A DNA stretch of 64,000 bases from a virus (Duplodnaviria; Caudoviricetes), in the IMG/VR virus record IMGVR_UViG_3300033067_001743, positions 32,001 through 96,000 of that record, one strand, 5' to 3'. The notes beneath the pieces were generated by a model. It saw only the letters and a program-made list of their open reading frames with translations, was not told where the DNA came from and did not search any database. Below, in pieces: positions 1 to 64,000 of this stretch. How positions within the stretch are numbered: position 1 is the stretch's first letter; each line of letters starts with the position of its first letter. The position numbers were made by a program, and so were the translations under genes.

Positions 1-353
1 CCGAATAAATATTTGAATATCATTTCACGAGACTCTTCATAACCTCCAAGACTTCTCTTAGGTTGTTCTAAGCAATCACAGAAATGTTCTAATTCTGTCC
101 AATCAATGCCTGACATTACTTTATTAATGTCCAATCCACATTCTCCTCGAACCTTGTTTAAAATAGTTTTTGGACTTCACCCATTATTCCAACATTGATC
201 AGCAATGTGAAGTAAACTGACTTCTATGCCTCTGTTGTTAAATTCTTCAATAGTAAGAGAAAGTGGGAACCCGTCTTGATAAAAGAGGGTTGCTGCACCT
301 CTAACAAGTACATATCGTTCTCCTATTTTAGCAATGACAAAATTCCCACTCAT
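1..353 (-). CDS. hypothetical protein with one in-frame TGA (177-179); the frame stays open past the window edge
   Basis: Hand translation from ATG 353: MSGNFVIAKIGERYVLVRGAATLFYQDGFPLSLT...CWNNG*SPKTILNKVRGECG...FKYLF. Confidence 0.5.
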
Positions 354-359
354 CCAACT

Positions 360-1109
360 TTAATTAAAATATGGTGCTGATAATTCCCATTTATATGTGT
401 GGGAGTCTGTTTCTGTTACATTCGGAACTGCAAACAAATCTGCATTTTGGAATTCATCTGAGCCTATCATCCCCATTTGGATACCTTTGTATTTAAGGTT
501 ATTCCAAGGGAAGTTTGGAGTGTTTACTTCAAAGTAATCAGCAACAAATTCCTCATCACCAAGTGTGACAATATGGTTTCTGTTTACATTTCGTGCTGGA
601 TGTTCATTTCCGTGTACATCCATCAATGGAACATACAATTGGCCGGGCCGCAAGGTTTGCTCAAATTCAATCAAAAGAGGTTGACCATTAAGGTCTTTTC
701 CTTCTGGAATGATAACGAACAACCAATTATAACCCACATAATTTTCAATCATTCTTGGCATCCATTTCTGGATAGGTTGTTCCAATTCTTGTAAAGTAGA
801 AATAACTTTTGTTGGTTCTACCATTTTCATTTTGTAGACCCCAACTTGGGTAAAATCATCACCAGCACTCCTCATACCTTTTGTTTCATTGGAGAATACC
901 ATTGCTGAGATATTGTCCAAGAAATCTTTGTATGGAGTTGTATCATGGAACACTACTGGCTCTGTAGTTGGAATTGGAAGCATCATTACTGATCCACCCG
1001 GACCTGTAGTAACTCCATTCGAATACGCCAAAAGTTGGCGAGTTTCTGTCAACTTTGCTGACAGGATTTTTGTTGCTCTAACAATGGTATCGGCTGAAAA
1101 GACGCACAT
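360..1109 (-). CDS. hypothetical protein (possibly DUF2330-like)
   Basis: 249 aa ORF directly downstream of a host-type promoter; N-terminal MC...LLAYSN...MMLPIP pattern. Confidence 0.6.
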   Translation of the reverse strand: MCVFSADTIVRATKILSAKLTETRQLLAYSNGVTTGPGGSVMMLPIPTTEPVVFHDTTPYKDFLDNISAMVFSNETKGMRSAGDDFTQVGVYKMKMVEPTKVISTLQELEQPIQKWMPRMIENYVGYNWLFVIIPEGKDLNGQPLLIEFEQTLRPGQLYVPLMDVHGNEHPARNVNRNHIVTLGDEEFVADYFEVNTPNFPWNNLKYKGIQMGMIGSDEFQNADLFAVPNVTETDSHTYKWELSAPYFN

Positions 1110-1149
1110 AGTTTTTACAATATTTTGGTGAGTGTTTTTAATATCGGCA

Positions 1150-1181
1150 CAAAGGTAAAGGTATGTTTTGAGACTACCAAA
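1150..1181 (-). promoter_or_regulatory. Bacteroidota sigma-A type promoter
   Basis: TTTG (1181-1178)-N20-TACCTTTG (1157-1150) matches the TTTG/TAnnTTTG consensus; intergenic. Confidence 0.85.
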
Positions 1182-1187
1182 TATTTT

Positions 1188-2189
1188 TTACTTTTTTTTC
1201 CACATTTCGTATAAACCTTCCTCAACTTCGAACCTTTCAACAGACTTAACTTTTCTATCTGGTTGATTCTCAGCCCATTTCCACATTCTCCATAACCCAT
1301 CTTGAAGTTTAGTTTTACATTCAAGACCTAAAATTTCCCTTGCCTTATCATGGTTTGAGTATGCATATCTTACTTCATGTATTCCCGGAAGGATTTCTAA
1401 ATCAAGTACATTTGTACAAACCGTCTTACAAATATTTGCGGCTTCAAGTATTGTCATTTCTTCATCATTCCCTATGTTGAATGTTTCCCATAGTGTATCA
1501 TCACTTGTTCCGCACAACCAAAGAGGCTCAAGAATATCATCTACATATGTAAAGGCTCTCTGTTGAAGTCCATCTCCGTATATTGACAAAGGTTCTCCAT
1601 TGAGTGTTTTTCTCATCCAAATCCCAAGTACGTTTCGATATTGGTCCCAAATGTTTTGGTATTTTCCATAAACGGAATGTGGTCTTACTATTGTCCATCT
1701 TAAACCATGTGTTTCCCTTGCTGCTGCTAAGTCCATCTCTACAGCATACTTTCCTATTCCATATGGGTCAACTGGTGCTGGGGTTTGATGTTCCTCAAAT
1801 GGAGGTTGGTTTCTTCCGTATACTGCCATTGAAGAGAAATATACTAATCGCTGAACCTTATATTTTATGCAAAGGTTCACTATATTAGCAGAATTTACAA
1901 TATTGTTAGTGTAATAAAACATCCTTCTATAGGTTGCACATGCTTCTGCTGCAATCGCTGCTGCATGATAAACTATTTCTACATCATATTTCTCAAATAG
2001 ATACTCAAGGTCTGTTCCACAATCCTGAAAATACATCTCTACACAATCGGGAACAAAATCATAATATCCACCGGATAAGTCATCTACACCAATTAAAACA
2101 TATTCTGGGTGATTTTTACATATCCATTCTGCTAAGTTTGCACCCAAACACCCAGCAACTCCTGTTATCATTATTGCTTTTTTCTTCAT
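1188..2189 (-). CDS. NAD-dependent NDP-sugar epimerase/dehydratase (extended SDR, GalE-like)
   Basis: TGVAGCLG Rossmann motif, FSSMAVYG, catalytic YGIGK (YxxxK), RAFTYVDD. Confidence 0.92.
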   Translation of the reverse strand: MKKKAIMITGVAGCLGANLAEWICKNHPEYVLIGVDDLSGGYYDFVPDCVEMYFQDCGTDLEYLFEKYDVEIVYHAAAIAAEACATYRRMFYYTNNIVNSANIVNLCIKYKVQRLVYFSSMAVYGRNQPPFEEHQTPAPVDPYGIGKYAVEMDLAAARETHGLRWTIVRPHSVYGKYQNIWDQYRNVLGIWMRKTLNGEPLSIYGDGLQQRAFTYVDDILEPLWLCGTSDDTLWETFNIGNDEEMTILEAANICKTVCTNVLDLEILPGIHEVRYAYSNHDKAREILGLECKTKLQDGLWRMWKWAENQPDRKVKSVERFEVEEGLYEMWKKK

Positions 2190-2190
2190 T

Positions 2191-2808
2191 TTACTTTCGC
2201 TTTATTACCATTAATCCGGGTGAACTTTTTACATGTTCTACAATTTCAAAATCACCTTCTCTCAGTAACTCTAATATTGGAGGCATTAATTGTTTTCTGA
2301 ATAAAGTCGTATCATGGAATATTATGTATTTAGATACTAAACTTTTATGTTTGTTTAATTGTAATTTTAAATGTCCCATTGTATGTTTGGAGTCAATAAA
2401 TAGTAGGTCTGTTGGTTCAATATCTATTTTAGAATCATCACCTTCTATTGCTACAAAATCAATTCCCTCATTCATAGCCAATTTCAATGCCCAAAGCAAC
2501 CATAAATTTTTCCTATTAAATTCTGGGATACTCTTACTTGCTCTCTTATGTAAATCAATGTCAATTGATACCAATTTCTTTGGTTTTGCTGCTAAAAATG
2601 CATATGTTGAATTTACTTGATTTATGCCAAACTCTGTAATGTGCTCACATTCCTCTGAATACTTTCTTAAAATCTCCATGTAAGGTGCAATCCACATTAT
2701 TGAATCTCTACCTTTCTGATCTTCTGGATTTGATGCTATAAAACTATAATTTTCCTCTATAGTAGGAAATAATCCATATTTTTCTCTAAACCTTTCATTG
2801 TCTATCAC
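2191..2808 (-). CDS. class I SAM-dependent methyltransferase-like protein (Methyltransf_24 type)
   Basis: ITEFG motif I, VSID, DLLFIDSKH, IIFHDT. Confidence 0.75.
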   Translation of the reverse strand: MIDNERFREKYGLFPTIEENYSFIASNPEDQKGRDSIMWIAPYMEILRKYSEECEHITEFGINQVNSTYAFLAAKPKKLVSIDIDLHKRASKSIPEFNRKNLWLLWALKLAMNEGIDFVAIEGDDSKIDIEPTDLLFIDSKHTMGHLKLQLNKHKSLVSKYIIFHDTTLFRKQLMPPILELLREGDFEIVEHVKSSPGLMVIKRK

Positions 2809-3245
2809 TTAATTCCCTCCGTTCTTATTAACCTGTGAAATAACTCATCAATAGCATTTTTATTCCTTGCTCTTCCTTCGTTTGACTTTCTTGTAAGTTT
2901 TTCATTAACCAAGATAACATCAAAATTTGGGTTTTCACTTGTTATTTCTTTTAGACGTTTACGATCTCCTTCTCCTATTAGAATATTCGACTTTATCAAT
3001 TCCTCTATGTTTTCTACAATAGCCTCTTCATCAAAGGTTCTCCTTTCACTGAGATAATCGTAATTGCCTTCTGAAACACATTCAAGTATTAATTCTGATA
3101 ATCTACTCTTTATTTCTGTTATTATCTTAACTTGCTGTTGAGTTTCTTCTATCTTTCCATCTTTGTTGAAAAAGAAATGTTTTATGTTTTCAACAATTAA
3201 CCTATCTATTAATGCTGATAAAGCATCTATATTTGTAAGTCTCAA
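2805..3245 (-). CDS. helical hypothetical protein (DUF4254-like)
   Basis: LIDRLIVENIK and NEGRARNKNAID segments; translationally coupled to the methyltransferase. Confidence 0.5.
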   Translation of the reverse strand: MRLTNIDALSALIDRLIVENIKHFFFNKDGKIEETQQQVKIITEIKSRLSELILECVSEGNYDYLSERRTFDEEAIVENIEELIKSNILIGEGDRKRLKEITSENPNFDVILVNEKLTRKSNEGRARNKNAIDELFHRLIRTEGIK

Positions 3246-3745
3246 TATTCATTCTCCATAGTTTTAAGTTCTATATGTTTACTAAATAGTAATAACCACT
3301 CTGAACTGAAATTAGAATCATTATTAAACCTTTCATTAAATTCAATTTCTGTAAGTAGTCTGTATATTGGTCCACATTGACCTCTTGGGTCCATTTCTGT
3401 AAGTTCTTCAAACCAATTTAATTTATCTCTATTTTCAAACCTCCAAACACTATCGTCCATTAAGTTTTTATATAGATCATAAAATATATTAGTTTCAGTC
3501 TTTATTTTAAGTTTTTCATACATTTCTGGATTAACTACTATATTATTAGTTACTCCTTCATCTTTATCCAAATACTCATGTGCCAACTGATTAACTGCAA
3601 TAAAGTCTGTATCAATGTCAGAATAATGTATGTGTTCAAATGCCTCCATTAACTCGTTTTTATCTTCTTCTGTTGGTACAATTATTACATACTTAGTAAA
3701 AGGTACTGTTTTCCAGTCTGTTATATTTTCTTCGTATTTTTTCAT
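3242..3745 (-). CDS. hypothetical protein
   Basis: 167 aa ORF with ATGA overlaps on both sides. Confidence 0.65.
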   Translation of the reverse strand: MKKYEENITDWKTVPFTKYVIIVPTEEDKNELMEAFEHIHYSDIDTDFIAVNQLAHEYLDKDEGVTNNIVVNPEMYEKLKIKTETNIFYDLYKNLMDDSVWRFENRDKLNWFEELTEMDPRGQCGPIYRLLTEIEFNERFNNDSNFSSEWLLLFSKHIELKTMENEY

Positions 3746-4068
3746 GTTGTAATGTATTTTGCTTCACTTAATCCCATTTCAGCCATTTGAAGTTGTTCTT
3801 TCAATATCTTTATTCGAGACTCAGTTCTTTTTATGTAATTAGTCATTGCCTCTTCTTTGGTTAAATAAGCGAATTTCTTCTTAGAGTCTTTTAGGACAAA
3901 TTTGTATTTTTTTCCATATAGTCCTACCCAATAACCTTTTGGTGTCTCTTTTACAAGATCATACTCTTTTAATTTAAGTTTAATTGACGGAAATGCTGGT
4001 TTTACGTAATCTCCATCAAGGTCTTTTGCGTAAGCCACATTTTCGGCTTCATAACGATAAAATATCAT
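3742..4068 (-). CDS. hypothetical protein
   Basis: Likely start ATG 4068 (ATGA overlap); VKETPKGYW motif common in phage small proteins. Confidence 0.65.
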   Translation of the reverse strand: MIFYRYEAENVAYAKDLDGDYVKPAFPSIKLKLKEYDLVKETPKGYWVGLYGKKYKFVLKDSKKKFAYLTKEEAMTNYIKRTESRIKILKEQLQMAEMGLSEAKYITT

Positions 4069-4544
4069 CTGCTTAGTTTTGAAATTTTTAAATTGTAACA
4101 ATCAACTGATACTTTCCAATTATTACTTGGATCAATATCTCCTTTTTTATATAAGGTTGCTATTTTAATGAAATCTTCTTTTTCTATTCCGCCTAAAAAC
4201 TCCATAACCTTTTGCTTTGAGTTATAGGAATAAAACATGTACCAATCAGCATTGTATTCTATTTGTCGGGCTTCTACTGAAACATCATAATAATCTTCAC
4301 AAAATACTGACCGCTCTTTGCATTTAACATCTACCCTCTTACCATTCATTATGAAATCAGCATTCCTGTCTGTATTTGATATTCTAATGGCATTTGGGTA
4401 TGTTCTACTAAATACTATTTCAGCAAGATTTGATACTATCATTTTAGTATCATCATTTCTTATGCTGAATTTATTTCCTTTAAAGTCTGACCAATTTTTA
4501 GCCAATTCTAAAGTTTCATCATCAATAATTTCCCGGCTTGTCAT
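4065..4544 (-). CDS. PD-(D/E)XK restriction-endonuclease-like protein
   Basis: AE...ADFIMNGKRVDVKCK catalytic-type motif. Confidence 0.6.
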   Translation of the reverse strand: MTSREIIDDETLELAKNWSDFKGNKFSIRNDDTKMIVSNLAEIVFSRTYPNAIRISNTDRNADFIMNGKRVDVKCKERSVFCEDYYDVSVEARQIEYNADWYMFYSYNSKQKVMEFLGGIEKEDFIKIATLYKKGDIDPSNNWKVSVDCYNLKISKLSR

Positions 4545-4821
4545 TATAATCTTGATATTGTTTTATGTGTAAATCTAATTTCTGAACCATTTCTTTTAGG
4601 TGAAGTCCTATTAAATATGGGTCTCCATGCCTAATTACTGAAATGGTTAGTTTTGATCTTAATTTAAACCATTGTGGTGGATGTGATCTTTTTGGGTAAT
4701 ATCCATATTCTCTTGGAACTGCTGACTCATATGCATCAATAATACAATCAAAGTTAATTTCCATAACTGATTGGTTTGATCCAACCTCGAATTCTGGTAC
4801 TTGTTCTATTAAATTTTCCAT
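4522..4821 (-). CDS. hypothetical protein
   Basis: 99 aa ORF in the operon. Confidence 0.55.
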   Translation of the reverse strand: MENLIEQVPEFEVGSNQSVMEINFDCIIDAYESAVPREYGYYPKRSHPPQWFKLRSKLTISVIRHGDPYLIGLHLKEMVQKLDLHIKQYQDYNDKPGNY

Positions 4822-4824
4822 TGT

Positions 4825-5913
4825 TTATTCTGTTTCAAAACCTTCTAATTTAGTTAACCATTCATATGTGTGCATTACCAGTTTTTCTGGGTTATACAAT
4901 CTACTATATGCTTCTTTCATATCTTCACCTTGCCAAGGTTTATATTTGCCCCAATTATCTAAAACATCTACTACTTTATCAACTAATGTTTTAAACTCCC
5001 AATCACATTTTAAATATGAACCTGTTCTACTTTTGTATGGATTTGGTGTGCTTTCAATGTGATACATACTTGGCTTAATCAATACTGCACCAAATTGTGC
5101 TGCTTCTATATCTCGTGGAGCCATTTCACCATAACCAAAGGGAGCAATGACAATTTTAGCCCTACTCATCAAATTATAGTAATATTCAATTGGAACCTTT
5201 TTTCCATCTTCCAATTTCGCTACTGTTATGTTTTTTGGGAGTTTATCTAATTCTTCGATACACTTCTTTCGATGAAGGTCATAATCAAGGTTTGTTAAAC
5301 AACCAAATTCCCAGTTTACTTTAGCCGGATATGAAAACATTGCAAATACATCAATATCCTTATGTAATTTTGATGTATCATACCATACCGGATTAATAGT
5401 TGATAACCAATTACAACCAGATAATTGAACCTTTTTTAGTGTGTCTATTTCATCTTCTCTAATTGCATAGCCAAAACTCTCTGTATTTTTTTGATTTAGG
5501 TTTAATAGTGGTTCTCCAAGTCCCCAATAACTCCTTCCCATCTTCCAAGGCTTTAGGTAATCGTTCCTGTCAGCATATAAACTGTTCTTGAAAAGTAATT
5601 TTGCTTTACTATTCTTGAATACATCAAAACTTCCTATAAGACTTGCACTATCCTGTCCGTCAAATAACACATAATCACCTTCTATTTCAGTTTCTAAATA
5701 ATGAAGACCTCTTGATATAACATTACCATATGTGTATGTTTCAAAGTTCTTTTTATCATTGAAACTTGCTTGGGCTACCCATGTTAAATCACACTTTCCC
5801 TCAGTTACAAATTGTACTCCAATATCTTCAAATAAATTCTTAGCCATTAAATATGGCCGAAATGTTGTTTCATTGCGATGTTTAAACAGTTCTGCTAACT
5901 TTACTTTTATCAT
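4825..5913 (-). CDS. GT-B fold glycosyltransferase-like protein
   Basis: C-terminal YYNLMSRAKIVIAPFGYGEMAPRDIEAAQFGAVLIKP donor-binding signature. Confidence 0.75.
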   Translation of the reverse strand: MIKVKLAELFKHRNETTFRPYLMAKNLFEDIGVQFVTEGKCDLTWVAQASFNDKKNFETYTYGNVISRGLHYLETEIEGDYVLFDGQDSASLIGSFDVFKNSKAKLLFKNSLYADRNDYLKPWKMGRSYWGLGEPLLNLNQKNTESFGYAIREDEIDTLKKVQLSGCNWLSTINPVWYDTSKLHKDIDVFAMFSYPAKVNWEFGCLTNLDYDLHRKKCIEELDKLPKNITVAKLEDGKKVPIEYYYNLMSRAKIVIAPFGYGEMAPRDIEAAQFGAVLIKPSMYHIESTPNPYKSRTGSYLKCDWEFKTLVDKVVDVLDNWGKYKPWQGEDMKEAYSRLYNPEKLVMHTYEWLTKLEGFETE

Positions 5914-6641
5914 GGTTTAATTTTATCGTACATCTCATTTTGTCTAACTTGTCGATCAATATTTTTAATGTGGAACAAAGCATATCCAAAGTGATCTACA
6001 CCATCTTCATCTTTTGAAAATAGAGGTGCTATTATTGGAGACTTGTGTTCTTTTGTTAGAACCTCATGTACTTTATTTTTCCAATATATTTCGCCATTAT
6101 TCTTAAATAATCTTACTTGATAATCTGGGTAATTAATAATCTCAAGATTTCTACTTTCAACCCCTGCTAATTCCAATACATTATTTGTAGATGAATCATT
6201 TTTATGAATTCTTTTCTTTTTTACATACCAACCCCATTTAGTTATCCACTCTTGAGTTAAACCTTTGACAATATTAACTCTAGGTATTGCCCATGCTTCT
6301 ATATCTGGATTTAAGTATGAATCTGTTAAAACATTTAATGTATCAAATAAAAACTCCGAAACTAACTCATCAGCATCAATTTGAAATACCCAAGGATTTT
6401 TTGCATATTTCAACATATTATTTTTGAAACTTGCAAAGTCTCCATTTAATGGATATTCAATGTAAGTAAAATAGTCTCTCTTCATTAAAGGACTTATTAC
6501 AGACACTACCTGTGTTGTAACATTGCCCTGATCTCCCTGAACTATAATTTCATCACCATCCTTCAAATACTTTGATATTTGTCCCAATAGTAATTTCAAT
6601 TCAATATGCTCATTACAAACTGGTATGCAATAACTAATCAT
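5910..6641 (-). CDS. glycosyltransferase family 2 (GT-A)
   Basis: ISYCIPVCNE start, IDADE DxD motif, PDYQVRLF...VHE. Confidence 0.88.
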   Translation of the reverse strand: MISYCIPVCNEHIELKLLLGQISKYLKDGDEIIVQGDQGNVTTQVVSVISPLMKRDYFTYIEYPLNGDFASFKNNMLKYAKNPWVFQIDADELVSEFLFDTLNVLTDSYLNPDIEAWAIPRVNIVKGLTQEWITKWGWYVKKKRIHKNDSSTNNVLELAGVESRNLEIINYPDYQVRLFKNNGEIYWKNKVHEVLTKEHKSPIIAPLFSKDEDGVDHFGYALFHIKNIDRQVRQNEMYDKIKP

Positions 6642-6865
6642 GTTGTTTGTTTTGGTTCTATGTAATAAAATAAATTATCTAACGCATTCCCGGTTTCACC
6701 ATCAAATTCAAATTTCCCACACACTATAACTTTATATGGTTTGCCTGTATCAGGGTTGTATTTTGTTTTTATATCGGTTATTTTTATATCTGATAAAGTG
6801 CAAAATGATGAATCTCCATCATGGTAAACCATGTCCCCAATATTTAATTCATTTAAAGTTTTCAT
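6638..6865 (-). CDS. hypothetical protein
   Basis: 75 aa coupled ORF. Confidence 0.55.
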   Translation of the reverse strand: MKTLNELNIGDMVYHDGDSSFCTLSDIKITDIKTKYNPDTGKPYKVIVCGKFEFDGETGNALDNLFYYIEPKQTT

Positions 6866-7350
6866 TACTCTTCATTTGATTGTGAAACTCTGCTGTAAAA
6901 ATCTAATGTCGCGTCTTCGAATTGAAATTCACCATAAATGTTTGTTGTACTTTCATCCAGAACCTTGAATTGTTTTCCAATTTGAACAGAAACTACATGA
7001 GGTTCAGGTAATACGCCTTCCTCAAGTAACTTAAATGATGATACTTTCCAAATTAATTCTGGTCCATCTACTGTTGAAGTTATATCCGGGTTAAGAACTA
7101 CATCAGGAGTCATCATTATTATTTTAACCCAAACATTCCCATTTTCATCTACAAATTTAGTCCTTTGAATTAGTTCAGGAGAAACAGATAAAAACTTTTC
7201 CACAATTTCTGATCCTTCTTTCCATGAATCGAAGGTTTGGTATCCAGACTCCATGCAAAGACGCATGTTCTGGTTTTTTGTACTATCCAATTCTACCATA
7301 ACACACATATTGCCTGTTATTGGTGATATTTCATCATAATTTAGTCTCAT
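6865..7350 (-). CDS. hypothetical protein
   Basis: 161 aa ORF with TAATG coupling; SPITG...CMESGY. Confidence 0.65.
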   Translation of the reverse strand: MRLNYDEISPITGNMCVMVELDSTKNQNMRLCMESGYQTFDSWKEGSEIVEKFLSVSPELIQRTKFVDENGNVWVKIIMMTPDVVLNPDITSTVDGPELIWKVSSFKLLEEGVLPEPHVVSVQIGKQFKVLDESTTNIYGEFQFEDATLDFYSRVSQSNEE

Positions 7351-8666
7351 TATTCTGCTTTCTTTAGTTGTGGTAATTTTAATACTCTTGGTGTTGTTGC
7401 TATTTCTTCAAAACAGCCATATCTATCCAAAATATCTTTTAGTTTTTCAGTCATTTTCTCAAAGGAAAAGTTATCTGATGTATATTTTGGATGTTTGCGG
7501 CTTCTAACTAAGAATTTTTCATAGTTCTCAAACATGTCATTCATAAGTTGAGCAGCATATGGGTAACTAACTTGGAACCATTCTGAATCCGTTATCCATT
7601 CATTTTGTGCCGAACGATCAATTTTAATCATTTTACCGGGAAGTAGTTCTGAAAAATCTGGGTTCAAGAAATCAACTGGTCCTGAGTAGTTTGGTGCTAT
7701 TACAGGTTTTCCAGTAGAAGTGAATTCAAGTAGTGGCAATCCAAATCCTTCTCCGTGTGTAAAAGATACCATTGCTGAAATTTTTGGATGATTATACAAT
7801 TCATTCATTTCTTGTTCAGTTAGGTCTCCATTCAAAACATAAACATTTGGGAATTTTCCATTAAACCCTTGCTCTCTAAACATGTCTTGAATCTGTCGAA
7901 CCTTATCAATGATTTGATCTCGCTCAGTTATAGAAAATCCTGCACCAGAAGATTTTAGAACCAAGGCTGGACGGTTCTTTTTATTTTTAAATGTATTGAA
8001 GAATGTGTGAACCAACATACCAACGTCTTTCCTATCATGTCCAAGTTGAGCATTTATCCAGTGACCAACAAATAAGTAAGAAAAGGGTTCTTCAATCATC
8101 TTATTCAACTGATCTGTCAAGTCTGACTTTACAATAGTTTTTTTATTGTATATTGTTGTATCTAATCCTTCAAATAAAACTTCAATTGGTTTATTTACTT
8201 GTAATGTTCCATTCGCATTTTTAGTTACTTTATCAATACTCAAGTGTTGCGTTTGCATTGCAACCTGTTTAGTAAACTCACTTGGTACTATACACATATC
8301 AACTCTATTCATTCCTTCAACCATATTAACAGGTAAAAGACTTGCTTCTGATAATGCACTGATTCCAAATGACTTTTTTCCTATTCTTTGAAATTCTGGT
8401 GGTATTGTTATGTGAATACTCACATCAGGTTCACTATCAATCCTGTTATTAGGTAGCAATAAGTTCATCAATTCAACATCTTCTGGATTGCTGGGGCTTA
8501 ATGCTGTTAATGGGGTTCCCCCCCACTTTATTGATATAAGTTTAATATCATACTTTTCAACCACTTCTGGTATTGCTAACAAAGACTTTATGATCAGTCT
8601 TGAGTGTTGGCCATAACCTGACCTCGATTGAAATGGGGAAATAACTACAAGGCTCTTTTTGCTCAT
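7350..8666 (-). CDS. glycosyltransferase family 4-like (GT-B)
   Basis: SRSGYG, DRKD, HGEGFGLPLLEF...GKPVIA. Confidence 0.9.
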   Translation of the reverse strand: MSKKSLVVISPFQSRSGYGQHSRLIIKSLLAIPEVVEKYDIKLISIKWGGTPLTALSPSNPEDVELMNLLLPNNRIDSEPDVSIHITIPPEFQRIGKKSFGISALSEASLLPVNMVEGMNRVDMCIVPSEFTKQVAMQTQHLSIDKVTKNANGTLQVNKPIEVLFEGLDTTIYNKKTIVKSDLTDQLNKMIEEPFSYLFVGHWINAQLGHDRKDVGMLVHTFFNTFKNKKNRPALVLKSSGAGFSITERDQIIDKVRQIQDMFREQGFNGKFPNVYVLNGDLTEQEMNELYNHPKISAMVSFTHGEGFGLPLLEFTSTGKPVIAPNYSGPVDFLNPDFSELLPGKMIKIDRSAQNEWITDSEWFQVSYPYAAQLMNDMFENYEKFLVRSRKHPKYTSDNFSFEKMTEKLKDILDRYGCFEEIATTPRVLKLPQLKKAE

Positions 8667-9070
8667 TAAAATATATATTTTTTATTTATAAAATCTTCTG
8701 CTAAGATGTATTTTTTTGGTTGTTGCAAGTTATTAAGTGTTTTTAAAAAAGACATCAATTTTTCTTGATTTAGTTTAAATGATCTGGCATGATATTCACT
8801 CTCAAGAAACTCTAATGATATGATATTTACCCTTGCTGTTATTCCACCAATTTTATCCATAAATTTCTGTAATGATTCCTGTAAAAAATCTTTATAATCA
8901 TCTCCAATATTAAAACTTGCCAAATGGGTACTACTTTCTCCACCTTCACCTCTAATCATAACAGCATATGTTCTATTGTTTCCATAATCATTATATAGAA
9001 CATAATCTGTTTCTATTAAAAATTCTATTTTAAGATGCTCATTAGGTGTTAACTCTATTATTTTTTTCAT
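8666..9070 (-). CDS. hypothetical protein
   Basis: 134 aa ORF. Confidence 0.55.
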   Translation of the reverse strand: MKKIIELTPNEHLKIEFLIETDYVLYNDYGNNRTYAVMIRGEGGESSTHLASFNIGDDYKDFLQESLQKFMDKIGGITARVNIISLEFLESEYHARSFKLNQEKLMSFLKTLNNLQQPKKYILAEDFINKKYIF

Positions 9071-9088
9071 ATTTTATAAATTTTCTAC

Positions 9089-9520
9089 TTATATATTTGT
9101 TAAGTCGTTTACAATTTTATTCACTCTATCCTCTACTGTTGGAATTGTCAACTTTTTTTCAAGTTCCTTAATCTCTCTTTTTAGTTTTGAGATTTTTTCT
9201 CTTGTTGCCTTTTCTTTTTGTCGTTTAAGTAGATCATCAATTAATTTTTCTGTTTCTATTAACATATAATTTTCAAACCCTAATCGTTCTTTCAACTCTT
9301 CATTAGTCAAATACTTTTGAAGTACTTTTAGATCAATTATATCATCAAATGCAGTTTCGTCTATTTTCTTATAAAGTGGATCACTATTTTTTAGTGATCC
9401 TGTATTTTTATATAGATAACTGTCTTCTACAAAAACATTAATTGGAGATACAAACTCTTTGTTAAACTCATCAGGATCATCTTCGTAGTATTTATAATAT
9501 TCTTCTGGATTTTTTACCAT
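9089..9520 (-). CDS. hypothetical coiled-coil protein
   Basis: 143 aa ORF with a K/E-rich C-terminus. Confidence 0.55.
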   Translation of the reverse strand: MVKNPEEYYKYYEDDPDEFNKEFVSPINVFVEDSYLYKNTGSLKNSDPLYKKIDETAFDDIIDLKVLQKYLTNEELKERLGFENYMLIETEKLIDDLLKRQKEKATREKISKLKREIKELEKKLTIPTVEDRVNKIVNDLTNI

Positions 9521-11022
9521 AATGTAATTCCCATGTATCCCATATTAACTGTTGGAGATATTTTTATTATTTCATATCTTGGTCTTGGCTTGTATGCCTT
9601 AAATAAGGTTTCTAAGCCACTTTTAAAACCTTTGCACATATTTACACTGCCCATACCACTTTCTTCGCTTATAACCCATTCTCTGCCTTCCAGCCCACGT
9701 TTTTCCCTGTCTTCTTTGGTTAGTTTGTAAACTTCCATCAATCGTTCGGCTCCATCTTCTGCATCACAAACATCATCAAAAATATATGGAGTAGGAATTG
9801 AACCTTGTAACTGTCTTGCTCGTGGAAAAATTGGAAATGCCCAATTTCCATGATCTTTATATTTACCCCTTGAGTTAGTTGCGAATTCAGGACTAAATTC
9901 TATCCATTTACCATCTTCATCTGTGAACCTCATTTGGTCTTGAAGTCCACCTGTAACAGGTGCTATGATTGGAGTCCCGGTTAGTAAACTTTCATTTGCT
10001 GCTAATCCAAATCCTTCAGCAGATGACATAAACATTGTAACATCAGATAAATTATAAAACCAATTCAGTACACTTGTTGGTAATTGTTCCTGATTAAACA
10101 AAACTCTATAGTTTGGACATATTGCTTTCTTTACTGCTAAAAGGTCTGTACCATTTTCGTCTTGAATGTGGGTTTTCATTAGAAGGCAACATTTCTTTGC
10201 TTGTTCTTTTGGTAATGTATCACAGAATAATTTATAAGCCAGTATAACATCTCCCGGCTGTTTTCTACGAATATTCCTGCTGTTATAAAACACAACAAAA
10301 TCAATGTTATTTGGTTTTAGGAAATTATCTCTAAACTGAATATACTCTTTCCAATCAGGCGATTCTTCTGTTTCTTTGTAGAAATATTTTTCTGTTGAAC
10401 CATGAGGAAGGTACTTTAACAACACACCTTTAAGTTCTTGGCCATTTTCTAATTTATCTAAATCAGTATAATCTGTATTGTTGTACTTTAAACACTCAGA
10501 ATTTACAACCTTTGTACCTTTATTAATGGAAAATAACATATCACAAGATGAATATGCGCTTGAATTCCACAATGGAATAATGTGAGAATCCCATATGTTT
10601 ACATAAACTAATGGAATTTTATATTCCGATCTAAGTTCATGTTCCATGTAAAATAACCATCCCCAAAACCTTGGGTCTGTAATGAAAACAATTGCATCTG
10701 GTTTCTCATATGCAATAACCTCTCTCAAAACATCAGGAGTTCCGTAACCAGAGTGAGCATACAACATTACATTTGCATCTTCAACTCCTGTTTCGTTCCT
10801 AATATCTTGAGAAAGGTCTATTTTTTTTCCGTGTTCTGGGTGATTTAAGGCTGCGCCCAATTGTACCCAATCATATTTATCTACTGATCCTACTACTAAC
10901 TCTCTACTGATTGTACTAATTCCTGATTGAAATCTAATATCATCTCCAAGTAGTAATATTTTTTGTTTCTTCTGTGTATCCGAACTTAATTTTCGGAGTT
11001 TTGGAAGGTTAATTTGATTCAA
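9514..11022 (-). CDS. glycosyltransferase family 4-like (GT-B)
   Basis: SGIS, RNIRRKQ, AEGFGLAANES...GTPIIA..TGGLQDQ; TTG start with GAGGTG SD. Confidence 0.9.
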   Translation of the reverse strand: MNQINLPKLRKLSSDTQKKQKILLLGDDIRFQSGISTISRELVVGSVDKYDWVQLGAALNHPEHGKKIDLSQDIRNETGVEDANVMLYAHSGYGTPDVLREVIAYEKPDAIVFITDPRFWGWLFYMEHELRSEYKIPLVYVNIWDSHIIPLWNSSAYSSCDMLFSINKGTKVVNSECLKYNNTDYTDLDKLENGQELKGVLLKYLPHGSTEKYFYKETEESPDWKEYIQFRDNFLKPNNIDFVVFYNSRNIRRKQPGDVILAYKLFCDTLPKEQAKKCCLLMKTHIQDENGTDLLAVKKAICPNYRVLFNQEQLPTSVLNWFYNLSDVTMFMSSAEGFGLAANESLLTGTPIIAPVTGGLQDQMRFTDEDGKWIEFSPEFATNSRGKYKDHGNWAFPIFPRARQLQGSIPTPYIFDDVCDAEDGAERLMEVYKLTKEDREKRGLEGREWVISEESGMGSVNMCKGFKSGLETLFKAYKPRPRYEIIKISPTVNMGYMGITLW

Positions 11023-11098
11023 GTTTTCACCTCTTCTCTTTTTTTATTTATTATGCAGGTATATTTTCTTTTCTGCCATTGTTTTTTAATTTTTGTGT

Positions 11099-11353
11099 TT
11101 ACCAACTGATTCGTGTTACTATTACATCATTACTATTTTTAAATGTATCGAACCTAAAACCAGCAGTACCAAGTCTTGATTGACAAAGCGGCTCCATGTT
11201 CCCATTAAACTCTATTGATGAATTTGAACTATTTCTTGCAGCAAGAAGTTTATCCAGTACCTCATCATAGGTGTGTGTTTTTATTAAAAGTGAGTGTTCG
11301 CCTAATAAAGCCTTTAGGCTTCTATCTAGCCTCTGTTGTGTATCTGTTTGCAT
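11099..11353 (-). CDS. hypothetical protein
   Basis: 84 aa ORF with AAGGA SD. Confidence 0.55.
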   Translation of the reverse strand: MQTDTQQRLDRSLKALLGEHSLLIKTHTYDEVLDKLLAARNSSNSSIEFNGNMEPLCQSRLGTAGFRFDTFKNSNDVIVTRISW

Positions 11354-11379
11354 TTTTTCCTTTAACTATCTAAAATTTA

Positions 11380-11784
11380 TTAAATGAATACCACTGGGAT
11401 ATTCTTTTTTTCTGCTTTTTTCCTAATGTTGTCATAAAGATTCCAGTCTAAATCAGATTGTGCTGAACCTATTACAAGTCTATCAGTTCGAATCAACATT
11501 TCCTGATAACGATGTGGAATGTGACTTGGATGTTTTCCTTTGCCAAAATACTCTTTTGGTAAAAAAGAATACATATTGTGACCTGTATAACTTGGATTAA
11601 ATTCCTTGTATGGTAGATCAAACTCAAGTGAAAACTTTTTTACATCATACTCAATTCCAGTTAGATTCCCACCACTAAAAATAGTGGCAGTATCACTAAA
11701 TGTTTTCTTCACTTGAAAAAGAAATTCCTTAACCTTAGTTGTGTAGTTGGTGTCAACACCTCCTATTATTCCAATTCTGTACAT
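11380..11784 (-). CDS. SLOG-superfamily (YspA/DUF2493-like) protein
   Basis: IGIIGG...FSGGNLTGIE...C-terminal KKNIPVVFI pattern. Confidence 0.6.
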   Translation of the reverse strand: MYRIGIIGGVDTNYTTKVKEFLFQVKKTFSDTATIFSGGNLTGIEYDVKKFSLEFDLPYKEFNPSYTGHNMYSFLPKEYFGKGKHPSHIPHRYQEMLIRTDRLVIGSAQSDLDWNLYDNIRKKAEKKNIPVVFI

Positions 11785-12734
11785 TATAGTGTTATTCTAT
11801 TTTCTATTGGACAAACTTCAAAATTATCTTTGAATTCACAAAAACGGCAATTAAATCCATTTCTACCTGTTATGGCTCTAAATGGATATAATTCGTTGTA
11901 AGAGCCATCTGGTAGAAAACAAGCATCTAAAAACTTCTGGAATTCCTTTTGTACTTGATTCCTTGATATTGAGCCTTGACTTGGTGAAAAGGTTTGGACT
12001 CTTTTTTGAGGGTATAATGAATCTTCATCCAATTTCCTCTTCAATATAATATAACTTCCTTCAATGTCTTCCACTGGAATGTCATACTGTTTGGCAAAGT
12101 ATATTTTATACAAAATAACTTGTGAAGTTTTAACCTTATCTTCCTTATCCCACTTCTTCCAACCCGCCTTTGAAGTTTTTAAATCTGGCATTGTTATCTT
12201 ACCATTATTTTTATCCTGAAATACAATATCAAGATACCCCATCAAATAAACATTAGGTTTTGTTTGATCTGGTACAACTAATAATGGTAATTCCGTTCCA
12301 ATTAAATTGGTATTCTTCCTGTCAAAGTAGGATGCTCTATTCTTTCTCAAATACTCCAATGTCAATAGTCCATCAGCAGCAAATTCCCCCAATTCTGACT
12401 GAGTAGAAAAATGCTTTCCCATCTTTTCCACTTCTATCATGTACTGTTCTCTTAACTCCGTAAACAAAAGACTTTTAAAGTCTAATGCATCTGCCTCTTT
12501 AACTGTACTTGTAAAAAGTACTTGTAACCAATGTTGAACAACATTATGAATTGCTGTTCCAAATACAGTGTGAATTGTGCCTTGTTTGTCTTTTAATCTG
12601 TCAATATGGCACAATTTCCAATAATGTTCGCACTTTTTAAACGATGAAAACTGAGAGTATGATACAAATTTAGCGTTCTCAGGTTTCTCTATATTCAAAT
12701 TGAATTTGGGGTCAATCGTGAATGATGCCTTCAT
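11784..12734 (-). CDS. Cas4/RecB-like PD-(D/E)XK exonuclease
   Basis: SYSQ..C, FGTAIH, E...GYLD...DLKTS, QVILY, C-terminal CxxC...C Fe-S ligands. Confidence 0.85.
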   Translation of the reverse strand: MKASFTIDPKFNLNIEKPENAKFVSYSQFSSFKKCEHYWKLCHIDRLKDKQGTIHTVFGTAIHNVVQHWLQVLFTSTVKEADALDFKSLLFTELREQYMIEVEKMGKHFSTQSELGEFAADGLLTLEYLRKNRASYFDRKNTNLIGTELPLLVVPDQTKPNVYLMGYLDIVFQDKNNGKITMPDLKTSKAGWKKWDKEDKVKTSQVILYKIYFAKQYDIPVEDIEGSYIILKRKLDEDSLYPQKRVQTFSPSQGSISRNQVQKEFQKFLDACFLPDGSYNELYPFRAITGRNGFNCRFCEFKDNFEVCPIENRITL

Positions 12735-12750
12735 TATTTATTTTTAAATG

Positions 12751-13017
12751 TTAAAAATTTGCTTCTTCATTTGCTTTTAGAAGTTTCCTTATTTTCTTAT
12801 CAAACTTCTTTTTAACTTGTAAATACTGCAATGGATACTTGTTTTTGAAAATCTCTTCAATTTCTGCGGCTGTTTTTTCTTCTCCAATATACTCAAAAAC
12901 CATTTCTATAGTTGTAGAAAATGGAAGTTCCCCTGAGCCAGTAGTTTCTGTATTTTTTACAATGTTACTGGAATCTTTAGTTGGGATATATTGATGATAA
13001 ACCTTATAATCTTTCAA
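12751..13017 (-). CDS. hypothetical protein
   Basis: TTG start with AGGAG SD. Confidence 0.55.
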   Translation of the reverse strand: MKDYKVYHQYIPTKDSSNIVKNTETTGSGELPFSTTIEMVFEYIGEEKTAAEIEEIFKNKYPLQYLQVKKKFDKKIRKLLKANEEANF

Positions 13018-13026
13018 TTTAACTCC

Positions 13027-13305
13027 TTATTTAAAATCATCGCCTTTAAAGCCTTTAAAAGGTTTCTTAGGGTTTAAATCTTCAATTGGTGGAGTTACTA
13101 CAGGAACTTCAATAGTTGGAAAATCTATTGCTTTTTCCAAAACTGGAACTGCTTTAATTACAGGCTTTTCTACAGGTTTTGGCTCTTCATATTCTTTAAA
13201 GTGCCTGTCTTTTATTTCCTGTGGAAGTTTGTTGTATTCCCACTCTTCTATAATATCATTAGTTGGGTTTCTCTTCCATCCACGAATGCAAATGTATTTT
13301 TTCAA
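13027..13305 (-). CDS. hypothetical protein, P/E/V/K-rich tail
   Basis: TTG start with AGGAG SD. Confidence 0.55.
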   Translation of the reverse strand: MKKYICIRGWKRNPTNDIIEEWEYNKLPQEIKDRHFKEYEEPKPVEKPVIKAVPVLEKAIDFPTIEVPVVTPPIEDLNPKKPFKGFKGDDFK

Positions 13306-13320
13306 AATTAATCTCCTTAT

Positions 13321-13632
13321 TTACAATATTAAACTACTTTTTGTTGTTGGTATTTCCTTCACTTCTGTCATATCAAACATTTCTTCAATGTCTTTCATAC
13401 CTTTAGGGAAGAATTGTTTTAATGGTGTGCCACAATCTGCACACTTAAAACATGGAATTGGTTGTACATAATCTTCTGGTGTTCCAGTTAATAGTTTAGA
13501 CCATTTCCTTAATATTACTGCCTCTTCAAAGAATACACCTTCACAGTTCTCACATTGAAATCCTGTGCTGTCTTCTAATTTTAGTGCAATTTGTTGTTGT
13601 ACTGGTGGTTTCATTGGTGCTTTATAACTCAT
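13321..13632 (-). CDS. zinc-ribbon protein
   Basis: CENC and CADC pairs. Confidence 0.7.
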   Translation of the reverse strand: MSYKAPMKPPVQQQIALKLEDSTGFQCENCEGVFFEEAVILRKWSKLLTGTPEDYVQPIPCFKCADCGTPLKQFFPKGMKDIEEMFDMTEVKEIPTTKSSLIL

Positions 13633-13868
13633 TAAACGTACCTCGCTGTTGCGTAAACCTGCTCCAATGCACTTAAAAAAGTGCGTTCGTCTATGTCTAC
13701 TCTATAATTAAATAATATTGGTGATCCTGACTCTCTTCTTATAAAACAGTCATTTTTTGGATTTAAGGGATTAATATAAACACATGTCCAAAATCTATTC
13801 TCATCATCTGATTTAACAATGCAATCAAAATCTTTTCCATGCACATTGTATTGTACTTTAAAATACAT
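13632..13868 (-). CDS. hypothetical protein
   Basis: 78 aa coupled ORF. Confidence 0.5.
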   Translation of the reverse strand: MYFKVQYNVHGKDFDCIVKSDDENRFWTCVYINPLNPKNDCFIRRESGSPILFNYRVDIDERTFLSALEQVYATARYV

Positions 13869-14923
13869 TATTTCATACTATTTAAAATATTAACAAACCT
13901 TTTATTCCCATAATATAATTCTGTCAAAATATTTGCGTCTTCATATAATGACTGTTTCTCATCTTCATAATTTGACATAATACTTTTTACAAAATCTGAC
14001 ATTTGGAATCTATTCCTCAATAAGTATAAAAATTTATTATTTTTTGCTGATGACAAATCTCTAGGATAGTGATATTTACTTGGAAACATGTAATAATACA
14101 TGAGTTTATCTGGAACCATTGGGTATACTCCATTAATCATTGCCTCCCATAATACTACAGGATTTGCTTCTGCCTCTCTTCCGCAAAACACTGCCTTACT
14201 CTTTCTTAAAAGGTCTAAATACAACATCCGGTTGTTGTGATGTTCCTGAGCATATATAAATTTATACTCTGGCAATTCAACACTCAAACCTTGAAATACT
14301 TTAACTTGTAATTCACTGTTTATTTCATAAGGGAATAAAACTATATCATCCTTTTCCTTTTGAATGACTTTTTTCGTTACATATTCAAAAGGAAACCCTG
14401 TAATTTCCCAATTACCTTTTCTTTTAAGTCTTGGGTATTTGTTAAAATACAGGGTTGCCTGTTCTTCACATAAAAAACAATTCATGTCATAACTCTGAAA
14501 CAAAGAATGTTCAAATTCTCTACCCCAAGTCTTATACTTTCTCTTGAACCTTTGCCACATTGGACTTTCTTGGTTGAATAGAGCATTGCCCCAAAAACCA
14601 ATTAATTTAATGTCCATACCATACTCATCTTTGAAATAAGATAGTGGAACGGCTACAAAATTCCAAGCGTTAACAAATACAAATACATCCCCGTTCTTTA
14701 TTTCTCCACGGAGTATCATATCCATTATGGTTCGCAACTGAGTATTTTTGTAGTAAGTATCAGCCCACAAGAAAGAGTCATGTGATATATGACTTCCATC
14801 TATGATATTAACATCATAGTCATTAAAGTCATCATCCCTAAAACAATCCTTCCAGTAAGTTTCTATATGAACCTTCCTATTGTATTCAGTTACAACATGA
14901 ATTGTATTTTTTTGTTTAAGCAC
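13868..14923 (-). CDS. divergent GT-B glycosyltransferase-like protein
   Basis: YLDLLRKSKAVF...EANPVVLWEAMINGVYPMVPDKLMY donor-binding region; degenerate relative to canonical GT4. Confidence 0.6.
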   Translation of the reverse strand: MLKQKNTIHVVTEYNRKVHIETYWKDCFRDDDFNDYDVNIIDGSHISHDSFLWADTYYKNTQLRTIMDMILRGEIKNGDVFVFVNAWNFVAVPLSYFKDEYGMDIKLIGFWGNALFNQESPMWQRFKRKYKTWGREFEHSLFQSYDMNCFLCEEQATLYFNKYPRLKRKGNWEITGFPFEYVTKKVIQKEKDDIVLFPYEINSELQVKVFQGLSVELPEYKFIYAQEHHNNRMLYLDLLRKSKAVFCGREAEANPVVLWEAMINGVYPMVPDKLMYYYMFPSKYHYPRDLSSAKNNKFLYLLRNRFQMSDFVKSIMSNYEDEKQSLYEDANILTELYYGNKRFVNILNSMK

Positions 14924-15155
14924 CCTTCTTCTCCAAAGGATGATCTGCCCTGTCCGGTAATTCCATTATCTTTTCGATCTTGATCTCTGCAACAGAGGTC
15001 AATTCCCAATCAAAGGTAACACTTCCATATTCTTCATAAATTCGTGCTTCAATACCAGAAACTGATGAATCCTCCACTAGGAATTGTAAAGTTTTCTTTT
15101 TGATTGTGCCTTTGTCCGTTTCATGGGACTCTTTTACTTTCGCAATGTAATACAT
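14916..15155 (-). CDS. DUF4494-like protein
   Basis: YYIAKVK...G.IKK...FLVE..SVS..EARI...I pattern typical of Bacteroidota DUF4494. Confidence 0.7.
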   Translation of the reverse strand: MYYIAKVKESHETDKGTIKKKTLQFLVEDSSVSGIEARIYEEYGSVTFDWELTSVAEIKIEKIMELPDRADHPLEKKGA

Positions 15156-15165
15156 GTTGTGTTGT

Positions 15166-15318
15166 TTAAATTGATTTTAAATATTGTTCAAATTTTTCTG
15201 CCCACCTTATGACTATATCATGGTCATGGTTGCAGAACTTTATTTTCCCAGTTAATGCCCTTGCTGCTGCTTTTAAAGCAATAACCTTTATTAACTCGTC
15301 CTTTGTTAGTTGGTCCAT
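15166..15318 (-). CDS. small helical hypothetical protein (50 aa)
   Basis: Hand-translated MDQLTKDELIKVIALKAAA...WAEKFEQYLKSI; TAATG-coupled. Confidence 0.55.
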   Translation of the reverse strand: MDQLTKDELIKVIALKAAARALTGKIKFCNHDHDIVIRWAEKFEQYLKSI

Positions 15319-15473
15319 TATTTTCCAGTTTCTAAAAATTTCAATAATCTTCCGGCTATGTTCAAGACATCAGCAAATGCCATATCTTTCCCAGCCACAT
15401 TGTTTGCGTGTACTATTTGAAATGCTAAATTGAGGCATTGCATTCTCATTGCTTGGATGTTCTCTGTTTCCAT
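15318..15473 (-). CDS. small helical hypothetical protein (51 aa)
   Basis: Hand-translated METENIQAMRMQCLNLA...AGRLLKFLETGK. Confidence 0.55.
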   Translation of the reverse strand: METENIQAMRMQCLNLAFQIVHANNVAGKDMAFADVLNIAGRLLKFLETGK

Positions 15474-15479
15474 GTTCTT

Positions 15480-15659
15480 TTAAATTTTTGTTTTGTGTCT
15501 AAAAATTTTACCATCTCGATGAACTATCATATAGTTATCAGTTATTGCTGTTTTTCTCCAATACTTAATCCAACCTGTTAAAGTTGGAACTATTTCATTT
15601 TGATCACAGTCAATTTTGTAAAATGTTAATAGGTCATTTATTGGTATCCACTTTTTCAT
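15480..15659 (-). CDS. small hypothetical protein (59 aa)
   Basis: Hand-translated MKKWIPINDLL...FRHKTKI; fills the gap in the operon. Confidence 0.45.
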   Translation of the reverse strand: MKKWIPINDLLTFYKIDCDQNEIVPTLTGWIKYWRKTAITDNYMIVHRDGKIFRHKTKI

Positions 15660-15843
15660 ATGGTTTATTTTCTTTTATGTATTTCATTGCATATGGAAAA
15701 TGTACTCCAATTGAATGAAAATGTTGAAGTGCTTTGAATTTTTTTGTGTTGAATCGGTTCCACCAAGTTATTTTTAATACTTGGCTCCATGATGCATTCT
15801 CTGAAATCCATTCTAAAAATTCATTTGTTGTTTTAGTGTTCAT
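15634..15843 (-). CDS. hypothetical protein
   Basis: 69 aa ORF. Confidence 0.5.
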   Translation of the reverse strand: MNTKTTNEFLEWISENASWSQVLKITWWNRFNTKKFKALQHFHSIGVHFPYAMKYIKENKPYEKVDTNK

Positions 15844-16597
15844 AGTTTTTTAATTTACAATTATCAAAATGATGAACTTTCATCCCTTGAAAGCCCCCTA
15901 TTTTATTGCAATGAGGGCAGGTTAATGTTTTACCTTTAAGTGCTTTCCAAGGAGCATTATGCCGACCTATGCCTAAACTATACCCCATATTTAAGTAACG
16001 ATCTACCACATTCTCTTCTACAAATACTGTCTCTCCGTTTAAATTAAGTGCTTTCTTACCTTGAGTAGTAGAGCCAAGTCTTCCAATATGCCACCCAATA
16101 GGTATAGATTTTTCCACTGGAAAGTATTTTTCTTTATCTCCATTGTTTATCCAATGCCTTAAAGTTGTATCTTCTATCCTACCAAGTTTCCAGCCTTGCT
16201 CAAAATACCAATCAAGTTCAAAAGGTCTTACTCGCTTCACAGCCAATGTTTCTGGATGTATTATGAATTTGCTCCCTGTCCTAACCTCTGTAAAAGCCTT
16301 AGAACAAGCCATTTTTCCCTCTGCATAGGCTCTTGAAGAAACTTTGTAAATACCAAGTCTAGTAGTACACATCATCTGAAATGCAAATGCTCTTGATGAC
16401 GATTTAGGATTATCTCTATACAATAACCAATGAGCAATAAAATGCTCTCTTGGTAATAATCTAACTAAATTAGATTCATCATCAATCCCACCTTCTCCTC
16501 TTGGTATTACATGATGAAGTTCTGTATATTGTTTGTTGTCTAATTTTTGGCTTTTTCTCTTTTCAATTAAGGCATCATATATTTTTTTGTAGTTCAT
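15833..16597 (-). CDS. free-standing HNH homing endonuclease (Mob-like)
   Basis: ELHHVIPR..GG.D...NLV.L.PREHFIAH, repeated GW.LGR DNA-binding units, C-terminal CPHC...HHFDNC. Confidence 0.88.
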   Translation of the reverse strand: MNYKKIYDALIEKRKSQKLDNKQYTELHHVIPRGEGGIDDESNLVRLLPREHFIAHWLLYRDNPKSSSRAFAFQMMCTTRLGIYKVSSRAYAEGKMACSKAFTEVRTGSKFIIHPETLAVKRVRPFELDWYFEQGWKLGRIEDTTLRHWINNGDKEKYFPVEKSIPIGWHIGRLGSTTQGKKALNLNGETVFVEENVVDRYLNMGYSLGIGRHNAPWKALKGKTLTCPHCNKIGGFQGMKVHHFDNCKLKNYEH

Positions 16598-16600
16598 TAG

Positions 16601-16632
16601 TGTCCATCCTTTTTACATAAATATGATGGGCA
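16601..16632 (-). promoter_or_regulatory. hairpin occluding the HNH RBS, with a candidate late promoter in its loop
   Basis: Minus strand TGCCCATC-ATATTTATGTAAAAAG-GATGGACA; 7 of 8 pairs; 3' arm overlaps AAGGATGG. Confidence 0.6.
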
Positions 16633-16642
16633 TTTAAAAAAC

Positions 16643-18928
16643 CTAAGTGTGACCATCACGCCAATTTTTTGCAACAGCAGGAGGTGCTGTTAGTGGTAAT
16701 TTTAATTTTGTTGTATTTTCCATTAAGTGTTGAACAATTTCAACTGCTTCATGTAACCTATCATCATCTTTTACATGCATAATGATTTGGTCATGTATTT
16801 GAGCAACAACCAATCCATCAATACCAAGTTCTTTAAACTTCCTGTTAATTGCTATTGCTGCCCTGTTTACAATTGAAGCGGCTAATGATTGAATTTGAAA
16901 GTTCCGGGAATTGTTTAGTCCATTAATGTAGTCAAGGAATAAACTTCTTACATCTTCCTTTCCTAATTTAGCCTCTAAACCTTTTCTAAAATTCCAATCA
17001 GTAATATCTTCTCCAAATAATTCATGTATTTCTTTAACTCGTGGAAGATGTCTTACACGACCTACTTGGGTCTTTATCCAACCATGTTCTTTAACATGAT
17101 CTTCCGAATCCTGCATCCACTTTCTAAGGTTTGGAAATCCACCTAAATAACCTTCAATAAGTTCATCAGCCTGTTTGGTAGAAACTCCAATACTTTGTCC
17201 TAATGCATATGCTTTCATCCCATAAGGAATTCCAAGTGAATATGCTTTTGCTTTTTGGCGGGCCGGTTTGTTTACTTTACCTAAGTAATTTTCAGCCTTC
17301 TTATCTGGACTAACATCTAACATTTTCTCTGTCTTAATGGCAATGGTAGAGTAAAAATCCCAACCTTTTAAGAAAATATCAATCAATCCCTGATCTCCGC
17401 TTACTGATGCAAACGTCTTTGGTTCAAGACTCTCATAGTCACAGTCAATGAAAGAGTATCCATCTTCTGGAATAAAAAATGCTCGAATGCTATTTCGATA
17501 TTTTAAAATAATAACCTCTTCTTCACCTTCTTCTAAAGGTCTTGGAAGTTGTTGTGCATCTGAACCGTATCTACCTGATATAGTTCCATGTTGCTTGTAA
17601 TAAAAGTAATATCTACCATCTTCGTTCTTTTCAAGATAGCGATCAATGTATGCAGACTTAATCTTCATTAATTTATTGAAAATGTACAAGTCCTTTGCCC
17701 ATTGATATTTTTCTGCTAATTTTTCAACTAAATCATCATCAAATTGATCTGAACCTTTTTCGGTTTTACTCAAAGGTTTGATATTCATGTGTCCAAATAC
17801 TATCTCACCTAACTGTTTCTTTGACTGAATATTTACCAATCCACCTTCCTGCTCTTTCCACAAATTAACAGCAATAATAACACCATCTTTTGCTGGTAAT
17901 AAATCAGGATCACCAGTCAACAAATAAGATTTAATATTAGAATCTGGTAATGTTTCTAAAGTTTTCTTTGTAATGCTAAACTTACCACTTTTTTCAGAAA
18001 CTGGAAGTGTTAGTCCATAATGTTTAATTATAGCCTGTGCAAAATTTCCCTTATTTGATGGAGGGTAATTAAATAATGCTGTTTCCATAACCCAGTTTCT
18101 AAATTCTGGCAATGGTCGAAAGGCTTCTATAACTTTATTCCTATACAATTCAATATCAAGTTCTATTTCATCACTTAAATTTTGAATGTATTCCATATCA
18201 AGTTTAACTCCGTGTTGTTCCATTGGAATTGTAACTTCCCTAAGTAATGGCATAACCTCATCTTCAAAAAAGAACTTTTCAAGACCTTCTTCCCTAAGTA
18301 TTTGCCAATAATAATGGCAAACTCTTAATGTTAGGTCAACGTCCTTTACAGCATAGGGCCAAATCACGTTTAAATCGCCCTTGTAGAGTTCAAAGTTACC
18401 TTTGGATACTTCACCCCCATTTTTCTTTACGTTCTCTTTAAGGGCTATTTGCTCCTCATTTGCGGCACTTTCCACATCAAACCCAAGTTCTTCTTGGATA
18501 GACACTGCTATGTCTTTAAGACCAAATTTACCCTCTTCTCTAACAGTGTGAACCATGAGCATTGTGTCAATGTACAAATATGGTAGTAAATCTATGCCAT
18601 AGTCATTTTTTGTGATTTGACAGTCGTATGATCCATTATGCATTACAAGGTTCTTTCCGATTAAAAATTTCAATATCTTTGGAGCCATTTCAGACCCTTT
18701 GATGCCATCAATCATAACATCTTTCAATGTTTCTGTTTCTGTGTCCCATTCGAATATTGGAAAATAATAACCTTCATCAATAACCCCACTAACAGCAAAT
18801 CCAATCAATTCACATTTTCTAACATTCAACCCAGTTGACTCCACGTCAAAGGCAAGCAAATCGTAATTTTCGATGTGATTAAGCATCTCTATTACAATCT
18901 CCTTTGTACTTGCTAATTTATAATTCAT
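16643..18928 (-). CDS. polA: family A DNA polymerase with 3'-5' exonuclease
   Basis: ExoI DVEST, ExoII HNGSYD, ExoIII YAVKD; motif A DYESLE, motif B RQKAKAYSLGIPYG, motif C QIHD. Confidence 0.95.
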   Translation of the reverse strand: MNYKLASTKEIVIEMLNHIENYDLLAFDVESTGLNVRKCELIGFAVSGVIDEGYYFPIFEWDTETETLKDVMIDGIKGSEMAPKILKFLIGKNLVMHNGSYDCQITKNDYGIDLLPYLYIDTMLMVHTVREEGKFGLKDIAVSIQEELGFDVESAANEEQIALKENVKKNGGEVSKGNFELYKGDLNVIWPYAVKDVDLTLRVCHYYWQILREEGLEKFFFEDEVMPLLREVTIPMEQHGVKLDMEYIQNLSDEIELDIELYRNKVIEAFRPLPEFRNWVMETALFNYPPSNKGNFAQAIIKHYGLTLPVSEKSGKFSITKKTLETLPDSNIKSYLLTGDPDLLPAKDGVIIAVNLWKEQEGGLVNIQSKKQLGEIVFGHMNIKPLSKTEKGSDQFDDDLVEKLAEKYQWAKDLYIFNKLMKIKSAYIDRYLEKNEDGRYYFYYKQHGTISGRYGSDAQQLPRPLEEGEEEVIILKYRNSIRAFFIPEDGYSFIDCDYESLEPKTFASVSGDQGLIDIFLKGWDFYSTIAIKTEKMLDVSPDKKAENYLGKVNKPARQKAKAYSLGIPYGMKAYALGQSIGVSTKQADELIEGYLGGFPNLRKWMQDSEDHVKEHGWIKTQVGRVRHLPRVKEIHELFGEDITDWNFRKGLEAKLGKEDVRSLFLDYINGLNNSRNFQIQSLAASIVNRAAIAINRKFKELGIDGLVVAQIHDQIIMHVKDDDRLHEAVEIVQHLMENTTKLKLPLTAPPAVAKNWRDGHT

Positions 18929-19616
18929 ACAAAAATGTGTGGTTTACTGTCGAAACAATTAAATCATGTAGATTTGTAAATGGATCATACTTATATAGTT
19001 TTTTATACCAGTAATCCAAGTACCTATTATTATCACTTTCTTCTGGTCGGCCATATATAATTTTTCCAGAATATAAATATTTACCAAATTCAACATTTGA
19101 TGTAAATCCGTAAATTCCTTTACTAATTGATCTTGGAAGCCAAAAAACTATTTTATCAGCAAGTTTTAGATAATGATCTTCCCATTCCACAACACTCATA
19201 TAATCCGGCCAAGGTCCACCAGTTTCTGGTTCTGGGAGTATTATAGTTCCGTTAAATCTGGCTTTTCTAAGAAGGGCTAATGCTTCAAATCTCCACAATA
19301 AGGTTTGGCCTTTTCTGGGAGAACATCCTGCTAAAAAAATAGATTCACCAATAATTTCTTTATCATATTGGCCTGTATAAATTATGTTCATTTCAGAGTT
19401 TTTATAAATGTTATATTCTGTATCAAAACTATCATCTGGACTAAATGGTTTATTACAGTATGAGCAAATAAATGAATTACCATCATTTACCCATGTACAA
19501 AACTTCATATCTCCTATGCCATTTTCATCATAAAACTTTTTACAAGTCTTACAATCACATAGATTTAATTTTAAACAATGTGGGCAATAAAATCCACCTA
19601 AAGTTTTATTTGCCAT
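18918..19616 (-). CDS. Zn-finger domain fused to a nucleoside 2-deoxyribosyltransferase-like domain
   Basis: Likely start ATG 19616; CPHC/CDCKTC/CSYC, then SIFLAG...WR...VEWE...AD.IVFW...TSNVEFG. Confidence 0.7.
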   Translation of the reverse strand: MANKTLGGFYCPHCLKLNLCDCKTCKKFYDENGIGDMKFCTWVNDGNSFICSYCNKPFSPDDSFDTEYNIYKNSEMNIIYTGQYDKEIIGESIFLAGCSPRKGQTLLWRFEALALLRKARFNGTIILPEPETGGPWPDYMSVVEWEDHYLKLADKIVFWLPRSISKGIYGFTSNVEFGKYLYSGKIIYGRPEESDNNRYLDYWYKKLYKYDPFTNLHDLIVSTVNHTFLYEL

Positions 19617-20193
19617 AAGGGAATACATTTTCGTCGTAAAATTTCTGCATAGCATTCCAACAGAATTTAATTTCATCTTCGGAGACTGGGGAAAAATGCC
19701 AAGCATCAACTCCCACATTAATCATTTTAGGTTGAACCTTCCACAATCCATGAATATGACCTGTAATGGAAAAATCTATATTTGTGTCTCTTGACATAGC
19801 AGAAACACACTCTTTTGGGTAATGATTTAAATAAACTGAATTTTCTCCAATTTCTACAAAACCCATATCATATATTTCATCAAAATATTTCTCAAGTTCA
19901 GCAGTTTTACCTTCATCATAATTACCAAGGATTAATTTAAACTTTGTATTCGGATACTTCTCTTTAATTTGAAGTAAAGTATTTTGGTTATACGGGGTAT
20001 AATTTACAAATACATCACCCAAATGCCATACAACGTCTCCATCTTGAAGAGACCTGTCTAAACTTTTTAAAATATTAGCATCACTGTAAATTGTATGTTT
20101 CCAAGGTCTATAAAATAAATTTGGTTTTCCATTATCTCCACCTAATCTGTCTTCTCCAAGATGCCAATCACTTGTAAAGTATGTCATTTTCAA
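19606..20193 (-). CDS. calcineurin-like metallophosphoesterase
   Basis: TSDWH, HLGD, GNYD, NHYP, GHIH, INVGVD. Confidence 0.88.
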   Translation of the reverse strand: MKMTYFTSDWHLGEDRLGGDNGKPNLFYRPWKHTIYSDANILKSLDRSLQDGDVVWHLGDVFVNYTPYNQNTLLQIKEKYPNTKFKLILGNYDEGKTAELEKYFDEIYDMGFVEIGENSVYLNHYPKECVSAMSRDTNIDFSITGHIHGLWKVQPKMINVGVDAWHFSPVSEDEIKFCWNAMQKFYDENVFPYGK

Positions 20194-20386
20194 TTATTTT
20201 GTTTAAAACATTTTTATAATCAATCTCTTTTACTATAATCCATCGAACCTTTAGGAGGTTCATATACTCATCCTTAAAGATCAATTGATCCCTAAGTTTG
20301 GTAGCATCGTCAAAAGACAAAGGAAATGGAGTGTACAATCGTGTATCCCCCATTTCCTTTAATTCAATTACAATCCAATCCTTCAC
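20168..20386 (-). CDS. hypothetical protein
   Basis: 72 aa coupled ORF. Confidence 0.5.
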   Translation of the reverse strand: MKDWIVIELKEMGDTRLYTPFPLSFDDATKLRDQLIFKDEYMNLLKVRWIIVKEIDYKNVLNKIIENDILYK

Positions 20387-20769
20387 TTCTTTCTTTTAGA
20401 AAGTTCTGTGAACATTTCCTCGATTTCAGGGCTGTCTGTAAGAGCCAGATAATCAGCAAGATACTGCTTCAAATCGAAATCTTTAGTTAAAGGACGGATT
20501 TTTGTGTAATAATCAACAGTACGTTTGTTGAGAGCATTTACCAAGTGAACTGTATCCATGTCGGCTATTTTTACAAGTCCATGAGCAGATGAGAAGTAAT
20601 ACCCTTTTGGTACTACTCCACCCAATCGAGTTGGGTTGATGCTTTCTCCTACTAAAGTAGCATATTGAATTAATTGTTCGGCAGTACCTCGAAAGGCTAC
20701 TCCATTGCTGAAATTGTATTCAACTGTTGTTGTTGGTGTGCTTGCTGGCATAATTGATCCTGTTATCAA
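20383..20769 (-). CDS. hypothetical protein downstream of the vWA gene
   Basis: 128 aa ORF; YYFSS..G.V.IADM...HL.NA motif. Confidence 0.65.
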   Translation of the reverse strand: MITGSIMPASTPTTTVEYNFSNGVAFRGTAEQLIQYATLVGESINPTRLGGVVPKGYYFSSAHGLVKIADMDTVHLVNALNKRTVDYYTKIRPLTKDFDLKQYLADYLALTDSPEIEEMFTELSKRKK

Positions 20770-20784
20770 GTTAATAATGTGTTT

Positions 20785-21867
20785 TTATCGTTTGTCAAGT
20801 TCGTACAAGAACTTTGTGCCGGGGTCTAAATCACGAGTATAACTGTTACTTTGAATGTAAATGTCATACTTGCTGGATACTGCTGGAATTTTTCTTGGTG
20901 AAAGAGTTCCGGCTGTTCCATATGGAAGTCCCATTTCTTTCCTGCACCAAACAGTATCAAAATTAGTTTCTCCTGTCAATTTGTCAACAAAAATAACTTC
21001 TTTGTTGGCCTGAATTTTCTCTGATCCAATCAACTCATAGAATCCACGGCCTGCCCTATAAGACAATCCCATATCTTCAACAAACTTCTTAATTTTGACT
21101 TTAAAAGGAACATCAACAACTTGATACTTTCCAAGCATTTCGCTCTTTGAATCAAATTCTGCTGATGTTGAATCTGTGACTCCCTTCAACTTAGCAAACA
21201 TGCTTCTAAAAGCAAGGTTAGTGCTAAATTCAGGTTTTGAACTTTGGAATGTATCCAAGGTTTCATTCTGCTTGTGAAGAATAGCAAGCAAATAATCTGT
21301 AATGTGGCCAAACTGACTTAGATCAAGTTTAATACCATTACTTAGTTTTGCCATTCCATCATAAAAGAATGATGCATCTCTGTTACCAAGGGCTTGAATT
21401 GAATAAATTGGAATGAAAGACTCTCCAAGTTTTGCAGAACGCTCTCTCCAATCAAATTGTTCGGTTTGACCACCTGAGCGATTTCCTTTTTCGTGTGGTG
21501 GTGCATCTCCAATCATAATGCAAAGTTTTTGCTCTGCACTCCAATCAAAAGAAAACATTTCGTTCAAAACATAGGCATATGCTTCTGGATAGTCTCCACC
21601 ACCGTTTGAAGAACCTCTGTTTACAAAGGAAATAATCTTGTTTTGGTCATCAGTAAGTTCTAACCTTTGAACCAAATCACGATCACAATAGTCATTGTGA
21701 ATAATGATACCAATTCGAAGGTTAGGAATGATGGAAAATAGTTGCTTTACCAGATTTTCTATCTGGCTGCGTACTTGTCGGCGTACTGACGACATTGATC
21801 CTGTATCATCAAATGATATGACAAGATCAAGACTTTTTGAAAGTCCTTCTTTAATTTCTACAGTCAT
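20785..21867 (-). CDS. von Willebrand factor A domain protein
   Basis: MIDAS DDTGS, GGGDYPEAY, IGDAPPH, plus a C-terminal GRGFYE...QSNSYTR domain. Confidence 0.88.
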   Translation of the reverse strand: MTVEIKEGLSKSLDLVISFDDTGSMSSVRRQVRSQIENLVKQLFSIIPNLRIGIIIHNDYCDRDLVQRLELTDDQNKIISFVNRGSSNGGGDYPEAYAYVLNEMFSFDWSAEQKLCIMIGDAPPHEKGNRSGGQTEQFDWRERSAKLGESFIPIYSIQALGNRDASFFYDGMAKLSNGIKLDLSQFGHITDYLLAILHKQNETLDTFQSSKPEFSTNLAFRSMFAKLKGVTDSTSAEFDSKSEMLGKYQVVDVPFKVKIKKFVEDMGLSYRAGRGFYELIGSEKIQANKEVIFVDKLTGETNFDTVWCRKEMGLPYGTAGTLSPRKIPAVSSKYDIYIQSNSYTRDLDPGTKFLYELDKR

Positions 21868-21871
21868 AGTT

Positions 21872-22522
21872 TTATTGTTTTGGTTTTAATTTCCAACCTT
21901 TATGTTGAGATTTCTTTTCATTTACAACTTCACTCATTTTTGAAGGAGATAAGTTTTGATTCTTACAAAACTCCTTCATGTTTTTAACACCATATACTAC
22001 ATCATCCGGCGAAATTAAATATATTGTAGACTTGACATCTTCTATCCTTTGAAGTCTATATTTCACATGATCTGGATTTTGCTTCTTCCCCTTAAAAGCA
22101 GTTCTCCATTTTTGACGAGTTTCTTCACTTGGAACCCACCCTTTGTGGGACTCTGATAAATTTTTACGGGCTTCTTCCGTAACAACTCTTCCTAAATTTA
22201 TTTTGGAAATTTTATTTTTAGTTTCATCAGATAATAACCCTCTACCTTGTCCTGCCTTTAAATTGTATCCATTAGGTGAAAAAGTATTTAATTCCTTTAC
22301 CCAATAAATTTCCATTTCATCTAACTCTTCCTGAGTATTACATCTGCAAATCTCCTCAATTGTAAAGTACTCCCTACCATATTTTTTAATTGCTTTGGCA
22401 ATTGGCATACAATCGTGCGCAGACTTCCAACAATGTCTCTGAAATCTCTTCTCCAAAGTACCATGAGTTTGTCCTACATATTGTTTTTTATTTATTGAGT
22501 TTGAAATTATATATATTATCAA
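21872..22522 (-). CDS. GIY-YIG homing endonuclease with NUMOD3-type repeats
   Basis: IIYII...YVGQT...R...E...GYN; SDETKNKIS/TEEARKNLS/SEETRQKW repeats. Confidence 0.9.
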   Translation of the reverse strand: MIIYIISNSINKKQYVGQTHGTLEKRFQRHCWKSAHDCMPIAKAIKKYGREYFTIEEICRCNTQEELDEMEIYWVKELNTFSPNGYNLKAGQGRGLLSDETKNKISKINLGRVVTEEARKNLSESHKGWVPSEETRQKWRTAFKGKKQNPDHVKYRLQRIEDVKSTIYLISPDDVVYGVKNMKEFCKNQNLSPSKMSEVVNEKKSQHKGWKLKPKQ

Positions 22523-22950
22523 AACAATTCACTCCTTACTTTCATAAGTAATTTACCTAATAAATTGGAACCTACTCCATTATGTTTTGAACAATAGCAA
22601 ATACCCCAACAGACATCACACCAGCGATTTCCTTCAATAAGGTAAGCATCGCCCGTTTCAAGGAGTTTTTCCCTTAAAATTGGATTTGAGTACTTTATTT
22701 TCAGAATGTCGTACATGACAGTTTCTTTAACCTGTTCCCAATCAGACCTAAGTGTAAGGTCTCTTCCGGCTCTTTTGGCTTTGCCGGGTGTATCTAAATT
22801 TGATACATGCTTACGCTGTTCTACATCAAGCGTTTTGGCTGCTTGATAAGCATGTTCAGAAGTTGGATAAGTTATACCTTCATACGGTATCCAACAACTA
22901 TAGAAGTTGGAGAGAAATCTATACTTCCCTTCAAAGAAATTTATAACCAT
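22519..22950 (-). CDS. NADAR family protein (YbiA-like)
   Basis: FLSNFY, TSEHAYQAAK, W...K...M, LLETGD..LIEGN.W.D..WG...G.NLLG.LLM.VR. Confidence 0.92.
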   Translation of the reverse strand: MVINFFEGKYRFLSNFYSCWIPYEGITYPTSEHAYQAAKTLDVEQRKHVSNLDTPGKAKRAGRDLTLRSDWEQVKETVMYDILKIKYSNPILREKLLETGDAYLIEGNRWCDVCWGICYCSKHNGVGSNLLGKLLMKVRSELF

Positions 22951-23047
22951 ATTCTGGATGTATTACAATGTAATATAGCCCATAAGCAAGGACTAATTGA
23001 AATATAATAAGACCTATTGCTATCCAACCTTTTCTTCTCTTAACCAT
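22931..23047 (-). CDS. small membrane protein (38 aa)
   Basis: Hand-translated MVKRRKGWIAIGLIIFQLVLAYGLYYIVIHPEYGYKFL; first ORF after a promoter. Confidence 0.5.
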   Translation of the reverse strand: MVKRRKGWIAIGLIIFQLVLAYGLYYIVIHPEYGYKFL

Positions 23048-23060
23048 CTTAATTTTGCTA

Positions 23061-23092
23061 CAAAGATACAAATATTATATTTACAATCCTAA
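23061..23092 (-). promoter_or_regulatory. Bacteroidota sigma-A type promoter
   Basis: TTAG-N20-TATCTTTG; intergenic. Confidence 0.7.
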
Positions 23093-23111
23093 TACTTTAA
23101 CATTTCATTAA

Positions 23112-23591
23112 CTATTTTCCGGTTGATCCATAACCCGATTCACCACGTTCTGATAAACTAAGTTCTTCTGCTTCTTCAATCTCAATTTTTGGATATGGCA
23201 TGATTACCATTTGACCAATCCTTTGCCCAACTTCCCAACAGTCACAATTTGCATATCTATTTCCAACTGTTTCAAATGTCTCATCATCATATTTGTAGTA
23301 TTCTGATATTGGAGTATAGTACATAAACTTAATTTCTCCTCTGTATCCAGAATCCACTACTCCAACAGAATTAGAAAGTATTTGGGATGTTTTGAAGTTT
23401 GAACTTCTTGGGAATATGAAGCCAACATAACCTTCTGGTATTTCTACTGCCAATCCGGTTCCATATTCAATGTAACCTTCTTTGATTACTGCTGATGTTG
23501 CTGTTAAATCAAGTCCTGCATCACCTGCTTTAGCATACGAGGGAATAACTGCATCTGGATGCAATTTTTTAAATTTTACTTTCATTTTCAA
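23112..23591 (-). CDS. dut: trimeric dUTPase
   Basis: AGLDL, PRSS, GVVDSGYRGEI, RIGQ, RGESGYGSTG. Confidence 0.95.
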   Translation of the reverse strand: MKMKVKFKKLHPDAVIPSYAKAGDAGLDLTATSAVIKEGYIEYGTGLAVEIPEGYVGFIFPRSSNFKTSQILSNSVGVVDSGYRGEIKFMYYTPISEYYKYDDETFETVGNRYANCDCWEVGQRIGQMVIMPYPKIEIEEAEELSLSERGESGYGSTGK

Positions 23592-23862
23592 TTAAATTTT
23601 TAAGTATATCACCATGACAAGGTTTTGGATGACACCAACAGCCTAATGTTTTGTCTTTTAATTCATGTAAATCTTTTAAAAGGTAAGAACCTTCACCTGT
23701 TGTTATCCAATCTTGATAAGATTTTATTGCTTCTTCTCTACTTGAAACAACATACTTGGCTAAGGTTCTTCCATCCTGTATATGTGTAAAAGGATTCCCC
23801 CACTTAGTAGGTCTACCAATATACACATCATAAGGTTCTTTTTTACAATGTACTACTTTCAT
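23569..23862 (-). CDS. DUF4326 family protein
   Basis: DVYIGRPTKWGNPF...LGCWCHPKPCHGDIL. Confidence 0.9.
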   Translation of the reverse strand: MKVVHCKKEPYDVYIGRPTKWGNPFTHIQDGRTLAKYVVSSREEAIKSYQDWITTGEGSYLLKDLHELKDKTLGCWCHPKPCHGDILKNLIENESKI

Positions 23863-23880
23863 CCTTGGGTTTTTAGTGGT

Positions 23881-24399
23881 TTACCACAATTCTGGAAATA
23901 GTTTTGTTGTTGAAAATCTCTTGTGATCTTTACGCCATGTAGAAGGTCGAACCTTTCTGCCAGAAACAGACCAAAATCCGATCTTCTTTGCTTTAACAGT
24001 CTCATGTAAGGCTTGTAACTTGTTCTTCGTTTCTACAGCCATTTTAGGCTCTGAGAGCCACCATGCAAGACCATTTTCGATTAGATATTCAGTTACATCT
24101 ATTTTTGAGTCTTCTAAAGTAAGGCTAACCTTGCATATCATCCTTTGATACATGTCTCTGAATAGGGTTTCTACAGTAACTGTTTTTCCCTTTAAAAATT
24201 CTCTAAGTTTGTTTCCACTTTCAACACCATATGGTTGACTTTGGGTTACATAGTTTGAAATTACTTCTGGTGCATCACAGCCATACAATCTAACCCAAAC
24301 CACTTCTCCATCTTCGAACTGAACCTTGATTGAGTCTCCATCATGTACTGCTTTGACTATTCCTGTTTTTGTTTCTTTTGGTACTATTGCGTAACGCAT
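23881..24399 (-). CDS. thermonuclease (SNase-like)
   Basis: VHDGDSI, VRLYGCDAPE, QPYG, D.Y.R, GLAW. Confidence 0.9.
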   Translation of the reverse strand: MRYAIVPKETKTGIVKAVHDGDSIKVQFEDGEVVWVRLYGCDAPEVISNYVTQSQPYGVESGNKLREFLKGKTVTVETLFRDMYQRMICKVSLTLEDSKIDVTEYLIENGLAWWLSEPKMAVETKNKLQALHETVKAKKIGFWSVSGRKVRPSTWRKDHKRFSTTKLFPELW

Positions 24400-24410
24400 T
24401 TTAATTCTCC

Positions 24411-24608
24411 TTATTTACCTTTATGCCATGATAACGACATGAAATGTACACTTAAACAAATTAGAACAAATCCAGAAAAAGTTTGTAAAAAGGTTATTCC
24501 CGGTTGACTAAAAATGTCTAAGATATTGTTTATGCAAAATTGCAAAAGTAGTAGTATGGTCCCATACACTACTATTATTTGAATTATGTTTATTATTATT
24601 CTACCCAT
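24411..24608 (-). CDS. small two-TM membrane protein
   Basis: Two hydrophobic segments. Confidence 0.55.
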   Translation of the reverse strand: MGRIIINIIQIIVVYGTILLLLQFCINNILDIFSQPGITFLQTFSGFVLICLSVHFMSLSWHKGK

Positions 24609-24982
24609 TCAAGTGATTTTAATTTTGAACCTTCTTCTAAAAGATGATTTGCTATTGTGAATAATGTTTGAGTTATGTATTGTATATCAGTATTATCTAC
24701 AACCAATAATGGGTCTTTTAATATAGATACATCTTTAATAATTTGCAATACATGTTCTTCTAGCAGTTCATCAGATGCCACTATTATTTTATTATTAAGC
24801 ATCATTCCAACCCAATCTATAAACCTTAAATCTTGTATATATGGTTTGCCTAAAATTAAACCTTTGAATATTATAGATTTAGGATGTAAAACACCATCTT
24901 TATATTCTAAATAATGATACCTTGGTGTTTCGATGGTATATTCTACTCCATCATTTGTTATCTTCATTTTTTGTGTTGCCAT
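24596..24982 (-). CDS. hypothetical protein
   Basis: 128 aa ORF. Confidence 0.55.
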   Translation of the reverse strand: MATQKMKITNDGVEYTIETPRYHYLEYKDGVLHPKSIIFKGLILGKPYIQDLRFIDWVGMMLNNKIIVASDELLEEHVLQIIKDVSILKDPLLVVDNTDIQYITQTLFTIANHLLEEGSKLKSLEWVE

Positions 24983-25535
24983 GTTCTGCTATTTTTTTAC
25001 AAAGTTCTATGAAATATTTTTCATCAAATATATTTTTCATACGATTTACATTTTTATGTACCCATTGTATGTTCTCTCTATGGTATCCTACATTTGAATC
25101 AATTCTATCAATAGATGCTGTATTTATTTTATTATCATCTGATATGACTAATGATACACCAGATAAAGCACATTTTCTATCTTGTTTTTTAAATATATCC
25201 CATGCTTCGGATATAGTAATAGTCACACCCATTAATTTTCTTTTCTCCCCTCTATTTTTCAAATTTCTAAGAACACGCCTATTCCACCAATTTCCAGAAA
25301 TTTCTTCAAATCCTTGTGTCTTTTGAATACCGTTTGATGCCAAACATCCACAAGAAATGGGAATTTTTTGTTTATGAGTTAGCCTTCCTGATGTGGTATG
25401 GTATTCTTTATTACATGCAGTACAAAGACAAATCCACATCACAGATTTGTTTTTCTGTTTATTTACTGCCTCACTTCTTCTAAGAACTATTAGATAGTTT
25501 ATCTTTAATCCAGTTAAGTCTACAAATTTTCCCAT
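24951..25535 (-). CDS. HNH-type endonuclease (putative homing endonuclease)
   Basis: DLTG..., W.C.C..C, SCGC, Q..KCALSG, SIDRIDS..GY...NIQWV...VN.MK. Confidence 0.8.
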   Translation of the reverse strand: MGKFVDLTGLKINYLIVLRRSEAVNKQKNKSVMWICLCTACNKEYHTTSGRLTHKQKIPISCGCLASNGIQKTQGFEEISGNWWNRRVLRNLKNRGEKRKLMGVTITISEAWDIFKKQDRKCALSGVSLVISDDNKINTASIDRIDSNVGYHRENIQWVHKNVNRMKNIFDEKYFIELCKKIAEHGNTKNEDNK

Positions 25536-25538
25536 ATT

Positions 25539-27395
25539 TCATTTTATTTCGCATTGTCCACCTACACAAGCCAATTCACCTTGTAAATTAGTTTCATCAT
25601 CAATTTCAACAACCTTAGATAGGTCAATTGCTGTTAAGGTTCCTATTAGTTCTTCGTACTTTTCTTCTGTAATTGTTTCGAATGGTGCTTGTATGTATGA
25701 TCCATTATCATATGGTAATACTGATAATCCATTGTATGAATTTCTATTTTCCCACATCCATTCTCCAACACTTTCCCACTCTTCGGGCTTTATTGATACT
25801 GTTGCTGATACATTGTGAGTATTTTGTCCATCAATGTGTCCTTTATAAATCCATCTATTGAAAAACTGTTTTACCCTTTCTAATAACTCTATTGGAGATT
25901 CATGTCTCAAGATCGAACCTTTTGGTGCCTTTTGAGGGATTGATATTACAGCAGTGTCATGTGGTCTAAAATATTCATCTTCAATTAGTTCTGGATGAAA
26001 CATAAATAGATAACTATAAATGGCTTCATTCTTATTAACTCTAATTCTACGAATATAGTATTCATCATGCCAAGCATGTATTCCAGATGAAGAGCCAAGT
26101 ACTAAACTACTTGTTCCGGCTGGTTTAACTGTTGTTGTTCTTGCAGAACGGTTAATTCCAATTTCTTTAGAAGTATTTTCATTTACAAGTTTTACAATAT
26201 TTGCTGCTGCTTCAAGGTTTAATGATAGAACCTTTCCTGATCCAATTCCTGTCATAGATACTCCAATCAAAGCATCTTTCTCTGTTGTTCTCTTCCACAC
26301 TGGTCTCAAGTAGTGAAAATCTGTGTATGCTGCTTGTAAAGTTCCAATAAATGCTGCTGCTGCAACTCTCTCCTCTAAATCTTGTTGATCTTCCACATCA
26401 GATACATTTACTTCACATAAGTTACAGAATTGAAATGGTCTCAATGCAATTTCACAACATGGATTAGTTCCCCATGACTTATCATTGCTTAAATAAATTC
26501 CGGGTTCACCAGCATTAGAATTTTCAATCCTTTTCCATAAATCTAAGAAATAATCTTTTGTTACTTTATGTCTCAGTAGAACAGCAGAATTATTTGCTCT
26601 GCCAAATTGAGGGTTTAATTCCCACCAATTACCACTTTTACAAGATAACATTTCCTCATCATCAGCATTGAACAATGATATTAATGCTGCCCTCCTTATT
26701 CCACCAGTTAAGACTGCATCTGCAATGTGACAAATTATGGAATGAACTTCTATTGCTTTTAATTTATCTCCATCTTCTTTACTTGATAATATCCCTTCTA
26801 TTTTAACAAGACATTCTTTAAGAGGTTGTGGGCCGGGTGCTTTACCACCTGATGTAATCAACCTTGCTCCTTTTGCTCTAATATCTCCAAAATCAAAATT
26901 AACAGTTGATCCACCTTGAAAATAAGACTTCATCAATACTTTTATTGCATCTGCCCAACCTTCAATATTATCCGCTACCAACCATCTTCTACTTCTATCT
27001 TTCCTTGGTTTTCTTATTTCTGGCAACTTTTCAACATGATGGTTTTGAACTGAAAATCCAACCCCTGTTCCACCAAGTAATAAAAACATTACCTCAGAAA
27101 ATGCCCGCCAATCATCAATAGGCAAAAATGCACAATTATAAATTCTAGTTGGATTTATTTCAATAGGTTTTCCGGCAAATTGTAAAGACCTCATTGAAGG
27201 AAGTACCTTTTTATCCCTTACTAACTTATATGCTTTATCTATTGACTCTTTAAGTTGAGGAAATTTTTTCGTGTGCATCTCAATATTCCTATCTACTAAC
27301 TCATCCCACGTTTCTCTTCTTTGTTTTGATGGTATGTATTTAGCATACTTCATAAAAACTGTCAATTCACTTAAAATTTTTTGGCTAACATCCAT
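25539..27395 (-). CDS. nrdJ: class II (B12-dependent) ribonucleotide reductase
   Basis: PSMR, NCAF, TNPCCEI, FCNL, TTVKPAGT, C-terminal CVGGQC; no beta subunit nearby. Confidence 0.92.
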   Translation of the reverse strand: MDVSQKILSELTVFMKYAKYIPSKQRRETWDELVDRNIEMHTKKFPQLKESIDKAYKLVRDKKVLPSMRSLQFAGKPIEINPTRIYNCAFLPIDDWRAFSEVMFLLLGGTGVGFSVQNHHVEKLPEIRKPRKDRSRRWLVADNIEGWADAIKVLMKSYFQGGSTVNFDFGDIRAKGARLITSGGKAPGPQPLKECLVKIEGILSSKEDGDKLKAIEVHSIICHIADAVLTGGIRRAALISLFNADDEEMLSCKSGNWWELNPQFGRANNSAVLLRHKVTKDYFLDLWKRIENSNAGEPGIYLSNDKSWGTNPCCEIALRPFQFCNLCEVNVSDVEDQQDLEERVAAAAFIGTLQAAYTDFHYLRPVWKRTTEKDALIGVSMTGIGSGKVLSLNLEAAANIVKLVNENTSKEIGINRSARTTTVKPAGTSSLVLGSSSGIHAWHDEYYIRRIRVNKNEAIYSYLFMFHPELIEDEYFRPHDTAVISIPQKAPKGSILRHESPIELLERVKQFFNRWIYKGHIDGQNTHNVSATVSIKPEEWESVGEWMWENRNSYNGLSVLPYDNGSYIQAPFETITEEKYEELIGTLTAIDLSKVVEIDDETNLQGELACVGGQCEIK

Positions 27396-27419
27396 GTAAT
27401 TATTTTCTCCTTTTATTGA

Positions 27420-28820
27420 TTAAAATAAGCCATCAGGCGGCTCAACTCTATCTTGTTTTGCAAATTGCAAATATTTATCTTGTGCTACTTGCTTTAAATA
27501 CTTTTCATCAGAAACCATGTCATTTGATGTTTTCTTTCCTTTTGTTGATTGTGGTGGATATAATTCAATTAATCCAATTTCTGTATCAACCTTACTTGGA
27601 AATGTTAATCCATCTGGACCTAACCTTGATTTAGGTACGTGTACTCTGGCTGTCTTATTCTGCTTGTCTTTCTCTTTTCTTGATACAGTCATTAGAAAAT
27701 CAACTGCAAATAACTTTGAATATGCGTTTGATATTCTATTTGTTCCAATTACATCTTCCTCGCTTCCATCCCTATTACTCTGGTCTGCTGACCAAAGTGC
27801 TACATTTTTTGTTCCAGCCATTCCTCTCAAATCCTTATATAACTCTCCCAGAACCTTTACTTCCCCAAGATTAGTATTAAAATCAATCTTTAAAAGTTCT
27901 ACATAATCAAGTACTATTAAATCTGGAACAACTCCATTCATAATGAACCTTTCTATATGTGCCTCAAGACCTTGCAGTGAAAGTGTTCCGGGAGGAAATT
28001 CTTTTATAAAGAGTTTTCCTTGGTATTTTGACAAATCTTTCTTAACTTTTTCAATGTTATACTTTAAGTTATTGAATGGAATCCCTGTTATAATTGCATC
28101 GTATCTTTGGGCTACATAAGTATCATCTAATTCCAAAGTATAGTGTAGAACAGTCTTTCCCATTTTTAGTGCATGTGCGCCTATTGCTGCCAAAAACCAC
28201 GATTTACCGATTCCAGTTGGTGCCATTACAATACCTAACTTTTTCTTAGGTAATCCACCACTTGTCATATCATTTATTACTTGCCACGGAGTTTCAATTT
28301 TCTCATCATTTGCTTCTTCTGTGTACCTATAATCAATATCTTTTAAATAATCAAGTCCCATATCAACCTGCATATTAACTCGCTTATTCAACTCCTTTAA
28401 TGCAGACTCTATTTTTTCATAATTTTTAGATTCCCAGTGCTCTACTCCATCTACTAAAAATTTCTTATACTCTTGATTAACGCAAAATTGCTTAATGTCT
28501 TTTTTAATGTATTCAAGATCATTACTGCCAATTGCTGTCCAAACATCTCTTAATGCACTCACCACTTCTTTTTTAAAAATACCATCATTATCAAGTTTAG
28601 ATACTTCAATGTGAAATACTTCTAATGTTGGCATCAACCTAAACTCTTTAAAATACAACAAAGTTTTTTCGCATATCCACTTTAATGATTTACTGCTGAA
28701 ATAAGATGGTTCAAATGTATCCAGTATTTGACTGGTAAAATCTCTATCAGTTATAATAGAGGTCATTATTTTCACTTGAGTATGATAACCATATTCAAAT
28801 GTCTCTATGTTGTTGACCAT
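27420..28820 (-). CDS. replicative SF4 helicase (DnaB/T4 gp41-like)
   Basis: Walker A APTGIGKS, TLE, LDYVEL, ADQSNR, KSRLG. Confidence 0.92.
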   Translation of the reverse strand: MVNNIETFEYGYHTQVKIMTSIITDRDFTSQILDTFEPSYFSSKSLKWICEKTLLYFKEFRLMPTLEVFHIEVSKLDNDGIFKKEVVSALRDVWTAIGSNDLEYIKKDIKQFCVNQEYKKFLVDGVEHWESKNYEKIESALKELNKRVNMQVDMGLDYLKDIDYRYTEEANDEKIETPWQVINDMTSGGLPKKKLGIVMAPTGIGKSWFLAAIGAHALKMGKTVLHYTLELDDTYVAQRYDAIITGIPFNNLKYNIEKVKKDLSKYQGKLFIKEFPPGTLSLQGLEAHIERFIMNGVVPDLIVLDYVELLKIDFNTNLGEVKVLGELYKDLRGMAGTKNVALWSADQSNRDGSEEDVIGTNRISNAYSKLFAVDFLMTVSRKEKDKQNKTARVHVPKSRLGPDGLTFPSKVDTEIGLIELYPPQSTKGKKTSNDMVSDEKYLKQVAQDKYLQFAKQDRVEPPDGLF

Positions 28821-29854
28821 ATGTTTAATATGTTAAACGTGTTGTTTATCCAGCCATCAAAATCTTTAAAAGAAGTGTGTAGATAATCTTCTACCAAATA
28901 TCTTTTTATTTGATGTCTATCTAATTTTTGAATTGGTTGTTCTAATATTTCCCTAATTCTCAATTTACTGCTCACAGATATGTCAGTATCCTGTAATTGC
29001 ATCAACTCCATGTTCCTAATTAAAATGGCTTTATTGTCCAAAACTACCTGATAAACTTTGGGAACACTTTTTTTCTTTTTACCTTCCTGTGTTGTCTGTT
29101 TGAGAGATTCGTTAAGTAAATACTCTAAGTCTAAAACTTTCTCTGACACTTCTGGAAAATATTTCTTTAAAGTTTTTAATCCTATACCGTCAACCCCTGA
29201 TATATTGTCACTTGTGTCACCATCTATCGTCCTATACAATAAATAATTTTTTGGATGAATTTCTAATTCCTCTTCCAGTGTTTGTAAATTGTATAATTTC
29301 TTTTTTACAGGAGAGTAAACCTCGACTTGATCTGAAACTAATTGTAGGAAATCTCTATCTGTTGACACTATCCTAATTTTAGTAGCCTTATCATTGAAAT
29401 ACTGCATTGTCATATTCGCTATGACATCATCTGCTTCAATGTGATCCATGCAAATAATTTGTACTGGCAACAATTCAAGATATTGTATAACTCTAACCAA
29501 TTGCCGTCTACGGGCTGCATCTTCTTCTTCTTTAGTAGAGAAAAATTCCCTTCTTAATTTGAATGTCCCAGTTCTATTTTCTTTGTATTCTGGCAGTAGT
29601 TTTTTTCTTCTCATACTGCCTCCCTTCCCATCAAATACTACAATACATCTTGTTGGATTAAAGTCTCTTATTTCCTTTCCTATTGATCGCAAGGTTCCAA
29701 GTATTCCACCAACATGCTCACCATTCTCTGATATAACAGGTACACTTGAAAATATTCTTATGTATGTGTTTAACCCATCAATTATTAACACTCTGTCATT
29801 TATTGATTCAGTTTTATCATCATGTAATTTATTAAATAATTCAAGTAGGTTCAT
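28805..29854 (-). CDS. 5'-3' flap exonuclease / T4 RNase H-like
   Basis: IIDGLN, VFDG, R...YK.NR, EADD, STDRD, GDTSDNI.GV.GIG; likely start ATG 29854. Confidence 0.92.
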   Translation of the reverse strand: MNLLELFNKLHDDKTESINDRVLIIDGLNTYIRIFSSVPVISENGEHVGGILGTLRSIGKEIRDFNPTRCIVVFDGKGGSMRRKKLLPEYKENRTGTFKLRREFFSTKEEEDAARRRQLVRVIQYLELLPVQIICMDHIEADDVIANMTMQYFNDKATKIRIVSTDRDFLQLVSDQVEVYSPVKKKLYNLQTLEEELEIHPKNYLLYRTIDGDTSDNISGVDGIGLKTLKKYFPEVSEKVLDLEYLLNESLKQTTQEGKKKKSVPKVYQVVLDNKAILIRNMELMQLQDTDISVSSKLRIREILEQPIQKLDRHQIKRYLVEDYLHTSFKDFDGWINNTFNILNIWSTT

Positions 29855-30357
29855 TTGTTTAGTAGTATTTTTAAGCATTCGTAGGCTTTAGTTGCACCTG
29901 TTAATGCATTATGTATTTCAGGCTCAGGTTCAATATTTAATTCTTTACATATGGCCTTCAATCCAAGAGTTTTGCCCAATTTACAATATGCCATAGTGTA
30001 TAAGTCAAGATTTCTCCTAAATGGAAATGAATTAAAATCCATTTTACTATCATGGTGAACCTTCCTTAAAAATACTTGGTCAAAGTATATGTTACAACTC
30101 AGTAATGTGTTTGATCTACCATTTGACCAATCTAAGAAGTTTTTATATAATTTTTTTGGTGTAATTAATTTACTATCTCTGATTTGAGATTCAAAAAACC
30201 CGTTAACTTTTAGGGCTTCCGGGTCAACCTTATCTTTTTTATAGATTCTACACTCTCCATAAAAGGTTTCCTCTGATTTAGTGTCTATTGCTCCAATAGA
30301 AATAATTTGATGGATTCGTGAATTTAATCCTGTTGTTTCTAAGTCTATTACAATCAT
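29851..30357 (-). CDS. DEDDh 3'-5' exonuclease
   Basis: IDLETTG, NIYFD, HNAL. Confidence 0.85.
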   Translation of the reverse strand: MIVIDLETTGLNSRIHQIISIGAIDTKSEETFYGECRIYKKDKVDPEALKVNGFFESQIRDSKLITPKKLYKNFLDWSNGRSNTLLSCNIYFDQVFLRKVHHDSKMDFNSFPFRRNLDLYTMAYCKLGKTLGLKAICKELNIEPEPEIHNALTGATKAYECLKILLNK

Positions 30358-30371
30358 ATAAATTGATGTTT

Positions 30372-30414
30372 AAAAAACGATACTGGTGCCAAGTCTTTAC
30401 TCAACACCAGTATC
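30372..30414 (-). terminator. intrinsic terminator after uvsX/recA
   Basis: GATACTGGTG...CACCAGTATC stem (extendable with G-U pairs) followed by GTTTTTT. Confidence 0.8.
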
Positions 30415-30430
30415 TTGGCTTTTAGGATTA

Positions 30431-31588
30431 TTAATCTTCTGGCTGTATAACATCTTCTCTATCAATAGAATCCGTATCAAAATCGTCTCCTATATTATAT
30501 TTTCTGATGTATGCAGTACAGATTTGATCGTAAATTCTCTGTTTCATTCCGGGAACATCGTTAACGAGTTTTTTAAATTCTTTGGCCATGAATTTATGTA
30601 CAACAATCTCCCCAGTGTCTTCGTTGATGTTTTCATATGAATACCATGCACCTGCTTGCTTTAAAAAACCGAAATCTTTTAATGCTTCAAGCCATGATGA
30701 CATATCATCAATACCACTTTCATAAGCAATGTCAAATTTTGCACTTCTTCCGGGAGGTCCAAGACGGTTTTTTACCACTGTAACTTTAACAGTATTTCCA
30801 TATTCATCTTTTGTATTTGGATAGTATAGTTTCTGCTCAAGTTTAGTTTTTAATCTAACTGATGAGTGAAATCCTATTGCGAATCCACCAGATGTTGTCA
30901 TGTTTTCCCCAAATGTTACTCCCAGTTTACTTCTTACCTGATTGATAAATATAATGAGAATTTTCCTTCCCACCATCAAACTGGTAATTTTTCTCATAGC
31001 CAATGACAAAATAATTGATTTACCAGTAGCCCAACCCTCTTTAGCATAATCTGCCTCAAGTTCAGCCAATGTTGTGGCTCCCATAACAGAATCAACGACT
31101 ATGGTAACAGGTTTATCTTTCCCAGATGCAACCTGTCTTTCAATTATAAGTGCTATGGTAGTGAAAATTTCCTCCAACGCTCTAAGTTTATCAGAGTATA
31201 TTGCATTTTCTACATCTAATCCAAAGGATCGGTAGAAATCGAGCATACCTACAGCGTTTTCTGTATCAAATAATACAGCAAGTCCACCCTGCTTTTGGGT
31301 GTTGGCTAATACATGTGCTGCAATCAGTGATTTTGAAGAAGCAGATGGTCCAAAAATTTCACAAATAATTCCATAACCAAGTCCACCATTTGGTCTATTA
31401 GAGATCGCTAAATCTAAAATAGAAGAACCAGTGGATACCCAATCTGTCACTAAGTTTGCATTTGACATGTAAACAAGTGAGTTTGGAATATCTTTAAATT
31501 TTTTATTCACTACAGACATTACGTCTTCGGCGAGTGAATCCATCTGTTCATTCTTTGAGTCGGTTTCTTCGGGCTTCTTTTTTGCCAT
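30431..31588 (-). CDS. recA: RecA/UvsX recombinase
   Basis: STGS..LD, GPSASSKS, DTE, VVDS, FINQVR, TSGG, KNR. Confidence 0.93.
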   Translation of the reverse strand: MAKKKPEETDSKNEQMDSLAEDVMSVVNKKFKDIPNSLVYMSNANLVTDWVSTGSSILDLAISNRPNGGLGYGIICEIFGPSASSKSLIAAHVLANTQKQGGLAVLFDTENAVGMLDFYRSFGLDVENAIYSDKLRALEEIFTTIALIIERQVASGKDKPVTIVVDSVMGATTLAELEADYAKEGWATGKSIILSLAMRKITSLMVGRKILIIFINQVRSKLGVTFGENMTTSGGFAIGFHSSVRLKTKLEQKLYYPNTKDEYGNTVKVTVVKNRLGPPGRSAKFDIAYESGIDDMSSWLEALKDFGFLKQAGAWYSYENINEDTGEIVVHKFMAKEFKKLVNDVPGMKQRIYDQICTAYIRKYNIGDDFDTDSIDREDVIQPED

Positions 31589-31591
31589 AAT

Positions 31592-32416
31592 TTAAAATGG
31601 TAAATCTGATTTTTCTGCTGGTTTAGCAAAAATGTCACTGAACTTTTGTGAAAATTCGTCTGCCACAGCGTTAACTGTTTCAATTGATGCTTCTGGCTTT
31701 TCTGCTGGTGTAGATACTGGTTCTGATTCTGTTCCGCCAATGTATGCTTTCAATGCTGCTTCCAATTCTTCTTCTGTTGGGCATTTATATACATCAGTGA
31801 TGTTTTTTATTGTTTTTATTTTATCAAACAAATCAGCATCTTCTGTTGTAATAGATGGATTGCCCCGTGGACGGATAAAAGTCTCCGGAAATGCACCTTC
31901 TTTTACTGGTGGAACAAATTCCACTGTCAAATCACGACCTCTTTCGAAATCAGTGATGTCTCCGTAATCTTCATCAGCAAACAGTTTTAGAATTTCATCA
32001 TAATAACTTGGGGCAATTCCCCAGTAAAAAGGTCCACTATCTGGTTCCCCATTTTCTCCTCTAACTATGATTGGAACAAATACTCTTTTCTTTGCAGAAA
32101 GTTTATTTGCTACTTTCCAGTTGTTCGAAACTGTTTCTTTTTCTCCTCGTTCTGCCTTTAACATATTGCAGAATTTTACCACAGGATCAGGTAGTCCAAA
32201 TGTTACTGGTGCAAGCATTGGTTTACCAAATTCATAGTAAAAATACAATTCTGTTCCCGGATAATCTGGGTTGTGTGGACTTGGAACGATTCGAACTTTT
32301 TGTGTTCCCGGTTTAGGCTTCCAGAATAGATTATCTGTTTTCTGTCCACTTGATGACTTCTGTTCTTTCTGAGCATTGTGCTCGTTCAATTTTTGTTTAA
32401 TCTTGTTAATGTCCAT
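31592..32416 (-). CDS. single-stranded DNA-binding protein (T4 gp32-like)
   Basis: FWKP..G...VRIVP, DYGDITD...GRD, acidic tail ending SDLPF; adjacent to recA. Confidence 0.85.
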   Translation of the reverse strand: MDINKIKQKLNEHNAQKEQKSSSGQKTDNLFWKPKPGTQKVRIVPSPHNPDYPGTELYFYYEFGKPMLAPVTFGLPDPVVKFCNMLKAERGEKETVSNNWKVANKLSAKKRVFVPIIVRGENGEPDSGPFYWGIAPSYYDEILKLFADEDYGDITDFERGRDLTVEFVPPVKEGAFPETFIRPRGNPSITTEDADLFDKIKTIKNITDVYKCPTEEELEAALKAYIGGTESEPVSTPAEKPEASIETVNAVADEFSQKFSDIFAKPAEKSDLPF

Positions 32417-32478
32417 AAATGTAATTTGTGTTTAAAAAGTGAATAATGGGGTCTCTTACGGAGACCAAACGTTTTTTG

Positions 32479-32509
32479 CAATATACAACATTTTTCATTC
32501 AATTGCAAG
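32479..32509 (-). promoter_or_regulatory. host-type promoter variant upstream of ssb
   Basis: CTTG-N20-TATATTG; intergenic. Confidence 0.55.
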
Positions 32510-32540
32510 TTTTTTATGTTATTATTTTCCTAAAATTTTT

Positions 32541-33311
32541 CTATTTATATTGTTTATTGAACCTTTGTATTATTTCGACAAAAGGGACAGGAATTCTGTT
32601 CATTGTTTCTTTAATTATCCAATCAGGAATTTCTTTGTAATATGCTTCGGCTATTCCACCTGCAATGCAAGCAACTGTATCACTATCTCCACCAATTGAT
32701 ATAGCATTTCTTATAGCATCTTCAAAGTCAGTGCTTTGTATTACACATAAAATTGCTTGTGGTACTGTTCCTTGACATGTTTCATTAAACCTGTAATGTG
32801 TTCTAAGTGAATCTACTGTTTCTGTCATATCAAAGGTCGGATAATACTTTAATAGTATATCAAATAAATAACCTTTGTCTGTTGCAGTTTTTCCTAAATG
32901 AATGGCTTCACATGTTGCTAAGGCTCCATCAATTCCAAGTGGATGATTATGAGTTACTGATGTAAATTCTACTGCTTTCTTTCCTATTTCATCCCAATCA
33001 TTCAATGCAAATGCAACAGAACTAATTCTCATCGCCGCGCCATTTCCAAATGAATTATATGGTTTTGGATTTGGATTATCTATCCAATAACCAAACATTG
33101 ATCCATAACTCATTGCTGGATACATTCTACAAAACTCTTGTAAATAAACTGTTGGGTCTCCATCATTCATTAGACAGGCTGCCAATGCTACTGTGCAAAC
33201 TGTGTCATCAGTGTACATTGAACAATCATCAAATAATGGAAAATCTTTAGTTCTAATATTATCAAATTCATAAATTGATCCTACCACATCTCCTATAATC
33301 GCTCCAATCAT
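32541..33311 (-). CDS. ADP-ribosylglycohydrolase (DraG/ARH family)
   Basis: GAIIGDVVG, TDDT, SFGNGAAMR, THNH, GGDSDT. Confidence 0.95.
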   Translation of the reverse strand: MIGAIIGDVVGSIYEFDNIRTKDFPLFDDCSMYTDDTVCTVALAACLMNDGDPTVYLQEFCRMYPAMSYGSMFGYWIDNPNPKPYNSFGNGAAMRISSVAFALNDWDEIGKKAVEFTSVTHNHPLGIDGALATCEAIHLGKTATDKGYLFDILLKYYPTFDMTETVDSLRTHYRFNETCQGTVPQAILCVIQSTDFEDAIRNAISIGGDSDTVACIAGGIAEAYYKEIPDWIIKETMNRIPVPFVEIIQRFNKQYK

Positions 33312-33317
33312 ATTTTA

Positions 33318-34019
33318 CTATCCTATTTTTATAGTTGTCATATTTTGATAATTATGTCCAACCTTTACCTTAAATGGTATGTTATTAAATGTTTTTGTTA
33401 TTAGTTGTACTATCAACTCCTTTTCCTCAAGGTATACATCGAACAAAAATGAGTCATAAGTATAAAGTACTAATTTTGTCTTTGATTCACCTAAACCTTT
33501 TAGGAGGTCAGTTAGGATGATGGAGTTAAACTCTGTTTCAAGGTTTTGCAACATGTAGTTGAAAATCTTTGTCTGATTTGGCCCTTCAATCAATTCTTTG
33601 GCTACTGGACGGTCAAACAGTAGTGTGGTGAGGGTTCCTGCCTCAAACTTGGTATGAATTGATTGTGCGAGAGCGTGAATAGAACTGAAAGGTTCAATCT
33701 CAAGTAGGTCTCTATGTATACCTCCATATATTTGTTTGAAGGTATAATCTTTTGGATTAACATCTTTTGGGTAGTGTTTAGATAGTTCTAAATAAACATC
33801 ACCTTTTGGAAAATCCAAACCACATATCATGTATAATAGATACAAGTGAAATCCACTTAAATCTACTTCTAAGAGACAACCTTTATTTGAATATCTACTT
33901 ATGAACCTTTTTCTACTTCCATTGTCTTTATTCAAGGCTGCATAATTCACTTGATTAAAGTGATTACTTGGTCGGCCTGTTAATGAATATGGATCATATT
34001 CGCAATATTCAAACATCAA
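33318..34019 (-). CDS. second family A polymerase-like protein, C-terminal (palm/fingers) half
   Basis: TGRPSN, motif A EVDLSGFH, motif B K..TFKQIYGG, NYMLQ..E, motif C YTYDS. Confidence 0.8.
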   Translation of the reverse strand: MMFEYCEYDPYSLTGRPSNHFNQVNYAALNKDNGSRKRFISRYSNKGCLLEVDLSGFHLYLLYMICGLDFPKGDVYLELSKHYPKDVNPKDYTFKQIYGGIHRDLLEIEPFSSIHALAQSIHTKFEAGTLTTLLFDRPVAKELIEGPNQTKIFNYMLQNLETEFNSIILTDLLKGLGESKTKLVLYTYDSFLFDVYLEEKELIVQLITKTFNNIPFKVKVGHNYQNMTTIKIG

Positions 34020-34648
34020 AATTGTAATTTATAATGATCAAAGTTATCTATTTTTTTAATATCAAAACTATATTTAGGTCTTCTACTTTTACCATTAGAG
34101 TTAATTCCTTGATTCATAATTAGTAGATTATCTGTCTTTTCGATTACTATAAAATAGATGCTTGATAACTCTGCCTTTACTTTCCTAAGTCGTGATTTGT
34201 CAGTTCTAATTTCTCTTTTAAGTTCATACTTAGACTTTCCCCCTTTAAGATTAGAATGCCATTCCTTAAAAGAGCCATCGTTATCGTATTCTACATCAAA
34301 CCTTGCTATTACTTCACCATGAGAACCATACTTCTTTAAAGAATGATCCATCCCCACTTTATCATTTAATATAACAGTTGTAGTACTGTTAGATGATGCT
34401 TTTAAATCCCAATTAAAACTTACTTTAAAGTCAAAGGTAACATTACCAAATGTATCTCCAATATTAAAATTTGATAATATATTTTTCGATTTATACTCAA
34501 AATAAAAACCTAACCATTCCAGTTGTTTCCAGTTATAGTTGGCTTGCTTTAGTTCAAGTATACAACTCATCCCATTATAAAATTTTGGTAAAACCTGTAA
34601 CCTATTTGATATTTGTATTACATCATAATTCATTAACCCCAAACTCAA
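34016..34648 (-). CDS. restriction-endonuclease-like protein
   Basis: QLEW.GFYFE...FD...WDLKA PD-(D/E)XK-like pattern. Confidence 0.55.
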   Translation of the reverse strand: MSLGLMNYDVIQISNRLQVLPKFYNGMSCILELKQANYNWKQLEWLGFYFEYKSKNILSNFNIGDTFGNVTFDFKVSFNWDLKASSNSTTTVILNDKVGMDHSLKKYGSHGEVIARFDVEYDNDGSFKEWHSNLKGGKSKYELKREIRTDKSRLRKVKAELSSIYFIVIEKTDNLLIMNQGINSNGKSRRPKYSFDIKKIDNFDHYKLQF

Positions 34649-35501
34649 AATCAGTTATCAAATAACCATCTTCAATAATACTTGAAAACAATCCAACTTC
34701 CATTTTATACATGGTCTGAGTTGATAGGTTTTTGTATTCAATAGATGAGTAATGTTTTGGGAAGCATTCAACAAATTTTAAACTTGGAAAACTTCCAAAG
34801 AAATTTGAAAACCAACCTTGTACTACTTCTTGACTTCCGCTTCCACATTCTTTAAAATAATACATGACTTCCCAAAAACTTGGGTTATCAAAATTAGTTA
34901 TAATATCATCAATCAAATACAATATTCTGTTTAAATATGTTTCAATTGTAGTTCCATTAAATACACTTGAAAGGTTATTAACTGCCTGTTTCATTATTAC
35001 ATAATCTTCAACTGCTCCAAGTACTCTTATTTTATTATACCCACACATGTACATACTATAAGTATAATAAGGAGATGCTGCTTCAAGAAATGCCGTTGAA
35101 AATGCAAGTTTTGCTGAATTTGTTGTTGTTGAAAAATTCAAAACGACATTATCTTTCTTCAAACCTTCTGGTATTAAGTCAAAAACTGCATCCAATAAAC
35201 TATTTATTGGCATTACAACAGGGTCCATTGTAGGAACAGATACATTTTTCTTTTCTTCTGAATTTGTAAAAATTGATCTGTATTTATTTGGATTTTCAAG
35301 AACTGCACGACTTACCTCATTCAAGATTGTAAACCAAATGTAATCGGGCTTAACCTCAATACCATAATGGTTTGAATATCCATAGTGGAGGTAATCAATG
35401 TATGTTTTGTGGAAAACTTCTCCTTTAATATTATCTTTAAGATAAGCAGTTTTTTTAGTTGGAGATGTAATTATCTCATCATTTTTGTAAATGTATTCCA
35501 T
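34623..35501 (-). CDS. DUF4419-like protein
   Basis: YSNH..I...PD.IW, FSTT, CG...I...G...D, GSGS...GW. Confidence 0.75.
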   Translation of the reverse strand: MEYIYKNDEIITSPTKKTAYLKDNIKGEVFHKTYIDYLHYGYSNHYGIEVKPDYIWFTILNEVSRAVLENPNKYRSIFTNSEEKKNVSVPTMDPVVMPINSLLDAVFDLIPEGLKKDNVVLNFSTTTNSAKLAFSTAFLEAASPYYTYSMYMCGYNKIRVLGAVEDYVIMKQAVNNLSSVFNGTTIETYLNRILYLIDDIITNFDNPSFWEVMYYFKECGSGSQEVVQGWFSNFFGSFPSLKFVECFPKHYSSIEYKNLSTQTMYKMEVGLFSSIIEDGYLITDFEFGVNEL

Positions 35502-36271
35502 TAACTTTTGTTTAAATTGTGATTTTGAATTTCTTGTATTAGTTTACTTAAGTCTATATCATAGAATCCGCAATTATGGATGCTACCAAATTCAATTATT
35601 TTAAGTCCATCTGATGTATCTGCTATATCAATTACAAACATTTCTGATGGAGACCACTTAATTACCATCATTTGGGCAAAGTATTCTGCTGCTTCACTAA
35701 GATGGTCAACATTACTATACCTAACTTGCCTTCCAACTCTATACAAAGACCCTGTTATAACCTTTCCATTTACAATAAAGAACCTATATTCTTGATATAT
35801 GTTTTTTATTGGAGCAACTTGTATTTTTATCCCTTCTTTGGGTTTACTTGTTGCAAATTGAATGGAAGTTAAATTATCTCCTGCTCTCAATACAGTTCCA
35901 CTAAATGACTTATCATCAAGTACTGGACGCATGAACACATCATAATCAAGTGGTAGATTTAATTCTCCAATTGTTGTAATTTTGGAATCCCAGTTCAAAC
36001 AGTCATCTTTAAAGACATTTGACCAAACTTCATAGTTAAAGTTGTCATTAAAATGGATTTTAACCCCTTGCTTTTGAGCAAGTTCGATGAATCGTATTGA
36101 TCCAAAAGCCATTTCAATATCCTTAGCATCACAAGGTAATTCAAGCGATTCTGAGAATGGTATAAGGTTCACTATTTGATATGGAATTTCATATCTCTCA
36201 AGCAGTTCTGCTACTTGATTGTACTTCTCTTCTTTCCAGATGTTATTTTGTAGTATCCACATATTAATCAA
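35501..36271 (-). CDS. ATP-grasp protein (R2K/DUF4343-like)
   Basis: FMRP..D.KSF.G, EYRFFIV.G, FVIDIA...KIIE....CGFY. Confidence 0.85.
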   Translation of the reverse strand: MINMWILQNNIWKEEKYNQVAELLERYEIPYQIVNLIPFSESLELPCDAKDIEMAFGSIRFIELAQKQGVKIHFNDNFNYEVWSNVFKDDCLNWDSKITTIGELNLPLDYDVFMRPVLDDKSFSGTVLRAGDNLTSIQFATSKPKEGIKIQVAPIKNIYQEYRFFIVNGKVITGSLYRVGRQVRYSNVDHLSEAAEYFAQMMVIKWSPSEMFVIDIADTSDGLKIIEFGSIHNCGFYDIDLSKLIQEIQNHNLNKS

Positions 36272-36593
36272 TTAAAACTGCTAAACGAATGTGATGTGCA
36301 ATATCACCAACGGGTTGGTTGTTTGGCAACCATGCTATTAACTTTTTACTATTATACTCTTTTAAAATAGATGGAGTTACATCTGCATCTGGAAATATCC
36401 GTCTTGTTATCATTAGTTTCTCTTCAAATCCTTCTGGCACACCAAAAGGAGAGTCTAATACTTCTATTGTAGATTTATTAAAGGCTATACGTGGATATTT
36501 AACCTGAACAATATTATGACAGGTAAACCCTATTGCTTTTAAATCTTCTAAAGTATGTTCTTTAGGTGGTAGGTACTTTGGTATATAATCCAT
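36264..36593 (-). CDS. hypothetical protein
   Basis: 109 aa ORF overlapping the end of the upstream gene. Confidence 0.55.
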   Translation of the reverse strand: MDYIPKYLPPKEHTLEDLKAIGFTCHNIVQVKYPRIAFNKSTIEVLDSPFGVPEGFEEKLMITRRIFPDADVTPSILKEYNSKKLIAWLPNNQPVGDIAHHIRLAVLID

Positions 36594-37131
36594 TAATTTC
36601 TATCTCCACTAAATTGTCTGCTATATTTTGATAGCGTCTAAATGAGTCTGTTACATTAAATTCCATTATTTGATTTAATAGTTTATCTTTTATATTTCGA
36701 CAATACTCTAACTGCTTCATAATTGGTATGAAGTCATTAACGTTTGGGTATTCCTTGAAGTCTGTCCAATATCTTCTTATGACAGGACCAGCATCAAGGT
36801 TGAACCTTTGGTTTGTGTTGTACCAATATAACATCTCGACATCAAAAACATTATCTTTGTGTCGAAAGTCATATAAATACTTTTTTTTGTACACAAAACA
36901 ATTGTCGTGTACAAAATCTCCCATTATGGAGGGATCAAACCTATATATGTCGTTATGATTGAAGCCCAGCAGCAATTCATTGTGAGTGTGTATATTGAAT
37001 ACATAGGCAAAAGATAGCCTGTTAACACACCAATGGGCTTTGGTATCGCTTAAAATAGGAACAATGATTTTAGGGTCATTTTTAAAAACTCCCTTCATCT
37101 GTTCTATGTTCGATGCGCTACCACAATTCAT
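36562..37131 (-). CDS. N-terminal (degenerate exonuclease-like) half of the second PolA-like protein
   Basis: Ends in NLVEIEINGL, the xIExNG helix that precedes the thumb in PolA-family enzymes. Confidence 0.6.
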   Translation of the reverse strand: MNCGSASNIEQMKGVFKNDPKIIVPILSDTKAHWCVNRLSFAYVFNIHTHNELLLGFNHNDIYRFDPSIMGDFVHDNCFVYKKKYLYDFRHKDNVFDVEMLYWYNTNQRFNLDAGPVIRRYWTDFKEYPNVNDFIPIMKQLEYCRNIKDKLLNQIMEFNVTDSFRRYQNIADNLVEIEINGLYTKVPTT

Positions 37132-37137
37132 TTACCG

Positions 37138-37169
37138 CAAATGTACAACAAGTATTCTCACTTGTCAAG
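37138..37169 (-). promoter_or_regulatory. Bacteroidota sigma-A type promoter at the structural/replication boundary
   Basis: CTTG-N20-TACATTTG, ending 6 nt before ATG 37131. Confidence 0.7.
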
Positions 37170-37191
37170 CCCATTAACAAATATTAACATT

Positions 37192-37761
37192 TCATTTGTA
37201 AAATTCGAGTGTATTTGGCAAAAAAGTGCCAATTCCGGGAAAATCAGGGGTGCTTATTTGTAAAATGTACTGGTTTAGGTACTGAGCATCTTCCTTTGGG
37301 ATTTTGCTTATCTTCCAGTTTATGAGAAGTCTGTTGTATAGAACACCATTGATGCCCGGATTGTTCAAAGTGTTGACCTGATTATATTGTGTTGCATCTA
37401 TCTCGACAATGGTGTTCAATGGGCTATTCCTTTTTTGAACAAAGAACCTATCAAACTTCCCTTTCTTGTAGTCTTCGGTTGTTGGTGCAGGTTGATAGTC
37501 TATTGGAGGAACATATCTGTTAATTTTGTTACCTGTTATCTGGTTATACCTTAATATGTCTTGAGTCGGGTTCATCTTCTTCTCAAACAACTCCACCGAT
37601 TTGTCTGTTGGTCTAAACTCGCTGAACTTTTGGCCATTTGGCAAAACATGGTAGCCGCCAACATATTCTTCACCAGTTGACAACACAAACTCATTCCCAT
37701 CAGTATACTGTCCTGTGAGAATTTGATGTAAATTATAGTATGGCTGCTGAATTATTGGCAT
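37192..37761 (-). CDS. hypothetical protein (likely baseplate-associated)
   Basis: YT.GNEF....EY.G.YH; PT.EDY..G...RFFV; last gene of the tail operon. Confidence 0.6.
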   Translation of the reverse strand: MPIIQQPYYNLHQILTGQYTDGNEFVLSTGEEYVGGYHVLPNGQKFSEFRPTDKSVELFEKKMNPTQDILRYNQITGNKINRYVPPIDYQPAPTTEDYKKGKFDRFFVQKRNSPLNTIVEIDATQYNQVNTLNNPGINGVLYNRLLINWKISKIPKEDAQYLNQYILQISTPDFPGIGTFLPNTLEFYK

Positions 37762-38140
37762 CTTCTATCTTACGTTTATATATTGATCCATATCTATTGT
37801 ACTTCTCTATAAGTTCTTTACTCCATCTAATATAGACATTTATATTGTTTACAGTTTTATGTAATTTTTCTATGTCTTCATCATAAACTGGCGCATCTAA
37901 TTCAAAATCAATAGAATATGTGCAACGGACTTTATTATTTACTACTAAAAAATGAAATCCATTTGTTTTGTCATCTTCTTCAATTTTAAATTTCTTAACA
38001 ACATCTTCATTTTTTATTCTATTTTTTTCGAACAACTCTTCTTTGGTTGTAAAACTTTTTTCTTCTTGGGATTCAAATACGCCATCAAAATCCATTTGAC
38101 AATGACACCAAAGATTATGTTCTAAGTAATGCTTTTTCAT
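37733..38140 (-). CDS. hypothetical protein
   Basis: 135 aa ORF. Confidence 0.55.
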   Translation of the reverse strand: MKKHYLEHNLWCHCQMDFDGVFESQEEKSFTTKEELFEKNRIKNEDVVKKFKIEEDDKTNGFHFLVVNNKVRCTYSIDFELDAPVYDEDIEKLHKTVNNINVYIRWSKELIEKYNRYGSIYKRKIEDANNSAAIL

Positions 38141-38146
38141 ATACTA

Positions 38147-38455
38147 TTAAATTAGTTGTTCTAAGATCATTAATATTTTTATTGGGCTTACATCAATCTT
38201 TTTTTCTTTCTTATCTCCAACAGTCAGTTCATAAGCACACAAGGTTCTGTTGTTTGGAGACCTGTAAACAAAAATAGTGCCTTTACTGCCTTCATATTTA
38301 TTTTCTAATAGTTCGGCTATCTTAACCATTTTCTCTATCTTTTGCAAAGTTTGGTCTGATGCTAATTCTTGGACTTTACTTTGTAAATGATTAAGTATCA
38401 AATGTTTCAACATAACAACATTTTTGATTTCTTCGTAAATTGCTTTTAGTTTCAT
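38147..38455 (-). CDS. hypothetical protein (possible internal head protein)
   Basis: N-terminal MKLKAIYEE leader. Confidence 0.55.
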   Translation of the reverse strand: MKLKAIYEEIKNVVMLKHLILNHLQSKVQELASDQTLQKIEKMVKIAELLENKYEGSKGTIFVYRSPNNRTLCAYELTVGDKKEKKIDVSPIKILMILEQLI

Positions 38456-40464
38456 AATGGTATATATTTTATGTTATCATAGTATGCAAGTATCCCATCT
38501 ACCTGAGTAGACCAATCGGAATCTTGTATTTTTTGAGTTACACGAGTAACCATGAAATATGAGTTATAAGCATCTCTCCATTTCTTTGGAACTTGTGTGG
38601 TACTTATCCCATTTCCCGGAATGTATCCCCAAACTCCATCCAATTCTAAACTTATGCTTAATCCCGGATAGTGAATTGTTTCTTGGGTAACTGCATGTGG
38701 ATTGTTTCTGTGTAATCGAACCATTATTGATTTTAGTGCATTAATGTCTTGGCCATTAAAAGCATTAGTTCCTAAATTTCCGGGGTCTCTCACTAAACAA
38801 ATAAAATCTTCTTTTGCTTTAGCCCACTCATTTGAGGCAGATGTTTTTAATTCTGGTTTACAACCTCTTAATACAGTTACTGCATCACCATTTTTGCTTG
38901 AACCTACAAACATGGATGCTTTATATTCCTCTGAACCTACATTACTTGCCACTTCACATGATCTTGTTGTACCATCACCATCAATTGGATCAAATATAAT
39001 AACTCTTAATTGATCACTTACTCCATAATTCTGATCTACAACCATTAAAATATGTTGTTTTTCTGGATGTTCAACCAATCTAAGTGCAATTGCTCCACCA
39101 GTACATGAACTTATGTGATCAGCAATTTTTTCAAAGAAGTCTGATATATTTATGATTGTTTGTGCTGTGTCTTTTACATCTGTATGATCTGCTTGTGCCT
39201 CTCTTGGTTTTGTTGCTGCATTTAATGCACCTACAACAGCATCCCTATGTATTAAAATATTTTGAAGTTTTATTTCTCCACCACCTAATGCAGCCTTTAC
39301 TGCTCCTAAATTTTTACAATCTGCATCAAAGTCTTTTCCATTCCCTTCACTATTTTTATAGTTTCCTTTTCCAAGTATTAACATTGTCAATGGATCACCA
39401 CTTGTAATAGATGGTGATATTTGACATTTAGAGTATTTTTTATCGAAGTCTAATTTTAAATCATTAAAATCTTTCCTATCTGTTGCTCCAATTCCACATG
39501 TCATTGCTCTAAGTAATTGATCATTTATTATTCTATTTACAATATATCCAAGTGTAACATATACTTGGTTATTTGTTGATTCTACTTCATTTCCAGTAAA
39601 GAAGAATGAACCAGCCCATGCAGATAATTTACCTAATGTATCCCTCATGTGATCACCTGTATAAAGTACAATTGCAGCACTTCCATCAAGCCCACTTCCC
39701 GGATTATAATTTACAAGTTGACCTCTATCAATAACCTCACCATCTTTTGCATCATCAATGCTAATAGTTCCGTTTATTTGTGCGTCTGCTGCTATTAATT
39801 GGGCAACACCTCTTACTGCATTTCTTGTTTGAGGTTTACCTGTGAAATATTTTATTGGTCCATCATTACCACTTGAACCTACACCTCCAATAGGATTACA
39901 TCCATTACAAACTACTGCTTGCATGTCAAGGGTTTTAATTGCTGTTGAAGCAGAAACACCCGTAAATGAACAAATCCAAAATCCTTCCGATGTTGTATTA
40001 AATGCAAAGGTTGCTACTTTAAACCCTTTTAAAGAAATTCTTCCTTGACCATATCCCCAAGATTTTTTGTATCCAAATTTAACATCAATTATATTTCCCG
40101 GTAATAGGAAATTCTGTTGAACCTTTTGAAAGTCATCAATATCATAACATCTAATTTCTCCACTAACCTTTCTGGCAAGTCCCCAGTTTCCACCATATTC
40201 AATTGTAACAGATACTAAATCAGGCGAAGGTTTTATCTTTGGTGAATAAACATCGCTCCATGTTTCTTGAACAATTGGAAGAGTCATGTGTCCGCCTTTA
40301 TTACCACAACTTTTATCATATCCAGTCACAGATGCCCATGCAGGATTTCTAACAGATGCAGACTTTCCGTTTGCTGTTTGAACCTTGTCCAATAACCCTC
40401 TTCGGTCTTTTATAATATCTTCTATATTACCTTCTGGATTTCTTCTGTATAAACTTTCAGCCAT
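38452..40464 (-). CDS. baseplate hub-like protein (gp27/GpD-like)
   Basis: Position after the wedge gene; C-terminal FMVTRVTQKIQDSDWSTQVDG strand pattern. Confidence 0.6.
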   Translation of the reverse strand: MAESLYRRNPEGNIEDIIKDRRGLLDKVQTANGKSASVRNPAWASVTGYDKSCGNKGGHMTLPIVQETWSDVYSPKIKPSPDLVSVTIEYGGNWGLARKVSGEIRCYDIDDFQKVQQNFLLPGNIIDVKFGYKKSWGYGQGRISLKGFKVATFAFNTTSEGFWICSFTGVSASTAIKTLDMQAVVCNGCNPIGGVGSSGNDGPIKYFTGKPQTRNAVRGVAQLIAADAQINGTISIDDAKDGEVIDRGQLVNYNPGSGLDGSAAIVLYTGDHMRDTLGKLSAWAGSFFFTGNEVESTNNQVYVTLGYIVNRIINDQLLRAMTCGIGATDRKDFNDLKLDFDKKYSKCQISPSITSGDPLTMLILGKGNYKNSEGNGKDFDADCKNLGAVKAALGGGEIKLQNILIHRDAVVGALNAATKPREAQADHTDVKDTAQTIINISDFFEKIADHISSCTGGAIALRLVEHPEKQHILMVVDQNYGVSDQLRVIIFDPIDGDGTTRSCEVASNVGSEEYKASMFVGSSKNGDAVTVLRGCKPELKTSASNEWAKAKEDFICLVRDPGNLGTNAFNGQDINALKSIMVRLHRNNPHAVTQETIHYPGLSISLELDGVWGYIPGNGISTTQVPKKWRDAYNSYFMVTRVTQKIQDSDWSTQVDGILAYYDNIKYIPL

Positions 40465-40709
40465 TATTTTTTAACCCAAATTCCTTTGTCTTTATCAAAG
40501 TCTAATGGTTTATAGTTGGCAATTTTCTTTACAGTTTTATTACCTCTTTTTTCGGATTGATTCACTTTCCAACCTCCATTAGCATTTTTACTTATCAATT
40601 CTATTTGATAGTCATCAGGATTGTGTTTGTGTACTAAAATATCACCTTCTTTAAAAGTGTCTGATAATGCCTCTTTGATTATTTGACTGTATAATTTTTT
40701 TAAATTCAT
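40464..40709 (-). CDS. hypothetical protein (possible internal head protein)
   Basis: MNLKKLYSQIIKE leader; AAGGAG SD. Confidence 0.55.
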   Translation of the reverse strand: MNLKKLYSQIIKEALSDTFKEGDILVHKHNPDDYQIELISKNANGGWKVNQSEKRGNKTVKKIANYKPLDFDKDKGIWVKK

Positions 40710-40718
40710 ATTACTCCT

Positions 40719-41024
40719 TTAAAATTGTGCCTCTCTAAATAATCCTTCAATGTCTCCACTATTAAGTGGATATGGAATTCTAAGTCTAATTCCTAATGGA
40801 GGGTGAATTGTTCCAGCATGTAATTTATTTGATTTTGCAAGGATAACCCAATACCTTGGGTCTCCATAATATTGATTTGCAAGGTTATCTAATCTATCTG
40901 ACCTTTTAGTTATAATGTAAATGTCAGATGATCTTTTTTCAAATTTTGGGTAGTATAAGGTTTCATACCTTCTCTTCCCATTATTTGCTGTTATTTTGTC
41001 TACAAATTCTTCGTATCTCTGCAT
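40719..41024 (-). CDS. LysM-like baseplate wedge protein (GpX/gp53-like)
   Basis: DRLDNLANQYYGD..YW.I...N...G.RLRIP. Confidence 0.8.
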   Translation of the reverse strand: MQRYEEFVDKITANNGKRRYETLYYPKFEKRSSDIYIITKRSDRLDNLANQYYGDPRYWVILAKSNKLHAGTIHPPLGIRLRIPYPLNSGDIEGLFREAQF

Positions 41025-41036
41025 TATTTAATCCTT

Positions 41037-41579
41037 TTATATGAAATATCTATCTTCTGCACTTGGTCTCTTTCCTACACTATTTGCAAGTATTTTAATG
41101 CTTAAACTTACATCTGTGTATAATGGTCTATTGTCTACTGCTGCCCACGGATACTCTGGTTGCCAATCATAGGTTAATGAGGTTATTATGCCATAGCCTT
41201 TGATTAAACCTCCAATTTGAAACCTTACATGTGGTGCATTAAATCCATATCCACCCTGATATATTGGATACGTCATTCTTCCTAATCTTGCAAGCAATAC
41301 TTCATGGTTATCTCTGTGTTCTTTTTCATTTAATCCAATTAATGCAAATGATACATTTAATGTTCTACTTGCACCTCCATACATAACCTTTGGGTCTGCT
41401 CTACCCATGTCAAAATATTCATTCCATTGTGGACTTGATGAATCCTGCAACGATGTTATATGTGCTTCAAATTTTAAATTAGAAGAGTCTACTGGTCCTT
41501 TTCCGGGGTCATGTCTATAGAAGTAAAAATACTCCTTACTAAATTCCGATCCGGGAGGTCCGTTTCTTGGTCTTGGCAT
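41037..41579 (-). CDS. tail tube initiator / baseplate tube-like protein
   Basis: W.....GRADP...Y....R.L.VSF; directly after the tape measure gene. Confidence 0.7.
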   Translation of the reverse strand: MPRPRNGPPGSEFSKEYFYFYRHDPGKGPVDSSNLKFEAHITSLQDSSSPQWNEYFDMGRADPKVMYGGASRTLNVSFALIGLNEKEHRDNHEVLLARLGRMTYPIYQGGYGFNAPHVRFQIGGLIKGYGIITSLTYDWQPEYPWAAVDNRPLYTDVSLSIKILANSVGKRPSAEDRYFI

Positions 41580-41593
41580 TTTTTAACTTCCTA

Positions 41594-44500
41594 TTATGAG
41601 TTATTTTCTTTCTTTATTATTGTTCCAACCTTTTGTCCATTCATTTGAAGTACAAGGTTCTTTTGTGCATCTGCTTCCATTAATTGAATCATTCTCATAA
41701 GCAACATTTCTAACTTCTTGGTTTCCATTCCCGGTCTGTTATAAATATCACTTCCACCACTATTATCACCATAATAAGAATTACTTACACTACTATTTGT
41801 TGAACCTGAGTTTCCATTAGATTCTTCATCTTTTGATTGCTTTGTTCCCGGAACAGTGTTTATTTTTACGTTTTGTGCTACTGACTCTTTTTTTGGAGTT
41901 TGTACTTCTGCTGTTTGAGTTTGCTGTGGCGCAACTTTAAATCCAATACTTGGTTCACTGTAGTTTTGAACATTACCACTTACAGTGTTTATTCTTTGAT
42001 TCACATCTTGATCAAGCGATTTAACATCAATATCATTTAACTTTTTTATACTATCGAAGTCTGCATTTCCAAGTACATTAGAAAGTTCAAGAATAGAAGC
42101 GGCAAGTTGTGATATAACTTGATTAACTGTATTTAAAGGTTCTGCCAATACAGCAAGTCTTTCCAAATCTTTAATCGCATCACCACCAAATAATTTAGCA
42201 ACTGATGTTCCTATTCCAACTGCACTAAATGCCATCATTGATGCTGATATTGCTGCTATTCCAGTTGCAACACCAAATAAAGATGTAATTGATATATTTG
42301 TTACCTCAATTAATGATAATGTTAAATCTTTTAATGGTTTAATATCTAAACCTTTCATTGAAATATTAATAGCCAAAACTGATCCTGCAAATGCAAGTAG
42401 TGATATTGAGGCTACTCCAATAGTTAAGGCTCCTGCAAGAATTAGTGGTGCAACTAATCCAAATCCTGCTGCTATAAGCCCAAATCCTGCTAATGCTGCT
42501 CCTGCTTTTTTAAGAGAATCCCATTCAATGTCATTGAACATTTTCATTCCTATTGCAAGTGGTATGATTGATGCACCTAATGCTGCAATACCTAATGATC
42601 CTGCCAACATCAATGCTAAGATAACTGGTGTACCAATAATAGCGGCTGATGCTGCAAGTCCAACCAAAGCAACACCTGCTTTAGCCAAACTTTCCCAGTC
42701 AACACTATTAAACATATTTAAAGCAAATGCAGTAGGAATTAAACTTGCACCTAATATTGCTATAGCAGCAGCACCAATCAAAATATCTCCTGATGCTTTA
42801 CCCAATACTAATGCAGCAACTACAAGACCTCCAAGTGCTACAATACCTTTACCAATACTTTCCCAACTAACATTAGCAAAGTTTTCCAATGCTTTTGAAG
42901 TTATCCATAATGCTCCTGAAACCAAAACCAATGCTGCGGCTCCTTTAATGGCATCTGTTTTAAACGATGATAGTCCACGACCTATTCCCTTTAGTAAGTT
43001 CTCAATAGACTTACCTATGGCTGCTGTGAGGCTTTTAAGGGCATCTCCAACAAACTTTACAATGTCAAGTATAACAGATTTTATTGTGTCCCATGCACCT
43101 TTTATTATTTTTGATAATTTTTCAAATATTGAACCTGTTGATGATACTGTTTTTTCTGCTGATTTTGGAAGTTCTATTTTTGATGATTTTTTAGTTACAG
43201 TTTCTTCAACTTTTTCAGTGACTGATTTTATTGGGTTTAACTTATCCTTTACTTTATCAAAACTTCCTGCCAATGATTCACCTGTTTCAGGTAATGTTGA
43301 CTTGCCAAAACTTGTTATTTTAGAAAATATTGATTTGCCATATGATCCTATTTTGCTAAATACTCCTTTTCCACTTGATTCAACATCTCCAAAACCTTTT
43401 GTTAATTTTCCTGCTATTGACCCAAAAATACCTTTTCCTGAATCTCCAACTTTTACTAATTTCTTTGATAATGTTTCAGTAACCTTTCCAAATCCACCTT
43501 CTATTCTCTTTTCAAATCTTCTTGAAAATACTTTTTCAACACTACCTTGTAATGCGTCAACTAAAAATGTTGAACCTCCCATTGCAGCCATTTCTATAAT
43601 ACCTTGCATTTGTGCGCCAGTTCCTGATAATTGCTGTGCTCCTTCCTTTTGTGCAAATACATAAGATGATAATGTCTTTGTAGCCATTACTGCCAATGCT
43701 TTTGTTCCTATCTCTGTTATTAATCCAAATGATTTTTTAATTGGACCAACTGGAATCAAATTTGCACTTTCTGCTTTAATTTCTTTAAGTTTCTTCTTGG
43801 AAATATCACTGCCTTTAGTTACACTACTTTCCATTTTATCATAACTTGCCATTGCCTCATTTGCAACTGCTTGACTTGTAGATACTCCCTCTGTTTTTAT
43901 ATCTTGTAAAAGTTTTGTTGTTGGTGATTTTGTAAACCCTTTATTTATGGAATCTGCTGCATTACTTACAGATGCTTTAATGTGTGTTACCATATCATCC
44001 ATAGAAGTCTTTATACTTTCAACCATTCCAGACATAGATGATTGAACCTTTGTCGTCATATTTACAAGTGGGTCAGTACTTTCTTTTGCTGCATCTTCTG
44101 ACTTTTTCCCAAGTGATCCAAACATTCCACCCATGCCACTTGTAAGTGAGCCAATTAATGTCCCAACCCCCGGAATAAAGGATAATATTGTTTTAAATAC
44201 ACCAACAACAGAACCTAATACAGCAGGCATTTTAAATAATAATGCCCAAGTTCCTATTGCAACACCAATTCCGTATATTGTATCTTTTACAAGATCAAAT
44301 TTATACCCAAATAATGTAACTGTTGTATTTATTGGTTTTAATGTATCTCCCCAACCATCTAAATAACCTGTTATACTGCTTAATATAGTTCCAATGGCTT
44401 TAAAAGGCCATAACATTCCTTTAATAATGGGTGATATGGCCTTTATAAGTACTCCAACTATTTTAAGTCCACCCACAATAATATCAATAAATGGAGATAC

Positions 44501-46948
44501 TGCATCTATTGCATCAGCAAACGATTCTGCTAGTGGAATTATGGCTTTTAATAGTACTCCTTTAATTTTATCCCATGCAACACTCAGTCTATCTGTCGAT
44601 TGTAATTGTTGTAGTCTATCCCTTATTTGATCTTTGTTTAATTTAGAAATATCTCCCATTCTCTCTATATTGCCTTCCAGAGCCTCTTTCATTGGACCAT
44701 CAAATGCTGCTAATTGCTCATTTAATTTAACACTTTTTCCTAATTCATCAGCACTCATTCCTAATGTTTTTGCAATTTTTGATCTTGTCAAATAATCCAT
44801 TTTATTGAATTCGGCAGTTGTTCCAATATCGTTCATTATATCTCTGGTCATTCCTTCTATATCCCCTACTAAACCTTTGTCAAAGGCATTAGAGAAATCT
44901 ATACCACCACCAGTCATAGCCTGTAATTCGTACATGTCTGTCATAAATGCTTCAAGATTAAGCATATTCTGTGCTATCTCCCCTGCCTTTTGAATAGACA
45001 TTCCCATTCTTCTAATTTGGAGAGTTGCTTTTGCTGCTTCTGCTGGCATACCTGCAAAATAAGTTGCTACTGCATCGGCTCCATCAATTAAATCTTGACT
45101 TACTATTTGTGGACTTATTCCAGCCATTTCAGACATAAATCCTAAACTCTGTTGTAGGTTTAATGCTAAATCGTCATTTGCTCCTAACTGTGTAAACGTA
45201 TTTTGTAATTTTGTTGCTTGCTCTGATCCATATCCAAATGCTTTACCTGCTTCACTGAGATTTATAGCCATCTCTTTAGAACCTTTTTCACTGAGGCTAT
45301 AGAAGTTCTTTCCATACTGAATCATTTCAGTTTGGATTTGTGTTATATCTTCCATAGTTGTGAATTGGTTTTTTTGAGAAGTCAATATGTCTAACTGAAC
45401 TCCATGTAGTTGTTTGGCTTGTAAGATGGAAATTTTCATCTCAGATGCCATTTGCTTATAAGTCTCTACTGCTGTTTTCAATGTTTGAAACAACAATGCA
45501 CCAGCAGCAACCAATAAAGTCATAGGACTTAGTGCTGTTCTTATAGATGGTCCCATCTCTTTCATGTAAACACTCATAGATTCTGTTAAATCTCCACCTT
45601 GTTTTACATAATCTGAGAATTTTTCCATCCCTTTTTTATGGGCATCTAATAACCCTAATGATACTTTTGATATTCCAAGAAAATCACTAACACCTGATGG
45701 TAATAATCCATCAATATAATCAAATCCTTCACCTATCTTCTCAACAATTCCACGAGCAGCAGTTAATTTGCTGGTATACTTGCCTACAAGTGTTAGTCTA
45801 CTTTTTTCAGTATTTATAGACTCCTGTAAAGTGCTTAAATCTCTATACCTTTCATCGAATTGTTGAAGCATTATTTTATTTGTATCATCTAATAATCCTT
45901 TGTACTTTACTATTTGATCATTTTGACTTTCGGATAATGTAACACCTTTACCTAAAAGGGATACCATATCTTTTAAGTTTGAACCTACAACATCTCCTAA
46001 TTTATTGTCAGATACTATTTTAGTTAGTTGATCTAATACGTTTTGATATTCTGTAGTACCTTGTTCTAATAAACCAGCAGCAGTTGTTATATTTGATGTA
46101 TTTACGTCAAAATTTATACCTTTTGTAAAATTCTGTGCAGCCATTTGTTTGGCCATCTTATCTTGTAAATCTGAATTTTTGCTGTAATATTCCTGTAATC
46201 CTTGTAGTCTCTTTGATTTCTCCTCATCTATACTATCAAGTGTCTTCTTAACTTCGTTGTTTAAATCGTCTGATAATGGATTAAAATGGAAATCTACTTG
46301 TATCATTGAGTCTGATGCTCTTTGTACTAATGCATCTATGTCTGACTGTATGTTATCAATCAAGATACTACCATTTTCCATACCTTTAAACATTCCATCA
46401 AACATACCAGTCAAGTCTACTTTCTTTTGAAGTAGTTTATCTGTTAATTGACTAATATCTCCTGTGCTTCCAGCAAGTGCATTTGCCTGTTTCTTACTTG
46501 CTTCTATTGCATCTGTTATTTTATTTTGACTTCTAAGTAATTTTGTAGAAAGGTCTATATTTGTTTCTATGGAATCTATTTGATCTTCAAGTAAATCTGT
46601 ATAATCTTTTGCAGAGTCTATAACATCATCACTTAGATTATCAATCTCTTTGAACCTTTTTACAATATTTTTTAAGTCTTCATCTGTAGCCTTTCTTGCT
46701 TTAGCCCACTTCTTTATAAATTCATCTGTAAGACTAAATCCGTTGTCTTTTATAGTATCTATTAGTTTATTAGCATCGTCAGCACTTTCAACAAAACCAG
46801 AATTAAGCAAAGACATAACCTTCATCAACTCTCTGTTGATGCGGCTCTGTTCTGCACTTGCTGATGACATTACTTTTACTGCCTTAAAAAGGTCTTGTAA
46901 CATCCTCTTAATTTCTTTACTGTCGTCTTGTGGTGGTTTTGTTGGCAT
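41594..46948 (-). CDS. tail tape measure protein
   Basis: 1784 aa, helical, with Ala/Gly-rich hydrophobic repeats; lies between chaperone and baseplate genes. Confidence 0.88.
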   Translation of the reverse strand: MPTKPPQDDSKEIKRMLQDLFKAVKVMSSASAEQSRINRELMKVMSLLNSGFVESADDANKLIDTIKDNGFSLTDEFIKKWAKARKATDEDLKNIVKRFKEIDNLSDDVIDSAKDYTDLLEDQIDSIETNIDLSTKLLRSQNKITDAIEASKKQANALAGSTGDISQLTDKLLQKKVDLTGMFDGMFKGMENGSILIDNIQSDIDALVQRASDSMIQVDFHFNPLSDDLNNEVKKTLDSIDEEKSKRLQGLQEYYSKNSDLQDKMAKQMAAQNFTKGINFDVNTSNITTAAGLLEQGTTEYQNVLDQLTKIVSDNKLGDVVGSNLKDMVSLLGKGVTLSESQNDQIVKYKGLLDDTNKIMLQQFDERYRDLSTLQESINTEKSRLTLVGKYTSKLTAARGIVEKIGEGFDYIDGLLPSGVSDFLGISKVSLGLLDAHKKGMEKFSDYVKQGGDLTESMSVYMKEMGPSIRTALSPMTLLVAAGALLFQTLKTAVETYKQMASEMKISILQAKQLHGVQLDILTSQKNQFTTMEDITQIQTEMIQYGKNFYSLSEKGSKEMAINLSEAGKAFGYGSEQATKLQNTFTQLGANDDLALNLQQSLGFMSEMAGISPQIVSQDLIDGADAVATYFAGMPAEAAKATLQIRRMGMSIQKAGEIAQNMLNLEAFMTDMYELQAMTGGGIDFSNAFDKGLVGDIEGMTRDIMNDIGTTAEFNKMDYLTRSKIAKTLGMSADELGKSVKLNEQLAAFDGPMKEALEGNIERMGDISKLNKDQIRDRLQQLQSTDRLSVAWDKIKGVLLKAIIPLAESFADAIDAVSPFIDIIVGGLKIVGVLIKAISPIIKGMLWPFKAIGTILSSITGYLDGWGDTLKPINTTVTLFGYKFDLVKDTIYGIGVAIGTWALLFKMPAVLGSVVGVFKTILSFIPGVGTLIGSLTSGMGGMFGSLGKKSEDAAKESTDPLVNMTTKVQSSMSGMVESIKTSMDDMVTHIKASVSNAADSINKGFTKSPTTKLLQDIKTEGVSTSQAVANEAMASYDKMESSVTKGSDISKKKLKEIKAESANLIPVGPIKKSFGLITEIGTKALAVMATKTLSSYVFAQKEGAQQLSGTGAQMQGIIEMAAMGGSTFLVDALQGSVEKVFSRRFEKRIEGGFGKVTETLSKKLVKVGDSGKGIFGSIAGKLTKGFGDVESSGKGVFSKIGSYGKSIFSKITSFGKSTLPETGESLAGSFDKVKDKLNPIKSVTEKVEETVTKKSSKIELPKSAEKTVSSTGSIFEKLSKIIKGAWDTIKSVILDIVKFVGDALKSLTAAIGKSIENLLKGIGRGLSSFKTDAIKGAAALVLVSGALWITSKALENFANVSWESIGKGIVALGGLVVAALVLGKASGDILIGAAAIAILGASLIPTAFALNMFNSVDWESLAKAGVALVGLAASAAIIGTPVILALMLAGSLGIAALGASIIPLAIGMKMFNDIEWDSLKKAGAALAGFGLIAAGFGLVAPLILAGALTIGVASISLLAFAGSVLAINISMKGLDIKPLKDLTLSLIEVTNISITSLFGVATGIAAISASMMAFSAVGIGTSVAKLFGGDAIKDLERLAVLAEPLNTVNQVISQLAASILELSNVLGNADFDSIKKLNDIDVKSLDQDVNQRINTVSGNVQNYSEPSIGFKVAPQQTQTAEVQTPKKESVAQNVKINTVPGTKQSKDEESNGNSGSTNSSVSNSYYGDNSGGSDIYNRPGMETKKLEMLLMRMIQLMEADAQKNLVLQMNGQKVGTIIKKENNS

Positions 46949-47187
46949 TATTTATCCCTTTGACTATCTTTACATTTCTCATCTTCTGGATTTCTCTTGC
47001 AATAATCTTTCAATAACTTAATCGTATTTTCTGCTGATTTCTTCATCGTGTTCATTGCCTCTTTAACTTCCGGGTCATTTGGAAGTTCTTTCATTGCATC
47101 TCCAACCTTCTTATCTATTTGAAGGGCTGCAAACATTTTGGCAAGGGTTAAGAAGATATTTTCTTGGAGTATGGTTTGTTTTTTCAT
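46948..47187 (-). CDS. hypothetical protein
   Basis: 79 aa ORF with GAGGA SD, TAATG-coupled to the tape measure gene. Confidence 0.6.
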   Translation of the reverse strand: MKKQTILQENIFLTLAKMFAALQIDKKVGDAMKELPNDPEVKEAMNTMKKSAENTIKLLKDYCKRNPEDEKCKDSQRDK

Positions 47188-47207
47188 GTTTTCCTCTTGA
47201 ATATGAT

Positions 47208-47215
47208 ATAAATAT
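47208..47215 (-). promoter_or_regulatory. candidate late promoter ATATTTAT
   Basis: Intergenic, 20 nt upstream of ATG 47187; recurs before other late genes. Confidence 0.6.
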
Positions 47216-47243
47216 GATAAAATAAAAAATATTTAAACTTTAT

Positions 47244-47274
47244 TTTGTTTTTTCGTTGAAGTGTTTTACCTTTG
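47244..47274 (+). promoter_or_regulatory. Bacteroidota sigma-A type promoter
   Basis: TTTG-N19-TACCTTTG, exact consensus. Confidence 0.85.
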
Positions 47275-47300
47275 CACCTCATCATAAATATAAAACGAAT

Positions 47301-47402
47301 ATGAAGAAATTTACAGACATTGCTCAGTTTCGAAATGTTATTCGAGAGTTGAGAACACGCCATGATTACAAAGGCAAGACAGTGGTACTTTCAAAATCTT
47401 GA
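47301..47402 (+). pseudogene. 33-aa remnant resembling the N-terminus of phage Rnl2-type RNA ligases
   Basis: MKKFTDIAQFRNVIRELRTRHDYKGKTVVLSKS*; stops before any KxxG ligase motif. Confidence 0.5.
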
Positions 47403-47455
47403 GTAATCTGTCACAAAAGTATGCTATATTTGTGACAAAAATAGGGGAGACGGTT

Positions 47456-47687
47456 TTACCGCTTCCCCTTATTTTTTTGTGCTTGTGCTTCTGCTGCTTT
47501 CTGTAGTTCACTCTTCAAGTTAGCAAACTTTAAATAATAGTAAGATCGAAGGTTAACAGGCATTTCATATAATTCAGTAAATGTAAAATTACTTGTAAGA
47601 CTGTAATCTCCTGCATTCAAATTAACGGTTAGATCAAATATTTGATCCATAACCTTTTGATCATAATCCTGAGTCAGGCCAAAAAAA
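47456..47687 (-). CDS. second tail/baseplate assembly chaperone ORF (gp51-like); candidate frameshift product
   Basis: FTFTELYEMPVNLRSYY motif; overlaps the upstream gene at a T7 run; alternative ATG at 47650. Confidence 0.65.
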
Positions 47688-48476
47688 TGATGGCCCGATG
47701 GCAACCGAAGTACGAAAGGGTTCTCCCGTATCGGAATCCTCCAATTCAATTTCCATATTTACTCCGGGTGTAATACTGGCAACATGTTCTCTAAACTTTC
47801 TTGAATCATTTGCCAAGAATTCATTCTCAATAAACAACTTGATGAACATTGGGTCTGAATTTCCATTTACTGCTGTTATAATCTGTTCCAACCTTGTTGT
47901 TATTTGTTTATCAGCAGCACCAACAGCACGATACTTCTTTAGTTTGTCCTGAATGGCCTTGTCATCCGCTACAGTCAATAATTTAAACTCTAAGGTGTAT
48001 TTACCTACCCTATTCTCAAAAGTCCAACTAAAACGATTCTGATGCGGTTCTACTTGTTTTTCTATTACTTTATTCTCAAGGGTTGTTAAGTCAATATCTA
48101 CTTTTTGTTTTTTACCAGATGGTGTGGTTACTTCTATTGGGTAAATCTCTCCATATCCATAAATTCGAGATGCAATCATAAGACCGTCTCTATCCCCAAT
48201 TAACAAGTCATCATAGTTAAATTTTGGAGATACTATCATAGACTGTAAAAATTTATCAATCACAACTCCACTTTTAATATAAGATTCTGTTGTTAATATA
48301 TTTTCCTCTTTTGCAGTCATAAACTTCATTTCTAAAGTTCCTGATGATAGTGGATGTCCTTCTGGATAGTAAACTCCCATTGAAGGTAATTCTATTAGGT
48401 TTGTAGGAAATATTCCTTTTTGTGGTGGTTCTGTGTGAACCTCTTGTGTTTTGTTTATTTTTACTGTTTCGCTCAT
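47661..48476 (-). CDS. baseplate hub / tail assembly chaperone (T4 gp26-like)
   Basis: ELPS.G..YP, MTAKEENIL, L..GDR..L....R..GYG, ends FFWPD. Confidence 0.8.
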   Translation of the reverse strand: MSETVKINKTQEVHTEPPQKGIFPTNLIELPSMGVYYPEGHPLSSGTLEMKFMTAKEENILTTESYIKSGVVIDKFLQSMIVSPKFNYDDLLIGDRDGLMIASRIYGYGEIYPIEVTTPSGKKQKVDIDLTTLENKVIEKQVEPHQNRFSWTFENRVGKYTLEFKLLTVADDKAIQDKLKKYRAVGAADKQITTRLEQIITAVNGNSDPMFIKLFIENEFLANDSRKFREHVASITPGVNMEIELEDSDTGEPFRTSVAIGPSFFWPDSGL

Positions 48477-48503
48477 ATTTGTTTTTATTTATTAAAGTTT
48501 TAA

Positions 48504-48998
48504 TTATGCTTGATCAAGTCCTTGTGGTTTAAAAGTAGCATAATCGTATGATATTACCATTGTAGGTTGTACAACCTCTTCGGCTCCCCAATCCAAGTCT
48601 CCGAAATTTATATTATTTGCAAATGCTCCTATTAATGTCCATGTTGCTATTGGAATATCACTTGGACTTAGTAATTGTATTTGTATGTCTTTTTTATAAT
48701 CATCTCCATACTTATCTTCGCCTTTAACTATGTCTTGATGGAGTACATTCATGTAATCCCACAATTGTTCCATAGTCATCTTTTCATATGCGTACATTGA
48801 TAAAGTTACATCATTCCACTTTGTCTTTCCCTTAACCTTTATCTGTGTGTTTCCGTACTCAAAGGTTATAGGAGCATTATCAATTGTTGGAAGATTTATA
48901 GCCTTACCATAAAATGTAACATCCTGTAAAGAACTAAATTGTATTTTAAATCTAAATGATAGTATTGGATCATATGCCTCTGGTGATAACCTTGCCAT
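48504..48998 (-). CDS. tail tube protein paralog 3 (gp19-like)
   Basis: FRF...KVKGKTKWND...YKKD.....L.P......W.L.GAF...FGDLDW...ISYD. Confidence 0.88.
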   Translation of the reverse strand: MARLSPEAYDPILSFRFKIQFSSLQDVTFYGKAINLPTIDNAPITFEYGNTQIKVKGKTKWNDVTLSMYAYEKMTMEQLWDYMNVLHQDIVKGEDKYGDDYKKDIQIQLLSPSDIPIATWTLIGAFANNINFGDLDWGAEEVVQPTMVISYDYATFKPQGLDQA

Positions 48999-49012
48999 GT
49001 AATTTTCCCTGT

Positions 49013-49495
49013 TTAAAATGGTAGTAAATCAAATTCTGCATAATCATAACTTAATGTTAAGTTTACTTCTACAATACCCTCTTCTCCCCATCCCATATCT
49101 CCAAATGAAACACTATTGTAAAATGCACCTCTTAATTTCCATGTTCCTATTGGTAAACCCATTGGATTTAAAGATACTATTTGTAAATTATGCTTGTACG
49201 ACCTTGCTCTAAAATCTGTTGCTGTTTTTGTTATTTGATGTTGTTGTAAATATGCATAAAACATAGGAACTGTTATCCCCTCAAATTGATAACAGGTCAT
49301 ACTTATATCGTTCCAGTTTGTCTTCCCCTTAACCTTTATATTTGAGTTTCCATATTCTAACTTTATAGGATTGTTCTCAAAGGTTGGCTGTTGGGCTGAT
49401 TTAGCAAATAACGCTGCACCCGGCAATCGACTGGTTAATATCGTATACCGGAACTGTAACTGTGGATGAAGTATTTCTGGTCTTGCTAATCTCAT
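49013..49495 (-). CDS. tail tube protein paralog 2 (gp19-like)
   Basis: Same motif set; likely start ATG 49495 (MRLARPE). Confidence 0.88.
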   Translation of the reverse strand: MRLARPEILHPQLQFRYTILTSRLPGAALFAKSAQQPTFENNPIKLEYGNSNIKVKGKTNWNDISMTCYQFEGITVPMFYAYLQQHQITKTATDFRARSYKHNLQIVSLNPMGLPIGTWKLRGAFYNSVSFGDMGWGEEGIVEVNLTLSYDYAEFDLLPF

Positions 49496-49502
49496 ATTCA
49501 AT

Positions 49503-49510
49503 ATAAATAT
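49503..49510 (-). promoter_or_regulatory. candidate late promoter ATATTTAT
   Basis: 7 nt upstream of tube ATG 49495. Confidence 0.55.
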
Positions 49511-49554
49511 CAAACCTTTGATAATTTTATCAATTGTTAATAATTTGCAAACGA

Positions 49555-49586
49555 TTTGGTAGTTCAAAAACCTTCCAGTATCTTTG
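49555..49586 (+). promoter_or_regulatory. Bacteroidota sigma-A type promoter
   Basis: TTTG-N20-TATCTTTG, exact consensus. Confidence 0.85.
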
Positions 49587-49608
49587 TACTATCAAAAAAG
49601 GAAACACA

Positions 49609-49791
49609 ATGAAATATTTGAAAATTTACACTAATCAACCTGAACTGATTCCTGATTACCTAAAAGAGGCTTTAACATATGTTGGGCTTTTAATGGTTGA
49701 TCTTGATCCCTTTGATGTTTTGGTTCAAATGATCCCATTTGAAAAGATGGAAGTCATTGAAAACGGAATTATAATTGAAACATTTTACTAA
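49609..49791 (+). CDS. small hypothetical protein (probable early gene)
   Basis: ATG 49609 (MKYLKIYTNQ) just after the promoter. Confidence 0.6.
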   Translation: MKYLKIYTNQPELIPDYLKEALTYVGLLMVDLDPFDVLVQMIPFEKMEVIENGIIIETFY

Positions 49792-49809
49792 ACCTTTAAA
49801 TCTTTACAC

Positions 49810-50115
49810 ATGGATTTTATCTTTGATCTTTTGGGAATTCTTTTAAAATTTTTGTTTGGAACTACATTTGGTTGGTTGTGTACTTTGATCGGTGCAACTT
49901 GGATCATTACCACTTACCGAAAAAAGACAGGAGAGGTTGATTCCAGATTTGTTGAAACCAACCAAACTCGAAACGAACTTCGAAAAAGAAACAAGGCAGC
50001 AATGGAAAACCTTGACGGTCCACCTGTTAGTTCGAAAAATGTTCGAGGTGGTTATTACAATGAGTCCGAAAATACGATTGTAAACGGACAAATAGTTAAA
50101 CCTCCTAAAAAATAA
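49810..50115 (+). CDS. membrane-anchored hypothetical protein
   Basis: N-terminal hydrophobic helix followed by a charged tail; ends before a terminator. Confidence 0.65.
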   Translation: MDFIFDLLGILLKFLFGTTFGWLCTLIGATWIITTYRKKTGEVDSRFVETNQTRNELRKRNKAAMENLDGPPVSSKNVRGGYYNESENTIVNGQIVKPPKK

Positions 50116-50152
50116 GTTTGTGAAACCGCCAATTGATTAGTCACTCAAAAAC

Positions 50153-50196
50153 AAAAAGGGTTGCCCGCAATTAAGCAGGCAGCCCTTCTTTCTTTT
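50153..50196. terminator. bidirectional intrinsic terminator
   Basis: AAGGGTTGCC...GGCAGCCCTT stem with an A-run before and a T-run after; between convergent genes. Confidence 0.85.
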
Positions 50197-50207
50197 ATAC
50201 CTTATGC

Positions 50208-50594
50208 TTACTCAGCAGGAGGAGTGTTAACTGAATTGTTCACATCAATAACTGCGGCTGTTAAGTCTAAGTTAGCGTCTGCGAATGCCTCAAGTGCGGC
50301 CTCTACATTTGCATCTGGGTGTGTTATAACCTTCTTCAAATTAGCACGGTATGTTGCTTCCTGTTCTTCTGTTAAAGAACCTACAAACGTACCAGCACCT
50401 TGTGTGATGCCTGCAATACCTGCAACATAGTCATCTAAGTTTGCATCAGGATCAACACCTTCAATTTTGTAAAGTGCATCCATAGCAGTTGCACCTGCAA
50501 TAAAAGCCTTCTCTACAAGAACTTCAAGTTCGTCGTTTGTGAAATCTAATCCAGCAACAAGTTCGTCTATTACTGTTGATAATCTGTTTGACAT
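50208..50594 (-). CDS. acidic helical hypothetical protein
   Basis: 128 aa ORF with GGAG SD; follows the holin. Confidence 0.65.
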   Translation of the reverse strand: MSNRLSTVIDELVAGLDFTNDELEVLVEKAFIAGATAMDALYKIEGVDPDANLDDYVAGIAGITQGAGTFVGSLTEEQEATYRANLKKVITHPDANVEAALEAFADANLDLTAAVIDVNNSVNTPPAE

Positions 50595-50629
50595 TTGGAA
50601 ATCTCCGTTTTTAAAAAAGTTTGTTTTAC

Positions 50630-50872
50630 TTATTTTAAGTTTTTCATGTCAAGTGATGTTCTTGATCCTTGTAATGCAAGTAATGCAGTTCCAAGCCATT
50701 TTAAAACATCAGAAACACCTTGTGGAATTGTGATAACTCCAAGTAATGTGCCTTGATCTGCAAAGTAAATAATTGTACCTAAAATCAATACAATTAAGGT
50801 TGCTACTTTTGCATTTTTGGCTTTAAACTTATCCCATAATTGAACAAGTAATGCAGTTAAAAAATCATTCAT
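50630..50872 (-). CDS. putative holin
   Basis: Likely start ATG 50872 with AGGAG SD; two TM helices, basic ends. Confidence 0.6.
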   Translation of the reverse strand: MNDFLTALLVQLWDKFKAKNAKVATLIVLILGTIIYFADQGTLLGVITIPQGVSDVLKWLGTALLALQGSRTSLDMKNLK

Positions 50873-50897
50873 TTTTATTTCTCCTATATATTTTTTG

Positions 50898-51374
50898 TTA
50901 AGAATACTCAGCGTGATCATAAGCGATTGTTAAATCTACTTGGATCACGTCATCTGTACCGTAATCCATTTCACCCCACTTCACCCCACTATAGAAGGCT
51001 CCTATGAGTTTCCAAGTTCCAACTGGTGTTGAACCATCTGGTGCAAGGATTTGAATCTGTAAATCGTGTTTATACGATGTTGCGTACTGGTCTTCTGCTC
51101 CGGGAACGGCTTGGTGTTGTTGTAAGTAATCCCAAAATTGTAAGGCTGTTATACCTTCAAATTGGTAACAACTCATGGTCAAATCGTCCCAACGTGTTTT
51201 TCCCTTAACCTTGAAATAATAGTTGATATGCTCAACTGAAACAGGGGCATTTTCAAAGCCGGGTTGTTGTGAACTACGTGCATAAAACTGTGCGCCGGGT
51301 AATTTTGATGTCAAAACCTTATATCTAAACTGTAGACTTGGTTTGTAGGCATCTGGTGTTACTACTCTTGGCAT
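50898..51374 (-). CDS. major tail tube protein (gp19-like)
   Basis: Directly after the sheath gene; FRY...KVKGKTRWDD...W.L.GAF...IAYD. Confidence 0.9.
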   Translation of the reverse strand: MPRVVTPDAYKPSLQFRYKVLTSKLPGAQFYARSSQQPGFENAPVSVEHINYYFKVKGKTRWDDLTMSCYQFEGITALQFWDYLQQHQAVPGAEDQYATSYKHDLQIQILAPDGSTPVGTWKLIGAFYSGVKWGEMDYGTDDVIQVDLTIAYDHAEYS

Positions 51375-51442
51375 TTTATATTTCCTCTATTTTTCAGTCA
51401 ACTTAATGACTTTACATATAACTATTATCTGGTTAAAATTTT

Positions 51443-53287
51443 TTATTCCTTCGCATCAACTGGGAATACTGCACCTGTTGGCAATACTACAAAGTCTACT
51501 ATGATAAATTCGGCTGTTTTAGCAGGTTTCAAGTAGATTTGTGCTCTCATTTCATTTCTGTCAACAACGTCTGGGGTGTTATTTCTTTCGTCGATTATAA
51601 TTCTATAATCGTATAAACCTTGTTGGTTTTGAACATTCCTGAAATATGGCTCCACTAACTCAATGAATTTCGCACGAGTTTCGACTGTGTTGTTCTCAAA
51701 CACTAAATACTTAACTGTGTATGATACGAACCTTTTTGCGTCAATCAAAAGCCTTCTAACGTTAATACGGTCAAGTGCTGAACGTTTCTTCTGCAAGGTT
51801 TTTTGTCCCCATACTGTAATACCCTGACGAGGGAATGTAGCAATAGGATTTATAGACTTAATGTATAGATTATCTCTATCATTTTGAGTCATTAACCTTT
51901 CAGTTTGTATAACTGTATCCAATCCACCTCTATTCAAACCTGCTGGGGCAAACCAAGGATGTGCTACCAAGTCATTGAAAGAGTAAACTGCTGAAACAAC
52001 TGCTGATGGTGGAACCCACACATTCCTTCCCAAATCTGGGTCTGGAATTTGACACCAAGGATAGTACATAGCAGCATAATTTGTATTACGTGCTTCTGCT
52101 GTCTGTTGTGCTTGTCCTACTGTAGAACCTTTATACGTTGGATCAATGATGTACATAATATCACCACGATCTTCACACATATTAATACCACGAGTTATTA
52201 TCGCTCCATGACCTGTTGCATTATCCAACAATCCCGGTGTAAACAACAAATTGATGTCGTATTGGTCTTTGTTACTCAAAATGTCAATAGCGTCTTGGTA
52301 AGCAGTTTGTCCCCATCCACCTGATGCCGGATTAAATCCTTGTGTATTTACATCTTTAATGTTTTCATACATTGCTCTTGGGTGAAGTACATTACCCTCA
52401 CTACCACCTGCAAAAGTTCCTGATGCAGCCTGTGGAAGTGATCCTGATAATGATCCTGCCCTTATCTGTCCTGCTGCATTCAAATATGCTAATGTGTTTT
52501 GCACACCTTCTACACGAATAAACCTTGATCTATTTGGAAATGATCCTGATCGTTCTAAATATGGAGCACCCGATGAATCGTATCTTAACGTATTTGTTTG
52601 GTCTCCAATTACACGAGAAATGTAATTAGTTGTATCTGGATCAAGACTCAATTGTGAGTATTGTTCTAATACTATTTTTCTATTTGGAAGATCATCACCC
52701 CTACGAATATAAAGATCAAATACACCTCTATTTTGGTCAACGTTTGCTATCTCCCAACGAATGTTGTAGGCAGAACCTGACAACAACAATCCATTTACTC
52801 CATCTTCATCAGAAGTTAATCCAGAGCCTGATACAGATGCTGATAATTGACCACTGTTTAGGGCTTCACCTTCACTAAGTCCTACAATCTTAAATGACAT
52901 GTTATTAGCACCATATGACGCTGTTCCAGTAGATGCAGATACAGCATAAGAACCTGATGACCATACATAAGAATATGCTGGTTGATAGTTTCCATTAAGT
53001 ATCCTAACTACTGTCATAACTTCACCATGACGCAAATACTCTTGTACACAGTGAGTTGTTAAATATTTATACATTCTCTGACTTGCACCAGAACCTGAAA
53101 CAAATATATCTCCAAACCATCTTATGTATTCGCTATATGTACTAATAGGAGTAGGTGAAAAGGCTGGACCTCTAACAGTTGGTCCGATTACGGCTGCACC
53201 AACTGCTGGAATTTGCTGTGGTAAAAAACTTAAATCAAATTCCCTTGTAAAAACTCCCGCCGAAAGAAAGACATTATTACTTGCCAT
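51443..53287 (-). CDS. tail sheath protein
   Basis: S.GVFTRE.D, GPT..GP, PWFAPAG.NRG, INPI, WGQKT, RINVRRL, FENN, AEFI. Confidence 0.97.
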   Translation of the reverse strand: MASNNVFLSAGVFTREFDLSFLPQQIPAVGAAVIGPTVRGPAFSPTPISTYSEYIRWFGDIFVSGSGASQRMYKYLTTHCVQEYLRHGEVMTVVRILNGNYQPAYSYVWSSGSYAVSASTGTASYGANNMSFKIVGLSEGEALNSGQLSASVSGSGLTSDEDGVNGLLLSGSAYNIRWEIANVDQNRGVFDLYIRRGDDLPNRKIVLEQYSQLSLDPDTTNYISRVIGDQTNTLRYDSSGAPYLERSGSFPNRSRFIRVEGVQNTLAYLNAAGQIRAGSLSGSLPQAASGTFAGGSEGNVLHPRAMYENIKDVNTQGFNPASGGWGQTAYQDAIDILSNKDQYDINLLFTPGLLDNATGHGAIITRGINMCEDRGDIMYIIDPTYKGSTVGQAQQTAEARNTNYAAMYYPWCQIPDPDLGRNVWVPPSAVVSAVYSFNDLVAHPWFAPAGLNRGGLDTVIQTERLMTQNDRDNLYIKSINPIATFPRQGITVWGQKTLQKKRSALDRINVRRLLIDAKRFVSYTVKYLVFENNTVETRAKFIELVEPYFRNVQNQQGLYDYRIIIDERNNTPDVVDRNEMRAQIYLKPAKTAEFIIVDFVVLPTGAVFPVDAKE

Positions 53288-53340
53288 TCATATTCCTCAT
53301 TATTTTAATTTGTAAGACTTGAAAATCCTACTGTTCATCT

Positions 53341-53348
53341 ATAAATAT
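53341..53348 (-). promoter_or_regulatory. candidate late promoter ATATTTAT
   Basis: Intergenic, upstream of the sheath gene. Confidence 0.6.
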
Positions 53349-53369
53349 TGTCAAAAAAATCGAAACCAA

Positions 53370-53651
53370 TTACAACAATCCCTTCTTTCCAGATAGATTA
53401 ATTGTCCTTATAGACTCTTGTATATTTAATGATGATCTCTGTAAAAATTTTTCTATTGGCTCAAACTTTTTATATCCAACATATACAAATCCTTCTTTAA
53501 TTGTTAAAGCAGCATTTGGATATTTTCTGGCTATAATTCCACTAATATTTGTGAACCTTTTCTTTTGTTCTTCTGTCATTACAAAAGGTTCACTCTTAAC
53601 AACAGGCTTCATTTTTCCAAATAGCCTTTCATAATTTTTCTTCAAATCCAT
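53370..53651 (-). CDS. hypothetical protein
   Basis: 93 aa ORF with AAGGA SD. Confidence 0.6.
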   Translation of the reverse strand: MDLKKNYERLFGKMKPVVKSEPFVMTEEQKKRFTNISGIIARKYPNAALTIKEGFVYVGYKKFEPIEKFLQRSSLNIQESIRTINLSGKKGLL

Positions 53652-53666
53652 TTTTTATCCTTATTT

Positions 53667-54836
53667 TCAACGAACATATATTTTTAATGGTACATAACTT
53701 AATTGTTTACTCATTGCATCTGCAATTGCACTTTTTCTTTCTAATTGTGCTTGCATAGATGTTGAATCTAATGTTTCTTTTAATTCTGTTAATAATGCTT
53801 CTTTTTCTGTTGCAGCAGCACTTAATAAATCTGATCCATTTAATGTAACCTCACCATCTGGAATTGGCATTGATGAGTATTTTGATCTAATATATCCCAA
53901 CATTTCTTTACAGATTGCAAGGGTATATTTTCGTATCCACTGTTTACCAATTTCATTAATATATCTATATGTTATATTTTGATATGGTATATTAGATATG
54001 TCACTTATTTTACCTGAACCACCATCTCCGTTTAAATCAAAATTAGTACCTTCTGCATCAAGTGAATAATGGAACCATAAATTAAATGATGTACTTGGTA
54101 TTGGGAATATTCTAAGTCTATTTCCAGTCAATTGAAAACTATATCCACTTTTCCTTATTTCATCATTAAATTCTATTTGCTGCATTCTCAATACATCATA
54201 GTATATTGGCATGAGCATATATGTTCCGGGTAAAGTGTAATTATTCCACCCAAATTCATTTGTTACTGCATCTGCAATTGTTCCTGCGGCTGGATCATTA
54301 TATCGTACTGATGCAGGTTTTAATTTATGAAATATTTTTCTAATGGTAAATTGATCTGTAGCAAATGATCCTGTTTCAATTGTTGTATCATTTATTAAAT
54401 TGTATACTTGTTTTCCCTGAACAACAGAAACCGATCCTGTGTAGTACGTTTGTGTTCCACCAGCACCAACCTCTGACCCATATGCTTTTGCTAACCTGAA
54501 TATACCTCTTAGTGTCTGTGGGATGTATTTTCCAGACAGATTTGAACTTCCTGTTGGAAATCCTTGTAAATTAATTAAATTATCCCTTGCTTGGTAGAAA
54601 TTAACTAAGGCTCCATATTCATTTGTCGCTTCTTCAAATGCAGCATAAAAATTAATTTCATTTAATTCTACATCTGCTATTGGAAAACCTAATCGAAGAG
54701 CAGCCCACTTTGCAGTAGATTCAGCGTCATCTTGGAAATCTGGATCATTATCATAAAAACCAAAGGGAGTATATGTTAATGGAAAGAAAGAACCTGATCC
54801 GGGCCAAATGTCTATGTTTGGGTCTGTTTGAGACAT
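53667..54836 (-). CDS. neck/head-tail adaptor protein (T4 gp13-like)
   Basis: RLGFPIADVEL, WIRKYTLA..KEMLG.IRSKY..MPIP.GEVTLNG. Confidence 0.85.
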   Translation of the reverse strand: MSQTDPNIDIWPGSGSFFPLTYTPFGFYDNDPDFQDDAESTAKWAALRLGFPIADVELNEINFYAAFEEATNEYGALVNFYQARDNLINLQGFPTGSSNLSGKYIPQTLRGIFRLAKAYGSEVGAGGTQTYYTGSVSVVQGKQVYNLINDTTIETGSFATDQFTIRKIFHKLKPASVRYNDPAAGTIADAVTNEFGWNNYTLPGTYMLMPIYYDVLRMQQIEFNDEIRKSGYSFQLTGNRLRIFPIPSTSFNLWFHYSLDAEGTNFDLNGDGGSGKISDISNIPYQNITYRYINEIGKQWIRKYTLAICKEMLGYIRSKYSSMPIPDGEVTLNGSDLLSAAATEKEALLTELKETLDSTSMQAQLERKSAIADAMSKQLSYVPLKIYVR

Positions 54837-55108
54837 TAAACTTTTCCTACTACCCTATAAAGATACTGTGCTATTTTGTTAGCATCATCCCTTGAAAAAG
54901 AAATTTTTGTATTTGCCTTTTTGTCTTCTAATATAACCAAAGTACTACCAACATCAACCCATATATTTCCGAACCTTCTGGCTGTATTTGATACTGGCTT
55001 TTTTGGCTTAAAAGCATCAGGTTTCTCCATTGGAGGTTCTTCATTTAAAACAGACTCTACTAATTTCCTAACCCTCAATCGAAGTTTAGTTTCTAATTCT
55101 TTATTCAT
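54836..55108 (-). CDS. hypothetical protein (possible internal head protein)
   Basis: KLR..VRKLVESVLNE leader. Confidence 0.6.
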   Translation of the reverse strand: MNKELETKLRLRVRKLVESVLNEEPPMEKPDAFKPKKPVSNTARRFGNIWVDVGSTLVILEDKKANTKISFSRDDANKIAQYLYRVVGKV

Positions 55109-55438
55109 TTAACAGTCCTCTCCTTCTGGAAATAGTACTTTTAATTTTTGATATGCTTGTTCGTATATATTTGTCCAATTAGACAAATCATATTCGAATT
55201 CTATTTGAAACCAGTGTTGAACTTGTGCTCTATTTTCCCTTGCACCTTCATCAGGCCATACATAAATTAATGCTGTTGATTCTAATTTTTTAATCCACTT
55301 TAATTTTTGACTTCCATCTAGTAGATTTTCAAAAAATTCGTAGTCTGCACTCACACTATTTACATTCTGAACCTTTAGGTATGCTTCCTCTAAAAGGGTA
55401 TCATCTGGTAATTGAAAATTTTTTACTTTTAATGCCAT
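55109..55438 (-). CDS. tail-fibre-associated small protein
   Basis: MAL....AYLKV...NIYEQAY..LK.....EDC pattern seen next to fibre genes. Confidence 0.55.
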   Translation of the reverse strand: MALKVKNFQLPDDTLLEEAYLKVQNVNSVSADYEFFENLLDGSQKLKWIKKLESTALIYVWPDEGARENRAQVQHWFQIEFEYDLSNWTNIYEQAYQKLKVLFPEGEDC

Positions 55439-55439
55439 T

Positions 55440-55679
55440 TTATGCTTTTGATTTTTTGATTTTTGGTTTAGGTTCTACTATTTCTGGTTGAATTTCAGGT
55501 GTTTCTATTACTGTTACAACTGGTATTTCAACTGGTACTTCTTCTATAACAGGTTCTGGTTCAACTATAGGTGTTTTAACTTCTAAAGGTTTAACTGTTG
55601 CCTTAACTTTAGGTTCTACAATTTCTACTTTTTTTGATAACAGGTTCTGCCATGCAGCCCACTTACTATTTTGATTCAT
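55440..55679 (-). CDS. low-complexity P/E/V/I/K protein
   Basis: 79 aa ORF with AAGGAG SD. Confidence 0.55.
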   Translation of the reverse strand: MNQNSKWAAWQNLLSKKVEIVEPKVKATVKPLEVKTPIVEPEPVIEEVPVEIPVVTVIETPEIQPEIVEPKPKIKKSKA

Positions 55680-55696
55680 TTTGATCTCCTTTTAAT

Positions 55697-55704
55697 ATAA
55701 ATAT
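55697..55704 (-). promoter_or_regulatory. candidate late promoter ATATTTAT
   Basis: Intergenic, 17 nt upstream of ATG 55679. Confidence 0.6.
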
Positions 55705-55716
55705 CTTTTTCTATTC

Positions 55717-57378
55717 TCAAAGAATTAATGCACATTCGTAAAACAATCCTGTTGCGTTTTGTGGTACTTTACAGTGAAGAAAACTCAATGTATTAGACCC
55801 ATCTATTAATGTAGATAATGCTAATTTATTTTGTATTTGATCACCTACAGAACCAACAATTGTTGGAATTGGAGTTATAGGAGTTAACTCTCTATTTCTC
55901 ACATCCAATCTAAAAACTCCAATTGGGCCTGCCCCGGTAGTAAATGGAGCATAAAAATAAATATATCTACCTTCTTTAGATATTCCATCATATACAAATC
56001 CCATTCCTGTTATTGGAGTTATTAAATTCGCATAGTTAGGTGTAGTGGAGTAACTAGACCAGACACCAGTAGCAGCACCTGATATATCTAATACGTCCAT
56101 AGGATTTCCACCTGTAGCGGCTGCTCTGGTACTATATATCATAGATGGTTTAATAAATAGTGATGGATCAACAACCCCAAAAATTTGTTCTGAACCAATT
56201 CCAGCAGTTGATGGAGCAGATGTTCTGGCTGCCCAAGTTGAGGTATCCCATGTATTGGCCCCAACATTATAGTTGTAGACAGTTGTTGCATTTGTTAAAA
56301 ATATAATTTTATCATTATCATTCTCAATAACAAACTTACAAGTTGATGAAGGTGTTACTGTCCAGTTAGAAGCCAATGTATAAACCGGACTTGGTCCTGC
56401 TGTGTGGGAAGTTATTCTTCTCCTTTGTCCTACTGCTGTTGGAGTTGTTGCATCTTCCACAATCCTAACTTGGAAGTTTCTAAATTGATTTGCTATTAAA
56501 GTAGCATCACCATTAGAAGATTGTCCTGTTATTGTCCCAGCAGCAGTTGCAGTAGCAAGTAAACAGTTCTTTGCCCATGAACCTGAATCATATGTAGATG
56601 CTCCAACTACAAAACCTTCTCCCGGATACCTATTATAAGGTACAAATGATTCATCTAATATTACTATATCGTTAAATACAACACCTACTGTTGCTGGAAG
56701 GTTTGTAGTGGATAATGCGACAGATGTAATGCCTGTTGCTATGTCATGGTTTCTCCATTCTTTTGAAGCGCCTGTTGACAACATCCATAATTTACCAGAA
56801 AGTAATTCATATCTACTACCTGATGTTGGTGTAAAGGTTAGTGGTTCATTCAAATATACTTGAATAGTAGACCCAGATGAATTTGCTACTATTCTTCTTT
56901 CTTCTATTTTCCCAGAAGAACCCGAATTATTATCAATAATCCTTAATATATACCCAAGACCATCCCCTCGGTCTGCAAGTTGATTTATATCTACGTTTCC
57001 AGTTGATATATTATTTAACCATAACATTGAAGTGGTTGCAGAACCTGTTGGTTGTGCTGATGAACCTGATATTGATCCAGTTGGACCACCAGAGGGCTGA
57101 AAATCCCAAGCCACAGCACTTGTTACTGTTCCTCCTAATGTTTGAGAGAATTGATTGTTTTTCCATCCGTTTGTAGTGGCATTATATGATTGGTATATTG
57201 TTGTAGATGCTATAAACAAGTATTTCCTTGGATCAGCATAGTTTCTACTTCTCCTATCAAATGCAAACCCCCCGTTAACACTTCCTGCTGGTACACCATA
57301 AGTGGCAGTTGGTTGTACTGCTATACCACGCCATTGTATTTTATCTAAGTATTTTTTACTATTATTTGTTATTGCCAT
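55717..57378 (-). CDS. beta-rich (propeller-like) virion/receptor-binding protein
   Basis: 553 aa, T/S/G-rich; YN...N.W Kelch-like blades; duplicated RI.....RRI insert. Confidence 0.6.
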   Translation of the reverse strand: MAITNNSKKYLDKIQWRGIAVQPTATYGVPAGSVNGGFAFDRRSRNYADPRKYLFIASTTIYQSYNATTNGWKNNQFSQTLGGTVTSAVAWDFQPSGGPTGSISGSSAQPTGSATTSMLWLNNISTGNVDINQLADRGDGLGYILRIIDNNSGSSGKIEERRIVANSSGSTIQVYLNEPLTFTPTSGSRYELLSGKLWMLSTGASKEWRNHDIATGITSVALSTTNLPATVGVVFNDIVILDESFVPYNRYPGEGFVVGASTYDSGSWAKNCLLATATAAGTITGQSSNGDATLIANQFRNFQVRIVEDATTPTAVGQRRRITSHTAGPSPVYTLASNWTVTPSSTCKFVIENDNDKIIFLTNATTVYNYNVGANTWDTSTWAARTSAPSTAGIGSEQIFGVVDPSLFIKPSMIYSTRAAATGGNPMDVLDISGAATGVWSSYSTTPNYANLITPITGMGFVYDGISKEGRYIYFYAPFTTGAGPIGVFRLDVRNRELTPITPIPTIVGSVGDQIQNKLALSTLIDGSNTLSFLHCKVPQNATGLFYECALIL

Positions 57379-57389
57379 ACTGTATTATT

Positions 57390-57938
57390 TTAAGTGGTTA
57401 TTAATTGTAATCTGGTGTTTTGAAATGCTATATTTAATAATTGATCATTAATAGATATTGTCGTAGGTACACCAGAACTTTGGTTTAATGTGGTAACAGT
57501 TGATACAGTGGTAACAGTTGATACAGTAGTAACAGCAGAGCAAGTTCCCAATGATGTTAAAACACCAGACGTTATTTTAAGACCTCCTACCGCATCTACA
57601 AAATTTGGGTTAGCAACAATTTTAATTAACTCTTTAATTTCTATTGCCAAATCAGATATATTAGTGTCTTGGTTATCTGAGTTATCATAAAAAATCTGTA
57701 ATACATCTGAATTAGAATATGATGTTGTGTCAAATTCCAAAGTTAATACATTATTTGCAAAATTTGTATACCCATATCCACTAATATATGGATTGTATAT
57801 TATTGTTTCTCTTGTTAAATTAACGATAATCAATACTTGCCATATCCTTAAATCATATATACCAGACAGTGTAATTGTCTTAGTTGCCGCATTGAACAGG
57901 TATGAACTATTACCATTACCTACTATTTTTTTACTCAT
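57390..57938 (-). CDS. tail-fibre-associated protein
   Basis: YLFNA..KTITL...I.N.T...IIYN...LTL.FDT.....D.LQIFYD; VTTVST repeats. Confidence 0.6.
   Translation of the reverse strand: MSKKIVGNGNSSYLFNAATKTITLSGIYDLRIWQVLIIVNLTRETIIYNPYISGYGYTNFANNVLTLEFDTTSYSNSDVLQIFYDNSDNQDTNISDLAIEIKELIKIVANPNFVDAVGGLKITSGVLTSLGTCSAVTTVSTVTTVSTVTTLNQSSGVPTTISINDQLLNIAFQNTRLQLITT
57490..57535. repeat. 18-bp tandem repeat, about 2.5 copies
   Basis: GTGGTAACAGTTGATACA x2 plus a partial copy; encodes VTTVST. Confidence 0.9.
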
Positions 57939-57941
57939 GTT

Positions 57942-59738
57942 TTATCCTAATGCTATTGCAAATGCTATTGCTTGTCCTGCTGTTATACCACCACCTACAT
58001 TTGTTAACCTTGATCCATCTCCTGCAAATGCACTTGCACTTACTAAACCTGATGATGATATTGTCATTCTAACATTTTGTGGACCTCCAACTACAAAATC
58101 AATACTTGATGATGGATGTGTAGTTGGTGTTAGGTTTCCTATTATTAATTTTGATCCTGTTGTATATAAATATGCATCATTTGCTTTTCCTAAAAATTGT
58201 GGTTGATTATATCCACTTCCATTGATTCCCATATCAATGTAATTTCCAATCTCTGTCCCAGTATCATTTGTTGCAACTATATCTGATGATGCAGTTGTTG
58301 CAGTATTTTTATTTTGAATGTTTAACTGTAAATAATTATCAATATTCCCACTTGCTGTAATAGCATTAATTGAAGTTGCACCTGATAATTTAAGAACCTT
58401 TAATATTTTATCAAATAAAAAGTCTGATGAACCTGATATTGATCCTGCATCATTAAATTGTACTGATTGATTTGGCCCGGCTGGATTTGCTGATGCCACT
58501 ATTCCTGTTAATCCAGAGCCGTCTCCTACAAACGAACTTGATATTTGTCCTACTACATTAATACTTCCAGTAACATTAATACTTCCAGTAACAATTTGAT
58601 TAGACTTAAATATATTGGAACCTGTTGTGGCGTATGAAGCAGTGTTTTGTTCAATTATACCAAGTCTTAATAAAATTGATTCAGTTACTGTATTTAAACT
58701 TCCAGTTGTTTGCTCTAAATGAAATATTCTATTTGAAAATGAACTTGATAGTGTTGTAAAAGAACCTGATATATCACTTGATATTTGACTTGATGAAGAT
58801 ACTACACCACGGCCTTTTCCCTCATACTTAATGTCATATGAAGAACTTATTTGATCACTTCCTGATACAATATTTGGAATTAAGTTGTTTATCTGCTGAC
58901 TGGAACTAAGTAATCCAGTTGGCGTATTTGTTATTTGATTATAATTTACTTGTGCTGATGCACTAAACAATACACTTGGTCTATTTAATAAATTATTATA
59001 ATCTACTTGTTGACTGGAACTTATAAACCCATTAGAACTGCTTAAAATTCCAGAAGGTATTCCCGTAATCTGACTATATATTACTTGTGAAGAACCTGAA
59101 AATAATGACTTACTATCATATACAGATAGTCTATTGGCCAAAGAAGATGATACGTTTGTAAATGCTCCACTTATCTCAGTTTTTATAGCATATGAAGATG
59201 TACCATTTTCTAACCTTTGTATTTTGGTATCTGTTGAACTGGTATAAGTGTTGTAACTTGATGTAAATGTATTCTGTAAAAAAGAACTTGTAGAAAATGA
59301 TCCAGATATTTGTTGAAAATTTACCTGCTGAGAAGACGATATAAGAGACTTTGACTCAAATACAGTTATTCTCCCACTCAAAGCATTTGATGCGCTTAGA
59401 AATGATCCTGAGATGTCAGAGCCTATCTGTGCAGATGAAGATATTAAATTAGTACCCCGTTGCTCATATCTCAAATCATATGAACCTGTTAACTGTTCCG
59501 ATCCTGATACTAAATTGGAAGGTAGGTATGCTATAACTTGTTGACTTGAACTAACTATTCCAGATGGTGGAGTGTATTCACCTCCATCACTTCCTTTTGG
59601 TCCTTGTGGTCCGGGTTCATATATTTCTACTATAGAAGGAGGGTTCTCTTCTACTGCAATTACAGTTATTTCACTATTTGACTCAAAAACCTGTAATTTA
59701 ACATCGTCTCCATCTATAATATAAACTTGATCTGGCAT
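57942..59738 (-). CDS. Ser-rich tail fibre / virion protein
   Basis: Short collagen motif GPQGPKG; many (I/V)S(S/G)S.Q(I/V) repeats; C-terminal GQAIAFAIALG. Confidence 0.7.
   Translation of the reverse strand: MPDQVYIIDGDDVKLQVFESNSEITVIAVEENPPSIVEIYEPGPQGPKGSDGGEYTPPSGIVSSSQQVIAYLPSNLVSGSEQLTGSYDLRYEQRGTNLISSSAQIGSDISGSFLSASNALSGRITVFESKSLISSSQQVNFQQISGSFSTSSFLQNTFTSSYNTYTSSTDTKIQRLENGTSSYAIKTEISGAFTNVSSSLANRLSVYDSKSLFSGSSQVIYSQITGIPSGILSSSNGFISSSQQVDYNNLLNRPSVLFSASAQVNYNQITNTPTGLLSSSQQINNLIPNIVSGSDQISSSYDIKYEGKGRGVVSSSSQISSDISGSFTTLSSSFSNRIFHLEQTTGSLNTVTESILLRLGIIEQNTASYATTGSNIFKSNQIVTGSINVTGSINVVGQISSSFVGDGSGLTGIVASANPAGPNQSVQFNDAGSISGSSDFLFDKILKVLKLSGATSINAITASGNIDNYLQLNIQNKNTATTASSDIVATNDTGTEIGNYIDMGINGSGYNQPQFLGKANDAYLYTTGSKLIIGNLTPTTHPSSSIDFVVGGPQNVRMTISSSGLVSASAFAGDGSRLTNVGGGITAGQAIAFAIALG
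58555..58593. repeat. 18-bp tandem duplication
   Basis: ACATTAATACTTCCAGTA x2; encodes VTGSIN VTGSIN. Confidence 0.85.
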
Positions 59739-59742
59739 TAAA

Positions 59743-60138
59743 TCATCTCGTCACTTCTTTTAAAACCTTTACTGTTCCACTTATTAATTCTTTAACATAC
59801 TGATTTACTCCTGAACCTGAATATATTTCTATATCTATAAAAGCATTATCAAAATTAAATTGGCTTGATGAATATGCACTTATAACCATTCCAATACTAC
59901 CACTACTTCTTGGTAGAACAACAGATGCACTTGTTGGAGTCATGTAAAATCCAGTTCCATCAGGTTGAACAGAACTGGAAATATTACATAAAATTACATT
60001 AGATGTATAGGTAGGTCTTATCTGACCACGAACCTCGTAGCCAGTAAAATCAAAAGGAACTAGTGGATTGCCAGTTTTATAGACAAATCTCCTTTCAAAG
60101 GTTTTACCCTGTTTTATTACAAACGAATACCTAGACAT
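59743..60138 (-). CDS. virion adaptor protein (BppU-N/Ig-like)
   Basis: I.QG.TF....P.D.TGY..RGQIR...DIEI.SG.....LI.G.V....EVTR. Confidence 0.65.
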   Translation of the reverse strand: MSRYSFVIKQGKTFERRFVYKTGNPLVPFDFTGYEVRGQIRPTYTSNVILCNISSSVQPDGTGFYMTPTSASVVLPRSSGSIGMVISAYSSSQFNFDNAFIDIEIYSGSGVNQYVKELISGTVKVLKEVTR

Positions 60139-60160
60139 AAACTTCCCTATTTATGGGTGA

Positions 60161-60466
60161 TTAAACCCAAGCAGCCCAACTTGCTGTTACACCCGTTGAT
60201 GCTGGTACAAATCCTGATCCTGTTGCATAAAATCTCAATGTTGATCCTGATGCATTTGTATTTACAACTGTAATTGAATATTGTGGAGTTGTTGTTGATG
60301 ATCCATAATTTACTGAATTAGCAATTACAACACTTGGTGCTGATATTAATGAGTGTGTTATAACAATTGATCCAGAGTTATCCGTTGATCCAGATGTTAA
60401 ACCTTTAGCAAATACTGCTGTTTGATAATCAAATTGTTGGTAAGGTTGAAATTTTGCTCTTGGCAT
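60161..60466 (-). CDS. small virion protein (fibre-tip/H-lectin-like beta sandwich)
   Basis: ITHSL..APSVV...SWAAW; S/T/G-rich. Confidence 0.5.
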   Translation of the reverse strand: MPRAKFQPYQQFDYQTAVFAKGLTSGSTDNSGSIVITHSLISAPSVVIANSVNYGSSTTTPQYSITVVNTNASGSTLRFYATGSGFVPASTGVTASWAAWV

Positions 60467-60481
60467 TTTTAATCCTCGTTT

Positions 60482-61087
60482 TTATCTGTGTAATAATGAC
60501 ATTATTTTAGGTGCTATTGCTTTCATTGCGGCTGTTATACCATCAATAACTTCTGTTGTTTTTATCGCTGCTTTCATGCCCTGTACTAACAACTCACTAC
60601 TAAAAAATGTTGATTTAATTGTTGTAACAATTTCTTCCAGTGTGTGTCCTAATAACCCTGCCATAACACCAGTGAATATTAGTTTAGCAATAAGTTCCTT
60701 TTTATCTGGGTCTTTTGTCATCATACCGGCTACTTTTTCAAATATCCACATAACCTTTTCATGGTATTTTTCAGCAAATTCAAGTATCTTATTTGCTATT
60801 TCTGGTTCACCTAAACCAAGACCTAAATATTTTTTAAGTAATTTGTCTATACTACTCTGCAAAAAGGACACAAATTTACCAAACATCTTAACAATAAATG
60901 GGCCTGATAGTAGTAAACCAATAACTGTGGATACCCCTTCATTTACCAGTGTCTTATTTCTACAAATTCTTACAACATCTTCGCTTAATATATCCAACCC
61001 TTTTAAAAATTGTTTTTCGAAATGTATCTCTACTACAATTCTCCTTACTTTCCTTCTTAGGGCATTTTCTAATACTTTATTCTGCAT
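60482..61087 (-). CDS. hypothetical helical protein (possible internal head protein)
   Basis: LRRKVRRIVVE...LSE...VNE leader followed by amphipathic helices. Confidence 0.6.
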   Translation of the reverse strand: MQNKVLENALRRKVRRIVVEIHFEKQFLKGLDILSEDVVRICRNKTLVNEGVSTVIGLLLSGPFIVKMFGKFVSFLQSSIDKLLKKYLGLGLGEPEIANKILEFAEKYHEKVMWIFEKVAGMMTKDPDKKELIAKLIFTGVMAGLLGHTLEEIVTTIKSTFFSSELLVQGMKAAIKTTEVIDGITAAMKAIAPKIMSLLHR

Positions 61088-61092
61088 TTAAT

Positions 61093-61755
61093 TTATCCTT
61101 TATTTAATAATTCTAATACTTCAAACACAGCCGGATGTCTGTGATTTTCTAACAATTGAGTTATATAAACAGAACTACAATCTTCTAATTTTTTTATTTC
61201 AGATGCAGCACTACCATTATAACCCGTTTTAATATCTATTTGGTTTACATCTCCACAAAATATCATTCTACTATTTTGTCCCAACCTTCCTATGCACATT
61301 TGCAGTTGTGATTTTGTTAAATTTTGATACTCATCTACAATACAAATCGCATCTTCAAAAGTCCTTCCTCTAAAGTGACTTAAAGCCACTATTTCCACAA
61401 TACCATCTTTTTCTAATTGATCCCACTTTTCTTTCTTATTGTAGAATTTTCTAAGGTTGTGTTTTATAGGAACAAGCCAAGGGTCCAATTTATCTTCAAT
61501 ACTTCCCGGTAAGAATCCATTATCTTCTGTTGCCACTGTTGGCCGGGTTATCACTATCTTTGTTATATTCTTCTTAAATAACTGATCTGTTGCTGTTGCT
61601 GTTGCTAATAATGTTTTCCCAGAACCTGCTTTTCCATGTATAAATGAAAATGGATGTGATAATATTTGCTCTTTTGCTAACTTTTGTTCTTCGTTAAGTT
61701 GAATGTCGAACTTGATATTCTTTTCTCTTTCTTCTTTAACCAATTTAACCTCCAC
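61093..61755 (-). CDS. phoH: PhoH-like ATPase
   Basis: GKAGSGKT, TRP, GFLPG, RGRTF, DEYQN, GD..QID, HRH. Confidence 0.95.
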   Translation of the reverse strand: MEVKLVKEEREKNIKFDIQLNEEQKLAKEQILSHPFSFIHGKAGSGKTLLATATATDQLFKKNITKIVITRPTVATEDNGFLPGSIEDKLDPWLVPIKHNLRKFYNKKEKWDQLEKDGIVEIVALSHFRGRTFEDAICIVDEYQNLTKSQLQMCIGRLGQNSRMIFCGDVNQIDIKTGYNGSAASEIKKLEDCSSVYITQLLENHRHPAVFEVLELLNKG

Positions 61756-61786
61756 ATTATGATTATTTGACTAAATTAGTCATATC

Positions 61787-61794
61787 ATAAATAT
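61787..61794 (-). promoter_or_regulatory. candidate late promoter ATATTTAT
   Basis: Sits just downstream of a terminator and upstream of the phoH/structural operon. Confidence 0.6.
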
Positions 61795-61801
61795 CCATAC
61801 T

Positions 61802-61840
61802 AAAAACAAAAACCGCTTACAATTTTTCAACTGTAAGCGG
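61802..61840 (-). terminator. intrinsic terminator
   Basis: CCGCTTACA...TGTAAGCGG stem followed by TTTTTGTTTTT on the minus strand. Confidence 0.85.
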
Positions 61841-61869
61841 AAAATAACAATCACCCTTTATTTGTATTT

Positions 61870-61977
61870 CTAATCTTTCTCATTGTAGAACCTTGCCCTT
61901 TTTGCAGATTCCCTAACTCCATTTCCCTTAAATAAACTTTCAATGAAGTCGAACAAAATAAATCCAATTCTTTTCAT
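61870..61977 (-). CDS. small hypothetical protein (35 aa)
   Basis: Hand-translated MKRIGFILFDFIESLFKG...NEKD; starts 2 nt after the purA stop. Confidence 0.35.
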   Translation of the reverse strand: MKRIGFILFDFIESLFKGNGVRESAKRARFYNEKD

Positions 61978-61979
61978 AT

Positions 61980-63104
61980 TTAATTTTCTTCTGAGTATGA
62001 TGTAATTATAGTTACATCTGGATTTGATTTAATAATCTCAGATGTTAATGTTGTTGTGTCTACCAATATTGGATACTTTCTGTTATTAAGTAATACTGGG
62101 ATTTCATTTTCAAACTGATCAAGATGAGACACTATTATTGTTTTGTTAACCTTTACATTGTGATAACATGAATCAGATTCAATTGCATAATTTAATAAAT
62201 CAATAGATAATGGAGCCTTTCTAAATTCTCCCTGCCAAGGATTATTTACATTTGTCTCATTTTCATTGTTTATTAAACCTATACTAAACTCTTCTCCGAA
62301 TAATGGCCCATTCCCATGTCGGGTTTGATAACATCGAGTTAAGTAATATATGTCAACATAGTCAACCACATAATTACCCAACATCTCCATTACATTTTTA
62401 CTTGTTGTTGCACTCCTCGTTACATGAGGGAAAATTCCATGTTCCCTATCCAAAAGTATCCCCTGTGCTCCTTCGAAAATAAAATGCTCAGTATCTTTTT
62501 TATTAAGCATTTCATATTCTGTTTTTAAGGTTATAACCTTTGAGCATTCCAAACAGTCTTTTATAAAATCTTCAACATGAAAATAGTGGTGCCTTAGATG
62601 AAATGCTGATTTTAGCATCAATAACTTCTGTCTCAGTATCCATTCACAACCTAAATCTTTTGCAAAGATTCTATGGGAATGTTCTAATGTTTCATGTCGT
62701 TCTACTGTTTTACCAAATCCAGAGCCTACACTTCCATGAGCATTAATACCATCTTCATATCTGTTATGGCTAATATCAAACGGTGTTGTGATCATAACCA
62801 TTGGATCAACATATAAAACAGGGTTTGCTCCCTTCACTTTTAAGTCTTCAAATTCCTTCAATAATGCAGAAGGAAATATGGTACAATATTTTGACCAAAA
62901 GGTAGGAGTTCCATTTAATGTTCCGCTACCAAATGACGAAAATACGTGTCTTGTTCCATTATGAACAACTGTGTGACCTGCTTGATGACCGCCATTAAAG
63001 CGAATCACCAAGGACTTGGCTGGATTTGATTTTGATAGAAAGTTCGTTACCTTACCTTTCCCTTCATCTCCAAATCCAGCACCAAGTACAATGGATATTT
63101 TCAT
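61980..63104 (-). CDS. purA: divergent adenylosuccinate synthetase
   Basis: GFGDEGKG, GG.QAGHT, GSVGSG, FEGAQG.LLD, PHVT, TRHG.GP. Confidence 0.85.
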   Translation of the reverse strand: MKISIVLGAGFGDEGKGKVTNFLSKSNPAKSLVIRFNGGHQAGHTVVHNGTRHVFSSFGSGTLNGTPTFWSKYCTIFPSALLKEFEDLKVKGANPVLYVDPMVMITTPFDISHNRYEDGINAHGSVGSGFGKTVERHETLEHSHRIFAKDLGCEWILRQKLLMLKSAFHLRHHYFHVEDFIKDCLECSKVITLKTEYEMLNKKDTEHFIFEGAQGILLDREHGIFPHVTRSATTSKNVMEMLGNYVVDYVDIYYLTRCYQTRHGNGPLFGEEFSIGLINNENETNVNNPWQGEFRKAPLSIDLLNYAIESDSCYHNVKVNKTIIVSHLDQFENEIPVLLNNRKYPILVDTTTLTSEIIKSNPDVTIITSYSEEN

Positions 63105-63322
63105 GCTGTTAAATTTATAAATTCAATTAAACCTGCTTCTGTTGATTTTTTAGATTTCCAATGGAATGGGTAGGAAACCCACATATTTGCAACGAACCGA
63201 TCACTCAAGAATAATTTTTTATCTGGTGATCGGTAAATTTCATAAGGTGGATCACCTTCTAATATACCAGTGGCTTCATACCCACTTTCAATTAGTATTC
63301 GAATAACCCTTTCCTTTTGCAT
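63101..63322 (-). CDS. hypothetical protein
   Basis: 73 aa coupled ORF. Confidence 0.5.
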   Translation of the reverse strand: MQKERVIRILIESGYEATGILEGDPPYEIYRSPDKKLFLSDRFVANMWVSYPFHWKSKKSTEAGLIEFINLTA

Positions 63323-63325
63323 AAT

Positions 63326-64000
63326 TTAGAATTCAATGACTGATGCAGTACTAACTGCTGTTGATGAATTGATGTTAACCAATGCATTACTTACAGATGC
63401 AGCAATTCCTGTACCAAAGGATGACAATACACTTGCCTTATCTGCTCCTTCCATTACAGAAATAGTTGTTGCAATAGTTTCTGCTAAGTTATCAGAATCA
63501 TCTAAAACAAGGAACCTTTCACCAAGTAGTCTCTTCCACTGAGTTTCAACTGCATGAGTTGGTCGGCTGTCTGCACAATGGATGTGAAATACATGGTATT
63601 TCTGCTGTGCTTCCCTCAACAGTTGTTCTGCTGTAAAATCTGCTTCTGGATTGTATCCCAATAATTCCTGAACCTTTGCCTTTGAAACAAGTTCGTGTGT
63701 ATTCTCATCACCTACCGTAAATAGGTAGCCCTTTTTACCTCTCTTCTCAAAACAATCAATCGAAGTATGCCGTGCTGCAACGAGCCAAGCAAGAAGATAT
63801 GACTCTTCCCCTGATCCACCTCCATTGCCTTCGAGATAAAGCCCTGTGAGCCATTTATTGAGTTCTGGTGTACCTGACTCAAACTGCCCTACTTGTAGGG
63901 GGGATTTATCAGAATAGTGATCCCCAATTCCACCAAATAAAACTGCTGGATCAGCAATTTTGTGAGCCAGTAATGTTTCAATTAATGCTCCCAATTTATT
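63326..64000 (-). CDS. vWA-like domain protein (5'-truncated by the window edge)
   Basis: GIGD, QVGQFES, GGGSGEESY, GYLFTVGDE; frame open to position 64000. Confidence 0.75.
   Translation of the reverse strand, partial: NKLGALIETLLAHKIADPAVLFGGIGDHYSDKSPLQVGQFESGTPELNKWLTGLYLEGNGGGSGEESYLLAWLVAARHTSIDCFEKRGKKGYLFTVGDENTHELVSKAKVQELLGYNPEADFTAEQLLREAQQKYHVFHIHCADSRPTHAVETQWKRLLGERFLVLDDSDNLAETIATTISVMEGADKASVLSSFGTGIAASVSNALVNINSSTAVSTASVIEF

What the first reader, a model, noticed from the sequence alone, without database searches (positions are those of the whole stretch)
1188..60466. Candidate virion glycosylation system: five glycosyltransferases plus an S/T-G-S motif across virion proteins
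Seen: a cluster of an NDP-sugar epimerase, a methyltransferase, a GT2 and four GT-B proteins (1188-14923). Also seen: structural proteins are full of S-G-S/T-G-S/S-A-S tripeptides. The sheath has six SGS, all in its N-terminal ~290 aa and none in the conserved C-terminal core. The 101-aa protein at 60161 has three SGS and one TGS, the neck protein one SGS and three TGS, and the adaptor at 59743 two SGS; the 57942 and 55717 proteins have many. Known: some phages glycosylate their virions with their own GTs. Inference: the tripeptide is an acceptor sequon on exposed loops for a phage-built, possibly methyl-capped, O-glycan coat.
Basis: partly seen in the sequence, partly recalled or inferred. 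Interest (0 to 1): 0.8.

Follow-up and report, generated by a model that had tools for sequence, protein, structure and literature searches.

The report
Ser-Gly-Ser motif on phage tail proteins
A large aquatic phage carries the tripeptide Ser/Thr-Gly-Ser far more often than chance on its tail sheath, neck and fibres, and across related phages this goes together with one phage sugar-transferase gene, which suggests but does not prove that the phage coats its own tail with sugars.

Summary
In this 122-kb immuto/RM378-type myovirus (the contig is about 67% complete), seven proteins hold 56 of the contig's 78 [ST]-G-S tripeptides. They are the sheath, the gp13-like neck protein, p553, p598, p131, p101 and an out-of-window fibre, p451. 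Shuffles that keep local composition give 9.2. The motif is ordered, needs Ser at position 3, and is a protein-level feature rather than a DNA one. Motif serines are more conserved than other serines. The capsid, portal, tube, baseplate and non-virion proteins lack it.

Only three glycosyltransferases are confirmed in the window: two GT4 enzymes with intact EX7E motifs and one GT2 with a DxD motif. Two more are only leads.

Nine related genomes with the GT2 gene (5910-6641) have 6-12 motif-rich proteins each. Three relatives without it, and three outgroup phages, have 0-2. The gene was lost twice independently, and the motif decayed both times. That gives 3 of 3 independent contrasts, too few for significance.

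Four complete relatives lack the enzymes that all known DNA-sugar pathways need. No glycosyltransferase has a membrane segment.

Best reading, at about 0.5 confidence: the phage's own enzymes attach O-linked sugars at [ST]-G-S turns on the tail surface. No sugar has been observed. This would be a new variant of known virion glycosylation.

The parts
5910..6641 (-). GT2_243: a soluble GT-A (GT2) glycosyltransferase. It is the best candidate for the enzyme tied to the motif.
   Evidence: PF00535 E 1.6e-3, below the cut-off. D89-A-D91-E92 is invariant in 5 orthologues. The family has 3600 members, and nearly all of the 120 listed carry PF00535. It is the only one of 187 ORFs whose presence/absence pattern equals the motif-rich pattern. 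It is absent from G001, G002 and LR756508. It has no TM segment.
7350..8666 (-). GT438: a GT4-type GT-B glycosyltransferase that is core to the lineage.
   Evidence: PF00534 scores 27.5 bits against a 26.4 cut-off. The EX7E motif E306-GFGLPLL-E314 and R212/K213 are near-invariant in 10 orthologues. It is present in every lineage genome except LR756508 and absent from T4, P-SSM7 and ACP17.
9514..11022 (-). GT502: a GT4-type GT-B glycosyltransferase that is core to the lineage.
   Evidence: PF00534 scores 26.3 bits against a 26.4 cut-off. E336-GFGLAAN-E344 and R253/K254 are near-invariant. Its best solved relative is the chlorovirus NY-2A B736L, PDB 3oy2, E 5e-6. A tblastn search of 50,697 phage records finds it only in immuto, Mel-JY01, LR756508 and RM378. 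It is 48.5% identical to the immuto orthologue, as conserved as the MCP.
6865..7350 (-). p161: a small protein of unknown function between GT438 and GT2_243.
   Evidence: Orthologues sit in the same position in immuto and G003. It has no family hit.
4825..5913 (-). p362: a possible GT-B-like enzyme (lead only).
   Evidence: No Pfam, NCBIfam, PDB or hhalign signal. Its ESM Atlas neighbours are viral clusters partly carrying Glyco_trans_1_2, RXYLT1_C or GT90, with TM 0.65-0.88. It is found only in this genome and G003.
13868..14923 (-). p351: a possible GT4-like enzyme (lead only).
   Evidence: No Pfam, NCBIfam, PDB or hhalign signal. Atlas feature neighbours include clusters carrying Glycos_transf_1. 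Orthologues occur in G003, G002 and G001.
1188..2189 (-). An NDP-sugar epimerase/dehydratase (SDR family).
   Evidence: PF01370 E 2.6e-39; GalE/RmlB-like by NCBIfam. A paralogue lies outside the window at L001:7913-8815.
2191..2808 (-). A possible sugar O-methyltransferase (weak evidence).
   Evidence: PF04989 RMNT_CmcI, E 1.1e-3, 19.1 bits against a 23.2 cut-off. No homologue in any of the 12 compared genomes.
11784..12734 (-). A PD-(D/E)XK nuclease. It is a conserved neighbour of the GT pair and is not a glycosyltransferase.
   Evidence: PF12705 E 3.3e-16. It is syntenic with the GTs in immuto and Mel-JY01, and orthologues occur in G001-G003.
51443..53287 (-). The tail sheath, with six SGS motifs in its N-terminal 283 residues.
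   Evidence: phrog_23 E 1e-71. AF2 pLDDT 89.4, and the best fold match is T4 gp18. Five of the six sites are kept as [ST]GS in 85-93% of 41 relatives, with variable flanks and Ser/Thr swaps at position 1. Motif Ser conservation is 0.84 against 0.60 for other Ser.
53667..54836 (-). The neck protein (T4 gp13-like), with 1 SGS and 3 TGS.
   Evidence: phrog_211 E 1.4e-10. Its profile hits the 309-aa neck protein of T4. It has 4 motifs against 0.3 expected. Motif Ser conservation is 0.84 against 0.37.
55717..57378 (-). p553: a virion-module protein of unknown fold, with 7 motifs.
   Evidence: 7 motifs against 1.1 expected, z 6.1. No Pfam or PHROG hit. It evolves fast, with no orthologue in the relatives' flanking DNA.
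57942..59738 (-). p598: a Ser-rich (18.6%) fibre protein with 13 motifs.
   Evidence: 13 motifs against 3.0 expected. Its N-terminal domain is paralogous to that of the out-of-window fibre p451. A short segment is similar to an immuto 373-aa protein that is itself motif-rich, with 12 against 1.3 expected.
59743..60138 (-). p131: a small protein in the virion module, with 2 SGS.
   Evidence: phrog_1084, function unknown. Both sites are kept in 83-100% of 6 relatives. Motif Ser conservation is 0.96 against 0.65.
60161..60466 (-). p101: a small protein in the virion module, with 3 SGS and 1 TGS.
   Evidence: 4 motifs against 0.3 expected, z 6.6. All four sites are kept in the one relative found, at 63% identity.

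Best explanation
The phage modifies its own tail surface with sugars.

Proposed mechanism:
- Soluble phage-encoded glycosyltransferases work in the host cytoplasm on nucleotide sugars. Some of these sugars are reshaped by the phage's own epimerases.
- The enzymes attach O-linked sugars to a serine or threonine in [ST]-G-S tripeptides.
- These tripeptides lie at glycine turns in the outer domains of the sheath, on the gp13-like neck protein, on two small proteins of the virion module, and along the fibres.
- GT2_243 (5910-6641) is the enzyme most tightly linked to the motif. It is the best candidate for the protein-priming step or another indispensable step.
- The conserved GT4 pair (GT438 and GT502) and the variable accessory enzymes would extend and diversify the glycan. 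The accessory set includes GT8-like and other GT-like genes, plus epimerase, methyltransferase and oxidoreductase genes, many of them outside the window.

What is shown:
- the motif, its specificity and its conservation;
- that three enzymes are glycosyltransferases, soluble and with intact catalytic motifs;
- the co-distribution of the motif with GT2_243;
- the lack of a ThyA-family hydroxymethylase/hydroxylase in four complete relatives (the methyltransferase + TET route was checked less firmly).

What is inferred:
- that any sugar is attached to these serines;
- which residue is the acceptor;
- which enzyme primes;
- what the glycan does. A shield for the tail and fibres against proteases or recognition, or an aid to adsorption, are guesses.
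For: 1. The motif is real, ordered and Ser-specific at position 3, and it is confined to seven tail, neck and fibre proteins: 56 observed against 9.2 expected, with 0 of 2000 block shuffles reaching 56.

2. Selection acts on the motif itself.
- Motif serines are more conserved than other serines in the same proteins: sheath 0.84 vs 0.60, neck 0.84 vs 0.37, p131 0.96 vs 0.65, p101 1.0 vs 0.33.
- The flanks vary, and position 1 swaps between Ser and Thr.
- Across 71 sheath representatives at 36-62% identity there are 323 motifs against 68.9 expected. Sites turn over at pre-existing glycine turns.
- The motif-rich fibres of different genomes are not homologous to one another.

3. The motif is specific to this lineage. 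The observed/expected ratio is 1.7-3.1 in the nine GT2_243-bearing lineage genomes. It is 0.72 in T4, 1.18 in P-SSM7 and 1.11 in ACP17.

4. The motif travels with GT2_243.
- The nine genomes with GT2_243 have 6-12 motif-rich proteins each. The six without it have 0-2.
- The tree places the two losses apart. The AU test rejects a single clade for them, p = 1.7e-5.
- In the G001/G002 branch, ancestral sheath sites decayed to D/E/Q/K/I-G-[STN] while the glycine was kept.
- In an unbiased profile of all 187 ORFs, only GT2_243 matches the motif pattern. GT502 and GT438 are the only non-structural lineage-specific core genes.

5. The enzymes look competent and soluble. EX7E, R/K and DxD are intact. 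No glycosyltransferase has a TM segment, and the contig has no multi-TM protein that looks like a flippase, polymerase or membrane priming transferase.

6. Known routes to DNA glycosylation look unavailable.
- The ThyA family is absent from the complete genomes G003, G002, Mel-JY01 and RM378.
- No C5-methyltransferase hit passed the cut-off in G000-G003.
- Tet/JBP was not found either, but that search also failed in every control genome, so it is uninformative.
- Both the 5-hydroxymethyl and the 5-hydroxy pyrimidine routes start from a ThyA homologue (PMC13326640) or from a methyltransferase plus TET (bioRxiv 10.1101/2023.12.21.572611).

7. The hosts are very different (Rhodothermus, Flavobacterium, Microcystis), yet the enzymes are conserved. 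This argues for a substrate that belongs to the phage (inference).
Against: - No glycan has been observed, and [ST]-G-S is not a known bacterial O-glycosylation sequon.
- The comparative signal is only 3 of 3 contrasts (sign test p = 0.25). The threshold for calling a protein 'rich' was chosen by me. The overall ratio in G011, G012 and G016 (1.7-1.8) overlaps that of G001 (1.76).
- S/T-G-S is also a plausible turn-capping sequence, and the glycine stays where the hydroxyls are lost.
- In p451 ten of the 20 motifs come from a 21-residue tandem repeat, so those counts are not independent, and a structural role in a fibre shaft is possible.
- The glycosyltransferases sit among replication genes beside a nuclease, as DNA-modifying enzymes do. 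They lack the candidate late-promoter word seen before the sheath and p553.
- G001 and G002 keep the GT4 pair yet have few motifs, so the pair alone does not explain the motif.
- The capsid is not targeted, unlike in the known mycobacteriophage case.
- The window's own contig is about 67% complete.
Confidence: 0.5

Rival explanations
1. The motif is purely structural, for example a capped glycine turn or a fibre-shaft repeat favoured in this lineage. It has no link to the glycosyltransferases, which serve another substrate.
For: - Every sheath motif sits where a strand or helix ends and a loop begins.
- The glycine is retained where the serines are lost.
- p451 carries the motif inside a regular 21-residue repeat.
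- Site 64 lies next to the conserved RWFGD core and is kept even in G001 and G002.
Against: - A generic turn would accept D, N or T. Here SGS and TGS outnumber SGT, TGT, DGS and NGS by 56 to 10 in these proteins, but not in the rest of the proteome.
- T4, P-SSM7 and ACP17 sheaths and fibres show no enrichment.
- Unrelated folds (sheath domains, neck, small proteins, non-homologous fibres) all carry the motif.
- The motif decays in orthologous sheaths exactly where GT2_243 was lost, twice.
Confidence: 0.25
2. The glycosyltransferases modify phage DNA or a host envelope glycan, and the co-distribution with the motif is a coincidence of a few lineage events.
For: - The GT pair lies in the replication module beside a PD-(D/E)XK nuclease in every relative, next to polymerase, RNR and Erf-like genes in RM378.
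- The candidate late-promoter word does not occur in the cluster.
- Phage glycosyltransferases are best known from DNA glucosylation and serotype conversion (PMC12619734, section 12).
- Only three independent contrasts exist.
Against: - There is no ThyA-family hydroxymethylase/hydroxylase in four complete relatives that keep the GTs. G002 and G003 also gave no C5-methyltransferase hit and no Tet/JBP hit, though the Tet/JBP search had no working control.
- DNA-modification genes differ between relatives: immuto has DpdA and Que genes, this genome has a PurA/PurZ-like gene. The GT trio is nonetheless constant.
- The contig has no membrane-bound glycosyltransferase and no multi-TM protein that looks like a flippase or priming transferase.
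- Hosts with unrelated envelopes share the same enzymes.
Confidence: 0.15
3. The motif is the target of another modification or partner, for example phosphorylation, another acyl or glycosyl-like transfer by an unrecognised enzyme, or binding of a shared assembly factor.
For: - The conservation shows that the hydroxyls matter but does not say for what.
- Many ORFs in these genomes have no annotation.
Against: In the profile of 187 ORFs, no gene other than GT2_243 tracks the motif. No kinase or other modifying enzyme was seen among the annotated proteins, although only about 70 ORFs were scanned.
Confidence: 0.1

Closest known systems
Mycobacteriophage virion O-glycosylation (Freeman et al. 2023, Cell Host Microbe 31:1216). 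The paper was not held; it is cited as summarised in PMC12619734, section 12.
   Same: Phage-encoded glycosyltransferases are proposed to decorate the phage's own structural proteins in the cytoplasm before release, giving a glycan layer on the particle.
   Different: In that system the glycans sit on the C-termini of the capsid and tail-tube subunits. Here the capsid and tube lack the motif, and the candidates are internal [ST]-G-S turns of the sheath, neck and fibres. The enzymes are a GT4 pair plus a GT2 that are specific to this lineage. The hosts are Bacteroidota, cyanobacteria and Rhodothermus rather than Actinobacteria. Nothing has been shown biochemically.
Chlorovirus capsid glycosylation by virus-encoded cytosolic glycosyltransferases (PBCV-1 A064R and others; NY-2A B736L, PDB 3oy2). 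The pathway is from own knowledge; the PDB match is.
   Same: The virus carries a large set of soluble glycosyltransferases and sugar-modifying enzymes, including sugar methylation. It uses a non-canonical acceptor motif. B736L is the closest solved relative of GT502 (E 5e-6).
   Different: Chlorovirus glycans are N-linked on the major capsid protein of a eukaryotic virus. The similarity to B736L covers only the C-terminal Rossmann domain.
GtfA/GtfB glycosylation of serine-rich repeat adhesins in Gram-positive bacteria (own knowledge)
   Same: Two adjacent paralogous GT4-type GT-B proteins, followed by GT2/GT8-type extending enzymes, act in the cytoplasm on serine-rich acceptor repeats.
   Different: GtfB is a non-catalytic partner, whereas both phage proteins keep EX7E. 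There is no detectable orthology. The acceptors here are short turn motifs, mostly not long Ser-rich repeats.
Phage DNA glycosylation: T4 alpha/beta-glucosyltransferases; arabinosyl-5-hydroxycytosine in RB69 and DLP3 (PMC13326640); the MT + TET + GT systems (bioRxiv 10.1101/2023.12.21.572611)
   Same: Soluble phage glycosyltransferases are encoded among early and replication genes.
   Different: Those pathways need a ThyA-family enzyme, or a methyltransferase plus a TET dioxygenase, to create the acceptor hydroxyl. The ThyA family is absent from four complete relatives that keep the GTs, and the methyltransferase + TET pair was not found in the two of them searched for it.

Membership tests
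GT4 (retaining GT-B, Pfam Glycos_transf_1), for GT438 and GT502 | Score at or above Pfam's gathering cut-off for PF00534 | tested here: inconclusive
   GT438 scores 27.5 against 26.4 (passes). GT502 scores 26.3 against 26.4 (just below).
GT4 (retaining GT-B, Pfam Glycos_transf_1), for GT438 and GT502 | An EX7E motif and a basic pair in the C-terminal nucleotide-sugar domain | tested here: met
   GT502 has E336..E344 and R253/K254. GT438 has E306..E314 and R212/K213. All are near-invariant in 10-11 orthologues.
GT4 (retaining GT-B, Pfam Glycos_transf_1), for GT438 and GT502 | A two-Rossmann GT-B fold | not tested
The only evidence is sequence matches to solved GT4 enzymes over the C-terminal domain.
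GT2 (GT-A, PF00535), for GT2_243 | Pfam membership and a DxD metal/nucleotide motif | tested here: met
   Its own score, 18.9, is below the 23.3 cut-off. However, nearly all of the 120 listed homologues carry PF00535, and D89-A-D91-E92 is invariant.
Phage virion O-glycosylation (mycobacteriophage type) | Glycans detected on virion proteins | not testable with these tools
   This needs glycoproteomics or glycostaining of virions.
Phage virion O-glycosylation (mycobacteriophage type) | Acceptors at the C-termini of the capsid and tail-tube subunits | tested here: not met
   The MCP has 1 motif and the tube proteins have 0. The motifs are internal and lie in the sheath, neck and fibres.
Phage virion O-glycosylation (mycobacteriophage type) | Phage-encoded glycosyltransferases co-occurring with the acceptor feature | tested here: met
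   Genomes with GT2_243 have 6-12 motif-rich proteins; those without have 0-2. There were two independent losses, but only 3 contrasts.
GtfA/GtfB-type serine-rich-repeat glycosylation | A catalytic GT4 paired with a non-catalytic GT-B-like partner | tested here: not met
   The two are adjacent distant paralogues, with cross-hits at E 1e-5 to 1e-8. Both retain the catalytic EX7E.
Phage DNA hydroxy(methyl)pyrimidine glycosylation | A ThyA-family hydroxymethylase/hydroxylase, or a C5-methyltransferase plus a TET/JBP dioxygenase | tested here: not met
   PF00303 is absent from this contig and from complete G002 and G003. A ThyA profile finds nothing in Mel-JY01 or RM378. No Tet_JBP and no DNA_methylase hit over the cut-off. 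Two caveats: the Tet_JBP search had no positive control, and this contig is about 67% complete.
Lipid-carrier (Und-P) surface polysaccharide pathway | A membrane priming transferase, flippase or polymerase | tested here: not met
   No glycosyltransferase has a hydrophobic segment. Apart from the tape measure, the only protein on the contig with more than two TM segments is a 201-aa ORF far from the cluster. No family search was run for flippases or priming transferases.

The most novel reading that the evidence does not exclude
A widespread aquatic myovirus lineage runs a sequon-directed O-glycosylation system for its tail. The lineage spans RM378, immuto, Mel-JY01 and at least 587 MCP relatives in IMG/VR. 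The sequon is the tripeptide [ST]-G-S at exposed glycine turns of the sheath, neck and fibres. A lineage-specific GT2 (5910-6641) is the indispensable enzyme, probably the priming one. A conserved GT4 pair and a fast-changing set of accessory enzymes build a variable glycan. This would be the first defined acceptor motif for glycosylation of a tailed-phage particle.
Probability: 0.45. Interest if true: 0.85.

Novelty: new variant of a known kind. Interest (0 to 1): 0.7.

Why it matters
Glycosylation of phage particles by the phage's own enzymes has been shown for a few mycobacteriophages and for algal giant viruses. It is not known to be widespread, and no acceptor motif is known for tailed phages.

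If the reading holds, it would:
- give a simple sequence rule for predicting glycosylated virion proteins from genomes alone;
- assign a function to glycosyltransferase genes that are core to a very common aquatic phage lineage and take up a large share of these genomes;
- point to a glycan layer on the tail and fibres, the parts that meet the host surface, proteases and defence sensors.

It can be tested directly because three relatives are in culture: immuto on Flavobacterium, RM378 on Rhodothermus, and Mel-JY01 on Microcystis.

Even if the sugar link fails, the lineage-wide, selected [ST]-G-S motif on unrelated tail proteins remains unexplained and is worth following up.

Tried and rejected
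- DNA-level cause. Rejected: the codon pattern occurs only in frame 0 (56/0/0), and all six Ser codons are used.
- Local Ser/Gly richness as the cause. Rejected by shuffles within 15- and 30-residue blocks.
- A general property of myovirus sheaths and fibres. Rejected with T4, P-SSM7 and ACP17.
- First AF2 run of the sheath with 24 close relatives. The model was unusable (pLDDT 53). The run was repeated with 95 diverse sequences and gave pLDDT 89.4.
- hhalign of p362, p351, GT318, p350, p311 and p249 against the confirmed GT families. No similarity was found; probabilities were below 6%.
- tblastn of fibre p451 against phage records. No match, possibly because of the low-complexity filter.
- Megablast of the structural region against phage records. 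No match.
- Homology between p101 and the motif-rich 100-aa protein of RM378. None found.
- The candidate late-promoter word ATATTTAT (coding strand). It is not enriched in the window (18 against 13 expected) and is absent from the GT cluster.
- Literature searches for Mel-JY01, for RM378 glycosyltransferases and for glycosylated phage virions. They found nothing on this lineage. Freeman et al. 2023 was not held.
- The NCBIfam hit of GT2_243 to the peptide S-glycosyltransferase SunS. At E 9e-4 and covering the N-terminal nucleotide-binding part only, it is too weak to use.

Full report
WHAT THE DNA IS

The window is bases 32001-96000 of a single 122,495-bp viral contig with 33% G+C. All of its genes are on the minus strand, and CheckV rates it about 67% complete.

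The MCP and sheath place it in a distant T4-like lineage. Its nearest named relatives share about 45-56% amino-acid identity:
- Flavobacterium phage vB_FspM_immuto;
- Microcystis phage Mel-JY01;
- the 484-kb uncultured phage LR756508.

Rhodothermus phage RM378 is a more distant member (MCP 35%).

A phage-encoded reprolysin-type protease carries a type IX secretion C-terminal domain. This points to a Bacteroidota host.

The lineage is very common in IMG/VR. There are at least 587 MCP relatives and 55 sheath loci at 55-95% identity.

THE MOTIF

Whole-protein shuffles give these observed and expected numbers of [ST]-G-S:

| Protein | Observed | Expected |
|---|---|---|
| Sheath | 6 | 0.6 |
| Neck | 4 | 0.3 |
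| p553 | 7 | 1.1 |
| p598 | 13 | 3.0 |
| p131 | 2 | 0.3 |
| p101 | 4 | 0.3 |
| p451 (fibre at the contig end) | 20 | 2.1 |

These seven proteins hold 56 of the contig's 78 motifs in 7% of its residues.

Four controls show the signal is real and specific:
- Shuffling within 15-residue blocks, which keeps local Ser/Gly richness, still expects only 9.2 +/- 2.8. None of 2000 shuffles reached 56.
- The order of the residues matters. The seven proteins hold SGS 31 and TGS 25, against SGT 3, TGT 2, DGS 3 and NGS 2. The other 180 ORFs use all such turn tripeptides about evenly. Position 3 is therefore strictly Ser, and position 1 is Ser or Thr.
- The signal is in the protein, not the DNA. The codon pattern is found 56/0/0 times in frames 0/1/2, and all six Ser codons occur.
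- The MCP (1 motif) and the portal, tube, baseplate, tape-measure and non-virion proteins are at chance.

p451 and p598 share an N-terminal domain. p451 also contains five copies of a 21-residue repeat with two TGS each. They are therefore paralogous fibres, and ten of p451's motifs are not independent.

SELECTION ON THE MOTIF

Among 41-45 sheath relatives, five of the six sites are kept as [ST]GS in 85-93% of sequences. The flanks vary, and position 1 swaps between Ser and Thr.

Motif serines are more conserved than other serines of the same protein:

| Protein | Motif Ser | Other Ser |
|---|---|---|
| Sheath | 0.84 | 0.60 |
| Neck | 0.84 | 0.37 |
| p131 | 0.96 | 0.65 |
| p101 | 1.00 | 0.33 |

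Across 71 sheath representatives at 36-62% identity there are 323 motifs against 68.9 expected. The sites are gained and lost at pre-existing glycine turns. In the other genomes the motif-rich proteins are mostly fibres with no sequence similarity to this phage's fibres. Motif density, rather than one inherited structure, is what is maintained.

WHERE THE MOTIFS SIT

A second AF2 model, built on a 95-sequence alignment, is confident: pLDDT 89.4 and pTM 0.86. Its best fold match is T4 gp18 over the full length, TM 0.63.

In all six motifs the first serine ends a strand or helix, and the Gly-Ser opens a loop. Sites 111-283 lie in the variable inserted region, whose length differs widely between homologues. 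In T4 gp18 and other sheaths this region forms the outer surface; that is established knowledge, not something tested here.

THE ENZYMES

Three glycosyltransferases are confirmed in the window:
- GT502 (9514-11022) and GT438 (7350-8666) are GT4-type. They have intact EX7E motifs and basic pairs.
- GT2_243 (5910-6641) is a GT2. It has an invariant D-x-D-E and belongs to a 3600-member family; nearly all of the 120 listed members carry PF00535.

The other genes in the cluster are less clear:
- 1188-2189 is a clear NDP-sugar epimerase/dehydratase.
- 2191-2808 is only a sub-threshold sugar O-methyltransferase hit and is unique to this genome.
- p362 and p351 could not be confirmed by any sequence method. 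They are GT-B-like only by protein-atlas neighbours.
- 11784-12734 is a PD-(D/E)XK nuclease.

More sugar genes lie outside the window: a second epimerase, a weak GT2, a GT8-like pair, a homologue of an immuto gene annotated as a mannosyltransferase, and a DAO-like oxidoreductase.

No glycosyltransferase has a membrane segment. The contig has no multi-TM protein that looks like a flippase, polymerase or membrane priming transferase. This fits direct, stepwise transfer onto a soluble acceptor.

COMPARATIVE TEST

I fetched twelve further genomes and scored every ORF. A protein counts as motif-rich if it has at least 3 motifs and z of at least 3.

| Genomes | GT2_243 | Motif-rich proteins |
|---|---|---|
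| This contig, immuto, G003, G007, G011, G012, G016, Mel-JY01, RM378 | present | 6-12 each |
| G001, G002 | absent | 2, 1 |
| LR756508 | absent | 2 marginal out of 716 ORFs |
| T4, P-SSM7, ACP17 | absent | 0, 2, 1 |

- GT502 is confined to this lineage. A tblastn search of 50,697 phage records found only lineage members.
- GT502 is 48.5% identical to its immuto orthologue, about as conserved as the MCP.
- In an unbiased presence/absence profile of all 187 ORFs, GT2_243 is the only gene that matches the motif-rich pattern.
- In the same profile, GT502 and GT438 are the only non-structural genes among the lineage-specific core.

A concatenated MCP + portal + TerL + neck tree puts RM378 at the base, then LR756508, then immuto. 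G001/G002 are nested as sister to this genome plus G003. The AU test rejects grouping LR756508 with G001/G002, p = 1.7e-5. GT2_243 was therefore lost twice independently, and the motif decayed each time.

The sheath shows the decay directly:
- G007 is the outgroup to that subclade and shares sites 64, 111, 170 and 247 with this phage.
- In G001/G002, sites 111, 170 and 247 became QAG/KSA, DGS/EGT and IGT/KGN. The glycine turn was kept at sites 170 and 247, and the hydroxyls were lost.
- Both LR756508 sheath paralogues, and its neck protein, have no motif at all.

Stated plainly, this is 3 of 3 independent contrasts, which cannot reach significance (sign test p = 0.25). The overall observed/expected ratio also overlaps between some GT2_243-bearing genomes (1.7-1.8) and G001 (1.76).

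THE DNA RIVAL

All known pyrimidine glycosylation routes start in one of two ways:
- from a ThyA-family hydroxymethylase or 5-hydroxylase (PMC13326640);
- from a C5-methyltransferase plus a TET-type dioxygenase (bioRxiv 10.1101/2023.12.21.572611).

The ThyA family is absent from the complete genomes G003, G002, Mel-JY01 and RM378, which all keep the GT pair. It is patchy elsewhere in the lineage.

No Tet/JBP hit, and no C5-methyltransferase hit above the cut-off, was found. The Tet/JBP search had no positive control.

Other DNA-modification genes differ between relatives. Immuto has DpdA and queuosine-pathway genes; this genome has a PurA/PurZ-like gene. The GT trio is constant across them.

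In favour of the DNA rival, the GTs sit in the replication module beside a nuclease in every relative. They also lack the candidate late-promoter word that precedes the sheath and p553.

VERDICT

[ST]-G-S is a selected, lineage-wide feature of the tail surface, neck and fibres. It is not a feature of the whole virion.

The best explanation, at about 0.5 confidence, is that soluble phage glycosyltransferases attach O-linked sugars at these turns, with GT2_243 as the key enzyme. A purely structural motif (0.25), GTs that act on DNA or on a host glycan (0.15), and another modification or binding partner (0.1) remain open.

This would be a new variant of a known kind of system, virion glycosylation by viral enzymes, with a new acceptor motif, new targets and a new enzyme set.

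Three relatives are in culture, so glycoproteomics of virions would settle it. The scan had noted the large sugar-gene set on this genome before (e1-5886035). The motif statistics and the comparative test are new here.

Noticed in passing
L003:1656-3815 (-), i.e. genome 97656-99815, just beyond the window's end: A 719-aa phage protein with a reprolysin-type zinc metalloprotease domain, three FN3 domains and a type IX secretion C-terminal sorting domain. It marks a Bacteroidota host and would be a phage-encoded secreted protease.
   Followed up: partly
window 61980-63104 (-): A 374-aa adenylosuccinate-synthase-like protein. PHROG 1211 names it as PurZ-type (E 3e-60). NCBIfam scores it higher against PurA (1e-36) than PurZ (1.6e-14), and all scores are far below the cut-offs. 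Whether the phage makes 2-aminoadenine DNA is open.
   Followed up: partly
L004:11013-12368 (-), i.e. genome 121013-122368, at the contig end: A 451-aa fibre protein with five tandem copies of a 21-residue unit (IEQTTGSLNTYTGSNNTRLNT). Its N-terminal domain is paralogous to that of p598 (57942-59738).
   Followed up: partly
window 48504-48998, 49013-49567, 50898-51374 (-): Three paralogous proteins of about 160-180 aa downstream of the sheath. All of them hit the single 162-aa immuto gene just downstream of its sheath, annotated 'tail completion protein'. This looks like a triplicated tube-like gene.
   Followed up: no
window 41594-46948 (-): A 1784-aa tape-measure-like protein with eight hydrophobic segments, most of them in residues 1360-1520. 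The immuto homologue is only 1006 aa.
   Followed up: no
L003:9966-11633 (-), outside the window: The 555-aa major capsid protein matches the gp23-type profile in two pieces (residues 33-103 and 305-537). This implies an inserted domain of about 200 residues. It carries only one SGS.
   Followed up: no
L096:3441-4932 (Mel-JY01) and G012: The GT502 orthologue of Mel-JY01 is annotated and reads as two ORFs (190 + 302 aa). In G012 only a 307-aa piece was found. This could be a split gene, a frameshift or an assembly error.
   Followed up: no
LR756508 (L265-L289), 202463-208426: The 484-kb relative has two adjacent 824-aa sheath paralogues, and neither has any [ST]GS.
   Followed up: no
window 25539-27395 (-): A 618-aa class II (B12-type) ribonucleotide reductase-like protein. 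Its presence pattern (G003, Mel-JY01 and RM378, but not immuto, G001 or G002) nearly parallels that of GT2_243. This is probably a coincidence.
   Followed up: no
G007, G002 and LR756508 portal genes: My ORF caller gives portal-homologous ORFs of 1008, 1018 and 1386 aa, against about 600-620 aa in the other lineage genomes. These could be fusions, inserted elements (for example inteins) or ORF-calling artefacts.
   Followed up: no

Follow-up and report, generated by a model that had tools for sequence, protein, structure and literature searches.

What do Shine-Dalgarno (SD) sites do in front of the virion genes of a phage whose promoters are of the Bacteroidota type? A/T-rich leaders devoid of SD suit native Bacteroidia ribosomes, in which bS21, bS18, and bS6 bury the anti-SD. 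The window, i.e., the whole stretch of 64,000 nucleotides analyzed here, carries the replication and tail genes of a T4-like myophage, a relative of Flavobacterium phage immuto. It belongs to a record of 122 kb (G000), about 67% complete, from which 187 proteins and their starts were called. An earlier note, made from the letters of the window, had proposed that the phage may unmask the anti-SD later in infection to favor its own mRNAs.

SD Sites in the Tail Module

The tail/virion module occupies positions 40709..61087 of the minus strand, the strand of all features given below, and its PHROGs include the sheath, three tube-like proteins, the tape measure, hub, wedge, and adaptor, together with many unknowns. 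All SD-like sites named in the earlier note were found in the sequence on this strand, with canonical spacing to the start codons. GAGGA precedes the tail sheath gene (53294..53298, spacer of 6 nt to ATG 53287), the tail tube gene (51383..51387, 8 nt to ATG 51374), ATG 60466 (60473..60477, 6 nt), and ATG 47187, which opens a 79-aa frame directly upstream of the tape measure gene (47192..47196, 4 nt). AAGGAG lies before ATG 55679 (55686..55691, 6 nt), before ATG 40709 of an 81-aa frame (40714..40719, 4 nt), and, extended to AGGAGAGG, before ATG 55108 (55120..55125, 11 nt), while AAGGA precedes the baseplate wedge-like gene at ATG 41024 (41032..41036, 7 nt) and GGAG precedes ATG 50594 (50603..50606, 8 nt). 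An AGGAG at 50881..50885 stands 8 nt before ATG 50872, which opens an 80-aa frame inside frame 50630-50920; this is probably the site that had been attributed to a holin, and the product is a putative holin. In the PhoH-like gene, GGAGG (61749..61753) lies 5 nt before an alternative TTG start at 61743, chosen after the SD was seen, the longest-frame GTG at 61755 having none. The last ORF of the window (63326..64000), PHROG 2971-like, is cut and continues past the window end toward the head module.

SD strength was expressed as the pairing energy (dG, in kcal/mol) of each leader with the anti-SD ACCUCCUUU, a generic string. Between 40709 and 61087, 11 of the 25 called genes had a dG of -5.5 or lower and 18 of 25 had -4 or lower. 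Shuffled leaders of the same region gave a mean of 3.1 genes at the stricter threshold and a maximum of 8, so that none of 300 shuffles attained 11; taking as background the 2589 internal ATGs, of which 12.8% had a leader of this strength, the binomial p was 1.2e-4. The excess extended to the whole genome, with 49 of 187 starts at -5.5 or lower, while 100 shuffles averaged 17.6 such starts and never exceeded 26. GGAG, GAGG, and AGGA were concentrated 5-11 nt upstream of the starts, with a spacer mode of 7-8 nt. By sequence and position these motifs are thus SD sites, their complementarity to the anti-SD core being above chance at 4-11 nt from the start.

Promoter Types and Translation Starts

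The sigma-A promoter consensus of Bacteroidota, which we take to be -33 TTG / -7 TAnnTTTG, was searched in the whole record. Genome-wide the pattern showed no strand bias (15 vs. 14 matches), and we therefore counted only the intergenic set. Seven of the 15 coding-strand matches fall in non-coding DNA, which makes up 3.7% of the genome; all seven end in TTTG. G000 thus has seven intergenic TTG-N19-TAnnTTTG promoters, which combine both boxes, a spacing of about 19 nt, and a position before genes. The host-type promoter TTGACA-N-TACATTTG (37138..37168) lies 6 nt before ATG 37131 and TTGGTA-N-TACCTTTG (1150..1180) 40 nt before ATG 1109, both with leaders without SD. Host-type promoters had previously been claimed for six genes: the strict form (TTG-N17-21-TAnnTTTG) stands at 1109 and 37131, variant boxes occur at 32416 and 47363, and none was found for 21867 and 49810. 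The leaders of these genes do lack SD at 1109 (dG +0.9), 21867 (+2.0), 32416 (+2.2), 37131 (-3.0), and 49810 (+2.3), whereas position 47301, also cited, is no start codon, the frame beginning at 47363.

Another set of genes follows a promoter-like motif of the phage, ATATTTATR, which occurs throughout its family. In the form ATATTTATA it lies 16 nt before ATG 55679 (55696..55704), 52 nt before the sheath gene (53340..53348), and 19 nt before ATG 47187 (47207..47215); in the form ATATTTATG it precedes the PhoH-like gene by 30 nt (61786..61794) and gene 16597, which encodes a homing endonuclease, by 18 nt (16616..16624), the latter copy being followed by AAGGA (16607..16611). Phage T4 late promoters have the sequence TATAAATA and are read with gp55. 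The motif of G000 resembles them as a single A/T-rich box with no evident -35 element placed ahead of virion genes, but differs in its sequence. No gp55-like protein was found in the record, itself about 67% complete, by PHROGs (187 proteins, 1e-5) or Pfam (62/187, 1e-6).

SD strength differs between the gene classes, as had been claimed. A dG of -5.5 or lower was found in 30 of 78 genes in phage-promoter (ATATTTATR) units against 19 of 101 in host-promoter units (Fisher p=0.004), and one of -4 or lower in 41/78 against 24/101 (p=9e-5). For the first gene behind a promoter, the median was -5.9 with the phage motif (n=11) and -1.5 with the host type (n=7, p=0.007), six of the seven genes directly behind host-type promoters being without SD. 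By function, 13 of 15 PHROG structural/lysis genes reached -4 or lower vs. 5 of 23 DNA-metabolism genes (p=0.003). A split by genome region alone was weak (21/63 vs. 28/118, Fisher p=0.22), and promoter units and PHROG classes were therefore used instead. There are thus two kinds of translation starts in this phage, the A/T-rich leaders without SD of host-promoter genes and the SDs of 4-6 nt located 4-11 nt before the start in ATATTTATR genes and most virion/lysis genes, although the division is a bias and not a clean one. The proportions of 38 and 19% do not amount to a clean switch, and SD-bearing genes in host-promoter units include nrdJ and nucleases. Such exceptions had been anticipated and are real: AAGGAG precedes the ribonucleotide reductase gene nrdJ (27407..27412, ATG 27395) and a nuclease gene (24407..24412, ATG 24399), and the TTG-start genes 13305, 13017, 22522, and 11022 also carry SDs. 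The SD-rich genes are called "late" here because of their content, i.e., virion genes, and would accordingly be expressed late.

The pattern could in principle be due to chance or to an artifact of base composition or start-codon calling, since our gene calls are simple longest-frame calls with some uncertain starts (e.g., 61755 vs. 61743) and the leaders are A-rich. We give this explanation hardly any credence: the observed count was never attained in the 300 shuffles, the motifs peak 5-11 nt before the starts, the class result was unchanged under three start-choice rules, and relatives that are just as A/T-rich show SD depletion. It is also very improbable that the purine-rich motifs act outside initiation, either in RNA processing or stability or as part of a phage promoter and leader architecture. 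Several sites are merely 15-20 nt past an ATATTTATR motif and therefore would be close to the transcript 5' end. However, the motifs fit the anti-SD core with SD spacing even within operons distant from promoters, and immuto, in which the same promoter motif precedes 22 genes, has such a site before none of them (0/22).

The host signals are of the Bacteroidota type, which answers the objection that the host might use SD normally. The nearest cultured relative having a named Bacteroidota host is a Flavobacterium phage. Judging from the promoter type, the host of this relative, and the SD-poor early leaders, the host of G000 is probably a Bacteroidota bacterium. When 8.3 kb of the window were compared with the phage collection by megablast, there was no match, and the search of bacterial genomes with a host-like gene, an epimerase, gave three weak matches (34-39% identity, in TM6, an uncultured MAG, and a Proteobacteria MAG) that are uninformative for host inference.

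A bS21 Gene in the Head Block

The earlier note had seen no bS21 gene in the window and had pointed to the rest of the genome, and a bS21 gene is indeed present there. It encodes 78 aa at G000:C1:109388-109624 (window-equivalent 77388-77624), 13,388 bases past the window end on the same strand, and was recognized by PF01165 (34 bits vs. a cut-off of 27, E 3.2e-9) and by a second Pfam search (E 2.4e-8). The gene is flanked by the prohead protease gene and the major head genes, in a block that comprises, in genome coordinates, TerL (115403-116953), portal (113556-115415), protease (110603-111247), bS21, and MCP (105966-107633). Its leader is A-rich and without SD (dG +2.0), and the bS21 leader lacks SD in 36 of 50 family loci among the matches listed. 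No bS18 or bS6 gene was found in the record.

Taken alone, the protein matched solved bS21 chains weakly (E 0.014-0.18), while a profile of 18 family bS21 proteins matched 36 distinct solved bS21 sequences (best E 2.4e-13) and covered residues 9-61 of 7jil_z. The N terminus of all 18 aligned phage proteins is longer than that of the solved chains by about 15 residues. Tblastn against the phage collection gave no match at E<=0.01 with the bS21 of G000 and 18 records with that of a relative. The homologue search recovered only 11 close proteins, mostly unnamed, and thus provided no cellular relatives for host inference; in the protein atlas, only viral bS21 clusters were recovered (scores 0.86).

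In the alignment of the 78-aa protein with 7jil_z, Tyr68 stands opposite Tyr54 (F. johnsoniae numbering), and it also matches the corresponding Tyr in 9i5v_9, so that the Bacteroidia signature is present. Tyr54 makes a stacking contact with A1534 and is credited with steering the anti-SD into its pocket. The unmasking of the anti-SD proposed in the earlier note is not supported, and the protein retains the equivalent of the presumed masking Tyr54. Among the 52 family bS21 proteins in the matches listed, the equivalent residue is Y in 15, F in 5, R in 26, K in 5, and V in 1. Loss of the masking Tyr was rejected as the cause of SD use, the median SD fraction being 0.44 with an aromatic residue (20 proteins) and 0.38 with a non-aromatic one (32 proteins).

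Distribution of bS21 and SD in Relatives

From a family of at least 600 loci, the set comprised 114 distinct MCP loci among the matches listed, 83 of which could be scored for both traits. Among these 83 loci, 49 had bS21 and an SD-rich head region, 32 had neither, two had bS21 with an SD-poor head region, and none was SD-rich without bS21. Likewise, among the matches listed, the MCP leader had a dG of -4 or lower in 49 of 51 loci with bS21 vs. 2 of 32 without. In the MCP tree, bS21+ and bS21- clades were interleaved, and the bS21 state needs only five changes. This left four independent pairs on supported branches (five on all branches), for which the sign test gave p=0.125.

The same association was seen at the genome level. 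The SD fraction at starts relative to the internal-ATG background was.262/.128 in G000,.166/.116 in G003,.160/.102 in G004, and.202/.086 in Microcystis phage Mel-JY01, all with bS21, and.057/.200 in immuto and.021/.140 in G011, both without bS21 and depleted in SD. The motif ATATTTAT ranked among the top intergenic motifs of five genomes of the family, both bS21+ and bS21- (11, 28, 34, 26, and 35 sites), and G011, a bS21-less sister, has as many intergenic TTG-N-TAnnTTTG promoters as G000 (seven). LR756504, another bS21 phage, showed no SD excess in the 40 kb around its bS21 gene (.04 vs..05). Some bS21 phages have non-Bacteroidota hosts, e.g., Pelagibacter phage Mosig.

Two of the relatives are cultured. 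Immuto (vB_FspM_immuto, Immutovirus, MW353176.1) shares with G000 an MCP 52.6% identical, the order of the head genes, and ATATTTAT as its top intergenic motif, but differs by its SD depletion and by the lack of a bS21 gene, which neither Pfam (E<=1) nor the family HMM (E<=10) detected. Mel-JY01 (PP395634.1) has an MCP 55.8% identical, an annotated RpsU between protease and MCP, and an SD-rich head region; although a cyanobacterium is recorded as its host, 13 intergenic promoters of its genome are of the Bacteroidota type. The first genes behind these promoters bear weak CAGGAA sites, with a mean dG of -4.02 (n=13); for the first genes that follow the phage motif the mean is -4.17 (n=14), which is not a significant difference, and -5.5 or lower is reached in 3/13 vs. 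8/14. The idea that the whole family shows a clean temporal split was rejected on the basis of Mel-JY01, whose early genes carry weak AGGA sites.

Discussion

SD sites are enriched and regularly spaced in this phage and biased toward one class of genes; the genome has a bS21 gene, and the two traits go together in relatives. What we infer is when the phage promoters fire, that phage bS21 enters ribosomes, and how it affects the anti-SD. Unmodified ribosomes would make phage bS21 from its SD-less leader, phage bS21 would then replace host bS21 in 30S subunits, the 16S 3' tail would be left free or a short SD-anti-SD helix stabilized, and SD-led virion mRNAs would gain relative to SD-less ones. 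We estimate at roughly one in two the probability of the whole explanation, i.e., two kinds of starts and a phage bS21 that would let SD-led virion mRNAs gain, the mechanism being its conjectural part. A bolder version, to which we would give somewhat less than an even chance, makes phage bS21 a reprogramming subunit that would turn SD-blind Bacteroidia ribosomes into SD-reading ones and open a private translation channel to the SD-led mRNAs of virion genes; the bootstrap would be the bS21 leader, itself without SD, and gain or loss of bS21 would drive gain or loss of SD in late genes. Of the interpretation given in the earlier note, the class difference, the Bacteroidota signals, the bS21 gene, and the co-occurrence in the family are supported, and the unmasking, the switch, and the late timing are not.

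A phage bS21 and its possible role in late translation have already been published. Among ribosomal proteins, bS21 is the most common in phage genomes according to McNutt (2023, PMC9976891), and Chen et al. (2022; ISME Commun 2:31, PMC9723584) describe bS21-encoding myophages of freshwater Bacteroidetes (the host being inferred) and propose that phage bS21 joins host ribosomes and favors late phage mRNAs. As in G000, bS21 lies there among TerL, portal, prohead protease, and MCP, and the Tyr54 equivalent is retained; the authors read the conservation of this Tyr as the anti-SD staying blocked and argue that phage bS21 works like that of the host. In G000 and in 50/50 family loci among the matches listed, bS21 is on the same strand, which departs from the clades of Chen et al. 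(2022) as delimited there by strand, and G000 was therefore not placed in these clades. The words "RBS," "motif," "promoter," and "leader" are absent from the main text of that article, which thus gives no cis signal. We did not find a link between bS21 and SD in the publications consulted.

The closest cellular parallel is rpsU of F. johnsoniae, autoregulated by bS21-lacking ribosomes (McNutt, 2023, PMC9976891; Arpin, 2026, PMC13000457; Naeem, 2026, PMC13000453). There, as proposed for G000, the bS21 status of the ribosome governs translation of an SD-led mRNA in an SD-blind cell, but the case concerns one host gene and an SD helix of 13 bp that expels bS21, whereas G000 has dozens of genes with short SDs and an extra, phage bS21. 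A precedent is reported in PMC13000457, where mutations of the platform pocket liberate the anti-SD and boost SD-dependent initiation in F. johnsoniae.

Two other readings of the association between bS21 and SD must be weighed. The association could be determined by the host, bS21+ relatives infecting native SD readers and bS21-less ones SD-blind hosts such as Flavobacterium, in which case SD and bS21 would both track the host and bS21 would enable nothing. The co-variation indeed rests on only about five independent changes; the cultured bS21+ phage Mel-JY01 has a recorded cyanobacterial host and weak AGGA sites on its early genes too; 32 of the 52 family proteins have R, K, or V in place of Tyr54, as does the aligned chain of the SD-using S. 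aureus; and phages such as Mosig combine bS21 with hosts outside Bacteroidota. We nevertheless consider this reading unlikely, since intergenic promoters of the Bacteroidota type number seven in G000, 13 in Mel-JY01, and seven in the bS21-less, SD-depleted G011, six of seven G000 genes directly behind such promoters lack SD, bS21+ and bS21- clades alternate in the MCP tree, and the bS21 of G000 bears the Bacteroidia-signature Tyr. Alternatively, the SDs could be read by a small natural pool of bS21-lacking ribosomes, maybe enlarged after host shut-off, with phage bS21 serving another purpose (ribosome completeness, or blunting of the host rpsU feedback). Such ribosomes favor SD-led mRNA in F. 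johnsoniae (PMC9976891 and PMC13000457), the bS21 of G000 is host-like at Tyr68, and Chen et al. argue for a host-like action (PMC9723584). This second alternative seems quite improbable to us: it leaves unexplained that none of the 32 scorable bS21-less relatives among the matches listed has SD-led late genes, a phage profiting from bS21-free ribosomes is not expected to supply bS21, and this phage has short SDs (dG -5 to -10), whereas rpsU needs below -13 kcal/mol to outcompete the pocket (PMC13000457).

The reading in which phage bS21 helps SD-led virion mRNAs may thus give this protein a testable job, based on the SD sites and their co-occurrence with bS21. The published proposal that ribosomes are steered to late phage mRNAs names no mRNA signal, and SD-led late genes that co-vary with bS21 in SD-blind hosts would supply one. 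The idea is open to direct test in the existing reporter and cryo-EM systems of F. johnsoniae, and two cultured relatives, one with and one without bS21, make bench work feasible. If true, this would show plainly a virus altering ribosome specificity through the swap of a single protein.

The phage genome and its relatives

The record IMGVR_UViG_3300033067_001743 (G000, coordinates prefixed G000:C1) is linear, 122,495 bp long and about 67% complete according to CheckV; the window covers its bases 32001-96000. Greedy longest-frame calls with a minimum of 40 aa gave 187 ORFs, 181 of them on the minus strand, and the G+C content is 32-35%. A PHROGs scan of all 187 proteins placed DNA replication and nucleotide metabolism at window 11-32 kb (DNA polymerase, helicase, UvsX-like recombinase, SSB, class II-like ribonucleotide reductase, dUTPase), the tail and virion module at window 40.7-61 kb (three tube-like proteins, sheath, tape measure, hub, wedge, adaptor) and the head module past the window's end (major head protein or MCP, prohead protease, portal, TerL). 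The closest cultured relatives by MCP identity were Microcystis phage Mel-JY01 (PP395634.1, 55.8%) and Flavobacterium phage vB_FspM_immuto (MW353176.1, 52.6%), followed by T4-like cyanophages and coliphages (~30%).

Two promoter classes

Promoter classes were defined from intergenic motifs, independently of the Shine-Dalgarno (SD) sites. The most enriched 7-mers in the non-coding 3.7% of G000 were TATTTAT and ATATTTA (11-12 sites versus 23-38 in coding DNA, p 1e-9), followed by TTGTTAA/TGTTAAT and then TCTTTGC/ATCTTTG. The first two are included in a phage promoter motif, ATATTTAT[AG], which occurs 18 times on the coding strand and 4 times on the opposite one; 10 copies lay outside called ORFs and one more was found 19 nt ahead of a start. 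The genes behind it belong mostly to virion modules (before TerL, after the portal, before the MCP, at the sheath, before the tape measure, at a 719-aa protein and at PhoH), and from this gene content we infer that the class is late. The other enriched motifs are contained in seven intergenic host-type sites of the form TTGTTAAT..cTTGaca-N19-TAtCTTTGc, which fit the Bacteroidota -33/-7 promoter consensus. The bare host-type pattern showed no strand bias genome-wide (15 versus 14) and we therefore put weight on the intergenic set only. Host-type promoters had been proposed in the earlier note for six genes: two of them (1109 and 37131) had a strict match, two had variant boxes and none was found before the remaining two. 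TTGTTAAT or TGTTAAT recurred just upstream of the host-type -33 box (window 37172-37191 and others; 7 intergenic versus 15-16 coding copies, p ~1e-6) and could act as an UP-like element or bind a regulator.

Several other loci were noticed. The 719-aa protein (G000:C1:97656-99815, window 65656-67815, outside the window) carries a reprolysin-like M12 zinc metalloprotease domain and fibronectin-III repeats; its gene forms a unit by itself behind a phage promoter motif and has an AAGGAG site among the strongest (pairing energy of the leader with the anti-SD, dG, -8.2 kcal/mol). The sole tRNA found in the record, a tRNA-Arg with anticodon CCT (G000:C1:2277-2349, minus strand), lies between two phage promoter motifs near lysis genes. 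An adenylosuccinate-synthetase-like gene (window 61980-63104, minus strand; PF00709, 7e-44; PHROG 1211, named 2-amino-type adenylosuccinate synthetase) is the last of an operon with a host-type promoter whose other members include a kinase-like gene and a metallophosphoesterase; away from this operon, G000 also has a dATP/dGTP pyrophosphohydrolase-like gene (coordinates for the set: G000:C1:96236-97595 and 20497-21306), and the set is suggestive of a PurZ-style pathway for modified-adenine DNA. At G000:C1:101124-103733, outside the window, an R2K ATP-grasp gene is flanked by genes for an RNA ligase and a polynucleotide kinase, which resemble a tRNA-repair pair; a host-type promoter precedes the three, and all their leaders are SD-less. 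The only adjacent plus-strand ORFs of the window (85 and 101 aa, window 49534-50115) sit in a 640-nt gap between minus-strand genes, beside a terminator-like GC hairpin with a T run; an overlapping minus-strand 82-aa frame with AGGAGG may be spurious. Directly upstream of the prohead protease, a 293-nt ORF-free stretch (G000:C1:111248-111540, outside the window) resembles coding sequence and may be a missed or frameshifted gene.

SD sites and their distribution among genes

Each start was scored by the best duplex of its 20-nt leader with ACCUCCUUU, the generic 16S tail (anti-SD), which may differ from the host's own. Between window positions 40709 and 61087, dG was -5.5 or lower in 11 of 25 genes and -4 or lower in 18. 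The shuffled leaders of these genes gave a mean of 3.1 and a maximum of 8 at -5.5, 11 being reached in 0/300 shuffles; in the internal-ATG background, 12.8% of 2589 preceding 20-mers reached this value (binomial p 1.2e-4 for the interval). Over all G000 starts the count was 49/187, versus 17.6 from shuffles. GGAG, GAGG and AGGA ended 5-11 nt ahead of starts with a spacer mode of 7-8 nt. The SD-like sites singled out in the earlier note were all present on the coding strand with spacers of 4-11 nt, as were the SD-less leaders it listed, except that no start codon exists at 47301.

That note had also suggested a difference in SD use between gene classes. Assigning each minus-strand gene to its closest upstream promoter, we recovered such a difference (-5.5 or lower in 30/78 genes of phage units versus 19/101 of host-type units, Fisher p 0.004; -4 or lower in 41/78 versus 24/101, p 9e-5; Mann-Whitney p 8e-4), and it was stable under two other start rules, the first ATG and the best start within the first 20 codons. 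Considering only the first gene behind each promoter, dG was -7.4, -3.3, -7.3, -8.2, +1.0, -8.9, -5.6, -5.9, -8.0, -4.8 and -5.9 for the 11 phage motifs and -2.7, +1.5, -1.5, -3.0, +0.9, -0.4 and -6.3 for the 7 host-type promoters (p 0.007). The value of +1.0 belongs to the PhoH-like gene, which has GGAGG ahead of an alternative TTG four codons in, a start chosen after the SD was seen. By PHROG category, structural and lysis genes reached -4 in 13/15 cases versus 5/23 for DNA and nucleotide metabolism (p 0.003). A clean switch was not recovered: 19% of host-unit genes have a good SD, including nrdJ, one nuclease gene and two homing endonuclease genes, and splitting the genome at a single coordinate gave 21/63 versus 28/118 (Fisher p 0.22). 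Among non-virion genes, those for the homing endonucleases (window 16597 and 22522, minus strand, in the replication region) depart most clearly from the class rule, and one of the two has a phage promoter motif to itself.

A phage bS21 gene among the head genes

The search of the remaining genome for bS21, proposed in the earlier note, was successful (PF01165, G000:C1:109415-109573, minus strand, 34 bits versus a cut-off of 27); no bS18 or bS6 gene was found in the G000 record. The 78-aa ORF is flanked by the prohead protease and MCP genes on the same strand, in the unit opened by the phage motif at G000:C1:113552, and its A-rich leader is SD-less (dG +2.0). A profile of 18 family bS21 proteins matched 36 distinct solved bS21 sequences and aligned Tyr68 of the G000 protein with Tyr54 of F. 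johnsoniae bS21 (7jil_z); all 18 aligned phage proteins have an N-terminal extension of ~15 residues relative to the solved chains. The 735-kb phage LR756501.1 (L255:19980-20180) has a bS21 gene with a very strong SD, AAAGGAGGA (dG -11.8), a leader like that of the host rpsU of Flavobacteriales and unlike that of G000.

Co-variation of bS21 and SD sites

We compared the SD fraction at starts with the internal-ATG background of the same genome. It was above background in the genomes with bS21 (G000.262/.128, its relatives G003.166/.116 and G004.160/.102, Mel-JY01.202/.086) and below it in those without (immuto.057/.200, the relative G011.021/.140); in immuto, neither Pfam (E<=1) nor the family HMM (E<=10) detected a bS21. 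The SD-bearing genes of G003, G004 and Mel-JY01 were concentrated in structural blocks. ATATTTAT ranked among the top intergenic motifs of each of the five genomes examined for it (11, 28, 34, 26 and 35 sites lying within 150 nt of a gene) and SD sites were stronger behind it than in other genes in G000 (p 0.01), G003 (p 0.04) and G004 (p 0.025), but 0/22 immuto genes behind it had one; the promoter is therefore common to these phages and the SD is not.

Searching IMG/VR with family MCPs in three scans yielded at least 200 loci and at least 114 distinct MCPs. On whole records, Pfam detected bS21 in 36/49 and 15/30 cases. Within loci, bS21 was scored by the family HMM; among the first 80 it was present in 50, in every case on the MCP strand and 1.2-3.9 kb upstream of that gene, and its own leader was above -4 in 36/50, one clade having AAGGAA there. 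A negative call needed at least 4.5 kb of sequence upstream of the MCP, which left 31/114 distinct MCP loci unscorable. Calling a locus SD-rich when at least 20% of its ORFs reached -5.5, the 83 scorable loci among the matches listed comprised 49 SD-rich and 2 SD-poor loci with bS21, and 32 SD-poor and no SD-rich loci without it. Both SD-poor loci with bS21 keep an SD on the MCP gene, whose leader reached -4 in 49/51 loci with bS21 versus 2/32 without, among the same matches. These loci are not independent because they are kin: on a FastTree MCP tree the bS21 state changes only 5 times, leaving 4 independent pairs on supported branches and 5 on all branches (3 and 5 with the first 80 entries alone). 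SD direction followed bS21 in 3.7 of 4 independent pairs and never the opposite, and with so few pairs the sign test cannot go under 0.125.

Discussion

In F. johnsoniae the anti-SD is described as held by bS21, bS18 and bS6, and ribosomes lacking bS21 or bearing pocket mutations as having a freed anti-SD and better initiation on SD-led mRNA (PMC13000457; PMC9976891). Pairing has to compete energetically with the pocket, and for rpsU this takes a 13-bp helix below -13 kcal/mol (PMC13000457). The SDs of the phage are short, with energies of -5 to -10, and would be expected to have an effect only if the ribosome's tail is free beforehand.

Phage bS21 was already published (Mizuno 2019, as cited in PMC9976891), and Chen 2022 (PMC9723584) reports it among head genes, expressed late, and proposes that it selects phage mRNAs; the strand of the bS21 gene distinguishes our family from the five clades described there. 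The main text of that article does not contain the words 'RBS', 'motif', 'promoter' or 'leader', and a full-text literature search, judged by titles and abstract openings, found no work that links SD sites of phage genes with a phage-encoded bS21.

Several observations complicate a simple role of bS21. The Tyr54-type tyrosine is described as stacking on A1534 and turning the anti-SD towards the pocket (Jha et al.; Arpin et al., PMC13000457), and Chen et al. read its conservation as phage bS21 blocking the anti-SD like the host's (PMC9723584, main text). That G000 keeps this residue speaks against the simple story. At this position, 52 family proteins have Y (15), F (5), R (26), K (5) or V (1), and SD use was alike in the Y/F and R/K/V groups (0.44 versus 0.38); the residue therefore does not explain the pattern and was ruled out as its cause. 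The first genes behind 13 host-type promoters of Mel-JY01 have weak CAGGAA sites (mean dG -4.02 versus -4.17 behind the phage motif), with 3/13 versus 8/14 at -5.5. In the 40 kb around bS21, the SD excess was absent in the 636-kb phage LR756504 (.04 versus.05) and modest in LR756501 (.20 versus.12), so that the link is not general to all bS21 phages.

SD sites and bS21 might both simply follow the host, which we consider unlikely. G011, from a bS21-less clade sister to that of G000 (MCP 61% identical), carries 7 intergenic TTG-N-TAtCTTTGc promoters like those of G000. The recorded host of Mel-JY01 is a cyanobacterium; its 13 intergenic promoters, of the form A-tract-TTGCAT-N-CGTAnnTTTGTA (TTG-N-TAnnTTTG), are of Bacteroidota type, and the phage may in fact infect a Bacteroidota bacterium present in that culture. 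We find it more doubtful still that ribosomes devoid of bS21, like those of the F. johnsoniae experiments, do the work on SD-led mRNAs.

The most economical reading of the co-variation, to which we give a probability of about one half, is that the phage bS21 supplies SD-reading ribosomes by displacing host bS21. It would replace the latter as a permissive variant, yielding ribosomes with a free 16S tail, and what distinguishes it from the host protein could be its conserved basic N-terminal extension. The SD-less leader of its gene would allow the first copies to be made by native ribosomes.
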